63,976 bases of DNA from Chiloscyllium plagiosum (lineage: Eukaryota): NCBI RefSeq assembly GCF_004010195.1, contig NC_057718.1:68372425-68436400 (forward strand), read 5' to 3'. The notes below the pieces were generated by a model that had not been told where the DNA came from, searched no databases, and saw nothing but the letters and a program-made list of their open reading frames with translations. Made by a program: the position numbers and the translations under genes. Below, piece by piece: positions 1-63,976 of this stretch (positions are counted from its first letter, which is position 1; the number at the start of each line of letters is the position of its first letter).

Positions 1-200
1 GGTTGGTGGGGTGGTAGGTGGGGGCCAGTGGGGTTCTGTCCTGGTGGCGGTTGGAGGGGCGGGGCTCAAGGGCGGAGGAGCGGGAAGTGGAGGAGATGCG
101 GTGGAGGGCACCCTCGACCACGTCGGGGGGGAAAATTGCGGTCCTTGAAGAAGGAGGCCATCTGTGTTGTACGTATTTTGAACTGGTCCTCCTGGGAGCA
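1..200 (-). mobile_element. Penelope-like element (family A) coding fragment, RT thumb/linker, cut by window edge
   Basis: Reverse strand reads [58 protein letters not shown], homologous to 5221-5542. Confidence 0.85.
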
Positions 201-1078
201 TCTCATGGAATACAGGGAGAACTAGCTATTTGGATACAGAACTGGCTCCAAGGTAGAAAACAGAGGGTGGTGGTGAGGGGTTACTTTTCAGACTGGAGGT
301 CTGTGACCAGTGGTGTGCCACAAGGATCAGTGCTGGGTCCGCTACTTTCCCTCATTTATATAAGTGATTTCGGACATGAACATGAGAGGTATAGTTAGTA
401 AGTTTGCAGATGACACCAAAATTGGAGGTGTAGTAGACAGCGAAAAAGGTTACTTCAGAGTACAACGGAATCTCGATCAGATTGGCCAATGGGCTCAGGA
501 GTGGCAAATGCATTGGTGTTGGGAGGTCATCTTGTGGCTGTACGGGACATTGGTTTGGCCATTTTTTGGAATATTGTGTGCAATTCTGGTTTCCTTCCTA
601 TCAGAAGAATGTTATGAAACCTGAAAAGGTTCAGAAAAGATTTACAAGCATGTTGCCAGGGTTGGAGTGTTTGAATTATTGGGAGAGGCTGAATAGACTG
701 GGAATGTTTTCCCTGGAGCATTGGAGGCTAAGGGGTGACCTTAGAGGTTTAAAATCATGAGCATGAGTAGGATAAATGGTCAAGGTCTTTTCCCTGGAGT
801 GGGGGAGTCCAGAACTAGAGGACATAGGTTTTGGGTGAGGGGAAAGATATAAAAAGGCCCTAAGGGTCAACATTTTCATGCAGAGGGTAGTGCGTATGTG
901 GAATGAGCTGCCAGAGGAAGTGGTGGAGGCTGGTACAATTACAGCATTAATAAGGCATCTGGATGGGCTAATGAATGGGAAGGGTTTAGAGGGATATGGG
1001 CCAAGTGCTGGCAAATTGGACTAGATTAGGTTAGAATACCTAGTTGGTATAGATGCATTGGATCAAAGGGTCTATACA
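201..1078 (+). mobile_element. CR1 LINE 3' fragment (RT C-terminus plus 3'UTR), internally deleted near 510
   Basis: [30 protein letters not shown] and LEHWRLRGDL motifs with frameshifts, followed by a CR1 3'UTR. Confidence 0.93.
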
Positions 1079-2799
1079 TCGCCACAATGCTATGGAAATT
1101 TTGGTCAAACGTTTGCTAAAATTAGTTACCTTTTGAGCAAAATGCACGACATAGGAGTAGAGTTGATTGCAGAAAGGGGAGTCTCGAGTCGGTTTATTAA
1201 GAAAAAACTCAAGTCTGTAGGAAGGTTTTCTGAATACTGTGAAAGCATTTTGTCTTAAACTGTAGTGCCTGAAGAGATTCTTAAAATTGAGCTACTGAAT
1301 ATCTGCTAAATGCCTTCCCAAATCTCCATTGTAGTTGCACGAAATGTGCACATTTCCATGCAAAAGTGTGCTTACTCTTTCTGTTCTCTCTCCCTACCCA
1401 TCTTCATACTGATGGAGAAAGTACCCAAAACAGTGTAACTTAAAATGTAGTCATGTCATTCCACTTTGATGCCATGCACTTAATGGGACCAGTAATTGTG
1501 TTTTGCTTTGGAAGTTGCACTTTAACCATGTTTCTTGATGAATCTAATGTAGAATGGCATGTCCTGACTTTAATTTTGGAGTGGTGTCTCCCACTCCCCA
1601 TCTTTCCCAGTTGCTCCCTGATTATCCCTCTTACTGACTCTCCTGATCTCCCCCTTTCTGTTTGCTCCAAAAGTTTAATGTGAAACCTGAAAATATTGGA
1701 AATACTCTCCAGATTTGGCAGCTTCGGAGGAAGAAAAAAAGCAGAGTTAATGTGTCTTTGTTTGTTTCATCAAAACATTCAGTACTTTGTTCAGAATGTG
1801 GTTTCTGGTGGGTAATTGATTCATTTGTTATCCCAGGAAGATTTGAGAGCTAACCGTCAGAGCAAGCAGGATTACTGAGCCTACACCTTGTTCAGACATT
1901 TAGTTTGAGGAATATTGCTTCTACCTCACTGATCCTTTTGTGCTTCTGACTGCACAGTGGCTTCATTCTGTCATTTTGGAAAAAAGATTGTATAAAGCTG
2001 ACTGGAAAGTTTTTGAAAGAAAACTGTATCTATCGCAAATATATGAACTAATCCTGACTTTATATTACCTGCTGGTTCAAAGTACTGCTTGGTTAAAATT
2101 TCTTCCTGCTTTATGCTGTTCCCTGAGAGCAGATATGTCTTTATTCAGGTGAATTTGACAAATTAGGTTATTGCTTTTAGTGTGGTTATTTTATGCAAAT
2201 GGCATTTTCCTGCTCAATTTTTGTAGAAAATGTAAGTGTTAGTAAAACACTTTGGTCGATTAACCACACATTTCTGATTGCCCCACCTATCTTAATAACT
2301 TTATCCTGCAATCTACTTTATTTATACTTTACATTTCAATGTGCTTTTCTGCTAACTTATTTAACAGCTTCATTGCACTTTATTAGCAAAAGTTCAACAT
2401 TAATGCTTTTTTTTCTAATTGCATCATATTTTAACTTATCTCATTTGTCATTTGAAAGTTGTGTAACATTCATTACTGTATTTGGTGCAATTATATCATT
2501 ACATATTTTGCTAATTTTTTAAACTCATTTATGGAATGTGTGTGTCACTGGCTAGGCCGCCATTTATTGCCCTTCCGTAGTTGCTATTGAAAAAATGGTG
2601 AATTGCAGTCCATTTGTGTACATAGATCCACAATACCATTAGTCAGTTTCAGGATTTTGACCCAGCAACACTGAAAGAACAGTAATATGTTTCCAATTCA
2701 TGCGGATGAGTGGCTTGGAGGAGGACCTGCAGATGGTAGTATTTCTATGGAACTGTTGCCCTGTCTTTCTAAAGTGGTTATAGTTCAACAGCACATAGG

Positions 2800-3485
2800 C
2801 ACAAACTCGTGCAAGCACACAGTGTGTCTCTCTTATTCACACAGACTCTTGCTCATATGCATGCTCTCTCTATCACATTCAAGTGTACACCCTCTCACAG
2901 GCATATACTCTTTCACGTGTGCTCTCGGTATGTGTCTCTGTCTCTCTCTCGTGCACACATAAGTTCACCCCACAGACTTCTATTTGCAGATACATTCTAT
3001 TTTGTTTAAAAAAAACACAATCTGTAAGCAGTCAGTCAATGTGACATTTTATAAATTCCTATTTGGAAAAAAAACAGTCTGATTACAGGTTGAGATACAA
3101 ATAGACTCTAATCTTATGCCTTTAAAGCATTGTCTGAGCTGAGATGTCACCTTTTTTTTATCCACTGATAAAACCTTAAGTTATCTTGTGTCTGTGACTT
3201 GAAAGAAATTCTGGGATGTACATATCAATCAATCAATCAAAATCTGCATCCCCATTCTAAGTGATTAAAGATTTAATAGCCATCTACATTTGTCTAATAC
3301 ATCACATCACTTGTATGACACTTTGATTTTTTACTTATAAATTCTGTGTCCTATGTACCTGCCCAAATAGCTACCTAACAAAGGGCCAGTGCTCTGAAAA
3401 TTTATACTTTCAAATAAAGCTGTTGGACTATAAGCTGGTGTTGTGCGATTTATAACTTTGTCCACTACTGACACCTTCACATCAT
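2800..3485 (+). mobile_element. PLE family B long 3' terminus (old, non-autonomous)
   Basis: Homologous to 8790-9290 and the arms of 46357-47726. Ends with ...ctgttggactataagctggtgttgtg...; the hammerhead core is decayed. Confidence 0.75.
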
Positions 3486-3744
3486 TTCTAAGTTATGGAT
3501 TTGGAACTGTTTAAGAGTGCAATTTGCACATTGTATAATGCTGATATTGAGCATTGGTACCAGATCCACAGACCCGCTCAACTACCAATCAGGTGGGCTT
3601 TGTCTTGGATGGTGTCAAACCTCTTGAGTGTTTATTGGTGTAGCACTCATCTAGACAAGTGGGGAGTATCCCATCACATTCCTGACTTGTGCATTGTTAA
3701 TAGTGAACCGGTTTAGGGGAGTCAGATAGTGGGTTACTAGCCTG

Positions 3745-3984
3745 AGCTACCTTCCCCCACCCTCCTCTCTGACCTATCGCCTTCCATTCACCTATTGTAC
3801 TCTATGCTACTTTCTCCCCACCCCCACCCTCATCTCATTTATATTTCCACTCTGCCTCTCTTCCTGATGAAGGGCTTTGGCCTGAAATGTCGATTTTCCT
3901 GCTCCTTGGATGCTGCCTGAACTGCTGTGCTTTTCCACTCTAATCTAGAATCTGGTTTCCAGCATCTGCAGTCATTGTTTTTAC
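3745..3984 (+). mobile_element. PLE family A 3' terminus with decayed hammerhead
   Basis: cctgatgaagggctttggcctgaaatgtcg followed by ggatgctgcctga...ccagcatctgcagtc. Confidence 0.8.
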
Positions 3985-5220
3985 TGCTTTTGTAGCCACA
4001 GTGCTTACGTGGCTAGTCCAGTTTAGTTTCTGGTCAGTGGAAATCCTCAGGATGTTGATAGTCAGAGACTTGGTGATGGTGATGTCATTGAATGTTAAAG
4101 GATGAGTGTTAATTTCTTTCTTGTTGAAGATGGTCAGTGCCTGGCACTTGTGAGACATAAAGGTTACTTGCAACTTGTCAGCCCAAAGCTGGATATTGGC
4201 TAGGTCTTGTTGCATTTGGACATGGACTGCTTCATTATCTGAGGAGTTGCACTCGTATTGAACATGTCACAATCATCAGTGCACATCCCCACTTTTCACC
4301 TTTGTGATGGAGGGAAGGTAATTAACTAAGCAGCTGAGGATGATTGGGTCTAGGACACTACCCTGAGGAACTCCTACAGTTGACTGACCTCCACAACCAC
4401 AACCATTTTCCATTGTAACTCTAATCGATATAGAATCTTCCCTCGACTCCAGTTTTTGCTTGGGCTCTTGATGTCAAGGGCTGTCAATCTTGCTTTAACT
4501 CTGGTTTTTGGTTCTTTTGTCCTTGCTTAAAACAAGGCTGTTATGATGTCAGGACCTGAGAGGTCCTGGCGAAACCCAAACTGGGCATCAGTAAACTGGT
4601 TATTGCTGAGCAGGTTTTGCTTGATAATGCTGTTTGATGTAACATCATGTTGCTAATTATTGAAAGCAGACTCATGGGTTGGTAACTGGCTGGTAGGGAT
4701 TTGTGTATAGAGCTTACTTGAGTATATTTTACTATATTATTATATGGGTGCCAATGTTATAGCTCTAATAGAACAACTTGGGTGGAGGTGTGGCAAATTC
4801 TGGAGTGTAGGCCTTCAATATTATTGCTAGGATATTGTCAGGGCCCATTGCATTTGTAATATTCAGTGCTTCTAACCATTTGTTGATAACATGGGAAAGG
4901 AAACAAATTGGCCGTAGATAGGCACTTGTGCCGCATGGGAATCTGGAGTAGAGTGAGATAAATCATCCATTAATCTCTTCTGATTGAGGTGATTGTGAAT
5001 TCTCCAGCCTCATTTTATTTGTATTGATGTGCTGGGCTCCTCAATTATTGTCAGTAGGGATGTTTGTGGAGCGACTTCCTCCATTGAGTTGTTTAATTGT
5101 CCACAGCCATTCACAACTGGATGTGGCAGAGAAGCAATGCTTAAATCTGATCTGCTGATTTTGGAATTGCTTAACTCTTGTTTATCACTTGCTGTTTATG
5201 CTGCCTGGCACACAGTGCAA

Positions 5221-5542
5221 CTCAACACAGACATTTACTACAAACTGACTGACTCCCACAGCTACCTAGATTACACCTCCTCCCACCCTGCCCCCTCAAA
5301 AAATGCCATCCCATATTCCCAATTCCTTCGCCTCCGCCGCATCTGCTCCCAGGAAGACCAATTCCACTACCGAACAGCCCAAATGGCCTCCTTCTTCAAA
5401 GGCCGCAATTTCCCCTCAGACGTGGTTGACGATGCTCTCCACCGCATCTCCTCCACTTCCCGCACCTCCGCCCTTGAACCCCGCCCCTCCAATCGCCACC
5501 AGGACAGAACCCCACTGGTCCTCACCTTCCACCCCACCAACC
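5221..5542 (+). mobile_element. PLE family A coding fragment (RT C-terminus/thumb)
   Basis: NTDIYYKLTDSHSYLDYTSSHPAPSKNAIPYSQFLRLRRICS is a characteristic Penelope-type RT C-terminal motif. Confidence 0.9.
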
Positions 5543-5544
5543 TG

Positions 5545-5858
5545 ATAGATTTAAGACAGATGTCAGAGGCAGGTTCTTTACTCAGAGAGTGGTAAGGACG
5601 TGGAATGCCCTGCCTGCCAATGTAGTTAACTCAGCCACATTAGGGCGATTTAAACAATCCTTGGATAAGCACATGGATGATGATGGCATAGTGTAGGGGG
5701 ATGAGCTTAGATTAGTTCACAGGTCGGCGCTACATTGAGCGCTGAAGGGCCGGTTCTGCGCTGTATTGTTCTATATTCTATCTATTTGGTACTGAGTAAT
5801 GAACCTGGCCAGGTGTTAGATTTGGAGGTAGTTGAGCACTTTGGTCATAGTGACCACT
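5545..5858 (+). mobile_element. CR1 3' end followed by a CR1 endonuclease fragment
   Basis: [14 protein letters not shown] and a 3'UTR ending ttctatattctat, then LVLSNEPGQVLDLEVVEHFGHSDH (APE SDH motif). Confidence 0.8.
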
Positions 5859-5992
5859 GGGGCAGCACAGTGGCTCAGTGGTTAGCACTGCTGCCTCACG
5901 GCACCAGAGTCCCAGGTTCACTTCCAGCCTTCGGGTGCTCCAGTTTCCTCCCACAGTCCAAAAATGTGCAGGTCAGGTGAGTTGGCCATGCT
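5859..5992 (+). mobile_element. HE1-type SINE, partial
   Basis: gggcagcacagtggctcagtggttagcactgctgcctcac head and ccacagtccaaaaatgtgcaggtcaggtga body. Confidence 0.85.
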
Positions 5993-6233
5993 CATTTCCC
6001 CTACCACCACCTTATCTCAGTCCCAACTTCCGGATTCAGCACCGCCCTCTTGACCTGCAGTCTTCTTCCTGACCTCTCCGCCCCCATCTCCTCTCCAGCC
6101 TATCACCCTCACCTCCTTCCACCTATTGTATTCCCAGTGCCCCTCCCCCAAATTCCCCCTCCCCACCAGCCTCATTCCTGAAGAAGGGCTTATGCCCAAA
6201 ATGTCGATTCTCCTGCTCCTTGGATGCTGCCTG
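5993..6233 (+). mobile_element. PLE family A 3'UTR/terminus
   Basis: Homologous to 45940-46210. Contains cctgaagaagggcttatgcccaaaatgtcg (mutated hammerhead). Confidence 0.82.
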
Positions 6234-6239
6234 TCTCTC

Positions 6240-6625
6240 CAGAATTAGAGGGCATAGCTTTTGGGTGAGAGGGCAAAATTTTAAAATGGACCCAAGGGGT
6301 GTATGAATAGGAAGTGTTTCGAGGGATTGGGGCCAAGTACTGGCAAATGGAATTAGATTAATTTAGCATATCTGGTTGGCACGGATGAGTTAGACTGAAG
6401 GGTCTGTTTCGGTGTTGTACATCTCAGACTCTAATTCTGGATTCCCCCAGTGCAAGGAAGTGCCATGGGCTATTTATCCTATCCATGCCCATTATGATTA
6501 TATAAACCTCTGAAGTCATACCTAGCCTCCGATGCTCCAGGGTACTTTAGCCCAAGCCCCCCAACCCTGGCAACACCTCTGTAAATCTTTTCTGAGCCCT
6601 TTTCCAGTCTCACAACCACTTTCCT
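6240..6625. mobile_element. Two CR1 3' fragments tail-to-tail (+ 6240-6432, - 6440-6625)
   Basis: Homologous to the CR1 3' region at 810-1078 and to the reverse complement of 620-810. Confidence 0.8.
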
Positions 6626-7109
6626 AGCGACAATTTATTTTATATTTTGCCCTCAGATTGATGCATTATCTGTTAACTTAAGAAATGCATTTTCATCTGC
6701 TGAATAGAATGCTTCTGAAGGTTGTGAATTGTGACATAAATACTTTAAAGATGGAGCAATTGATTTTCCTCAGCCCGTGATTTAAGTGTAGCACTTGTAG
6801 TAAAACCTTTGTTGAATTTGTTCATTTTTCTTACTTGCTTTGTTCATTTCTTGCAGTCAGCTTTTTTTTTTAAGGAAGCATCCTCACAGCAGGCCAACGT
6901 ATTGTTGAGGCTCCCCATTTAGATGGTGACATCATGTAGAATTTGAATCTACAAACCTCCGTTAGCATGGTGCAATACTGTGGCATTGCTGGACTATGAG
7001 GTATCATATTAGATGAGATGTTAAATTGTGGCTTCATCTGCATGCAGGTAGATGTATATGGCTCTAAGATATTTTCTGAGAGCAGGAAGATTTTGTAGTG
7101 TAATAAAGC

Positions 7110-7235
7110 AAAACTATTTGTGCTGAAGATCTGAAACAAAAACAGAAATTACTGGAGAAACCCAGCAAGCCTGGCAGCATCTGTGAAAGAAAGCAAAATT
7201 AAAAATTTCAAATCTAGTGACCCTTCAGAACTGGA
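7110..7235 (-). mobile_element. Old PLE family D terminus
   Basis: gtgctgaagatctgaaacaaaacagaaattactggagaaacccagcaagcctggcagcatctgtg. Homologues occur at about 1680-1790, 18395-18510, 42225-42670 and 45174-45350. Confidence 0.65.
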
Positions 7236-7239
7236 GATT

Positions 7240-7420
7240 TCCTCATGTCTTGGACAACATTTAATCCATCGGCCAACATTGTCAAGAGCATAGCAACTTG
7301 TTATGGATCTCTTTGCTATATGTGCAAATTGGTTATCAATTCTGCCTTCAAAAAGTAATTAGTTGGTTATAAAGCACAGAGGCAATTTAAAAATGTGAAA
7401 GGTGCTCTTAAATGTAAGTT
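7240..7420 (+). mobile_element. Ancient Deu-domain-type SINE remnant
   Basis: Resembles the gggatcttgctgtgcgcaaattggctgc core and the gtgaaaggcgctatataaatgcaag L2-like tail. Reverse copies occur at about 15880-16050 and 41840-41920. Confidence 0.5.
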
Positions 7421-7982
7421 GTTCCCTCCTTCTGTAACTTAAAAATGGGCCATGAGAAGCTGAGATTTTCTTTCATGAGGCCATAATCATCATTCCTGGG
7501 ATAAGATAGGGTGACAAAATTATAACCTGTTCAAAAAATAATTTATTCTGTAAAACAAGGCATGTCTTATAATTGGAATTATGTTTTTAAGAAATCCCTT
7601 CAAAAAACAAAATTGGTGGAAACCATGTTTTGTTTTAATGGTAAATCAGCATAAATATTTGGTGTTTGCTTACGCTCTGGTCACAAACTAAGGGGAAGGT
7701 GCCTGGACCCAATAGGTAATGTGCTGCTTGGTATGGTTCTGTTGGTTATCCAGCTGTTGTTTAGTATTTATATTGAAGACCATCAGTAGGGAAACATAAT
7801 ATTTAAAATATGGTATAATTGAACTAAATTGATGCATTATTGCGCTAAATCCTGCAAATATACTTGCCAGGATAAAACATGTGTTTGGAATGAGGCATTC
7901 TGTGGACCATATCCATGTTTATAGTGTCAAGTTATTTTTCTCTTTAGCTGGTTCCACCATATATTTTGTTTTGATGATTAGA

Positions 7983-8263
7983 TGCCCTACAGTGTGGAAT
8001 CAGGCCCTTTGGTCCACCAAGTCCACACCGACCCTCAGAGTAACCCACCCAGATGCATTTCTCTCTGACTAATGCGCCTAACATTATGGGCAATTTAGCA
8101 TGGCCAAATCACCTGATCTGCACATCTTTGGACTGTGGGAGGAAACCCACGCAGACACTGGGAGAATGTGCAAAGTCCACACTGACAGTTGCCTGAGGCT
8201 GGAATCTAACCTGGGACCCTGGTGCTGTGAGGCAGCAGTGCTAACCACTGAACCACCATGCCA
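7983..8263 (-). mobile_element. HE1-type tRNA-derived SINE
   Basis: Reverse complement of the full SINE (compare 37104-37400), including the CR1-derived 3' tail gggcctgattccacactgtaggg. Confidence 0.92.
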
Positions 8264-8614
8264 TCTTGATGTCTAACTCCAGAATGGCAAGTGAGCTATA
8301 ACCGGTCATTTCTATTGAAATTGTTATTGAAATCAAGTTGTGTTAAGGTTCAGTAGAGCAGAAGACAAATGTGTTAAGCTACATTGAATTTTCTGTGTAA
8401 TTAAAACCATGTAATTGTCAACACAACAATTGTTCATTTTCTTAACTTTGTTATCTCAATCAAGTGCTTTTCTTTAATCTCCTCACCTTCACGCGCTGAC
8501 TGGTATGTTTTCCTTAAATACGACATTACTCTGGAAAATTGCACAATGCAGTTATAAAACTTGTTAGTATCCCTGTCACAGGGTATAACAGTAGTTGGGT
8601 CACTCACTCATTCA

Positions 8615-9290
8615 ATTACTTCCTCTTCCCCACATCCTTGCTCTCCCCCGCACTCTCTCTTCTCCCTCACCCCCACCAACCCTCTCCATCTCTGCCTCTC
8701 TCTTTCTTTGTTNNNNNNNNNNNNNNNNNNNNNNNCCCCCCCCCTTTTCTGTGTCTCTGTCTCTCTGTCCCTGTCTCTCTTTCTCTTGATGTTGTATTTG
8801 CAGATACATTGTATTTTCAAGAAGTACACAATCTGTAGGCAGACATTCCATCTGACATTTTATACATTCTTTCTTTGGACATAGAACAAGTCTGACTCAA
8901 GGTTGGGATACAGTCAGACTCTAGCCTCACACCTTAAACACATTTGTCTGAGCTGAGATATCACCTTTTTTAAAATGACATCTTATCTCAGGAATTTGAC
9001 TTGAAACCAGTTCTGGGATTTACATATTCATCACTTGCAACCTGCATCCCCATTCTAAGTGATTAAGCACTTTACAGCCATCTAGGTTTGTCCAATACTT
9101 CGCATCAGTTGTATGACACTGATCTTTTACTGTTAATTCTATGTCCTGTTATCCTGCCCTACTAGCTACTGGATGAAGGAGCAGTGCTACAAAAGCTAGT
9201 ACTTACCAATACAACTGTTAGACTATACCTTGGTGTTGTGATTTTTAAACTTTGTCCACCCCAGTCCAACACAGGCACCTCTACATCCTG
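8615..9290 (+). mobile_element. PLE family B long 3' terminus with CT-rich segment and small N gap
   Basis: Homologous to 2800-3485. Ends ...ggatgaaggagcagtgctacaaaagctag...ccagtccaacacaggcacctctacatc. Confidence 0.78.
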
Positions 9291-10369
9291 ATTTTGAAGT
9301 TAGTGGCACAGTGGCTGCACTTCCATTAAATCCCTGCACTACTTTACCTTCTTGGAAGACTGTCAGCTCTCTTCAGGCAGAAGCCCCTCTTGGTGCAGGT
9401 TGCTTCAACGCCCAAAAAGTCAGACTAATGGGAAGGAAAGCCAAATGCTGTTGTGGGTGTGGCTTGCAGTCATTACACCAAGAAAGGGGGAAGAAAGGCT
9501 ATAGCAGATAATATCACATTTTTGGTAGAAAATTCTACGAAATTAGATGTTTGAATAACTTTAGTAAGCATTTTTTTAAAAAAAAAAGTCTCGTACATAA
9601 TTCGCAGACATTTAAAAAATTTTGTTTAATAAAAAAACCCATTTTAACTTTTTAAGTGGTGCGGGGGCCTCCCTACATGTCAGTTGAGGAGACGTTCAAT
9701 GTTTAGCATACAGGTGCACAATTTTGAAATGTAACTACAGTAATTTGAAGTTAGTGGCCAATTAGCATTCATTTTGTGGTGATTCCATATTTATAGTTTA
9801 GAGTCATAAATCCTCCTCTGGCCCGCTGCAACCTTTTGTATTTGTGTATTCTGGGAGTTATGGGCCTCTCCAACATCCTATCATGTCAAAAGCTGATCTG
9901 TCTTGATATTTAACCCATACTTCACTCTTATTGAAACTATGCCGATTTATGACCTACCCTACCTGCCTCTCCGATAGGACAACAGTTCAATATTGTACAA
10001 ATCATAACTATTGAGGAACTTGACGCATAACCATTGGCAAAGACTAGTAAAAGAATTTTTCAGAAGCACTGGTTAGAAAAGTTTATATATCTATCTATTC
10101 TTTAATGCAATAAAATTAGTTATTTGTTAACACAACAATTGTGCATTTTATCTTTAACATTTATTGTGTCTTCTAATTTTGCTACCAAATCAATCAATCA
10201 ATCAATAAGTCATTATATTAACATTGCTCTCTGATATTTGATATTTTTGTAATGGTAGGTTATGCAGTCCTCAAATTTTGCTCCATAGTTCTGTCTAGTC
10301 ATGTTTGCTTGGCTGCCTCAACACTACTTTGCTGCCCACACCCATATCTGGTTTCCTAGGAAACTAAAA

Positions 10370-10740
10370 GTCTGCCTGTCTTAGCATTAAATATATTTGA
10401 TGATGGCATACTTGGTTTTCTGGGATATAAAATTCCAAGGATTCACAACATTCTGAATGAAGAAATTTCTCCTCTTCTCAATCTGAACAATTTGCCCTTT
10501 CTCTGAGACTTTTTGGCCTCCTTCCCGTGTTGTAGATTCCTGAGCTATGGGAAGAAACCTTTCAGGCTAGTCTGTAAAGCCCCTTCAGAATCTTGTGTAT
10601 TTTAGTGAGATCATCTCTCATTCTTGTAAACTTTAGAAAGCACTGACACAATTTACTTATCATCTCATTATAGAGTAAATTCCTCATCCCAGGAATCTGT
10701 CTACTCAAACTTTGCTGTACCATATCCAGTATGCAATTTG
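10370..10740 (-). mobile_element. Degenerate CR1 3' fragment
   Basis: gaagaaatttctcctcttctca is the reverse of the MRRNFF motif, and the reverse of EFRRMRGDL is also recognisable. Confidence 0.65.
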
Positions 10741-11124
10741 CTTTCTAATCTCAGCCAGTAAAGACCAGCATCCATAAATGAAAAGAAAATGAGAAAAAAT
10801 CTTGGAGTGGAGCGTATTCTTAAATATTCCAGGACACAGGGTCTTCGGGCAAGACACGGTAGGAGATAGGAGGTTTCACAATTTTGATCAGGGAATCTAT
10901 TACAGCAATAAATTGTGGGGGGGGGGTTACATCTCTGAAAGCTCCTCAAATGAAGTCATATAGATAGACTTAAAAACCAAAAAGGAGCAATCATATTTTG
11001 GGAGTGTATAATAGACCCCCTAATAGTTCGAATGAAATAAGAATATATGCATAGGCAAATTTCAGGGAGTGTAAAAGTAACAGGCTAGCAATAGTAGGGG
11101 ATTTCAATTTCCCTAACATTAATT

Positions 11125-11335
11125 GCTGCCTCACAGCGCCAGAGACCTGGGTTCAATTCCCGCCTCAGGCGACTGACTGTGTGGAGTTTGCACGTTCTCC
11201 CCGTGTCTGCGTGGGTTTCCTCCAGGTGCTCCGGTTTCCTCCCACAGTCCAAAGATGTGCAGGTCAGGTGAATTGGCCATGCTAAATTGCCCGTAGTGTT
11301 AGGTGAAGGGGTAAATGTAGGGGTATGGGTGGGAT
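11125..11335 (+). mobile_element. HE1-type SINE (truncated) nested in CR1
   Basis: gctgcctcacagcgccagagacctgggttcaattcccgcc (B box) plus the SINE body. Confidence 0.9.
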
Positions 11336-12746
11336 ATATAGCATTGCATTCAGAACAAAAGAGAGGCATATAGCAGATACGGAGGGTTTGAAACAGCAGA
11401 AGCCCTAGAGAAGTTTAGAATGTACAAGGGAAAACTTAACAAGGTTAGGAGAGCTAAAAGGGGATATGAAAGGATACTAACAGGTAAAATAGAGGAAAAT
11501 CAAAAGTTGTTTTACAGCTACATTCAGGGTAAAAGAATAACGAGGAAAAGAGTAGGCCCATGAGGGACCACAGTGGAAATTTATGCATGGAGTCAGAGGA
11601 TGTAGGTTGGAATACTTAGAGTCTGTGTTCACTAACGAGAGATATGTTATGAGTATAAAAATCGGGGAGAACATCTGTAATACAATGAAAGAAATTTACT
11701 GCATAGACAGAGACAGTGGTCTGAGTGATCTGGCAAGTTTAAAAGGAGATAAATCTCAAGGGCAGAATAGAATGTAATACAGGTTGTTGAGTGAGACAAG
11801 GGAGGAATAGGGGCGCTTGCAAAAATTTATCAATTCCTCAGACCACGAGAGGTGTTGGAGAACTGGAGGTCAGCCAATCTGTGCTATTATTCAAGAAGGG
11901 AGCAAGAAATAAACCAGGGAACTTCAGGCTGGTCAGTCTAACTTTGGTGGTGGGGAAACTATTGAAAGTGATTCTGAGGAACAGAATTACTCTGCATTTG
12001 GAGAGGTAGGGATCAGTCAAAAACAGCATGGTTTTTTAAAGGGAAGCAAAGAGTAATGGTTGGTCACTGTTTTCTGAACTGGAAATCTGTGCCCAGTGGG
12101 GTCCCATAGGGATCAATGTTGGATCCTTGCTTTTGAGGTTTAATAAATGACTTAGACTTCAGTGTAGGAGTTAGTTCGCAAAGGATACTAAATAGCAAGG
12201 AGGATAGCTTAGATTTGAGGAGGATATAGACAGGCTGGTCAGATAGGCTGATAAGTGGCAAATGAAATTCAGTCCCGATAGTTGAGGTGATGTGCTTGTG
12301 CAGGACAGATGAGTTAAGGGAATACATGATGAATGGTAGGATCCTGAGAAGCACCAAGGATCAGAGACCTTGATATGTAGGTATACTGGTTCTTTAAGGT
12401 ATCAGGGCAGGTGGATAAAGTAGTTAAGAAGGCATATGGTATATCTGTCTGTATTTTTGGTTCGATCACAGAATGTTGCATCTTGTTCTGGAATCCATGT
12501 TCTAGGAGGGAGAGGGTGCAGTGGAGAGTAACTAGGACGTTTTCTGTGTTAAGTTCTTTTTCCTGAGATTCTTATGCACTTGATGCAACTGCAATATGCC
12601 AACTTCTGTGAACAACAACCAAATTGTATTAAAGTACAAGTTTTGGAGAAACTCTGAACACTCTTCGCCATGCTTGCAAAGCATGTCAAGAGGTCTTCCT
12701 GTACAAAGGAAACAGTTCTTCCATTATGCAAAACCTTTACATCACA

Positions 12747-12863
12747 GTTAAAAATCACACAGCACCAGGTTATAGTCCAACAGGTTTAACTGGAAGCACT
12801 AGCTTTCGGAGCACTGCTCCTTCATCAGGTGGTCAACCCAGTCCAACACCGGCATCTCCAAAT
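12747..12863 (-). mobile_element. PLE family B mini-element with intact minimal hammerhead (12797-12831, -)
   Basis: Perfect 12-bp TSD ctttacatcaca (12735-12746 / 12864-12875). Reverse strand reads cac-CTGATGA-a-ggagc-agt-gctcc-GAAA-gc-TA-gtg. Confidence 0.88.
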
Positions 12864-14194
12864 CTTTACATCACAATAATGCACACAAGACAACCCTTGT
12901 CACTCCCCCACAGTCACATGCCCCTCAAGACACACAATTTCAGGAAACAATATAATGTAAATCATCCCATAATAGTCAACTCTGTTGCAAATCTTTTTTA
13001 ACTGCAGGAGTAGTCAAAATTCCAACTGTAATGCTCTTATTGATTTTGCATGGGATGATGATGTGAATGTAAATTATCTTTGAATAATAGGAGATGGCCA
13101 TGTAAATGGCTCTGAATGGCAAGGGATGTGAATGTAAATTCACTTACATTCTACCTGTAGAACAGAGACATCCCACCATAGCCTTGGGACATACAATTTC
13201 CTGCAGGTCAGTAGAGCAAATTAATTCCTTAATATCACACCTGGGCTGGAGAATTTCATTATGGAGAGAGAGAGATTGGACAGACTGGGGTTGTTTTTCT
13301 TAGAACAGTGGAGATTGAGAGAGGATGTGATTGAGATATTTTAAAAACAAAATGAGCAGTATAACTAGGAAGAAACTTTTCAGCATAATGGAGTGATCAG
13401 TGATTGGTAACACAGATTTAAGTCAAGGAGCAGAATGTTCACCGGAGAGGTGAGGAAAATCTTTTGCATCCAGAGGGTGGTGGAAATCTGGAAGTCTCTA
13501 TTTGTAAAGGTGGAATAGGCAGAAACCCTCATACTTAAGTATTTAGATGCATACTTGAGATGCCAAGGCATACAAGGCTATGGGCTAAGTGTCAGAAAAT
13601 AGGATTGGTATTGTTGTTTGAGTGGTGTGGACGCGATTGGCTGAAAGGTGTGCTGTACTTCTTTACCACTCTGTGCCTTTAAATGCCAGTGATATCTATT
13701 GTCTTTTCAAATTTGCATTTATTGATATTATACTAACTATTCATTTAGACATGGTACAAAGTCCAAACTATTGCTTCCATCTTCAGTGTTTCCATTGTCA
13801 GTCTGTGTCATCCTACTTGCAGTCAAATTAACACTTTACTCTCCAAGTCATTGTTTTTATTACAATATTTGCATTTCATCTCCCAAAGTCTGTTTCACAA
13901 GATAATCATTGTGGTAGTTTCACCAATCTCTGTTCTTTTAGAGGTAAAGATCTCATATCTCTAAGTTTATCCTTATAGTCAGAATCATTATTTCACTAAT
14001 TAGAGAATATCCTCTGTTTGGTCATGTTCTGGGTAATTGGTTCACCCAAATATTGGTTTTTGTAATAGAGTGGAAAGTGTTTAATCTTCTGATCTTGTTT
14101 GATTTTCACTGCTTAGCAGGCAAGCACCTTGAATCAATGGTACGAAAGCCTCTACTACTTCATTAAAGTTCATTTCAAAAAATGCAGCTTGTAT

Positions 14195-15290
14195 CTTTTT
14201 GGCAGAATCTTCCAAAAGTTGAAGGTTATCAGAAATTGCAGCGGAACCTTGATCAGCTGGGGAAGTGGGCTGAGAAATGGCAAGTGGGCGACATGGTGGC
14301 ACAGTGGTTAGCACTGCTGCCTCACAGTGCCTGAGACCAGGGTTCAATTTCCGCCTCAGGGGACTGACTGTGTGGAGTTTGCACGTTCTCCTCGTGTCTA
14401 CGTGGGTTTCCTCCCACAGTCCAAAGATGTGCAGGTCAGGTGAATTGGCCATGCTAAATTGCCCGTAGTGTTAGGTTAGGGGTATGGGTGGGTTTCGCTT
14501 CGGCGGGTCGGTGTGGACTTGTTGGGCCGAAGGGCCTGTTTCCACACTGTAATGTAATGTAATCTAATCTAAAGTGACGTTTAGTATAGATCGATGTGAG
14601 GTCTTGCATTTTGAAAAGTCAAGATAGGAGTTTCATGGTGAATGGTAGGGCGTTAAGGAGTATAGTGGAACAAAGGGCCCTCTTAGCTGAGGTTCACAGT
14701 TCTCTGAAAGTGGAGTCACAGACAGACAGGGCAGTGAAAAAACCTTTTGTCACCTGACCTTCGTCAGTCAAGACATAATTAAACATCCTTCCTATAGTAA
14801 GAGTACAAAAGAGGTTTGTAAGGATGTTGCCAGGGCTCGAGGGTCTGAGTTATCAGGAGAGGTTGGATGAGCTTGGACTTTTTCCTTTTATGACTCGGGA
14901 GACTGAGGGGGATCTTAGAAGTGTATAAGATCATGTGAGGCATGGATAGGATGAAGGTGCTCAGACTTTTTCATAGGGTGGGGAATCGAGGGTTAGAGGG
15001 CATCAGTTTAGGGTTAAGGGGAAAGAATAAAAGGGAACCTGAGGGGCAGTGTTTTTACATAGAGGGTGGTACGCATATGGAATGAGCTGCTGGTGGAAGT
15101 GATTGAGATGGGTACATTTAACTACAATTAAAAGGCATTTGGACAAATACATGGAGAGGAAAGGTTTAGAAAGATATGGGTCAAGTGCAGGGAAATGTGG
15201 TTAGCGTGGATGAACACTTTGTTCGGCATGGACCAGTTTGGGCTGAAGGGCCTATCTTCGTGCTGTAGGATTCTATGATTCCATGACTAT
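14195..15290 (+). mobile_element. CR1 3' fragment interrupted by an HE1 SINE
   Basis: LQRNLDQLGKWAEKWQV|TFSIDRCEVLHF rejoins across the SINE. 3' end ttctatgattccatgact. Confidence 0.9.
14284..14571 (+). mobile_element. HE1-type SINE, full length
   Basis: A box tggcacagtgg, B box ggttcaatttcc, tail (aatgt/aatct)n, short aagtg duplication at both flanks. Confidence 0.93.
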
Positions 15291-16309
15291 ACTTCATGGC
15301 AATGCTTTGAAAATAATGAGGGATGAGTTCTTAATTATTCTTTTGGCTTTTTAGAGTTTGCTTCATTTGTTTTCCTGACTTTTTTCTTGTAGGTTATCAT
15401 ACAAATATTTTGAACCTCATAACGCCTTTAGATACATTTCTGAATCTAATTTCTTCTACAAATTTGCAGCATTTCCCAATAAAACAAATTATATAATTTA
15501 TGATATTTTTGGTACATGCTTATTTCACCCATTCAATAAGTCCACCTCCAGCACCACTAGGTCCAGTGACTGTTTGTTTCATACCATTCCTGAAACCTCT
15601 TCTTCGGATTGACAGTGTTGTTCTTTATAGGTTTTGTTCATGGCTTCCTGTGTGATGCCATATTAGTTTTCTACAATCATCATTTTGCACTTGGGTCACT
15701 TTCAAAACTCTGCTTTTTGTTTCAATTTTAACTAAAATAACTGCCGAGTTTCTGTAAGAAGGTTAAGCAGTTATGAACATGGTTTGGTGAATCTGTGGTT
15801 AACATTTACACACCCGATTTAAAGGTTAGGGCTACAAATAAGAGCGTAAAAGAGAGAGAACACTATAGCAATGATGGTGAGCATTTATCTAATGCTTTCA
15901 TCACCTCAATGTGCTGAAGCAGCTGTGCAATCTATGTAACAATGTAGGGAAATGCAGTAGCCAATTGTTAATAGCAAGGTATCACAAACAACAACAACGT
16001 TCATAACTAAATCTGTTTTTGGTGATTCTCATTGAGGGATGAATATTAACAAAAGCAGATGTGTACACCTATGTAGATGGAAGCAGAAATTACAAAAGTA
16101 TCTTTCTGTTTAAAGTTCATCAACCTGAAATCTTAACCTGTGTCATTTTGCATGGATGCTGCTTTATCGTTGTCCGTCTGTTTCTATCTGGAGTTTAACT
16201 TCATTCTATAACAGCAGGTTAATTCATAGAACAAATTAACAATTGCTGGAATTGAAATCTAAGTGTAAACATTTCTTAAAATATCTAGTTAAACAGTCAG
16301 GTGAATTCG

Positions 16310-16565
16310 AGTGGCCACAGTAGCTAGCACTGTTGCTCCACAGTGCTAGTGACTCTGGTTCAATTCCTGCCTTGGGCAACTCTCTGTTTGGAGTTTGCAT
16401 AGTGTGTGGGTTTCCTCCAGTTGCTCTTGTTTTCTCCCACAGTTGAGAGATGTGTATGTTAGGTGGATTGGCTATGGTAAAAATTGCCTCACATAATCCA
16501 GGGATGTACAGGTTAGGTAGGTTAGCCATGGCATAAACCTTACATAGGGCTACAGGAATGGGTTG
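16310..16565 (+). mobile_element. Older tRNA-derived SINE (HE1-related)
   Basis: gtggccacagtagctagcactgttgctccacagtgctagtgactctggttcaattcc head. Confidence 0.7.
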
Positions 16566-16932
16566 GGAGATCAGTCCAGCCCTTAGGTCAAAATCCTGGA
16601 ATTTCTTCCCTATCGGCATGAAGTAACAGCAACATATTTCCAAGCTACACTCCTGATTTGTGCCTTCTAGACAGTGGACAGACTTTAGGAAGTCATGAGG
16701 GGAGTTACTTACCATAGTATTCCTAGCCTCTGACCTGCTCTTGTAGCCACTATGATGAGTCTAGTTGAACTTCTGGTCAATGGTAACCACAAGTACTTTG
16801 ATAGTGGGTGATTCACTGATGGTGACACCATTGAATTACTATAATTATAGTAATTTGATAGTACAGACATGAATATTGCTGTCAAATCTTTTCAGCATGC
16901 ACTCATGAGGATACTTCACAAGAAATAAAAGA

Positions 16933-17130
16933 TTAAAAATCACACAACACCAGGTTATAGTCCAACAGGTTTAATTGGAAGCACACTAGCTTTTGGAGCG
17001 ACGCTCCATCAGCTGGTAGCGTCGCTCCGAAAGCTAGTGTGATTCCAATTAAACCTGTTGGATTATAACCTGGTGTTGTGTGATTTTTAACTTGGTACAC
17101 CCCAGTCCAACACCAGCATCTCCAAATCAT
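16933..17130. mobile_element. PLE family B fold-back mini-element
   Basis: About 70-bp inverted arms meeting in hammerhead stem II (gagcgacgct...agcgtcgctcc), plus a one-sided tail ccagtccaacaccagcatctccaaatc. Confidence 0.88.
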
Positions 17131-17299
17131 AACTTAAAAGAACATTTGTACTATCCATGAGGAGAATACCGATTAGTTGCCAAGTGGATTCTGGTGAAGG
17201 TATTGCCATGAAGAATGCTCAGGTTAGACAACTGACCTCATTTAACACAACATAATAGATTCAATTTGCAGGTTTATGCTTCAACCAATTTGTCAGCTC

Positions 17300-17570
17300 C
17301 TTGGTTTAAAATTCAACAGATTCAAGAACAACTTCTTTCCCACTTTATCAGACTTTTTTGTATGGACCTCTCAAATGTTGATCTTGCTGTCCCCCTCCCC
17401 CGGCCATTTCTCCCTCCCCCGCCATCTCTCCCCAGTTGTCTGCAGCTGTAACGTAATCTGCATTCTGCTACCTGATGTACTGCATATGGTACAAACTGCC
17501 TGTATGGCATGCACGTCAATACTTTTCACTGTATTTTGGTATATGTGACAATACATCAAAACAAAATTTA
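17300..17570 (+). mobile_element. Rex1/Babar-type LINE 3' end
   Basis: KFNRFKNNFFP and a 3'UTR homologous to 29470-29725 and 33390-33770. Confidence 0.72.
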
Positions 17571-17899
17571 AAGCTTGGCAGTTAATTGTAGCCATAATCT
17601 AATTGGTATGTTCTCCAACTGTTGGGTATCATTTAACTAGTCTATTCTACATGGTAACATCTGTATTGATTACTGTCTACTTGCCAACAAATTAGCACAC
17701 TCTAAATTGGCACACTCTCTTTATATTGGTAGTTTTTAAAAGTAGTCCTGGTGAGTGCAAGACAAAGACTTTTGTCTTTGTAGCCATGTTCAATGTATAA
17801 TTACATTGAGTGCATCACACAAAATAATTTGAGCGCCTTGCATGGCAACAAGAACCACGTTTTTTCCAAAAATAACAGAAATAAAAAGTAAGGCCAAAA

Positions 17900-18960
17900 A
17901 GTAGGAGCAGAAGTAGGCCATTCAATGTGGTTATGGCTAATCTAATAATCCTCCATTCCACTTGCTTAACTTATCCCCATAACCCTTGATTCCTTTGGCA
18001 AATAAGAATCTGTCTTATCTCAGTCTTGAATTACTCAATGATCCAGCCATCTGTGGTAGAGGCATCTAGATGGGTACATGAAGAGGAAGGGTTTAGAGGA
18101 ATATGGCCAAGTGCTGGAAAATGGGATGAGATTAGGTTAGGCTATCTGATCAACATGGATGAGTTGGATAGAAGGGTCTGTTTCTCTGCTGTACATCTGT
18201 GACAAGTCCAACTTACTCAATAAAAGAGCAAAACAGTGTAGATGCTGGAAATCTGAAACAACCTGCTCAATCTGTTTTCATAAGAAGATCCCACCATGCC
18301 TGGGATCAGCCTAGTGAACCTCCTGTGGACTGCATCTAGTGCCCTTTTATCTTTCCTTGGATAAGGGGACCAAACTTCTTTCCCATTTTCCATGGTATTC
18401 TTCAGTTTTTGAGGAAGGATCATCAGACCAGTGACAAACATTAACTCTGTTTTCTCCCCACTGGTGTTTTCAGACTTTCTGAATTTTTCCAATGATTTCT
18501 GTTTTCTTCTACAATATTTCAAGTGTGATGTGCTGAGTGTCCTGTATAGTTTTAGCAAGATCTCCCTATTTTTATACTCCATTCTACTGGAAATAAGGGC
18601 CAACATTCAACTTGGATTTGTGGTTTGTGCACTAGAAGCCCTAAATCTGTCTGTGCTGCAGCTTTCTGCAGTCTTTCTCCATTTAAGTAATGTTCAGCTT
18701 TTCCTGCTTAAACCTCACATTTTTGCACACTGAATTCTATCTGCTAGGCTTTTGCCCACTGGCTTAACCTGCCTATATCCTCTTCTTATTATCCTTGCTA
18801 CTTGCCTTCCCACCCATTTTTGAGTCTTACATCAATTTTTCAATCATACATTCACGTCCCTCATCCAAATTATTAATATATATTAAATAATGGTGGCCTC
18901 AGCACTGATTTCCAGGCACTCCACTAGTCACAAGTTGCTCCCCTGAAAAAGCCTCTTTTA
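17900..18960 (-). mobile_element. Degenerate CR1 (-) with nested CR1 3' end (+, about 18059-18203) and PLE family D pieces
   Basis: Minus ORF reads MEYKNREILLKLYRTL..HLKYC and WSPYPRKDKRALDAVHRRFTRLIPG. Confidence 0.75.
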
Positions 18961-19387
18961 TAACCAATTCTGTTTTCTATTAGTCATTCTAAAATGCTAT
19001 TCCTAAAATTCAAACTTGACATTTTACCTGAGAACATCAATCTGAATCATTGGGCTGGACTTTCAGTATGTAGTCGAATTTGGAAAGGTTGTGGGGTGCA
19101 ATTTAGAAATAGGGAGAGGATAACTCTTGATCCTAATGTCTCTGGGATGTGCTCCATTTTCAGATGGTGGGAAGAAGTGGATTAAACGTAATCTGCTTTA
19201 TAGCTCTTTTAAGGAATTTATTAATGGCCCAAGTAGGACAACATTGCCATTTTCAAAACTTGGATTTGTTGAACCAAATAGTTTAGTAAACTTCAGTGCA
19301 GAACTGTTAGATTCAAAACAGCCACCGATGTGGGATGTACTTCATTGCTGTTCGGTATTTGACATTTAATCTGCTTGTGGTAAATGC

Positions 19388-19605
19388 ACCTCACCTGTGA
19401 CTATCAATGATCCAAATATCTCAGCAAGAGGCTAATACAATTGCAATATTTAAAAGGCATCTGGATGGGTATATGAATAGGAAGGGTTTGGAGAGATATG
19501 GCCCAGGTGCTGGAATCGGACTAGATTGGGTTGGGATATCTGGTCGGCATGGACAAGTTGGACTGAAATGTCTGTATCCATACTGTACATCTCTATGACT
19601 CTATG
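19388..19605 (+). mobile_element. Short CR1 3' end preceded by an inverted internal CR1 piece
   Basis: 19388-19430 matches 26745-26788 in the same orientation (antisense ORF2). 19431-19605 is a sense 3' end finishing ctctatgactctatga. Confidence 0.85.
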
Positions 19606-20658
19606 ACCCGCGAAGGTACTGCCTCTCTCTTTGGCAAGACAGTGGCAGGTGCTTTTGCTGATTTTACTATACACGTACCACCCGAAGATGCTGGTCACTA
19701 CTAATTGGGCTTTTCAAAATAGTGTCTTGGTGTGAGGTCACTACCTTGGAAATTATCTTGGCGTTAGATTTCTGAATCATTTTGGAAATTTTGCAGTTAA
19801 CTTTTGTTGCTGTATCCACAGATGCTTTCAGTTCTCCTGAGCGTTTCCAGCCTCTGTTTATTTCTGATTCCCAGTTGTACACTGTTTTCATAATATGGCT
19901 GCATTCTCATCGGTTTGTTACTCTTCCACTTTTTTCTTATATTGAAAATGTGATTGGTGTTCTCAAAGCACCTTGCTTGACTTGCCACTTTAATAAACAA
20001 GTATAATATCTAACTCTTCAGCAGCCACCGATGTGGGATGTATTTCATTGCTGTTCGGTATTTGACATTTAATCTGCTTGCGGTAAATGCTTAGTGTGTC
20101 TGCTGGCACTAACAGCCCAGAATGGGAAAGCAAACAATGGTCATGTGATTCTTTGGTCAATTGATTGTCCACTTACCTTACCATTTCCTAAGGCTCCAGT
20201 AGTGAACCACATCAAGCAAGATTGCTTTTTCTGAGGAATGATTGATTGTGCCTTGAAGCTTCCAGCAAAGAGAATCTGACTCTTCAAAATATGCACCCAT
20301 AACAAAAGGATTAATTTCTGATAGATTGAGAAAGAAGCATTTAAAGAGCTCTTAAATTATATAAGCAGTTCTAAGTTTAATGTTTATAAAGAAAATAGTT
20401 TACAATACTTGGAATAGTTCATTTAATTGTCATTCTATTGACTTGAGATTTAACATTAAAGTGCTTTTATTGGATGTTTTCCCAAACACATTGTGCTTTT
20501 TATGTTTTAATTGTGACTAGGTGAATAAAATGATTGCAGTTGAAGCCTGTGAACAGTGTACATTGTTTTAAGTGCCATGTAATGTAAAGGCTATACTTTG
20601 TCTCTTGTTTATTGGAAACCTCTCAAGATACTGCAAGTGAAATTATTACTTTGAAGTG

Positions 20659-20994
20659 ATGATTCGGAGATGCCGGTGTTGGATTGGGGTGTACAAAGTT
20701 AAAAATCACACAACACCAGGTTATAGTTTGGTGGGCGGCACGGTGGCACAGTGGTTAGCACTGCTGCCTCACAGCGCCAGAGACCCGGGGTGACTAGCTT
20801 TCGGAGCGACGCTCCTTCATCAGGTGACTAGCTTTCGGAGCGACGCTCCTTCATCAGGTGACTAGCTTTCGGAGCGACGCTCCTTCATCAGGTGATTGTC
20901 TATCACCTGATGAAGGAGCGTCGCTCCGAAAGCTAGTGTGCTTCTAATTAAACCTGTTGGACTATAACCTGGTGTTGTGTGATTTTTAACTTTG
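20659..20994. mobile_element. PLE family B fold-back element with 3 tandem hammerhead units and an HE1 head fragment
   Basis: 12-bp TSD tactttgaagtg (20647-20658 / 20995-21006). Three exact 34-bp units at 20789-20890. SINE head at 20731-20789. Confidence 0.88.
20904..20938 (+). ncRNA. Minimal type-I hammerhead ribozyme motif (family B)
   Basis: cac-CTGATGA-a-GGAGC-gtc-GCTCC-GAAA-gc-TA-gtg: complete core, 5-bp stem II, 3-bp stem I, and palindromic AGCT in place of stem III. Confidence 0.8.
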
Positions 20995-21689
20995 TACTTT
21001 GAAGTGTGTTGACATATGTAGGCAGAAACCAGTACTTTGCCCACAAAATTGAAAAAAAACTTGTCAGATGAGTAACTAGTTAACCAATTTTTAGTGATAT
21101 GAGGGAGAAAGATTCAACAGAAGAAAATGTGATTTCCCTGCATGTCTTCAAATAGTACTACATCACATTCTATGAAATCTGTAGTTAGCTAATTATTTTG
21201 CCACCACATGCAATAGTACAGCTGCTCCATTTCTGTCTAGTCTGCCTGATACCAAATTTTCAGTGAACCAGAATTTCAATCATTTATGCAGGTGCACTCA
21301 AAGTGATCTTTGTTTTATTAAGTGTAGTTCTACTACTACCAAATTGAGTTGTACTTGTTGCTATGATATAATAAATCACCATGTTATTGAATACCTCTTT
21401 TGTAGTTACTCTGTTGCATCCTCTACCACTAATAATTAGATAGTTGCAAGACAAAAGATTGGTGCTAGCAAGCCACATCAGACAACCCTTAGCAGTGCCA
21501 CATACTGGTAGAAATGACAAATACAAAATGTGCCAGGCATGATCACCTGGGAAAATAGAGTTCTCTTTCTTTTTCCCCATCAGAGCCTAATCATTCAATT
21601 TTGTTGCATTCATGAATTATTTGGGCAGGCTTCACGCAAACCATGTATTTTCAGTTATTTGCTCAAACCTTTGCTGAGGCACATCCTGT

Positions 21690-22235
21690 TTTCACCAAGA
21701 TCTTTTTAAATCCACCTCCAAATCATTCCCTGCTTCATCACTCTGACAGATGTTGAAACTCTTATCCATCTTTTTGTCACTTGCAGGCTTAACTTTTCTA
21801 AAATCTTCCTAGTCAGGTTACTGAGATCAATCCTTCACAAAATTCATTTTAGCAAGAGCTTTGCCAACTAGATCTATTGTACCAGTTATTTGTACTCTTT
21901 GTGCTTTTAATTCATTCAGGCCAGGCCAGCATTCATTACCCTTCAGAAGCTAGTGGTGAGATACTGTACACCACTGTTCATAATGCAAATATTTTAAATG
22001 TTCATCCTTTCTTTTACAGGTGCCTGCATCCTACCCCATATTGATTTTTATCTCACAGGTTTACACTTTAGCTCATGCACTGTTTTCTAAGTTTTCGAGC
22101 CATGTTTTTTTCTTCTCGTATTACACTGACTTCAGAATTCATGGCTGGGCCATCAGCCAACATGGCACTAAGATTCATTTCTTGACTTCCTCTGTTTGCC
22201 CCTCTTTTGATCCTTAGTTTCCTGGAACGCTGCTA
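21690..22235 (+). mobile_element. Ancient L2-like LINE remnant
   Basis: ETLIHLFVTCRLNFS resembles the L2 LIHAFVTSRLDY motif. Very decayed. Confidence 0.45.
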
Positions 22236-22252
22236 CTTTAATCAATGCTTTG

Positions 22253-22370
22253 ATGTACAGCATGGAAACAGACCCTTCAGTCCAACTCATCTATGCTGAC
22301 CAGATCTCCCAACCTAATCTAGTCTCATTTACCAGCACTGGGCCCATATCCCTCTAAACAGTTCCTATTT
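22253..22370 (-). mobile_element. CR1 3' end
   Basis: gatgtacagcatggaaacagacccttcagtccaactc is the reverse CR1 tail. Confidence 0.88.
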
Positions 22371-22509
22371 CAGACAGCAGTGTCGGTTACTTTCTCTGAC
22401 CTTGTGTTCTCTAAATCTTTCCAAAGTCCTGCTCCTATTGTATCAGCTTCTGTGAACTAACTTGATATATGTTATTACATTGAAGTTGTGACGCAGCTGT
22501 AATGTATTA

Positions 22510-23490
22510 CATAGAAACATCGCAAACAGGAGCCAGAATAGGCCATTTGGCCCTTCAAACCTGCTCTACTCTTCAATATGATCATGGCTGATTATCCAAC
22601 TAGGTACCCTGTTCTTGATTTCTTCCTGTATCCTTAGATCTCTTTAGCTCGAAGAAATTTACCCAACACCACCTTGAAAACAGTCAATGTTTTGACCTTG
22701 ACTGCTTTCTATGGTAGAGAATTTCACATGCTCATCAGTTTCTGGAAGAAGAAATTTCTCCTCATCTCCGTCCTAAATGGCCCACCCCATATCCTTAGAG
22801 GGTGTGTACCCTAGTTCTGGACTCCCTGGTCAGCACACAGCTTCCTTCATTTATCATGTCTAGTCCTGTTAGAAATTTACGGGTTTCTATGAGATCCACC
22901 CCACCACCACCACCACCAAAATTCTCCGCAACTCCGGTGAATGTAATCCTTAGCAATTGAATGTCTCTTCAGATGTCAGTGCTGCTGCCTCCTGAATCGG
23001 TCTGGTAAACCTTTTGTTTCATTCCCTTCATAATCAAAACATTATTCTTCAGAAAGAGACCAAAATTGTACACAATACTTCTGGTGTAATCTCACCAAGG
23101 CCTTATACAGTTGCAGCAAGACATCTTAGTCCTGTACTTGAATCCTCTTGCTATGAAGGCAACAAACCATTTACCTACTGCATCTGACTGCTTACTTTCA
23201 GTGATTGATGTACAAAGACACCTTGGTCACATTGCACCCCTCTCTTTCCTAGTCTATCATGATTCAGAAAATCCACTTGCCTGTTTTTTCTACCAAAATG
23301 GATACCTTCACAATTATCCATATTATACTTCATCTGCCATGTATTTGCCCACTCACTCAACCTATCAAAATAACACTGAAGCATCTCTTCATCATTCTAA
23401 CCGTTCACCTCCCACCTAGATTTGTGTCATCTGGAGATATTACATTTAGTTCGCTCACATAAATCATTAATATGTGTTGTGAATAGTTGG
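22510..23490 (-). mobile_element. CR1 LINE 3' fragment (second subfamily)
   Basis: Minus ORF LQCYFDRLSEWANTWQMKYNMDNCEGIHFGRKNR. Confidence 0.85.
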
Positions 23491-24837
23491 CGTCAATCAC
23501 TGAGGCTACTCAGAAAATCACCTGTTTATTCCTGTGTTTTCTTGTCTGCCTGCCTATATCAATATTCTTTAGCGCTGTCCATCATGTCATCGCTGATTGT
23601 TGCACCCTCTCAATATCCTTGCTGAAATCACCCAGTATTAGGAGAGTTTGTTTGGCTTAACTGTGCATTTTTCTAACCAGCTGAGCCACTGGGCAAGTCT
23701 TGTGCCCAAATCTTTAATTGTTTTCATGGTGTAAATTTCCACCCATTGATATTTATTCTCTTTAGTCACGTACCATCTGCAGCTGTATGAATTGAGTGTA
23801 ATATTCCTCAAATAGTTCTTGGTAAAATTCATCTGAAAAGAAAGATGGAAAAAATGTTTCAAGTCATGGTCACTATTTTAGAAAGTATGTAAAGGCCGAG
23901 ACTTTAGTTTAGTAGAACTAGAGAAGCTGAGATTGTTCTCTTCAAAGCCAAGAAGGTCAAGGGGAGAATTAGTAGTGGTTTAGATCTGTGTGTTTTCCAA
24001 AGGGTAAATAAGAGGAAACTGTGGCAAAATAACCAGGGAGGAAATGAAAATATTGCTTATGAAGCAAAATAATTTGGAGAATATAACCTGAAAGGTTGTT
24101 GGAAGCAAATTCAATAGCAAATTTCAAATGGGATGTGTAGAGTGATCAGAAAGCATTACAGGGCCATGGCAAAAGGGAAGTAATTTGGGACAAATTGGAA
24201 AAGTCTTTTTTCTTGAAGAACTTACAGGGTCACAATAGATGCAATGGCTGTGCAGTTTGACTTAATGAGAATTACTTAACTGTACCCATTACCCCACCAT
24301 CTTTTTTGAGTTTCAATTATCATAAATGTGTCTCAATTGCACATGAACTAACATCAGGTGATTTCTTTTTTTGTCAGCGCTTCCTCCTAAGTTTGAACAG
24401 TTAAGCAAAAATCAATATTTACATACTGGAGATGTAAATTGACTGGCATTTTAGCCCGGGTTTTCCAGACAATATATAAAGTGAGTGCATGAAGTTGCAA
24501 AATAGGTAGTGATCTCTTCGCATTTTTCACAGTATCTAATTCCAGAGATCCCAATAAATGTTTACCATTCTGATGGCAGATGTGAGTAAAAGAAAGTTGG
24601 CACTATGTCCTATGGTTACGTCTCTTTAACTCAACAATTTCTGGTCAGAGTGGAGATAATTATATAATTCTTCCATCAATAACTTTATAATCAGTATCAA
24701 GCATTGGTTCCACGTGGTTAATTTGTAGGTAACTAATCTCCTTCCACTTACTGCATTTGCTGGCAAAATCATCACACTTCAGAGACTACTTTAGTTTTAT
24801 TAATCTCTGTTTGCTGTTCTTAGACTTTTTAAAACAA

Positions 24838-25100
24838 GATTTGGAGATGTTGGTGTTGGACTGGGGTGTACAAAGTTAAAAATCACACAACACCAGGTTG
24901 TAGTCCAACAGGTTTAATTGGAAGCACACTAGCTTTTGGAGTGCCACTCCTTCATTGTGTCCACTATCACCTGGTGAAGGAGCGGCGCTCCGAAAGCTAG
25001 TGTGCTTCCAGTTAAACCTGTTGGACTATAACCTGGTGTGAAAGCTAGTGTGCTTCCAGTTAAACCTGTTGGACTATAACCTGGTGTTGTGATTATTAAC
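24838..25100. mobile_element. PLE family B fold-back element with internal 48-bp tandem duplication
   Basis: Inverted arms. gaaagctagtgtgcttccagttaaacctgttggactataacctggtgt occurs twice in tandem. Flanking actttttaaa duplication. Confidence 0.86.
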
Positions 25101-25327
25101 TTTTTAAACCAGTGTAGTCTGCTTGATGTCCCTTGTTGTTAAATGAGCTCTGTTTGATGAGTAAATACATTTTGTTTGCCTTGCTGTTTAATAAGTAAAT
25201 AAACTGAGAATCCTACTTAGGTCCTGACTTACCTTCACTGCACTGACTGACACACTGACTCATAAAATGTCCATATTTTTGAAACGTTCACTGTTTGTGT
25301 TATTCCCATTATCCTAACACCTGTAGT

Positions 25328-26800
25328 GTCATAGAGATGTACATCACGGAAACTGATCCTTCGGTCCAACTTGACCATGCAGACCAGATATCCCAACCCA
25401 TCTAGTCCTACCTGCCAGCAGTCAGTCCATATCCCTCCATACCCTTCCTATTCATATCCCTATCCAGATGCCTTTTCAATGTTGCAATTGTACTAGCCTC
25501 CACCACGTCCTCTGGCAACTCATTCCCTTTGTGTGAAAAGGTTGCCCCTTAAGTTTCTTTTATATCTTTCCCCACTCACCCTAAACCTATGCCTTCTAGT
25601 TTTGGACTCCCCCACCCGAAGGAAAAGACCTTTTCTATTTGTCCCATCCATGCCCCTCATAATTTAATAAACCTCTATAAGGTCTCCCCTCAGCCCTTGC
25701 TTCAAGGAAAATAGCCCCAGCCTATTCAACCTCCTTCCTATAGCTCAAATCCTCCAACCCTGGCAACATCCTTGTAAATCTTTTCTGAACCCTTTCAGGT
25801 TTCACACTATCTTTCCGATAGGAAGGAGACCAGAATTGCATGCAATATTGCAACAGTGACCTAACCAACATCCTGTACAGCTGCAACATACTCTCCCAAC
25901 TCCTGTACTCAATACTATGCCTAATAAAGGAAAGCATACCAAATGCCACCTTCACTATCCTATCTATGTGCGACTCCACTTTCAAGGAGCTATGAACCTG
26001 CACTCCAAGGTCTCTTTGTTCAGCAACACTCCCTAGGACCTCACCAATAAATGTATCAGTTCTGCTAAGATTTGTTTTCCCAAAATGCAGCACCTTGCAT
26101 TTATCTGAATTAAACTCCATCTGTCAGTTCTCAATACATTGGTTCATCTGATCAAGATCCTGTTGTAATGTAATGTAACCTTCTTCACTGTCCATTACAC
26201 CTTCAATTTTGGTGTCATCTGCAAACTTACTATATCTGTTATGCTCACATCGAAATCATTTATATAAATGACAAAAAGTAGTGGACCCAGCACTGATCCT
26301 AGTAGCACTCCTCTGGTCACAGGCCTCCAGTCTGAAAAACAACCCTCCACCACCACCACCCTCTGTCTTCTACCTTTTGAGCCAGTTCTGTATCCAAATG
26401 GCTAGTTCCAACCTTGCTCCCCATCTCCCATGGGGAAACCTTGTTTGAACACCTTACTGAAGTCCACATAGATCACATCTACCACTCTGCCCTCATCAAT
26501 CCTCTTTGTTACTTCAAAAAACTCAATCAAGTTTGTGAGACATGATTTCCCACACACAAAGCAATGTTGACTATCCCTAATCAGACCTTGCCTTTCCAAA
26601 TACATGTACATCCTGTCCCTCAGGATTCCCTCCAACAACTTGCCCACCACCAACGTCCAGCTCACTGATCTGTAGTTCCCTGGCTTGTCCCTACCACCTT
26701 TCTTAAATAGTGGCACTACTTTGGCTAACCTCCAGTCTTCTGGCACCTCACCTGTGACCATCAATGATACAAATATCTCAGCAAGAGGCCCAGCAATCAC
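25328..26800 (-). mobile_element. CR1 LINE, 5'-truncated, about 1.47 kb
   Basis: Minus ORFs GEVPEDWRLAKVVPLFKKGGRDKPGNYR and MEFNSDKCKVLHFG..YCMQFWSP, with an intact 3' tail. Confidence 0.95.
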
Positions 26801-28162
26801 TTGTGTGCATGCAGGATATTTGGAAACTGCTTTATGTGTATTCAGAGTCTTCGGAGGCAGTTTTATGTGAAAACAAAGGCCAGTACTTTAGTTTTGAGAT
26901 CTCAATCCCAATGACATGCCTAATTCTAGAGTGGGCACTCATAAGTGGCTGTGATGGGACCCTGGAAGGGATGTATTAACAGACCATCTGTGCAGTTTGG
27001 ATGGCCAAAGGGCACATCTAAAGCTCAGAGTGGTCAGCAATGCTGCCTATGGAAATCAGAGTGCTCTGAAGATATGTACATTTTTCAAAATATACTGTAG
27101 CTACTGTAGTCAGTGTGTCATTGCAGAAAGCTTCCTATCCATAGAAAATGTCTGTGGTGCTTTCAACCAGTTGAGCCGTACTGGGCTGCTTTGAGGGATG
27201 TGCTTCTGTCAGATGAACTCCACTGAATCTGTCGACTTCAGCCACGTGGGTCAGTCCATCACCGGCCTGTTAAGTGGCCTCAATTGACGCTTGAATGGGC
27301 TATGAGCCGTTGGTGGGTGGCAAATTTCTGCCAACCAGAAGAAGCCTCCCTGAAAATGGGTCAGAGCACCTTGACATACTGATATATTGGCCAGTTGAGT
27401 GAAAACCTGCTTCTACCTTGCTTTGAAGATGTGGCAAATGAGAATAGAAATATTCAAGAAGTCGGTGCATTATTATACTTGTGGTAGTCTTCTGCTACAT
27501 TTCAGCTGGGCTTATCTTAAATCACAAACTATACAGTAATATATTATTTTGTTCTGTTAGTGAAATGTAAATTGATTATTTTTTGAAAAGAAAATTCTTC
27601 CTTCCGAAGGTCTCTTCAGAGACCAGAATAAATATTTGGCCGAGAATTATATTGCAAAAGTACAAGGTAAACGTTAACACCTTGTTTCTTGTGCATTATT
27701 TTTGAGGTTTTTAGTTTATTATGTACATCACAACACTGGCATTATACTTATGCATAAAGTTTTTAAGTTAATTATTTGAATTGAGAATTTCTTATTCCTG
27801 ATCCAATCATCAAATCTATACTTCTAAATACATAGGTTGAGTAACGAATGAACTTGCATAGAACACTGATCTTTTACTGCTGGGATGTGGCCTTTAATCC
27901 AGCAAAGACAATCTCTCAGATTCTACGGATCCTATATGAAATAATTTGTCAGTTTTAACTCTGTTCACAGGTAGCATGAGTTGATAAACAATTTTCATAA
28001 TTTGCCACTGTCAGACTACTAAAAATCTTATATTGCTAACTGCTTTAGTAAGTGGAGAAGTTGACACTGGTGCACTGGAAGAGTGTGGGCCTTTTAAAAG
28101 TTAAATTTAAGGGTTATTGTGAACACTGGAAAGCCGCCATTAATTTTTGTGATTATCTACCG

Positions 28163-28204
28163 TGTGTGTGTGCGCGCATGTGAGAGAGACAGACAGACAG
28201 ACAG
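28163..28204. repeat. Compound microsatellite (GT)n(GA)n(GACA)n
   Basis: Directly visible. Confidence 0.85.
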
Positions 28205-28319
28205 GTGGCAAAAATATGAGAAAAATATTGTGCTCAAATAGTTGATGAACATAAACCACAACTATCATAAAATCTTAAAGCTGAGAACCTTATGGGATAG
28301 CACTTTCCTTTGTGCTAAT

Positions 28320-29725
28320 GTTCAGCTAAAATCCCTCCACAAGCTGAAGTCCCTACCTGCTTTAAGAAGACCATCATCCTGGTACCAAAGAAAGCACATG
28401 ATATGTGTCTTAATGACTACTGCTGATGGCTCTGACCTCCATAATCATGAAGTGCTTCAAAAGGCTGTTCATGCCTCACATCAACCCGAGCCTTCCAACC
28501 TACCTTGATCCCTAGCAAGTTGCCTACTGGTGTAACAGGTCCACAGCAGATGCCACTTCCCTAGCCCTGTGCTTATCCCTGGAACATCTGGACAACAAGG
28601 ACAAACAAACTCCTCCTCATCGACTACAGCTCTGCTGTCAACACCACAATCCCTTCCAGACTGATCTGAAAGCTCCAAGACGTGGGTTGGGATATCTGGT
28701 CTGCATGGTCAAGTTGGACCGAAGGATCAGTTTCCGTGATCTATAAGCTCTGCCCTCTGCAACTGGAAACTCAGTTTCCAGGCCCTTAGGCCGCAATCAG
28801 TGAAGATAGATGACTGCACCTCCTCCACTATAACCCTCAACACTGGAGCCTCTCCAAGATTGCATTCTCATCCCTCTACTGTACATATACGACTGTGTAG
28901 TCAAATTCTGAATGAATGCCATCTACAAGTTTGCTGACAACACCACATGATAGGACGGATTTCAAATAACGATTAGTTAGAATACAGAAAGGAAATAGAG
29001 GGCTTTGGTGTTGTTATGCAGTGGTAACAACCATGCTCTCTGTCAGCAAAACAAAAAAACTAATCATTGACTTGAGAAAGAAAGCAGAGTGAGGTTTGAG
29101 AGCATCAAGTTCCTAGGAATACAATAACCGACAATCTATACTGGACTTCCCATGTAGAAGTGACAGTTAAGAAGGCATAATGATGCCTCTTTTTCCTCAG
29201 GTGACTTCGGAAATTCTGCATGTCCCCTCACCAACCTTTACAGATATACGATAGAAAGTATACTGTCTGGGTGCATAAGAACCTGGTACAGCAGGACCAT
29301 AAGAAACTACAGAAGATTGTGAGCACAGCCCTTCCATCCATGGACTCCATTTCCAGTTCTTGTTGGCGTGGAAAGGCTGTCAACATTATCAAAGACCCCT
29401 ACCACCCTCGTAATGCTCTCTTACACCCACTTCCGTCAGGCAGAAAATACAGAAGCTTGAACACGTGCACCAACAGGTTCAAGAACTGCTTCCTCCCTGC
29501 CTTACTGGTGAATTGGACTCTTCAACTTCAAATAATATTGACCTTGTTAATGTTGATCTTGTTTTGCGTGCCTCCTGTGCAGTGTAATCTGTATGCCTCC
29601 CTTTGTCTGAGCACTCTATGCTCTGTATGTCCTTGCTTATTGTTATCTGCTTGTACTGCTCACAAACAAAGCTTTTCACTGTACCTAGATACACGTAACC
29701 ACAATAAATCAAATCAAATGTCAAA
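28320..29725 (+). mobile_element. Rex1/Babar-type LINE, 5'-truncated, with a CR1 tail inserted at about 28684-28744
   Basis: ALTSIIMKCF, NRSTADA, LLIDYSSA, YKFADNT and PLPSGRKYRSL motifs, and an (aaatc)n tail. Confidence 0.88.
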
Positions 29726-31537
29726 TGAAGTGGTAATTAAATCCAAAGTGTGACCTGTTGCAAGGTTATCCAGTATTTCTGTTATTTAAACACTTGTTCC
29801 TTCGACCACTAAGCAGTTTTTTTGTTTATATTCACTTTAGTTATTAGACTCCATTCATTATTTACTGTCAATACAAATCCTCTGTTGTGACCTTTGTGAA
29901 AGGAAACAGGATGTCAATTCACAACAACGTCTATTAATGCAGCTGGTTGAGCAAAAGTTTCTTTTCGGTAAAGCAAATACTGCAGGCAACTGTAAGGATC
30001 AGTACATACTATTTTTAGGTATGGGTTATTAATAAGATCTGTGGCTCTCTAAACTGGTGTCTGCAGACCCGTGGGGGTATGAGGAGACTTCTGAGTTCAT
30101 GAAATAATATGAACAGGATCCATGGCTGAGATAGCTTTGGTTGGGCTGTCGGCAATTATTTTGATTTTATTTGTCCACTTGAGCAGCACAGCTGAGAGCT
30201 CATGCACTGAAAACTTAGTGCACTCACACAGTGAGACACTGGTAAATGAGTGCTATGTGGGCACTGTGGTAAAATCAGTGCAAGAAGCAATTGACGACTG
30301 TGAATTCTGAGAGGAGAAATTAGAGATTCCAGAGACATCAGAATAGATTTGCAGAGCTAGATCTGGGGAGAGATATGAAGGAATGCCACATAAACCTTGT
30401 GTATGTGCCTGGAAAGACCAGCTCAAACTGAGCTTCATTTAATAAACAAGGTAGCTGAATGTACAATTCCAGTTAACACTGGTGTCCCAATGGCAGAAAC
30501 ACTAAGTCAGGGCGCAGTATCCTAGTGCAGACAGATTGATAAACAGATGATGGCATGTTACAGATCATTCAGGGAGCCTAAGTTGTTGTAGCAATGTGCA
30601 ATTTTGCATGTATGTTGTACTCTAAAACTAGAGACCGCTCCAACTTTGTTTGTTACATGGTTGACCAGAAATCTCTCAAGTTTTCTGCCCATCTATGAAC
30701 CTTTGAAAGCAGTATTCCAACTATTCCTTAGTTGTGAATTGGGGTAGTGTGTGGAATCATTGTCGAGTATTGATCCTCTAATCCGATGGCCATTCACATA
30801 CTTTACAACAGGGTTCACACTGAATTGTAGCTAGGATCGGGATCTTTTGCTTCCTTTGTGTTGTAAATAAACTAAAGCGCAGTTGTGGTGCAAGTATCAT
30901 CAGTCTTTCCCATGCTGAAAGCATATGTACTAAACCTTAGATTGGTGCCATATATGGCAGGCATTGATCTGCTACATCTTGGGGCAAGAGCTCTGGCCTG
31001 GCAGAGCAGCCAATTATTTACAGGTTTGAAACCAATGGGAAGCCATTGGCACACCTATATATAGTTGCAACCAAATTATTTTAAAAAGTCATATGTTTGC
31101 AATTGATTTATTTATAAAAATAAAATGCCTTTGTGTGACAGTTTCAGTTTGAACAAATCACATGGGGCACTATTTGACTATTACAGCCTGAAGCTAAACA
31201 CTGTCTTGAGTTTCATAAGCATACATCCCTTCTGTTATACAAAATTCAGAAAACAAAAACAGAACACAGAAGGAGGCCATTCTGTGTTTGTTTTGAAAGA
31301 GCTATCCAATTTTCCTCACACCTCTTTCCTTTTCTAGCCCTAGAATGTGGTTTCTTTAAACATATATATATTTGATTCCCTTTTGAAAGTTACTGTTGAA
31401 TTTGCTTCCTTTACTTTTTCAGATAGTAAATGCCAAATCAAAGAAACTTGCTACGTTTCAAAAGAAAATCTGCTCATCTTCCTGCATTTTTCTTTTAGCA
31501 TCTTAAGTTTTCTGATGACTGACTACTCTTACTGAAG

Positions 31538-31744
31538 AAGTCAAAAATTGTGGTGCTGGAAAAGCAAAGCAGGTCAGTCAGCATTCGAGGAGCAGGAGAA
31601 TCAACATTTTGGGCATAAGCCTTTCATCAGGAATCCCAAAACATTGACGCTCCTACTCCTTGGATGCTGCCTAACATGCTGTGTTTTCCCAGCACCACAT
31701 TTTTCAACTCTGATCTCCAGCATCTGCAGTCCTCACTTTCACCT
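31538..31744. mobile_element. PLE family A fold-back mini-element (older)
   Basis: Inverted arms tgtggtgctggaaaagc.../...cccagcaccaca meeting at the hammerhead, plus the tail tctccagcatctgcagtcctcactttc. Confidence 0.85.
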
Positions 31745-31943
31745 ACCCTGTTAGTGAAACCAATTATCTGGTCGGCATAGATGGGTTGGATCGAAGGGTC
31801 CGTTTCCATGCTGTACTCTACTCAATCCATTAAAACCATGCATGATTTAAATTATTTCTGCCAATTTTCTCTTTTCATAACATAGTTGAGGAGTGTATTT
31901 TGGACCTAGACTACCTTTTCTCCACTGAACAGATCCATTATAT

Positions 31944-32129
31944 CTGCTGGTATTTTACCCAGTACTTCAAATTTGACATATTTCATTTCTTTCTTGCTTT
32001 CTGATGTCCGGGTCTCTGGCACTGTGAGGCAGCAGTGCTAACCACTGTGCCACCGTGCCGCCCACTGCTGGTATTTTACCCAGTACTTCAAATTTGACAT
32101 ATTTCATTTCTTTCTTGCTTTCTGATGTC
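31944..32129. repeat. 65-bp perfect direct repeat flanking a 56-bp HE1 SINE head (-)
   Basis: 31944-32008 is identical to 32065-32129; the insert is 32009-32064. Confidence 0.92.
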
Positions 32130-32389
32130 TTCCTGATTGCTGCTAGTTGTCATTCCTTGATAAAAAAAAAAACTGTCTTCGTTCTTCAACTAAGATTACT
32201 CCATTGATCGTAAAACATAAGAGCAGAAATAGGACATTTAACCCATTGAGTGCACAGTGATATTCAATGGGATCGTGGCTGATCTGATAATCCTCCAAAT
32301 CCAGTTGCCTGCCTTTTTATACTCGACTGTGTGGACATCTCGAGTGATTTGCCAACCTATCTCCACAGCAGCAGATGTATCCCTATAGC

Positions 32390-33775
32390 AGAGAGGTCAG
32401 TCATGATTCACATAAACTCTATTATACCAAATTGCTTTGATCCTTTGCAATTTGCCTATCGGCACAACAGATCCACAGCAGACACCCTCTCCCTTGCCCT
32501 ATACTCATCCTTGAAGCATCTGGATAACAAGGATACCTACTTCAGGTTCCTGCTTATTGACTACAGCTCCATCTTCAACACCATAAGTTCCAAACAAACT
32601 CTCTATACTCCGAGACCTGGCTATCAACTGCAACTGGATCCTCGATTTCATGACCCATAGACTATAATCAATAAGAATCGGTGACAACACCACCATAATT
32701 ATCAACACTGGTGCCCAGCAAAACTGTGTAAGGTCCCTACTATACTCCTTATACATTCACAACTTTTTGGCCAAATTCCACCACAACTCCATTTCCAAGT
32801 TTGCTGCCATCACCACTGTTGGAGGTCAGACCTCAAACAATGACAAGACCGGATACAGGAAAGAAATTAAGTGCCTTAGTGCCATGGTGTAAAGACAACA
32901 TGAGCAAAATGGAAAGAGCTGGTCATTGACTACAGGAAGTAGAGTGGAGGTCACGTCCCTGTCTGCATCAGTGATGGTTAGGTTGTGGTGATTGAGAGTT
33001 TCTGGGAGTGACGATTACCTGTCTTGGTCCACCCACATCACCGCAACAATCTAGAAAGCACAACGACATCTCTACTTCCTCAGGAGGCTAAGGAAATTTG
33101 GCATGGCCACAAGGACTCTTACCAATTTTTATAGATACATCTTAGAAAGCATCCTATCTGGATGCATTACAGCATGGTATGGCAACTGCTCTTCACAAGA
33201 CTGCAAGAAACCATAAAGAGTCATGAACATAGCCCAGTCTATCACACAAACCACAGTTTCATCCATTGACTCCATCTATAGTTTGCATTGCCACATGATA
33301 GCAACCAACATAATCAAAGGTTCTTCCCATCCTGGTTCTACTGTTTGCCACTGGGCAGAAGATATAAATGTTTGAATACATGTATGAATAGATTCAAGAA
33401 AAAGTTCTTCTCCACTGTTATCAAACTTTGGTTTTGAACGGACCTCTTAAATGTTGGTGTTATTCTCTCGCTCTCTGCACCTTCCCTGCAGCTGTGATTC
33501 TGTATTGGCATTCTATTTTGCTGTCCTGATGAAAAGCTCATGCAAAAAACATCGTGTCACCTGCTCCTCAGATGCTGCCTGACATGCTGTGCTTTTCTAG
33601 CACCACACATTTTGACTCTGATCTCCAGCATCTGCAGTCCTCCCTTTTCTCCATTCTGTTCTGCTATCCTGATTGCATTTTGTATGGTATGATCTGCCTG
33701 TATAGCTTGCAAATCAAGACTTTTCACTCTATCTCAGTACATGTGATAAATCAATAAATCAAACTCAAACTCCAA
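32390..33775 (+). mobile_element. Rex1/Babar-type LINE, 5'-truncated
   Basis: [42 protein letters not shown], with an (aaact/c)n tail. Confidence 0.88.
33525..33651 (+). mobile_element. PLE family A terminus nested in the Rex1 3'UTR
   Basis: Begins at cctgatga. Imperfect 22-bp TSD at 33509-33530 / 33652-33673. Confidence 0.8.
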
Positions 33776-34208
33776 CTTAATACTGAGTCAATACTATCCC
33801 TTTTTAGTATTCAAACTTTCACATATTATTTCATGGCCAGGGATCTATATCTAGCAATCGCTTCCTTTGAACTATTGTTACTTTTATCTAAATTGTTTAA
33901 AACATTTCTTTGAGCCCTTTAATACACTTTGTATCTTAATTTGACCACCAAGTTTCTCTTCCAGCCTTTCTCTTGCCAGATGACCTTTGCACACACTCCT
34001 TCACCAATTTTCTTATTTAGGTTTGCCATTAAATGCCATCAGGCTCCCATTGTGTCTGTAATAACTTCTTTTTCTCTTGGCTATTTCCTCAACTGCTGTC
34101 TAAATTCTCCTTTCACTTATGGATTTTTAAGGTTCTACCACTGGATATTCCATTTACCTCTTCCCTGCTGTCGTCTTGCTGCTTTTTTTGCAATCAATTC
34201 TGCCATCA

Positions 34209-34510
34209 AGTGGTTAGCACTGCTGCCTCACAGCGCCAGGGACCCGGGTTCGATTCCCGCCTTGGCCGACTGTGCAACTCCACACAGACATTCTCCCCGT
34301 GTCTGCATGGGTTTTCTCCGGGTGCTCCGTTTTCCTCCCACAGTCCAAAGATGTGCAGGTTAGGTGAATTGGTCATGCTAAATTGCCCATAGAGTTAGGT
34401 GCATTAGTTACGGGGAATGGGTCTAGATGAGTTACTCTTCGGAGGGTCGGTGTGGACCTGTTGGGCCGAAGGGCCTGTTTCCACACTGTAGGGGATGAAA
34501 TGAAATGGAA
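34209..34510 (+). mobile_element. HE1-type SINE
   Basis: gtggttagcactgctgcctcacagcgccagggacccgggttcgattcccg, with 3' gggcctgtttccacactgtaggg. Confidence 0.92.
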
Positions 34511-35885
34511 ATTAAGATTCTTTGGTGGTGTTCAGTGGCCTTGTTTGGAAGACTTCATGTGAGGGAACGAACTGTTCTGTAGTTTTGAGTGTAGTGTGTT
34601 GGTCACATAGCCAACATGCCCTGCTTAATCAACATTGCTTAAACCATCACATATTTCTGTTCAGTCTGTTTGTCACATTAATGTACTATTTTTGAAAAAA
34701 ACCTATACTTTACAGTTGTGTTTGCTTTGCAAATAATTTCTCTTGCTGACAATGCATAGTGTATGATATTGTTTATCTAGTGCTCTTTTTGTGGATTGGG
34801 TAAATGTGATGGCAGTTCAGTGCTGTGAGTGGGACCTCCACAAGGCTGTGGTTTTTTTTGTGTATATTGGGCCATGAAATGATTGTATCACTTTGGCCCC
34901 ACATGCTGGCCCTTTTGAAAGGGAACTTGCCTCCTGGAAATGTTTTACAAAAAATATTTTAAAGGTTGTAGAAGTCGTTAACTTTATTGATGCGAAGTTT
35001 GTTGAACTGGATATGCGGGATGATAGTAGAGACACGTAACTTTCTTTATTTTGGTTCATGGTTGAAAGCAATTGAATCTTACTATATAAAAATCAAAGAA
35101 CTTGAATATTAATAGCAAAACTCTATTTTAAATAGTTGCTACAGAAGGAAATATCTCCTTGATTATCTTGACCAATTATATCCATCGTAGTAGCAGTTTC
35201 TGAGGGAACACTTCGTAGCCGTATTATTGTTCTGATTTTATTACTAATTTCTTTTTCCAATAAAAACTTTTGACGTACTCCAGAAAACTTCTTGCATATT
35301 CCTGCTTTTTCTTTAGGTTCTGACAACTGTTTAATTTGTCTTGGCTTATCGCGGTGAAAACATCTCAACTTAAGCTGCATCTTTTTGTGAAGCCAACCCC
35401 CCCCGCCCCCGGACTAATGGGGCTAACATTTTCCAAGTAAGATTACTGATGCACAGTGACACCTTATCCATTCATCCTGATTTCCAATCCAATGTACTTT
35501 AAGGCCAAAGGAGCCTGGCTTATAATTTTTAGTTCTGCTTTAATCACATCTATAACAATGTTTTCAAATTCACTGCTCTCAGCCATCAACATTTGTCATG
35601 AAGATGCCTGAAAGTTGTCCTGCCAAACCAGTAAAGCATAGCAGGGTCTGCTTTGAACTAAAGACCACCCAATTTTAATAAGGTAGTCCTTACTAAGTCC
35701 TTACTATCAAACTCCAGATATATCCTTTAGACCATGTACTTGTTTATTCAACTTTGAGTGCCCCTAGAGAAATGCAGCTTTACTACCAATTCATCTGCAC
35801 TCTCAAGTGTATTCAAAAAGAATTTTCAAAATTGCTTTTCCTGACATTGGTGACTTGTACGTTGATTTCTTCAAAACATGATGTC

Positions 35886-36255
35886 GTATGGCCATACTGT
35901 TTAGAGCCTTTGTTTAGCTGTGAGCACGATGTTTGTTGGTTCGGGGCCCCTGGGAAGTCGAATCTTGTATAAATATTGTCTTTGTTATGACGTGATATCA
36001 TTTTATTTTGAATCCGTATTTATTTTTTTATCTTGTTGTTAGTAATATACGATACTGTGGTCTTTTTTATATATCGAGTCTTCTTTCTTATATCTTATTT
36101 TGTGTTTTGGTAGTTTGTAGAGTAGATTAATAGTTTTCTTAATTTTATATTGGTGCTGTTATTATACTGTACAGTGGATACACTGTTTAGTAATTTTGAT
36201 TTTAAAAAATTCCAAAATCTTTTTCCTTTCAATAAAAATATTTACAAAAAAAAAT
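35886..36255 (+). mobile_element. Poly(A)-tailed retroposed insert (L1/Tx1-like 3'UTR or retrocopy) inside the copia RT
   Basis: T-rich, ends aataaaaatatttacaaaaaaaaa. It splits the copia KARL..|..FEE motif. A short atgtc duplication is possible. Confidence 0.6.
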
Positions 36256-37103
36256 TATGTCCTAACCTTGCTTTAGCCTAAATCACTATTGGAAGACATT
36301 TTTTCCATGGATAACCTCCCTTACCAAGCACGATAACCCATGTGGTAGGCAGATTTCCCCTATCAGGCACCTCTGAACACACCAAATTCTTTCCAGCTTT
36401 CTAGTTCTTGTTGTTTGACATCTTCTTATTAATTTGTCTTCTAACTTGTTCATGGTTAGTAACTTTTCTGATCAGATGGACTTTTGTTCCTGATGGTATT
36501 CCTGGTTTGTGCTATATTTTTTGTTTTTGTTAAACTGCACTTTCCATCTTGTCTTCTATCCTTTTCTGGACTGCTACTGTTTGACTTCTCCCTTCTAATA
36601 ATAGGGATTCCTTCAGTGGGTCAATATTTCTTTCTCTGGATATGTTTACTTCCAGATCCCTGAGTTTATACTGTCTTTTTCTGCTGCTGTTACTGCTCCG
36701 AATTGTGCGCTTCACTCTCATTTTCCAGTGGCCTTCCCTGCTCTACTAATAAGATTTGCATTTCTGCTTTTAGTAAATATTTGACTGTATTGTTCATAGT
36801 TAGCAATGGTACTTTGTACCTAATTAACTTTAGTTAAGGACAGAACTGTTCTGTCAATCAGAGGGATTGTCAATTGGAGTAGGTTCATCCTCATCATTGG
36901 CAACATTTGGGTATGAGAGGTACCTACATCCTTACTATTTTCTATCGCTCCTTGCAAATTTGTGATCTGTACTTAGTAATCTTGAAGAGCATACCCAAAC
37001 AGACTGATTCCAATGCTGTATAATAATACGTTTTCTATCTTTACCAATAATTTTCACCAAGCGTCTCCATTCTGTAAGCCCTTCTCTCTGCTAAACCATA
37101 TTT

Positions 37104-37400
37104 GTGGGCGGCACGGTGGCACAGTGGTTAGCACTGCTGCCTCACAGCGCCAGAGACCCGGGTTCAATTCCCGTCTCAGGCGACTGTGCAAACTCCATAC
37201 AGTCATTCTCCCCATTGTCTGCATGGGTTTCCTCCGGGTGCTCCGGTTTCCTCCCACAGTCCAAAGATGTGCAGGTCAGGTGAATTGGCCATGCTAAATT
37301 CTCCGTAGTGTTAGGTAAGGGGTATGGGTGGGTTGCGCTTCGGCGGGTCGGTGTGGACTTGTTGGGCCGAAGGGCCTGTTTCCACACTAAGTAATCTAAT
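37104..37400 (+). mobile_element. HE1-type SINE, full length, young
   Basis: A box, B box ggttcaattcc, CpGs retained, atattt on both flanks. Confidence 0.95.
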
Positions 37401-38249
37401 ATTTCACAGACTGAAACTAGTTTCGAATGGCCTTACTTTGTATCTTGAGGCTTGCTGAATTCTTTGAGACTTTAGTGAAAGCCTTTCTGCCTGCAAGCAG
37501 TGAATTCAAATACTCTGAAAAGGTAAAGCTTATTGTAGCCCTTCCCAAGCTGGAAGCTGATTCCTTATTACAGTTAGAACTTTAGGATGCTCACACCAAC
37601 AACTGACGTGGACTATATTCTCCCACCATCTGCGATATATGTTTAGCATGTATAACCTATGCAAGTGCAGATGATCATTTATGGTTTGGCTGATCTATCA
37701 AAATTTTATGAACTACATATATCCTTTCACATATCCCATTTGCTAAAAGGGCTTTCTGCTGCTGTATTCATAACAATTGCATTTGTACTTGTACACATTT
37801 AAGAATTCATTGTTAGCAATCCACTTTTGCGTTACGTTATTCACAATTTTTCTATTAATTTTTACTGTGTATCATTGTTGACTAACATAATCTGGTTGAC
37901 AAATTTACAAAATGTGAAATGAAAAGGATTTTCTTCGTCCCATACCTCCTAAATTCATGGCTATGATCTCATTTAAATCTCTTGCTAAGAGCAGACTTGC
38001 TATAGGCTGTAATGCGGTCCTTTGATATTTCTTACAAATCTCACATCTATCGCTCATCTCTTCTATGAGTTTATTATACTCACCATCCCTTATTCCAGCA
38101 CCATTTTCTAAAAATATTAATCTTTTAAAAGGTGAGGGAACAAAGTACATGTGTCATTTTAGCACAGTTGACTCTTTCAAATTTCTACTCCCCTCATTTG
38201 GGGGCTTTATTGGGGTTCATTTGTTTCTTTAATTTCTTTTCTAGAGAGA

Positions 38250-39535
38250 TTATGGAGTTTTAGAGTTACACAGCACAGAAACAGACCCTTTGATCCAGCT
38301 CCTCCATGCTGACCAAGCATCCCAGACTAAGGGGACAATATCACTCTTAACCTCTCCTATTCATGTAACTGTCCAAATGTGGTTTTAAATATTGTAACTG
38401 TGCCAACCTTAACCATTTCCTCTGACAGTTCATTCCACATGTGAATGTGTGGAAAAGGTTGCCTCTTGTGTCCATTTTAAATCTTTCACCTCTCACTTTA
38501 AAAATATGCCCTCTAGTTTTGAATTCCTCTACCTTAGGGAAAGGACCTTTTGTTCTTCACCTTCTCTATGCCCCTCCTGATATAAACCTCCATAAGGTCA
38601 CCCCTCAACTTCCTAGACTCCAGTGAAAAATGTCCCAGCCAATCTAGCCTGTCTTTATAATTCAAACCCTTCAGTTCCTGCAGCATCCTTGTAAATTTCT
38701 GAACCCTCTCCAATTTAATAATATCCATCCAAAAGCATGGCAACCAGAACTGTACGCAGTACTCCAAAGGTGGCCTTACCAATGTTCTGTGCAATGCAAC
38801 ATGACGTCCCAACTCCTATATTCAATGGTCTGAGCAACAAAGGCAAGCATGCTAAACACCACCTTAACCACTCTGTCCACCTATGATGCAACTTTCAAAA
38901 AACTATTTACCTATACCCTAGATCTCTCTGTTCGATAGCACTACCCAGGGCCTTACCACTAATTGTATAAGCCCTGCCCTTGTACATCTTACCAAAATGC
39001 AGCACCTCAAATTTATCCAAATTACCACTATTTACCACTCTTTAGCTTGTTGGCCCAATTGATAAAGATCCTTTTATAATCTAAGGTAACATTCTTCACT
39101 GTCCACAACACCACCAATTTTGGTGTCATCCACAAACTTACTAACCATGTTTTCTAAATTTTCATCCAAATTCTTTATAGAAATGATAAACAACAGTGAA
39201 CCGATCCCTGCAGAACACCACTGGACACAAGCGTCCAGTCTGAAAAACAACCCTTCACCACCACCCTCTGTCTCCTTTTGGTCACGTCCTCAAAAAACTC
39301 AGTCAATTTTGTGAGACATGATTTCTCATGCACAAAGCCATGCTGACTATCCATTATCAGCCCATGTCTCTCAAAACACATGTAAGTCCTCTCTTAGAAT
39401 CTTCTCCAATGACTTATCCACCACTGATGTCAGACTCAGTCTGCAGTTCCTAGACTTGACCTTACAGCTATACTTAAATAAAGGCTTAATATTAGTCACC
39501 CTGCAGTCCTTCAGCACCTCACTTGCTGGCTGTAG
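38250..39535 (-). mobile_element. CR1 LINE, 5'-truncated, nested in copia
   Basis: Minus ORFs LVRPPLEYCVQFW and DSQHGFVHEKSCLT. Confidence 0.92.
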
Positions 39536-40059
39536 AAGATATCGTGTCCTAATTGTGTAAATTGAAAATCTGAAGATTTTCCAAATACAGTAGCTTTGTT
39601 GTTTTCCATATCCTATTTCAATTGTTCTTTTTCCATTAATCTACATAAGAAAGATATTTCACTAGTTGCTACATCCATGCTCATAAAATCATTCATATGT
39701 ACAAGAAAGAACCACTCATTTTTCAAAGATTTTAGTGTTTTATCGTGAAATCTGAAACTGGTAGATCTCTGATTGCTTAAAGTTGGCCTGATCCTATTAC
39801 TTGGAGTATCTACATAGCACTTTAATTCAGTCAATTACACAAACTGTATACATGCATTCACTTGCCGACATTACACAATTGAACAACGCAGCCACCTTAA
39901 GCATGAAGCCATAAGAAATAGGAACAAGAATAGGCCATTCGGCCCCTTGAGTTTTCAGTCTTTGATACCAGTTGTAATATTTCCTATCTTTGTCTGTCTC
40001 TTCTGTCTTTCTCCCTTCTCTGCTGCTTCTGTTGTCTTACTCTTTTATATACCATTTTT

Positions 40060-40690
40060 GTCTCCCTGTGTCTCTCTCTCCCTCTGTCTCTCTCTCTCTC
40101 TCCCTCTGTCTCTCCTTCTCTCCTTCTGCCCTTCTNNNNNNNNNNNNNNNNNNNNNNNNNNNNNNNNNNNNNNNNNNNNNNNNNNNNNNNNNNNNNNNNN
40201 NNNNNNNNNNNNNNNNNNNNNNNNNNNNNNNNNNNNNNNNNNNNNNNNNNNNNNNNNNNNNNNNNNNNNNNNNNNNNNNNNNNNNNNNNNNNNNNNNNNN
40301 NNNNNNNNNNNNNNNNNNNNNNNNNNNNNNNNNNNNNNNNNNNNNNNNNNNNNNNNNNNNNNNNNNNNNNNNNNNNNNNNNNNNNNNNNNNNNNNNNNNN
40401 NNNNNNNNNNNNNNNNNNNNNNNNNNNNNNNNNNNNNNNNNNNNNNNNNNNNNNNNNNNNNNNNNNNNNNNNNNNNNNNNNNNNNNNNNNNNNNNNNNNN
40501 NNNNNNNNNNNNNNNNNNNNNNNNNNNNNNNNNNNNNNNNNNNNNNNNNNNNNNNNNNNNNNNNNNNNNNNNNNNNNNNNNNNNNNNNNNNNNNNNNTCT
40601 CTCTGTCCCTGTCTCTCTGTCTCTGTCTCTCTCTCTGTCTGTCTCTCTCTCTGTCTGTCTCTGTCTGTCTCTGTCTGTCTCTGTCTCACA
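40060..40690. repeat. CT/GT-rich simple repeat spanning an assembly gap (N about 40136-40597)
   Basis: Directly visible. Confidence 0.9.
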
Positions 40691-41029
40691 TGTTTGTTTC
40701 TTTAGGTGCTGTGTTGAAGTATGATGGAGTAATAAGCTGTTGACTACATTTGGTAAAATTTGGCTCTCATCAGCTTCATTCCTCCCTCCACTCCCAATCC
40801 CTCGTAAATCTTCCCATTCCTCATTTTCATCTTTTCACCTCCATGTTACCCATTCCACTATTTGAATAAATTATTCTGTGTGACAGTATGTAACAAAGTT
40901 CTTTGAATATACCTATGTGCCATTTTAAGAATGATAATTTTTCAATGAAATGTAAACCATACTTTCTGAATTCAGTATATTACATACGTAATATATTAAG
41001 GACCTGGATGTGAGTGGCTGTGTGCAATT

Positions 41030-41321
41030 TTCGAGGAGAAAGTGAGGTCTGCAGATGCTGGAGATCAAAGTTGAAACTTTATTGCTGGAACAGCACAGCA
41101 GGTCAGGCAGCATCCAGGGAACAGGAGATTCGACGTTTCGGGCACAGGCCCTTCTTCAGGAATGAGCAGAGAGTGTTCAGCAGGAGAAGATAAAAGGTAG
41201 GGAGGAGGGACTTGGAGGAGGGGCGTTGGAAATGTGATAGGTGGAAAGAGGTCAAGGTGAGGGTGATAGGTCGGAGTAGGATGGAGGCGGAGAGGTCAAG
41301 AAGAAGACTGCAGGTCAGGAA
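41030..41321 (-). mobile_element. PLE family A 3' terminus, young
   Basis: Perfect 14-bp TSD ggctgtgtgcaatt (41016-41029 / 41322-41335). Confidence 0.92.
41128..41163 (-). ncRNA. Minimal type-I hammerhead ribozyme motif (family A)
   Basis: Reverse strand attc-CTGAAGA-a-GGGC-ctgt-GCCC-GAAA-cg-TC-gaat: 4-bp stem I, 4-bp stem II, GUC cleavage triplet, palindromic ACGT. Confidence 0.83.
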
Positions 41322-41598
41322 GGCTGTGTGCAATTACTGAGCCTGGCAGTGTGCAAGAAACTAATTGACATCAGTAAGAAAGGCCTGTGTTATGTAGCAC
41401 TTTTCACAAACTGAAGACAGCTCATAGCGAATGAAGTGCTTTTTTTAAGTTCCTGATATTAATCATTCCATTATTAGCTTTATTTTTAGCTGCCAAATGT
41501 CTAAGCTTTAGAAGTTCTTTATAAAATCTCTCCCATTCTCTCCTCCTTAATGGTGCCCTCTTCACTAAATTTATGGTAATCTGCCCTAGTATCTTAGT

Positions 41599-41798
41599 AG
41601 GAGAAAGTGAGGACTGCAGATGCTGGAGATCAGAGCTGAAAAATGTGTTGCTGGAAAAGCGCAGCAGGTCAGGCAGCATCAAAGGAACAGGAGAATCGAC
41701 GTTTCAGGCATAAGTCCTTCTTATGCCCGAAACGTCAATTCTCCTGTTCCTTTGATGCTGCCTGACCTGCTGCGCTTTCCCAGCAACACATTTTTAAG
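41599..41798. mobile_element. PLE family A fold-back mini-element
   Basis: 13-bp TSD ctagtatcttagt (41586-41598 / 41799-41811). About 80-bp inverted arms with the apex in stem II. Confidence 0.92.
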
Positions 41799-42224
41799 CT
41801 AGTATCTTAGTGTCAAATTCAATTTTCCAACATGCATTTGAAGAAGTGTTTGCTATGCAAAGAAATGTGGCAGCCAATTTGTGCATAACAACAAGTTCCC
41901 ACAAACACCAGTGTTAATATAGTGCTGGTCCCCATGGAGGTTGAAGCTGGGGAATTAAAAATGGGAAACAGGAAATAGCAAAGATTTTGAACAAATATTT
42001 TGTATCTGTGTTTATAATAGAAAACACAAAGCCTGTCAAGGTTAAGAAAAAAAAAGGTGCAAGAAGGAGAGAAGAACTTAAAAAAAAAACAACATAACAA
42101 GAGGAAAACTTACTAGGAAAAGTAATGGTTCTAAAAACTGTTCACTCCCATGGTGCTGATAGTCTACATTCTGGAGTCCAAAAATAAGTGGTTGCAGAGT
42201 CTCAGGCATACTGTAGTGTTCTAA

Positions 42225-42670
42225 TGAAGCTCACTGCAAGCTGGAAGAACAACACCTGATTTTCCACTTGGGAACTCTGCAACCTTCTGAGTTCAACAAT
42301 TTTAGGACTTCAGCACCTTCTCCTATGTCGTCATCCCAATCTCCACGCACCAGGCTTGTCATCACACTGGATGTTACCATACAGCCCGTTACCATACTCC
42401 TCCCTCGCAGATATTAATTCTCCCAGGTTGACCTTTATTCACCCTTTGTCTGTCCAACTATTTCTCTCTGTCTTTGGGCTTTATCTCTATCTATTGTTTA
42501 TTTGCTCCATCCACACCCCCAATTACCCCACCCCATCTTCTGCACAATATCAACTTTTTCCTATCTACCATCAGTTCTGAAGAACAGGCAATGACGTAAA
42601 AAGTTAACTCTGTTTTCTCGTCACAGATGCAGACAGACATGCTGAGTTTTTCCAGCAATTTCTGTTTTGT
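42225..42670 (+). mobile_element. PLE family D 3' fragment (GIY-YIG C-terminus plus UTR)
   Basis: CKLEEQHLIFHLGTLQPS, then ttctgaagaa...aaaagttaactctg...cagatgc terminus. Confidence 0.75.
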
Positions 42671-44241
42671 GACTGCAGAAATGATGCTTTAATCTTCAAA
42701 ATTCCTCAGATTCTTAAAATTTGAGCAGATTGGGAAACCACAAATTGAAAATCTCTATTCAAGAAAGGAAGGAAGCAGAAAACAATCGACAAGTTACTCT
42801 AACATCTGTGTCAGATTATTCCATATAGTTGTATAGTCTATGAATAGCTTAATCAGTTCACAATTGTTGTATGTAGATGATTTGGGTTTGGGATGGTCAC
42901 ATTCAAGGTTGCACAAGAAAGTCATGTATAACAGAACATCAGCTTAAAGCAGTCTTCTTATCAGCAGTTTGGCAAAGTCTGATTATTTCTAATATATGGG
43001 AATCAGAAATCCTAATATGATGGCAGTAGAATCTGTTATTACTATGTGAATTTTAACTTCCATTTAATTTTTATATTTGAAATCCTTCATGGACTAAAAT
43101 AGTTTCTAAAAATGAAGAAACGTGGACCTAAAATGGCTAGTAGTCACCTCTTCACAGATTAAGCATGCTTCACAAGATCCATGCTGAATAAAATTAAACC
43201 CAGATGTAATTTCATCTAGGTTGAAATTACAGTTTTTATCTGAAGATATTGATAACCAGGCAACTGAGTCAGCATCAAGAAATTTGTGTTTCGTGTTTAA
43301 TTCTGTGCATGGCAATTTTCACAGGTGATGAGGGACTCACCTATCAGCTGGTAAGCTTAGATATGTGATGGCAAATCAATATACACTGAATTACATTTTA
43401 TCTGTGGCTTTTGAGCAGCAGAGTAGAGATTTTCTCTTTGGCTGTCTCGCACTTCTGGGCTCTTGCTCTCTCTTCTGCTATAGATTTAATATTTTATGAT
43501 GCCTTAAATCCTCTAATGATTACTAAACTGCATGGCTCGATTTCTCCCTTTTTCTGTACTAGTTGCACTCCATTTTAAATGTTTTACTTGTATGTGATGT
43601 CACCTTTTCCTTTTTTTTTGAGAAAGTGGGTAAAAAAATTCCTCTTCCTATCAATCAAGAAAACCTTGGTAATTGACTCCATTTTCTGGTGAACTGTTTT
43701 AATTGAAGTGTGATACGTGCAAGTTAAAAATTCGTTAAAAATATCTGTGGCAAACAAGTGGCTTAAAAAGAGAGGATCTGATTTTCCCCTTCTCACCTGA
43801 TCATCATATTGAGTTCAACATTTTAAATTAATTTAATGTTGATTGGGGGAGAAAGGACCAATATTAGTGTCAGAGTGAAAGAAAGAAAAGCTATGTTGAA
43901 CAGCCCGGCAATGAATGCATAGCTAGAACGCATAATGAAGCTGATGTTGTCATTGGAGGCATTTCGGAAATTTAAATGAAATGCAGATTCTCATTCAGCA
44001 GTTTGAAGCCCTCTCCCAATTAACTTTTGAAAGTTCTTACCTAATACTATTAAAATTAGCCTTACTCCCGTATAGAAAATTCACTTTTAGATTAGGATCA
44101 TCCTTTTCCATAAATATTTTAAACGTAACAGAATTATGATTACTGGCCCCAAATGCTGCCCATTGAGACCTTAGTCACTTCCTCTGCCATGTTTTCCAAG
44201 AGAAGGTAAAGTTTTGCTTCTTCCCTAGTAGGTACATCAAT

Positions 44242-44812
44242 GTTGTGGTTCTGTTCGCCGAGCTGGGAATTTGTCTTGCAAACGTTTCGTCCCCTGTCTA
44301 GGTGACATCCTCAGTGCTTGGGAGCCTCCTGTGAAGCGCTTCTGTGGTGTTTCCTCCGGCATTTATAGTGGCCTGTCTCTGCTGCTTCCGGTTTTCAGTT
44401 CCAGCTGTCCGCTGTAGTGGCCGGTATATTGGGTCCTGGTCGATGTGTTTGTTGATAGAGTCAGTGGATGATTGCGATGCCTCTAGGAATTCCCTGGCTG
44501 TTCTCTGTTTGGCTTGTCCTATAATGGTAGTGTTGTCCCAGTCGAATTCATGTTGCTTGTCGTCTGCGCGTGTGGCTACTAGAGATAGCTGGTCGTGTAG
44601 TTCGTGGCTAGTTGGCGTTCATGACAACCGGAAGCGGCAGAGACAGGCCACTATAAATGCCGGAGGAAACACCACAGAAGCGCTTCACAGGAGGCTCCCA
44701 AGCACTGAGGATGTCACCTAGACAGGGGACGAAACGTTTGCAAGACAAATTCCCAGCTCGGCGAACAGAACCACAACAACGAGCACCCGAGCTACAAATG
44801 TTCTCCAAAACT
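44242..44812 (-). mobile_element. PLE family C (Poseidon-like), 5'-truncated, with inverted terminal repeats
   Basis: 13-bp TSD taggtacatcaat (44229-44241 / 44813-44825). About 156-bp near-perfect inverted arms. The centre encodes (-) HDQLSLVATRADDKQHEFDWDNTTIIGQAKQRTAREFLEA..SINKHID (GIY-YIG C-terminus). Confidence 0.92.
44702..44741 (+). ncRNA. Minimal hammerhead motif (family C); mirror copy at 44278-44317 (-)
   Basis: gca-CTGAGGA-t-GTC-acctagacaggg-GAC-GAAA-cg-TT-tgc. Confidence 0.8.
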
Positions 44813-44879
44813 TAGGTACATCAATATACTGAATAAGAAAATATTGTTGGACGTAGCAAGTTTCTTTCCATCTAAGCCC

Positions 44880-45130
44880 TAAATGCTGTGGCAATCCCAC
44901 AGTTGTACTCTGACCATGAATTGAATTTAATTTAATTAATCTAAGAAGTGTGACTGCCTCTAGAAAGTGTCCAGGATCTCTCTCCCCCTCCCTGATGTGT
45001 CCCAATGTCTTCAGCTCAGCCTCCAGCTCATCACCTCTGGGCAAAAGTTTCACTGGCAAACAACAGTTGCTGCAGATATGATACTGGATTGCACTGAGGT
45101 TCACATTCGGCAACAATATTTCATTAGTTT
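44880..45130 (-). mobile_element. CR1 ORF1 N-terminal fragment
   Basis: HICSNC..DELEAELKTLGHIREGE resembles the CR1 ORF1 zinc finger/coiled coil. Confidence 0.6.
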
Positions 45131-45173
45131 TTTAGCCATCTCTATTCTGCTGATAATGTCTCCTGATTTAAGC

Positions 45174-45350
45174 CAGAACAAAAATAAAATTTAGTGGAAA
45201 AACTCAGCATACAGAGCAGCATCTGCAAAGAGAAAGCAGTATGAAACATGAACTCTGCTTTCTCTCCACAGATCCTGCCATAACAGCTGAATTTTTCCAG
45301 CAGTTTGTTTTTGTTTCTGATTTCCAGCATGTCTTTGGTTTTTTTTTGTT
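45174..45350. mobile_element. Old PLE family D fold-back element
   Basis: Diverged inverted arms (atctgcaaagagaaagcag / ctgctttctctccacagat) with the apex at gaaacatgaac. Confidence 0.7.
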
Positions 45351-45739
45351 TCCTGATATAAACCAGTTGACCAATTGAAAGACATGGAAGAAATACCCAC
45401 CAATGTCATGTCACTCTTTAGCTCTGACAGGAAGAAACAAGTTCAAGGAGGCTCTCTGCCACCAGTTTTTATCTCCCATTGTGGCTGCACTTTGCATGTA
45501 GGTCTGCTGTTCTCTTATTGAAGCTGTCAACCTTTTCTCTCTTGTTTATAAAGCTGCAGACTCTGCTCTGTTTCCTGCTATTTATGAAGCTGCTGTTTCT
45601 GCTCCTGTGCTCTTTATGAAGTTACTATTCCCAGGCTGTCCTGGACTGTCAGAAGCTCTCTGTCTGCTTCACATTGGTGTTGACTTGGTATGTGCATTTC
45701 CCGTTTTGCTTCACAGTGATTGGACTGATGTACAATCTT

Positions 45740-46244
45740 CAGAGAACACCTCTGGGACACCTACACCAACCAACCCAACCTTTGGTGGAACACTTTAACT
45801 CCCCCTCCCACTCCGCCAAGGACATGCAGGTCCTTGGCCTCCTCCATCGCCAGACCATGGCAATCGAGGAAGAGCGCCTCACCTTCCTCCTGGAAACCCT
45901 CCAACCACAAAGGATGAATGCAGATTTCTCCAGCTTCCTCATTTCCTCCCCCCCCCCCACCCCACCTTTATCTCAGTCCCAACCCTCGGACTCAGCACCG
46001 CCTTCTTGACCTGCAATCTTCTTCCCGACCTCTCCGCCCCGACCCCCTCTCTGGCCTATCACCCTCACCTTAGCCTCCTTCCACCTATCGCATTCCCAAA
46101 GTCCCTCCTCCCTACCTTTTATCTTAGCCTGCTTGGCACTCCTTCCTTATTCCTGAAGAAGGGCTTATGCCCGAAACGTTGATTTTCCTGCTCCTTGGAT
46201 GCTGCCTGACCTGCTGTGCTTTTCCAGCAACACACTTTTCAGCT
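45740..46244 (+). mobile_element. PLE family A 3' fragment (GIY-YIG C-terminus, UTR, hammerhead core 46153-46180)
   Basis: 15-bp TSD ctgatgtacaatctt (45725-45739 / 46245-46259). EHFNSPSHSAKDMQVLGL..LQPQRMNADFS. CTGAAGAagggcttatgcccGAAAcgTT. Confidence 0.92.
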
Positions 46245-46356
46245 CTGATGTACAATCTTTCCAATCATATTCACAGTGATACTAATTTGCTGTACATTTC
46301 TTCCAGTGTGCTTCACTGCAATTTTCAATGTTGCACGTGACTCCCTAGTCTCCCGG

Positions 46357-47726
46357 TTAAAAATCACCCCAGATTATAGTCCAGTACATTTATTTGAAAG
46401 CACTAGCTTTCGAAGCGCTGCTTCTTCATCAGGTGGTTGTGGAATATAAGACTATAAGACACAGAATTTATAGCAACAGCTTTCAGTGTGATGTAACTGA
46501 AATTACATATTGGAAAAGAACTGGATTGTTTAAGTCTCTCGACTTTTAGAATGAGCATGCTGGTTTCGGTTCTTTCATATGTAAAGTGCAAAACGTTTTT
46601 AAAAAGTTATATTCTCAAGTGAACTTTAACAATTGGTGTCATGTCGGCCCAGAAAATGCCGTGAAGGTGTGAGACAGCCTGTGCAAAAATGGTCAGACTG
46701 ACTCTAATCTTAAAAAAACGGATTCACAGAATCTCACATGGATTCATGCAGTTTTTGAACAAAGTAAAATGTCATTCTGCAAATACAAATTCACTCCTAC
46801 AAGCGCGCACACACTCCTACAGACCCATACACTCATGTAGACCCTCTCTCATATGCTCACACATACCCTCCTACACTCTCTCCCTCTCACAGACTTATAC
46901 CCCTTGACACGCACACGCAACACGCACACGCAACATGCGTGCAGTCTCAAGGACACTCATAACCACCTCTTTCCCCCCCACCCCCCCACCCCCACCCCCA
47001 CATGCACACACATCCATATAAGTTTGCGGGGTGAATTTATAATTGCAGAATGATATTTTACTTTGGTCAAAAACTGCATGAATCCATGTAAGATTCTGTA
47101 ACTCCATTTGTTAGATTAGAATCAGTCTGACCATTGTCTGTGCCACAATGGTCAATGTGTGCATGTGGGTGTGTGTGTGGGGGGGGGGGAGCTGGTTATG
47201 GTGGTTATGTGTGTGTGTCTGTGCACCTGTAGGAGTGAATTTTTACTTGCAGAATGACATTTTACTTTGGTCAAAAACTGCATGAATCCATGTGAGATTC
47301 TGTAAACCTGTTTTTTTTAAGATTGGCATCAGTCTGACCATTGGAGCACAGACAGTCTCACACAGGGTAGCCCACACCTTCAATGCATTTTCTGGGAAAT
47401 TGTTAAAGTTCACTTGAGAATGTAACTTCTTTAAAAAAAAAAGTTTTGCAATTTACATATGAAAGAACTGAAACCAGCATGGTCATTCTAAAAGATGAGA
47501 GACTTAACAACAATCCAGGTCTTTTTCAATAAATAATTTCAGAGACATCGCACTGTAAGCTTTTGCTATAAATTCTGTGTCTTACGATCTTATACTCCAT
47601 AGCCACCTGATGAAGGAGCAGCGCTCTGAAAGTTAGTGCTTCCAAATCAACCTGTTGGACTATAACCTGACGTTTTGTGATTTTTAACTTTGTACACCCC
47701 AGTCCAACACCGGCATCTCCAAATCA
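46357..47726. mobile_element. Large PLE family B fold-back element (about 450-bp inverted arms, CA/GT-rich centre)
   Basis: 46357-46800 is the inverted copy of about 47228-47688. Imperfect TSD tagtctcccgg / tagtttcccag. One-sided tail. Hammerhead cores at 46402-46436 (-) and 47604-47638 (+), both mutated. Confidence 0.88.
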
Positions 47727-48599
47727 TAGTTTCCCAGTGATTCTGACTGGCTGTATAATCCTTCAAACCTTCAAATACTAATACTTAGAAATGTATTTTG
47801 GATTTCCTTTATTGTTAGTTATAATTTTTTTTTCATGATCTTTCTTTTGCTGCTTCTATTTGCTTTATCACTTCTTTTCTGAACTGTTTTTAAAAATTCA
47901 TTCATGGGACATAGGCATCACAGATTGTTTCGGTTTTAGTTATCGGGGGGTGGGGGGGGTTGACCTCTGCTTGATAACAATATCACATGGACTGAATCAA
48001 ATTGGCAAAAGACTGGTTTTTGTATTGCTTGGGACCACTGGAGGAGGCTGAGATGGATCGTCCACTTGGCCCTTCTGCTGCCTGAAGATTGCTGCAAATG
48101 CTTTTGCGTTATGTGTTGCTCTGATGTGTTGTGCTCATTCATCATTGAGGATGGCGATATTGTGGAGCCACCACCTGTGTTGTCTACCTCTCCATCACTA
48201 TTCGCATTTGGATGTGGCAGCACTGCAGAGCTTACCTCTGTGTTACTTGCCGCTTATGCCATTTGGTATGCAAGTAGTCCTATTTAGTCACTTCACCAGG
48301 TTGACACCTTACCTTAGGTATGCCTGGTACAGCTTCCCACTGGGGAGTATTAATCCATCTGTCAAGAGAGGACAATACATGGTAACCAGTAGAAGATCTC
48401 CTTGCCCATATTTCACCAGAAGCAATAAGACTTCAGAGTCTGGGGCCAGTGACTCCAAGGGCAATTCCTTCCCGACTGTGCGTCACTGTGATGCCAACTC
48501 TGCTAGGCTGTCCTGCCAATGGGACAGGACGTATACAGGGATGATGATGATGGTGGTGTTTGTAAGGTATGCTTTTGTTAGTATGATTACGTACTTGTG

Positions 48600-49255
48600 C
48601 ATGAAACACAGAAAACTAGCCAACAGGTACAGCATGTAATTGTAAAGGCCCTTTATTTCAAGGAGGCTGTAGTGTAAAAGTTAGGATGTCTTAACTGCAA
48701 CTGTGCAAGGTGCTGGTGAGACTTCATCTGGTGTACTGAGAGCAGATTTGGTCTCCTTATTTAAGAATAGAAATTATTTCATTGGAGGCAGTTCATGGAA
48801 GATTCACTAGGATGATCCTGGTATGAAGGGATCATCTTATGAGCAAACGTTAAGCAGATTCGGATTGTACTTATTGGAGTTTAGAAGAATGAGAGGTGAA
48901 CTCATGGAAACATTTGGGATTCTTAAGGGACTTAACAGAATAATTGCTGAGAGAATGTTTCCCTTGATGGGAGAGTCTAGAATCAAAGGGCTTAGGCCCA
49001 AAATACAGTAAATACATTAAGACTTGAGATGAGGAATTTCTTCTCTCTGATGGTTGAGAGTCTTTGCAATTCCTTGCCACACAGGGCTGGGGACAGAGTC
49101 AATGTATATATTGAGAACTAAGATAGATTGATTATTGATCAGTAGGGGAATCGAGGGTTAGGATGTCAGGAGTATTGTTGGACCAGCCAGTATCCTGTTC
49201 AATGGCAGAGCAGGCTTGAAGGTCTGAGCAGCCTGCTCTTGTACCTATTTCTAAT
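48600..49255 (+). mobile_element. CR1 3' fragment
   Basis: GLYLLEFRRMRGELMETFGILKGLNR. Confidence 0.88.
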
Positions 49256-49259
49256 AGTT

Positions 49260-49510
49260 AACACCACTCTGATGTCCTTGCAGATTTCTTCTATATCTTT
49301 CCCACTGGTTGGTGGTGTATAGATTACATTGAAAAATGTAATTGCATTATTCTTATTCCTTAATTCCAACCAAATTGTTTTTGTTCTTGAAACATCTGAA
49401 GCATCCTCTTCCTCCAGTACAGCAATATTCTCCTCAATGAAAATTTGCACCTCTTCTATTTTTTTTTTCCTGCCATATGTTTTCTGGACACATTTTAGCC
49501 AGGATTACTC
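49260..49510 (-). mobile_element. CR1 endonuclease fragment
   Basis: TIWLELRNKNNAITFFNVIYTPPTSGKDIEEIC. Confidence 0.75.
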
Positions 49511-49529
49511 AACACTGAGACCTGTGCTC

Positions 49530-49620
49530 ACAACCACCTGAAGGAGCAGCACTCCAAAAGCTATTGTTTCTAGATAAACCTGTTGGACTATAACCTGGTG
49601 TTGTGTGATTATTAACTTTG
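49530..49620 (+). mobile_element. PLE family B terminus fragment
   Basis: ccacctgaaggagcagcactccaaaagcta...aaacctgttggactataacctggtgttgtgtga. Confidence 0.8.
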
Positions 49621-51377
49621 TGCTTCCTTAAATTGGGTCTCAGTTATCACCACAAAGATCAATTCCCCTAAGGCAATCTGTGACTGTAGCTCTGCACTCT
49701 CACTGCACGTATGTGAATGCAATTAACCCCTGATTTAGAATTCATTACTCTTCCTTACTTCAACTCCAAGTAGTGAATGAATTTAAATGAATGAGACTTT
49801 TTTGTCTGAATCTTATCAGACTCGTTATTGACTTTTTTTTCCAAGACTGAAGAATACACATTTTTAATACCTGTCCTTGTAACACGGTTTCTGATCCTGT
49901 GGATTATCCTCCTAGGATTTCCTTGCTCTCAAGGCTTGAATTTTCAAATTGGTGCAAAACGTTTTGGAGATGGATTATGCTACTTGACTCAGGAGATCTG
50001 GATATTATGAAAATAAAGTGAGTGACTGAGAATGCAGTTAGGGATTGCAGGTGTCTTTCTTTCATGCAGTATTCTGCTATATGGTATTATCAAAAGATGG
50101 AAAATATTCTGCTTTAACTTTTTTGACTAGGTCATTTTCTTGTAACAATTCTTTGTCCCACACCACTCAAGCATACCAAAATTGCTTCCCTTTATGTCTC
50201 TTATATCTTGTGTGTAATATGTACACCAAGCAAAACATTGACACTGATAATACTGTTGGATTTAGAAGTGCTAACTGACTATTTGAAAAAATTCATTTCA
50301 CCTAGGAGAAAGCTTCACTGAAATTTTTTTTTGCAAGTTACTTCTGAACTGCTGGAAATCTTTACAATTGCTTACACAACCTTCTAGAAATGTTAAGAAG
50401 TCAGGAATGCTTAAAGAATCATTATATACAAGTTATTACATTAAACCAAATGCAATACAGATTGCAATTTGTTCTGCAAATAATGCTCAAAAACTTATTA
50501 AGAAATAACAAGCATTAAAGCCAGATCAGGTCTAATATTATTTCTGTTTCATCTTAGGGTTACCAATCTGTCTATTTCAAATATGCCCAAATAGTTTGTA
50601 GTTTGTTATTTTTAAAATCAACAATTTACTATTGATCTAAATGGACTTCTGAACATTTATGAATTGTGAAATTTGAGACCTCTTAAGGATTTGACAATCT
50701 GATTTCTCCTTAATCTTCTGTGCATTTGGGAGAACTACCTACCATGCCTCTCCAAGTAAATCCCTGATGTCATTCCAGCGAGGCTGTTGAAAAGGACTGT
50801 TGACATCCTTCCTAATAATCTTGTCCAGAATCAGCCATCATTTTACGACTGGAATCTAACCAATATTTTTGTAGATTTAGTGTAGCTTCCTTGTTTTTGT
50901 ACTTACAATTTGCAAAACAAGTGATCCTGCATTTTTTTTAAAAGAAGCATTATGTACTTAAAAGATAAGTGACTAATCCCTGGTTTCTTTGTTACTGAAC
51001 ACTCAAAATTTTCTCTTCTATTGTTTCTCTTAATTTTTTTTCGATGTAAATTAATCACTTGACAATTTTCTGTATTAAATTTAATCAGTCTACTTCATTT
51101 GTCTATATTATTATTAGATTTGTTCCCACTCTATTTACTGCATTTTCGATTTTCATCTCATCTGGGAACTAAAATTATGCCCACAATATCTAACTCCAGG
51201 CTATAAATGTAAACCAGAAAGGGCAGTTGTCCAAAGACTGATATTTGGAGGGTATTACCAGAAGAACAATATTTTACCACACCTATCCCTTAGTGAATTT
51301 CAAATCCCTGCTGTCAGTGCCGTTATAAGCTCATAGAGTAAATTGATGAATACTGCATTCATTGGAAACCTATTTTT

Positions 51378-51605
51378 CAGTTTGCACATTCTCCCCATGT
51401 CTGCGTGGGTCTCTACCGGGTGCTCCAGTTTCCTCCCTCAGTCCAAAGATGTGCAGGTCAGGTGAATTGGCCATGCTAAATTGTCCATAGTGTTAGGTGG
51501 ATTAGTCAGAGGTAAATGTAGGGGAATGGGTGGGTTGCTCTTTGGAGGGTCGGTATGGACTTGGGCCGAAGGGCCTGTTTCCACACTGTAGGGAATCTAA
51601 TCTAA
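51378..51605 (+). mobile_element. HE1-type SINE, 5'-truncated
   Basis: SINE body plus tail gggaatctaatctaa. Confidence 0.9.
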
Positions 51606-52038
51606 ACTGCATTACAACAGCCAATGACAATATGTGGTGTTTTCTGTGAAGGTTTTATATTGAGCATTTGTAATTAGGTCATTTGTTTGGAACTATGCTT
51701 TATAAATCTGTCTGAGGCAACGGATAGGCCAGTAGGGCAATGGCCTGCCAATTATTGCCTGGAGTAAAATTCTTAAGATCTACTTTATTTTGTTTCATAT
51801 CCCAGCAAAATGTTACTAAAATCATTTGAAAATGATGAGTCATCCTCTTACAAAATTGGTGTGTGCCTCTTACTTTTGGCCTGTAGGTTAACAAGCAATT
51901 TGTCTCTAGCTAGCAGACCTGGAGCCATGAAAGATCAAAAACAGCATGTTTTCCTGTAGGCCTTGTCAGTATTGACATTTTTCATTTTCCTTTTTGTTAC
52001 TTTAAGCATGGATAACTTTTGCTGACATTCAGACCGTA

Positions 52039-55000
52039 TCATAGAGATATATAGCATGGAAACAGACTCTTCGATCCAACTCGTCCATGCCAACCAGATA
52101 GCCGAAACTAATCTAGTTCCATTTGCCTGAACTTGACCCATGTCCCTTTAAACCCTTCCTATTCATATACCCATCTCGATGCCTTTTTAAATGTTGTAAT
52201 TGCACCAGCCCCAATCATTTCCTTTGGTAGTTCATTCCATAAACGCACCACCCTCTGTGTGAGAAGTTGCCCTTTAGGTCCCTTTTAATTGTTCCCCTCT
52301 AACCCTAAACTTATGCCATATTGTTTTGGACTGCCACACCCCAGGGAAAAGACCTTGTCTATTTACCGTATCCATGCACCTCATGACTTTATAACCTCTA
52401 TAAGGTCACTTCTCAGCCTCTGATGCTCCTGCGAAAACAGCCCTAGTCTATTCAGCCTCTCCCTATAGCTCAAATTCTCCGACCCTGGCAACAACCTTGT
52501 AAATCTTTTCTGAGCCCTTTCAAGTTTCACAACATCTATCCAATAGGAGGGAGACCAGAATTGCACATAGTATACTAACAGTGGCCTAACCAATGTCATG
52601 TACAACCGCAATAGGATTTCCCAGTTCAATTTTCTGATTTATAACTGAAAGCATACAAACACCAGCTTCACTATCCCGACTACCTGTGACTCCACTTTCA
52701 AGGAACTATGAACCTGCACTCCAAGGTCTCTTTGTTTAGCAACACTCTCCAGGACCTAACCATAAAGTGTACAATGCCTAGTCTGATTTGCCTTTCCAAA
52801 GTTCAGCACCTCACATTTATCTAAGTTAAACTCCATCTACCACTCTTCTGCCCATAGGCCCATCTGATCACGATCCTGTTGTACTCTGAGGTAATCTTCT
52901 TTGCTGTCCACTACATCTCCAATTTTGGTGTCATCTGCAAACTTACTAACTATACCTCTTTTATGTTCACATCCAGATCATTTATAGAAATGACAAAAAT
53001 CCGTGTTCCCAGCACCGATCCTTGTGGCGCACATTGATCACAGGCTTCCAGGCAATCCTCCACCACCATCTGCTACCTTCTAGCTAGTTCTGTATCCAAA
53101 TGGCTAGTTCTCCCTTTATTCCATGAGATCAAATGATGCTCACCATTCTGTCATGAGGCACCTTGTTGAACGCCTTAATGAAGTCTATATAGAATCACTT
53201 CAACTGCTCTGCCCTCATCTATCCTCATTGTTACTTCTTCAAGAAACTCAATCAAGTTAGTGAGATATGATTTCCCATGCACAAAGCTATGTTAACTATC
53301 TCTAAACAGTCCTTGCCTTTCCAAATACATGTAAATCCTGTCCCTCAAGATTCCCTCCAAGAACTTGCCCACCACCAATGTCCGGCTCACCAGTTTATAG
53401 TTCCCTGGCTTTTCCTTGCCACCTTTCTTAAATAGTAGCATCACGTTAGCCAACCTCCAGTCTTCTGACATCTCGCCTGTGACTATCGATGATACAAATA
53501 TCTCGGCAAGGGGCCACAGAGTTTTAGAGTACACCTGATTGGTTCCTGGGGATTTATCCAGCTCTGTGCATTTTAAGACATCCAGCACCACCACCTCTCT
53601 GTTATGGGCATTTTTCAAGATGTCACCATCTATTTCTCCACATTCTATATCTTCCATTCCTTCTCCACAGTACACACTGATGCAAAATACTTGTTTAGTA
53701 TCTCCCCCATTTTCTGCGGCTCCACACACACCGGCAGTGTTGCTGATCTTTGAGTGGTCCTATTCTCTAGTTACTCTTCTCATCTTAACGCATTTATAGA
53801 ATCCCTTTGGATTCTGCTTAATCCTATTTGCCAAAGCTATCTCATGTCACCTTTTGCCCTCCTGATTTCCCTCTTAAGTATACTTCTACTATCTTTTGTA
53901 CTATCTAAGGATTCACTCGATGCCTGCTGTCTATAACTGACATATGCTGCCTTTTGTTTTCTTAACCAAAACTTCAATTTCTCCAGTCATCCAGCATTCC
54001 CTACACCTACCAGCCTTGCCTTTCACCCTAACGGGAAAATACTGTCTCTGGATTCTCGTGACTTCATTTTTTGAAGGCTTCACATTTTTCAGCATGTGAA
54101 CATCTGCCTCCAATCAACTTTTGAAATGTTTTGCCTAATACCATCAAAACTGGCCTTCCTCCAATTTAGAATTTCAACTTTTAGACGCTGTCTATCCATT
54201 TCCAACACTATTTCAAAACTAATAAAATTATGGTCACTGGCCCCAAAGTGTTCCTCCATTGGCACCTCAGTCACATGTCCTGCCATATTTCCCAAGGGTA
54301 GGTCAAGTTTTGCACCTTCTCTAGTAGGTACATCCATATACTGAATATACACCTTAATAAATTCCTCTCTATCTAAACCCTTAACACTATGGCAGTCCCA
54401 GCCTATGTTTGGAAAGGTAAAATCCCCTACTGTAACTAACCTATTATTCTTACAGATAACTGAAATCTTACAAATTTGTTTCTCAATTTACTGCTTACTA
54501 TTGGGGGATCTATATTACAATCCCAGTAAGGTGATAATCTCTTTCTTATTTCAGTTTCACCCAAATAACTTCCCTAGACATATTTCCAGGAATATCCTCC
54601 CTAAAAACAGCCATAATGCTATCCCTTTTCAAAAACTTCACTCCCTCTCCTTCCTTGACCCTCTTTCTATCCTTCTGAGAGCATTTGTATCCTGGAACAT
54701 TAAGCTACCAGTCCTGTCCATCCCTGAGTCACATTTCTGTAATTGCTATGATATCCCAGTCACATGTTCCTAACCATGTCCTGAGCTCATCTGCCTTTCC
54801 TCTTCGGCCTCTTGCATTGAAATAAATGCAGTTTAATTCACCGTGTTCTCTCCTTTGCTCCTGCCTGCTCTGATGGTTTGACCTGCTCCTTTTCCCAACT
54901 GTACCAGTCTCAGACTGATCTCTTTCCTCTCTCCCTGGGTCACCTCACCTTACTAGTTTACATCCTGCAGCTCTAGCAAATCATCCTGCCAGTATAGTAG

Positions 55001-56340
55001 TCCCCTTCCAATTCAGGTGCATTCCATCCTTCTTATACAGGTCATTTCTACCCCTGAAGAGATTCCAATGATCCAAAAATGGAAACCCTTCTCTCCTACA
55101 CCAGGAGCTATGCATTTATCTGTTCTACCCTCCTATTCCTACCCTCAGCTCGTAACACTGGGAGCAATTCTGATATTACTACTCTTGAGGACCTCCTTTT
55201 TAAATTCCTGTCTTAGTTCCTATATTCTCCCTTCAGAATCTCATCCTTTTTCCCTTCTGTGTTATTAGTTCCAATGTATGCAACAATCTCCTGCTGGTCC
55301 CACTCCCCTTTGAGAAGCTATCCTTAATCCTGGCACCAGGGAGGCAACATACCATTCTGATTTTTCATCTGTGCTTCTAACTAGAAAGTCCCCTGTCACA
55401 ATCTATCACTTTGAATGTGACATACCCCTTGTTACATTAGAGACAGCATCGGTACCAGAAACCTGGCTGTTTGTGCTTCATCCCCTGAGAGTCCATCTCC
55501 CCTACATTTTCCAAAATGGCATACTTGTTTGTGATGAAGTTAGCCACAGGAGACTGCTGCACTACCTGCCTCCCTCTCCTTTGTTTCCTGGAGTTAACAC
55601 ATCTACCTGACAGTATCTGTGGCTTTTCTCCCGCCCTATGTCACACACCCCAGATCCTGTAAATTTCTTATTGGTTCTGACTGCTGCTCCAACTGATCGA
55701 TGCGATCTGATAGGATTCGCAACCAAAGACACTTCCTGCAGACATACATCAATAACATGGAAACTCTCTCTAATCTCCCACATCCAACAGGAAGAGCACA
55801 TAACTCTATTAAAGGCCATCTTTACTCCTCCACTATCTACAGACCCAGAAAATAGCACTGTCTTATTGCTTTAAAAAAACACTGCTCCAGGCTAACATCG
55901 TGTTTGTATTTTTAAACTTAATCAAGAGACAGGTCTCAATAAAACACACAATCAAAAAAGAATCCACTCTACTCAGTATTGCAGATTTACAGCAAGGTTA
56001 CACTTAAAAACTATGCACATTTCTACTCCTGTGCTGTGAGCTCTCGCACATAGGTTCCTCCAAGGTCAGCTGTGAATTCCGCTGTTCATTTCTCCTAGAC
56101 ACACTCCGATGTCTGGAGATATTTGAACTCAAACAGCAAAGACGGTGACTGTGCAGATTCATTGCTGTGTCAGACAGCAGCCTGGGTTTCTTTCACTGTT
56201 TTAATCTTTCTTCCCCCAAAGTTTTAAAAAATGCAACAGCATGTAAAACAGTAATTACTGTTCCTGGAATTTGAGGAAATCACATCCAAAACCTAAAATA
56301 CCTCAAAGGAGCAGCTCTTAAAGCTGTAATTTTTCCCATT
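52039..56340 (-). mobile_element. Near full-length CR1 LINE (5'UTR, ORF1, ORF2 APE+RT, 3'UTR), decayed
   Basis: ORF1 start MAFNRVMCSSCWMWEIRE (55819). EN PTREGAKLDLPLGN..EHFGASDHN. RT EDWRLANV..LFKKGGKEKPGNY and YYVQFWSPSY. The 3' tail is at 52039; the 5' boundary is approximate. Confidence 0.92.
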
Positions 56341-56625
56341 ATTTTAAACTATTCCAAATTTAAGGGCATTTTGGGCTAATTCAGGAAATGTATGTATTCA
56401 CCGATCTGAAAGTAAAGGAGTAGGAATTATTTGTTTGCAGTACTACCTTTTGATGAATATTGGAATTGCTGTCAGCATATTTAGCTCCTCATTGGTTAAT
56501 CTTGAGTCTGAACTCAATTATCATAGAGTCCTATGTCATTGGAATTTAAGTTGCTGCCCCAAAATGTACTGTTATGTGCCCTATTAGAAACCAGTTTTAA
56601 TTTCTTTTATTTATATTTTTAACAG

Positions 56626-56786
56626 CTGTCCATTCCTAGCAGTTACCATCACACCTGTGATACCAGCGATTGCAGGAGTTTTGTTCTTTTTTGTGATGGG
56701 GACGTTGCTCCGTACAAGCTTCAGTGATCCAGGAGTTCTACCTCGCGCTACGCAAGATGAAGCAGCTGACCTGGAAAGACAGATAG
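56626..56786 (+). CDS. zdhhc14: Internal coding exon (equivalent to exon 2) of DHHC palmitoyltransferase ZDHHC14
   Basis: T-rich tract plus aacag| acceptor at 56625 and G|gtaac donor at 56787. The 161-bp exon (phase 2 in, phase 1 out) translates CPFLAVTITPVIPAIAGVLFFFVMGTLLRTSFSDPGVLPRATQDEAADLERQI, near-identical to my recollection of vertebrate ZDHHC14 TM2 plus the SDPG motif. The paralogues ZDHHC9/18 are less similar. Confidence 0.92.
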
Positions 56787-56880
56787 GTAACAGTGAAGGA
56801 CTGTCTTTCTGTTTCTGTCCACCTTTTACTATTCTAATAATCACTTGACACTACGGAACTTGAGTATTACTGAAAAAGAG

Positions 56881-57080
56881 CTGAAAATGCGTTGCTGGAA
56901 AAGCGCAGGTCAGGCAGCTTCCAAGGAACAGGAGAATCGACATTTCGGGCATAAGCCCTTCTTCAGGAATGCCCGAAACGTTGATTCTCCTGTTCCTTGG
57001 ATGCTGCCTGATCTGCGCTTTTCCAGCAACGCATTTTTCAGCTCTGATCTCCAGCATCTGCAGTTCTCACTTTCTCCTCC
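56881..57080. mobile_element. PLE family A fold-back mini-element, 94 bp downstream of the exon donor
   Basis: 16-bp TSD tattactgaaaaagag (56865-56880 / 57081-57096). About 72-bp inverted arms. Confidence 0.93.
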
Positions 57081-57989
57081 TATTACTGAAAAAGAGACCT
57101 ATTGTTGAAGCTTTTCAGCTTGATTTGATCAGGGCAGGTGCAAGAATGTCCTATTTCAAAGAGAACAATAGTTTATACTGCATGAGAAAAAAATGCTGAT
57201 TGGTTAGTAAAGGGACACTAGTCAAGATGCTGCACTCAAAGGGTCTGGGAATAGTTTAAGAAAATGCTGTTAAAGTAGAAGATCGACCATGGTCTAATTG
57301 AATGGTAAAATGAGCTTAATGGACTGAATGAACTACCGTTCTATTTCCTCTGTTCCTATGAGCAGTTGACCTCATGCTTTTATTTAATTCAAAAAAGACA
57401 GTGACAGGATTTGTGCTTTCTCCGCAAAGGACAGTTCTTTACATATGAATATATGTACCTTCTAGCAAATGTAAGTGAGCCATATTATGAGCCCAACTGA
57501 TCTTAAATTGCTGGTTATTCACAAACCTAATTGTTTAAAAGTGCTGTCAAATTGTGGAATTGTAACTAACATTAGATGTTACAAGTTTTGCAAGCACAGG
57601 CTGATTAAATAGTTTGCCGATTGTCAACAATTGAAGGAGCATCCTGATTCACCCGTACATCCAAGTGTATGGATCTATGCTCCATTGAGGCATTGCACCT
57701 TCTTTAAATTATTGTGCCATCATACTTGGTTTAATTCACAGGTGCATTCTTTGCGGTAATGTCTCAACCAAACAATCAGCACCCTTTTTCACTAATTTCA
57801 ATTTCAGCTAAATTGTTGTTCCCTAAATAATTTGGCATTCTTGTATCTGTGGTGATCAATACAATATCAAGACTGGAATACTGGTAGTGTAAGAGGCAGC
57901 TAGGGGTACATTTTCCTAGGTTGTGTTCAGGAGAGTTTCCCATAGCAGCGTGTGTCTCGTCCTACAAGAAAGTATACATTAATTAAAAT

Positions 57990-58309
57990 AGATCCCCTAC
58001 AGTGTGGAAACAGGCCCTTCGGCCCAACAAGTCCACACCCAACCTCCGAAGAGCAACCCACCCAGACTCATTCCCCTACATTCACCCCTGACTAATGCAC
58101 CTAACAATACAGGCAATTTAGCATGGCCAATTCACCTAACCTGCACACCTTTGGACTGGGGGAGGAAACCGGAGCACCCGAAGGAAATCCATGCAGACAC
58201 TGGGAGAATGTGCAAACTCCACACAGACAGTTGCCCGAGGAGGGAATTGAACCCAGGTCCCTGGCGCTATGAGGCAGCAGTGCTAACTCACTGAGCCACC
58301 GTGCTGCCC
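57990..58309 (-). mobile_element. HE1-type SINE, full length
   Basis: Reverse complement of the 37104-37400-type SINE. Confidence 0.94.
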
Positions 58310-58476
58310 TCTACCTCAACTTGGGAATGAGGTGGCCAAGTGAGTTGTCTGTAGGGTTTCAATTAGATGATTGTATAATAAGGTTCAGGATAGTGGTGGT
58401 GAATGACAACATAAAATCCAGAGTAAGAAAAATCACTTGATGGAAAGCTGACTTAAATGGGGCAAGAAGAGAGATG

Positions 58477-59695
58477 AGGAGAAAGTGAGGTCTGCAGATG
58501 CTGGAGATCAGAGCTGGAAATGTGTTGCTGGAAAAGCGCAGCAGGTCAGACAGCATCCAGGCAACAGGAGAATCGACGTTTCGGGCATAAGCCCTTCAGG
58601 NNNNNNNNNNNNNNNNNNNNNNNNNNNNNNNNNNNNNNNNNNNNNNNNNNNNNNNNNNNNNNNNNNNNNNNNNNNNNNNNNNNNNNNNNNNNNNNNNNNN
58701 NNNNNNNNNNNNNNNNNNNNNNNNNNNNNNNNNNNNNNNNNNNNNNNNNNNNNNNNNNNNNNNNNNNNNNNNNNNNNNNNNNNNNNNNNNNNNNNNNNNN
58801 NNNNNNNNNNNNNNNNNNNNNNNNNNNNNNNNNNNNNNNNNNNNNNNNNNNNNNNNNNNNNNNNNNNNNNNNNNNNNNNNNNNNNNNNNNNNNNNNNNNN
58901 NNNNNNNNNNNNNNNNNNNNNNNNNNNNNNNNNNNNNNNNNNNNNNNNNNNNNNNNNNNNNNNNNNNNNNNNNNNNNNNNNNNNNNNNNNNNNNNNNNNN
59001 NNNNNNNNNNNNNNNNNNNNNNNNNNNNNNNNNNNNNNNNNNNNNNNNNNNNNNNNNNNNNNNNNNNNNNNNNNNNNNNNNNNNNNNNNNNNNNNNNNNN
59101 NNNNNNNNNNNNNNNNNNNNNNNNNNNNNNNNNNNNNNNNNNNNNNNNNNNNNNNNNNNNNNNNNNNNNNNNNNNNNNNNNNNNNNNNNNNNNNNNNNNN
59201 NNNNNNNNNNNNNNNNNNNNNNNNNNNNNNNNNNNNNNNNNNNNNNNNNNNNNNNNNNNNNNNNNNNNNNNNNNNNNNNNNNNNNNNNNNNNNNNNNNNN
59301 NNNNNNNNNNNNNNNNNNNNNNNNNCGAAGGAGTTGGGAGAATGGGATGGCGTTTTTACATGGGGCAGGATGGGAGGAGGTGTAGTCCAGTTAGCTGTGG
59401 GAGTCGGTCGGTTTGTAGTAGATGTCCGTGTTGATTCGGTCGCCTGGGATAGAAATAGAAAGGTCGAGGAAGGGGAGGGAGGAATCTGAGACTGTCCAGG
59501 TGAATTTGAGGTCGGGGTGGAAGGTGTTAGTGTAGTGGATGAACTGTTCAACCTCCTCGTGGGAGCAAGAGGCGGCGCCGATACAGTCATCGGATGTAGC
59601 GGAGGAAAGGTGGGGGGTGGGGCCAGTGTAGTTGCGGAAGATGGATTGTTCCACATATCCTACGAAGAGGCAGGCATAGCTGGGGCCCATGCGGG
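58477..59695 (-). mobile_element. Longer PLE family A copy spanning an N gap (58601-59325): RT core to 3' terminus
   Basis: MGPSYACLFVGYVEQS..DDCIG..FHPDLKFTW..LPFLDL..TDIYYKPTDSHS is Penelope RT. The family A terminus lies left of the gap. 9-bp TSD agagagatg (58468-58476 / 59696-59704). Confidence 0.88.
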
Positions 59696-60147
59696 AGAGA
59701 GATGGTCAGGATTTACTGGTTGTTGGGAAATTCACTAAGTGAACAATGGGCTGCCTTAAATGAGCAGATGATGTGGGTCCAATTGAGGTATATTCCCTCA
59801 TTTGGGAAAGATAGGACCGACAAATCCAGAAATCCCTGGATGACAAAGGAGGTAGAATTAACATCAGAAAGAAAATTTGTGATAATGGCAAGTTGAAAAT
59901 ACAATTGAGAACGAAGTAGAACACTGAAAGTTTAGAGAGATAATTATTAAGCAAATAAGAGAAGCAAAGAGTAATCCCAGTATCTTTTATAGGCATATAA
60001 GTATTAAAAGTAGCTCTGAACCAGGAGACCTGGGTCCAAGTACCACGTGCTTTAGAGGTATGTAATATCTCTGATCAGGCCACATTTTAGAGTATTGTGT
60101 GTAGTTTTGGGCCCCATATCTCAGGAAGGATGTAATGGTCCTGGAGC

Positions 60148-61302
60148 GTGTTCATTCATTGTGGTAGAGTCTGCATGGTCTCACCAATATGTCATGCCTC
60201 AGGGCATCCTTGTCTGCAGCATATAACGTAGACCACATTGGCCGAGTCATGAGTGTCTGCTGTGTATGTGATGGCTGTTGTTCCCATGTGTGATGGTCGT
60301 ATCCATGCAGATGCTACACCAACAGATGATTGGATTCCATGCAGCAATTGCCAGACAGGAATGTTTTCTCCCATTCGGGGAACATTCCAGCTGTTTAGGA
60401 CATTCAGCCTCCGATCCTTGGGTAAGCGTCCTCCAAGTTGGACTTTGGGATACATAACAACGCAGAAGTGCAGAATAGAAACTGATAGTCAAGTTTCATA
60501 TCGATAAAGACTGCCTCAATTGTGACCTTGGGTTCATGCTGTGCTACATGTGAGCCCACCACACTATTCTATACCAGTAAAATCTTGCTTACTGTCCTGT
60601 TTTGACACCATGACCTTGATAAATTGTTATGATCTCTTTACCTTTAGTTAGTTTGTACAATTTTGGATTACTTGTTTGGTTAGATCCTTGACATGCGACT
60701 GTTATACCTGTTATGTTTTTCCAGAGTGTTTCCAACACCACCTTATTTTTTAAGATTTTGTAATTATCTCTCTGCCTTATTTAATTGGATGATAGCTCAT
60801 CGCTTTGCTTGTTATTCAGTTGTTGACTAGGAGAAAGTGGACTGCAGATGCTGTACAATCAGATGAAAGGTGTGGTGCTGGAAAAGCACAGCAGGCCCGC
60901 CAGCATCCGAGGGGCAGGAGAGTCAACGTTTTGGGCATAAGCCCTTCATCAGGAGGGCTCATGCCCTAAATGTCAACTATCCTGCTCCTCGGATGCTGCC
61001 TGACCTGTGCTTTTCCAGCACCATGCTGTTTGCTTCAGCTGTTGACCCTTTACTCACACCATCTGACACTCTTGGTCACCTGCAGAGACTTATTGTTCGA
61101 CACTTCACTCACACCAGTTGTATAATCTTTTGATCTCTCTGCCTATAAATTCTGTGTCTGTGTGCTCTACTCTCTCACTTCACCTGACAAAGGGGGCTGT
61201 GCTCCAAAAGCTTGTGATTTCACATAAACCTGTTGGACTATAACCTGATGCTGTGTGACTTCTGACTTTGTCCACCTCAGTCCAACACCGGCATCTCCAC
61301 AT
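60148..61302 (+). mobile_element. PLE family B parent fragment: GIY-YIG endonuclease (N-half inverted) plus 3'UTR and family B terminus
   Basis: (-) 60148-60330 DSANVVYVICCRQGCPEA*HIGETMQTL. (+) 60338-60553 AIARQECFLPFGEH..GHSASD..LNCDLGFM. Ends cagtccaacaccggcatctccacatc. Confidence 0.82.
60828..61033. mobile_element. PLE family A fold-back mini-element nested in the family B UTR
   Basis: 13-bp TSD ttcagttgttgac / ttcagctgttgac (60815-60827 / 61034-61046). Confidence 0.85.
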
Positions 61303-63289
61303 CTATATAAAGAAGGTTTTGAAAGGTTAGCTAGACATCGTCAGATACAATTCAATTCTGATACATGACATGCAGTGAAATTCTTACAGAAATCTTATTT
61401 CTTTGCTAGACAACCTCTTGTTCTGCTTATGTTAGATATTTTATCATGTGATGTGTTATTTCACTATCAAAATTGAGTTATGGTTATCTGACTGTTCCTT
61501 TGTGAATTGCCATAAATGGATGCATATAGACATCATTTAGAGAGTAATTGTTCTGATGTAGAATATTAGGTATTTGCAAATCTTTGGGCACCCCACCCAA
61601 AAAAAGCTGCAATATGCATTTATTTTGGGGGGGGAACGAGGGGATTGTGGCATGAAATTGAGGTATAACTCAATTAGGATTGATTCTTGGCACAGCAATT
61701 TAACTGAGCTTAGTCACTTCAAGGAAAGGCTCTTGTGACCAAGTGTAGTGTTCCTGCTTCTGAGCCAGTAGTCATAGATCGAAGTCCCATTTTCTTCACA
61801 GACATGTAATAACCTCTCTGAATTGTTGATTAGGTAAATATCTAGCCTATCCAAGTGTAATATAAAGAATTGCACGTCTTAAAGTAAGATACATTTTAAA
61901 TTCACGTAACACCTGCCCTAATAATGTGCCTGAGACAGGCATTTTGCAGTTATTACTTTTTATTGTTGGTGTGTAGTGAATGAAAACTGCCTCAGATCTA
62001 TTTATTCAATCACTAATGTGAATCAAAGTGAAAGCTTTCATCCATTCATTTGGAAGGATTCAAACTTAAAACATAGAGGGATATAACAACAACCAATTGT
62101 TTCGAAATTGAACAAGACAAAAATCCGTTTCATAAATAGTTGGATGCGTAGCTATTTCAAGGATTCCCTCTGGCTACCTCATCGTGCTCTAGGGATGTGA
62201 TGATTCCAAGTGTGTTTCCAAACATCATGGGTTATGTTTCCAGTTATTTCAGCAAGTCACAAGGAATTGACAAAACAATGCTTTGTATTTATTTCTGCAT
62301 GGTTTATCTGAACATAACTTCAGGGCCTTGACGTATTCTTAAAACAAAAGTAACATTTTGTTTCATTTTTTTTAAAAATGAAGCTTGTCCTTCAAATTTC
62401 CTTATTTTCAATGTGAGGTTCAAAAACTAAATTTAGAAAGTGATAGAAAAATATTTAGAATCCTTTCTGTTATGTGATACAGCCTGAATATGTTTAAAAG
62501 GGCTATCTGATCAGATATCTGTAAAAGTAATTTTGTCTTTGAATGAAAATAAAAGTGCGTTGAAGACTATATATTGATAAACCTGGCAGTTAAATGTGGC
62601 AGGTGTTTGGGCGCTTTATCCACATAGGTACTTATCTACTTTCTCTACATATAATTTAGCCCAGACGTTCTGCCATAATTTATAGAATTGCTTTCTTTTT
62701 GAACTTTCAAAGTAATTAAAAACGCAGTGTTAAAATAGCTCAGTCATCCATCTAAGTTCATCTGTACAGAAATATCCAATGGTTGACTGCTGCAATATCC
62801 AGTAACTCATGAGCCCCACTGACTATCCACAAGTATCTTTTTATGTCTGAAGAAGAACTTGCTGATATCTGATCTAAATTTGCCTTTCATTGTTATGAGT
62901 CTATATACTTTTCTCCTATTTTCACTTTAGTTTGAAGTAATGATCTGGATCCAGCTATTCATAATGTTATTCATACAATCTCCTTTGAATCATCTGAAAT
63001 TTATGTGTTCTTCATTCTTCAAACTTCTGTTATGGCTGTTGTCTGAATAAGCTCACCCTGGATCAAAAGTACCTCCCCACGTATTAAAAGCTAGAAATAG
63101 ACGTAGTTCTTATCAATTGTAGTCTAACTAGAATATTTTACAATTTAAACATGGTTTCCTCTGACCTTGAGAGTTTTGTTTTTATAGTTCAGCATTTTCT
63201 TTGATGAGATGACAACTTGGATGAACAGAAAGACATAGAAAGGGATAGAACATTCAGCCTGTTTAGCTTGCTTTGCTGTTCAGTTTGAC

Positions 63290-63976
63290 CATGACACTGT
63301 TATCCTTTACTGTGAAAGGAATTGAATTTAAAAATAAAGGATTTCTGCTTCAGTTAGATGACTGTGGTGAGATCACAATTTGAATACGGTGTGCAGTTTC
63401 AGTCTCTTTATTTAAGAAATTGTATAAATATGTTGGAGGCAGTTCAGGGGAGGTTTATGAGATTAGAATAAGCGTGTTGTCATATGAGGAGTGGTTGGAT
63501 AGGATGGGCTCCAAACTAGAGTTTAGAAGTGAAATAATTGCACAGAAGTCACTATCCCATCACCCAGTCACCCTTTATTTACTTGTTCATAGTACACTGG
63601 CTGCGGCCAGCCAGCTCAGAATCAGTCACCTGAACTGAGGAGATTCTCATCCCCTGGTTATTTTTTTAATATCCCCTGGTTATATTAATCAGGCATGGCT
63701 GATTTGCCCAGGTTAACAAGCCCAATCAATGACCTTCTCAACAAGGTCAACCTGATTCCAATCATACAAGAAGCTATAGGGGTGACTTGATTGAAGTATT
63801 TAGGATCCTGAACGGTCTTGGACAAGATGAATGTGGAAAGGATATTACCTTTTGCAGCTAAGCCCAGAACTAGGGAACTTCAGGGTACAGGTTAGTCTGT
63901 TAGACGATTATATAAGTTTGCAACTCTCTGCGACAGAAGGTGGAGGTGGTAGAGCCTCTGAATATTTTGAAGACAA
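63290..63976 (+). mobile_element. Degenerate CR1 3' fragment
   Basis: EYGVQFQSLYLR. SYEEWLDRMG..EFR|..GDLIEVFRILNGL rejoins across the LTR. Confidence 0.78.
63530..63768 (-). mobile_element. Solo LTR (239 bp) inserted in CR1
   Basis: TG...CA termini, 5-bp TSD agaag (63525-63529 / 63769-63773), AATAAA on the minus strand. Confidence 0.75.

Follow-up and report, generated by a model that had tools for sequence, protein, structure and literature searches.

The window analysed here is a stretch of 63,976 nt from Chiloscyllium plagiosum (GCF_004010195.1, contig NC_057718.1, positions 68,372,425-68,436,400, forward strand). It holds a single host exon, encoding part of a ZDHHC9/14/18-type palmitoyltransferase (best PDB match ZDHHC9, E 5.5e-16), and everything else in it is intron of that gene, as expected from a first-pass annotation that had placed a dense population of hammerhead-bearing insertions from four families within one gene's introns. 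Profile searches recovered all four families of termini in the window: A (14 termini), B (17), C (2) and D (6), the last being old, A-like and decayed. When grouped, these termini make up 25 insertions (A 10, B 9, C 1, D 5; an automatic merge gave 9 for A, having joined two neighbouring insertions). The earlier count of about 25 is therefore correct for the whole window, but only 18 of them fall within 12747-61033, the interval to which it had been attached. Target duplications of 12-16 bp flank window insertions of families A, B and C. The features are listed below; a dot marks insertions that are given no single strand.

1677-1753 (-), weak family D terminus (E 3e-5)
2978-3465 (+), long old family B copy with AT-rich 3'UTR, decayed core and tail
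3850-3973 (+), family A copy; all 11 invariant bases persist in core 3864-3891, palindrome gone by CpG decay
5990-6233 (+), family A copy that includes about 217 nt of UTR upstream; G12 mutated
7120-7224 (-), decayed family D terminus
8792-9290 (+), long old family B copy, core decayed
12747-12880 (-), short family B copy with complete hammerhead 12797-12831; starts 34 nt upstream of the cut and has a tail piece at the opposite end; 12-bp target duplication
16926-17140 (.), family B inverted (fold-back) pair, junction within the ribozyme
18416-18519 (+), decayed family D terminus
20645-20999 (.), family B composite with 12-bp target duplication: complete core 20904-20938(+), inverted tail piece, SINE 5' piece, and three head-to-tail 34-nt cores at 20795-20891(-) with a stem I of just 2 bp
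24827-25110 (.), family B inverted pair with 48-nt duplication and mutated cores
31544-31750 (.), family A inverted pair; minus copy begins at the first base of stem I, preceded by G
33521-33652 (+), short decayed family A copy beginning at the ribozyme edge
41033-41328 (-), long family A copy with TATA-like box, initiator, complete hammerhead 41128-41163 (4-bp stem I), both tail sites and 14-bp target duplication
41598-41800 (.), family A inverted pair, junction within the ribozyme, 13-bp target duplication
42565-42688 (+), family D terminus, core decayed
44242-44813 (.), family C (Poseidon-type), one insertion with 12-bp target duplication: in the minus copy the endonuclease C-terminus reads into the ribozyme (core 44281-44314); the inverted plus copy carries the tail (core 44705-44738)
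45171-45330 (.), family D inverted pair
45700-46254 (+), family A copy retaining UTR and a remnant of the GIY-YIG C-terminus; stem I of core 46153-46180 is 2 bp plus U.U
46356-47728 (.), long inverted family B composite; one core complete, 46404-46432(-), the other, 47607-47635(+), with its palindrome broken; TATAAA 69 nt upstream of the cut
49523-49625 (+), short family B copy beginning 35 nt above the cleavage site, core deletion
56626-56786 (+), host exon, ZDHHC9/14/18-type palmitoyltransferase
56867-57091 (.), family A inverted pair, core 56939-56966(-), 16-bp target duplication
58476-59705 (-), family A copy: Neptune-type reverse transcriptase (RT) fragment, assembly gap, then ribozyme and tail
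60828-61023 (.), family A inverted pair, both copies beginning at the ribozyme edge
61109-61307 (+), older family B copy, core decayed

A further Neptune-type RT fragment lies at about 5120-5500, near the family A copy at 5990-6233(+). No tRNA genes were found in the window, Pfam returned no domain of Penelope-like elements (PLEs) in 13 window ORFs, and none of the 18 Rfam matches at E<=5 was to a hammerhead family. MicroRNA-model matches to the fold-back pairs fell below those models' cut-offs, and a microRNA identity for the pairs was rejected.

Hammerhead motifs in the window and the genome

The sequence evidence supports reading the motifs as minimal type-I hammerheads of PLEs, with a CUGANGA and GAAA..UH core and without stem III. 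A structure descriptor (core, stem II of at least 3 bp, GAAA-NN-UH) matched 13 motifs in the window compared with 0.23 in shuffled sequence, or 7 compared with 0.02 when a stem I of at least 3 bp was also demanded (100 shuffles); across 972 kb the figures were 69 and 4.85. All 11 invariant core bases are kept in 13 window termini. An unpaired nucleotide separates A9 from stem II in 66 of the 69 matches in 972 kb, and among aligned copies a G-C pair, or its CpG decay product, dominates at the closing position of stem II. The palindrome said to replace stem III is likewise present, in the 15.1-16.1 segment of 55 of these 69 matches (1.4 when shuffled). The six complete cores reported earlier all exist, with correct coordinates and strands, although that list missed the complete B core 46404-46432(-) and the three tandem cores at 20795-20891(-), and its entries 44278-44317 and 44702-44741 are two ends of a single inverted insertion with a 12-bp target duplication. 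No complete core was found among the window copies of family D.

Conservation of the core between subfamilies holds when measured against the flanking tail: none of the 33 core columns is polymorphic, compared with 23 of the 132 in the tail (P=0.009) and 10 of the 17 free positions within the ribozyme. The proposal that the stems differ between families and still pair fares unevenly, with stem I covariation evident in B and C and weak in A. Pair 3 of stem I is C-G in 32, U-A in 9 and unpaired or wobble in 9 copies of B, occurs as G-C, C-G and U-A in C, and is U.U in 67, A-U in 14 and U-A in 12 copies of A, these being tallies of copies rather than of independent events. Because the commonest A form carries the U.U mismatch (67 of 113 copies), the attc/gaat stem taken earlier as typical of A is a minority form, and the C stem II described as GTC/GAC is actually 3 bp, a mismatch and 3 bp. 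In predicted folds the complete motifs form stems I and II, and the majority A form, with 2 bp plus mismatch, lacks stem I. Two-strand folding of five motifs gave cross-paired stem II halves in four, the stem-III dimer not being the lowest-energy form, and palindrome pairing without stem I in the fifth (A 46149).

Exact matches genome-wide number 63,857, 12,186 and 8,259, a total of 84,302, and extrapolation from sampling suggests approximately 280,000 intact cores (range 220,000-350,000), in keeping with the very large number that had been anticipated. The window is about twice as dense as the genome average (25 insertions compared with 12.3 expected, P=0.001), an excess driven by family B (9 compared with 2.1 expected).

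Coding elements and the ends of their copies

Each of families A, B and C runs on from RT/GIY-YIG coding sequence. In A, one ORF (L118) carries RVT_1 (E 4.6e-8) together with a GIY-YIG match (E 3e-4) weaker than the Pfam cut-off, and the A motif follows the ORF about 160 nt downstream; the C ORF belongs to GIY-YIG/RVT_1 clusters; and B retains remnants of the GIY-YIG endonuclease and of the C-terminus, with no RT coding seen. Family D showed no link to coding sequence. Coding candidates from a first look were 39,330 for the A RT and 69,542 for the C endonuclease end. The CX2-5CxxC linker occurs in A as C-X4-C-X2-C, is decayed in B and is absent from the C ORF; by this motif only, A and B would be assigned to the Neptune clade and C to the Poseidon clade. 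Judged from sequence, the insertions are the short, often inverted ends of three coding PLEs, two Neptune-type and one Poseidon-type, plus an old decayed family. Inverted clusters account for 31 of 103 in A, 15 of 32 in B and 5 of 18 in C.

Among young copies of the two commonest families, about half stop right at the front edge of the motif. Counting upstream from the cleavage site (0 = cut), 35 of the 111 A copies in a first set end at 30-33, none at 34-37 or 43-59, and 12 reach at least 60; in a second set of 64, 31 end at 31-38 and 29 reach at least 60. The A stop falls where stem I begins, on its first base; a TATA-like box (TTTTAT/TTTATC at -64/-65) lies 32 nt upstream, and the site matches an initiator, a match that comes easily because the region is pyrimidine-rich. 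In B, with TATAAA at -69/-67, 16 of 33 copies end at 32-43, seven of them at two A positions (A-37/A-35) predicted beforehand, five of these seven being preceded by G. The base before ATTC in A is G in 0 of 45 long copies, whereas solo short copies show G10/A2 (P=0.004) and inverted copies G9/A4 (P=0.04). In full-length L1 an extra G is described, in the part of that literature covered, as a mark of cap copying. Several of the extra Gs here are also part of a target duplication or of inversion microhomology.

Among 25 A loci selected for the N-terminus of the ORF, 13 have a tail that runs on into a 5'UTR, and in 12 of these 13 an ATG is present as well. None of the 13 ends above position 32 (32, 32, 30, 29, 20, 19, 13, 12 and lower; one is mis-anchored), and four reach the core start (29-32), too few to exclude a 70% stall. 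In family C, which shares the ribozyme and the tail, TATAAA lies at -87 but there is no stop at -55, where one would be expected (of 17 exact copies, 1 is shorter than 96), so the mechanism is not universal. Each family has two preferred 3' ends, some 36-40 nt apart (at about 63 and 99 in A, 55 and 94 in B, 40 and 80 in C). Six of 111 A copies end at the cut itself (about 1.2 per position elsewhere; position 23 has 7), and microhomology largely explains this small pile: two of the six represent a 17-nt duplication, another two show microhomology at stem I, and one has probably been misassigned. No B or C copy ends exactly at the cut.

A probable transcript start at stem I and its alternatives

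The sharp stop likely arises because the element RNA begins there. The coding link, the 3' ends, the 5' stop, the TATA-like box, the initiator and the extra G together make a start at the first base of stem I the likely prediction for A and B. The RT would prime internally, about 60 or 100 nt below the ribozyme, on an uncleaved, capped template and run off its 5' end; long copies would arise when it primes at the 3' repeat, in which this base is internal rather than terminal; and short copies, left without the upstream TATA-like box, would mostly be dead on arrival. We regard internal priming and run-off from the capped start as the probable explanation of most short A and B copies. The new element here is likely the 5' stop at the first base of stem I, read as a transcript start; no prior report of it was found in a literature search that covered subscription journals thinly and included only some supplements.

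A structural block is a rather unlikely substitute. Here the RT would stall or snap back on leaving the folded ribozyme, at stem I or a bound protein, producing both truncation and fold-back. Many inverted junctions do lie inside or at the ribozyme, which suggests that structure also matters; stem I complementarity could supply the snap-back microhomology seen in single copies, and self-priming is proposed for PLE inverted junctions in the literature covered. Yet in family C stem II is longer and the ribozyme edge shows no stop (1 of 19 copies at 36), the stem I of the majority A form amounts to 2 bp plus a mismatch and is missing from its predicted fold, and stalling would predict neither the TATA spacing nor the G excess.

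That the units of about 100-135 nt propagate themselves as SINE- or retrozyme-like non-autonomous elements, the inference of the first-pass annotation, appears improbable. Such a lineage would suit the constancy of their 5' and 3' ends, their target duplications and their very large numbers, non-autonomous PLE derivatives have been described, and Penelope promoters can be internal: that of D. virilis Penelope is reported, in the part of the source covered, to be internal and TATA-less, so the short copies might still be transcribed. Against this, the short unit has no TATA-like box, the four commonest A loop-II variants occur in both short (13/8/6/2) and long copies (11/3/9/3), and no variant private to short A copies was seen. 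Because each common subfamily yields both forms, the short ones look like by-products of coding elements; A gives no sign of a separate non-autonomous lineage, and the evidence does not support describing A, B and C as independent mini-element families. Nor are the copies retrozyme arrays, since the tandem junction of 34-nt cores, on which alone tandem arrays were judged, has two matches genome-wide, both at the window locus.

It is very unlikely indeed that dispersed copies, through continuing activity or co-option, cleave host pre-mRNA either as monomers or as dimers: the abundance of intact cores and the folding of complete motifs would permit it, but 160 kb of the host gene has no strand bias (intact 11+/11-; solo 20+/13-, P=0.30), core and tail mismatch are alike (A 5.2 and 7.1%, B 7.3 and 8.9%, C 7.1 and 3.8%), published monomers, in the sources as covered, do not cleave, and the anole ribozyme is described as requiring its element's protein (PMC11167929, covered in part). 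With no strand bias and neutral decay, the copies are probably mostly inert.

If run-off from a capped start is correct, the mRNA would open with the ribozyme as its first 36 nt, and cleavage after nt 32 would take off the cap. This would give the PLE hammerhead a specific, testable function, and we tentatively raise the possibility that in Neptune-type elements a protein-assisted cut frees a 32-nt capped piece and so works, by decapping, as a switch between translation and either silencing or processing, with the run-off copies recording the start. The same reading would explain why such genomes fill with 100-135-nt stubs resembling SINEs or hairpin microRNAs, and the run-off copies, hundreds of thousands in number and many bearing a G copied from the cap, would amount to a fossil CAGE library in shark DNA.

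Relation to known hammerhead-bearing elements

The published sources compared here were each covered in part. The elements resemble the EN+ PLEs of the Neptune and Penelope/Poseidon clades (Craig et al. 2021, PMC8557442) in combining an RT with a C-terminal GIY-YIG that has two cysteines inside, and in 5' truncation, inverted copies and a 30-40 bp tail at either end; the linker that marks Neptune and is absent from Poseidon follows the A, B and C pattern given above, and clades are assigned here by motif rather than by tree.

Poseidon_Ac (Frangieh et al. 2024, PMC11167929) likewise has two internal RT start sites that define a tail, about 100 nt below the ribozyme; its uncleaved RNA serves as template, and cleavage is not needed for insertion in vitro. 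Its ATG at the start of stem II lies 26 nt above the cut, compared with 28 in family C. Unlike it, A and B are Neptune-type, and the A start codon lies about 138 nt below the cut. That study, as far as covered, maps RT starts and reports neither a genomic stop at the RNA 5' end nor a start site at stem I.

Non-LTR retrozymes (bioRxiv 10.64898/2026.07.22.740005), reported in the one chondrichthyan sampled, also carry PLE-derived type-I hammerheads, but they form tandem arrays with a mean unit of 363 bp in that species, whereas the copies here are dispersed or inverted and the sole tandem (3 x 34 nt) is a one-off.

The ribozymes themselves are of an already described kind, the minimal hammerheads in pLTRs of metazoan PLEs (Cervera and de la Pena 2014, PMC4209133), with which they share the core, the extra nucleotide after A9, the G10.1-C11.1 pair, the palindromic 15.2-16.2 segment, mostly dispersed single motifs, opposite-strand pairs and several covarying families per genome. 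Stem I has 2-4 bp here and 4-5 in S. mansoni. No shark is named among the survey species in the text and the supplements covered. At 84,302 exact matches, and some 220,000-350,000 intact cores as estimated from sampling, the copy number in C. plagiosum greatly exceeds the survey's counts, about 9,000 for Xenopus and 4,000 for the coelacanth, which were obtained with another descriptor and different methods.

Hammerhead termini in the window and across the genome

A descriptor scan recovered 13 hammerhead motifs in the window, 7 of them with 3 bp or more in stem I, against a background of 0.23 and 0.02, respectively, in 100 shuffles of the window. The six complete cores described in the first-pass annotation are all present in the sequence as described. 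Profile searches found 14 termini of family A, 17 of B, 2 of C, and 6 of D, and all 11 invariant core bases are retained in 13 termini. The earlier figure of about 25 insertions holds for the window as a whole, where we count 25, but just 18 of these lie in the range 12747..61033 to which they had been assigned. Their placement in one gene's introns was correct, the window being an intron-exon-intron segment of a ZDHHC9/14/18-type palmitoyltransferase gene on the plus strand. Three decayed LINE reverse transcriptase (RT) fragments with a weak match to RVT_1 (Pfam), which we take to be CR1-type, also lie in the window.

Host gene exons and LINE fragments (window coordinates)
56626-56786, plus strand: host exon, ZDHHC9/14/18-type palmitoyltransferase gene
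About -20 kb: upstream exon of the host gene
About 119 kb from the window start: DHHC exon of the host gene
25324-26887: decayed LINE RT fragment
38261-39541: decayed LINE RT fragment
52036-53759: decayed LINE RT fragment

At 31944-32129, the two copies of an exact 65-bp direct duplication, whose length would be unusual for a target duplication, bracket a 56-nt 5' piece of an abundant tRNA-like SINE, presumably HE1. The same SINE piece, with the same CCCGG end, occurs in a family B composite at 20645-20999, where it adjoins three identical 34-nt ribozyme cores. Retrozyme arrays were rejected, as the 34-nt tandem junction was found genome-wide at this locus only; it could be a product of slippage or an assembly artefact.

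Across 3.556 Gb, the exact pattern of family A matched 63,857 times, that of B 12,186 times, and that of C 8,259 times, and reversed control patterns gave 0 matches genome-wide. A sample of 100 segments of 10 kb each, taken at set positions along contigs 1-8 and 10-35 (972,490 non-N bases; small scaffolds outside), contained 19, 2, and 2 exact A, B, and C patterns versus 18.0, 3.4, and 2.3 expected, and was therefore taken as representative. The sample held 271 termini, grouped in 191 clusters, and 78 intact cores. Extrapolation puts insertions at about 680,000 and intact cores at about 280,000 (219,000-346,000), with both the palindrome and a 3-bp stem I retained in about 107,000 of these cores. 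The very large genome-wide number anticipated at first reading is thus borne out by extrapolation, and it is unusually high for minimal hammerheads of Penelope-like elements (PLEs). Insertion density in the window is about twice the genome average, an excess due to family B.

Coding partners and constraint on the core

At locus L118, a family A motif lies about 160 nt downstream of an ORF containing RT, a C-X4-C-X2-C linker, and GIY-YIG, and family A is Neptune-type under the motif definition of Craig 2021 (PMC8557442). Family C overlaps the final codons of an ORF that lacks a linker of the C-X4-C-X2-C type and clusters with GIY-YIG/RVT_1 sequences; on this basis, C is assigned as putatively Poseidon-type. 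Family B is separated by a long UTR from a second Neptune-type endonuclease upstream of it, and the RT of family B was not recovered. Family D is old and A-like with decayed cores, and the coding link was seen for A, B, and C only.

Among 25 loci chosen by the family A ORF N-terminus, the ribozyme-tail segment runs on into the 5'UTR in 13, and in 12 of those 13 it reaches the start codon; the same segment therefore forms both element ends. Fold-back pairs are frequent (31/103 clusters in A, 15/32 in B, 5/18 in C). In each of A (n=160), B (n=37), and C (n=47), 3' ends fall at a pair of sites separated by 36-40 nt, matching the tail signature for which Frangieh 2024 (PMC11167929) found two internal RT start sites to be the source.

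Two protein readings include the family C ribozyme (window 44281-44335, minus strand, and 44711-44810, plus strand; loci L125 and L129). In the first, the ORF's last codons cross the core and stop in loop II; the second begins with an ATG where stem II starts and continues across the tail, as described for Poseidon_Ac in Frangieh 2024 (PMC11167929). In older C-related subfamilies (loci L195, L205, L188, L033, and L088), stem II reaches as much as 7 bp and stem I pairs are compensated, and this genome therefore holds more than four hammerhead families. At locus L115 (G000:C38), a copy of a Neptune-type RT continues into an extended, perfect tandem repeat of 69-nt units, in which all three frames stay open; it may be an assembly artefact.

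Non-CpG variants at a frequency of at least 12% occur in 0/33 core columns versus 23/132 tail columns (P=0.009), and at the same cut-off 10/17 free ribozyme positions (N7, loop II, H17) vary versus 0/33 in the core (P=2e-6); the units counted in these tests, copies and columns, do not represent independent events. The core is thus conserved beyond flanking sequence between subfamilies, as had been proposed. The stem I covariation claimed with it stands for B and C, where pair 3 varies with pairing (C-G in 32/50 and U-A in 9/50 in B; G-C, C-G, or U-A in C), but A mostly has a U.U mismatch (67/113), and the paired example first cited is a minority form. Once a copy is inserted, its core decays about as fast as its tail. 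Across the 160-kb host gene, sense and antisense counts are 11 and 11 for intact cores and 20 and 13 for solo copies (P=0.30). Given a core invariant between subfamilies but neutral-like decay and no strand bias, it is the source elements that are under constraint, and not the dispersed copies.

The 5' end of short copies

Family A 5' ends, in nt upstream of the predicted cleavage site, were scored by walking upstream against long natural copies, dropping copies that scored poorly or lay near gaps or edges. Of 111 copies, 35 end at 30-33, none at 34-37 or 43-59, and 12 at 60 or beyond. A second set comprised successive exact-core copies along contig 1 (8/72 skipped for gaps or edges); of these, 31/64 end at 31-38 and 29/64 at 60 or beyond. 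Among ORF-linked A 5' ends, position 32 was reached twice and passed in 0/13. Stem I begins at position 32, and this base is the A of a match to pyrimidine-A-N-T-pyrimidine, which we take to be the initiator consensus, with a TTTTAT/TTTATC box 32 nt upstream. The preceding base is C or T in 45/45 long copies; in short copies, it is G in 10 versus A in 2 (solo) and G in 9 versus A in 4 (inverted). An extra G is described, in published L1 work, as a mark of cap copying in full-length insertions. Family D has a TCAGTT immediately 5' of the core (e.g., window 42575-42590; loci L051 and L189), matching the initiator-like position of A, and by eye several D copies appear to start there.

For family B, TATAAA at -69/-67 predicts starts at about -37/-35, which were set before the test copies were fetched, although 10 of the 30 loci had already been fetched earlier. 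The 5' end lies at 32-43 in 16 of 33 copies, including 7 that start at the two predicted As, and G precedes 5 of these 7.

The suggestion of independent non-autonomous mini-element families is not supported, as common A loop-II subfamilies each yield both short and long copies. A plain structural stall of RT at the ribozyme would also give a 5' stop, but family C has no stop at its ribozyme edge. Family C also counts against a transcription start as the source of the stop, having TATAAA at -87 yet no stop near -55. Further points against a start site are that some of the Gs also fall within target duplications and that just four ORF-linked A copies reach the core start. No paper that we found, in a search mostly outside the subscription literature, reports a start-site stop.

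A candidate transcript position and known systems

The anatomy, both boundaries, the motifs, and the coding link are observed directly, and to these we would add a testable proposal for the position of the ribozyme within the transcript. Published PLE work places transcription starts within the pseudo-LTR and, in Frangieh 2024 (PMC11167929), has RT priming internally, below the ribozyme, on uncleaved RNA. It also describes PLE hammerhead monomers as cleaving poorly and the anole PLE ribozyme as requiring the element's protein. On a start-site reading, the ribozyme would be nt 1-36 of the element mRNA. Priming at the tail's 5' copy would run off at the capped RNA end to give 100-135 nt stubs, often followed by fold-back, and these stubs, having no upstream box, would be mostly dead; priming at the tail's 3' copy would give longer, randomly truncated copies. 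A cut would then decap the mRNA, and we hypothesize that decapping may be the function of the ribozyme.

Some 30-47 nt below the cut, A and D tails (e.g., window 46205-46227) contain CTGAC, a run of pyrimidines, and CAG, which resemble a branch point and 3' splice site with no donor identified, and the family B tail has a similar arrangement. PLEs often retain a 5'UTR intron.

Judged from sequence, the motifs belong to a described kind and have every sequence-level feature given for minimal PLE hammerheads in Cervera & de la Pena 2014 (PMC4209133).
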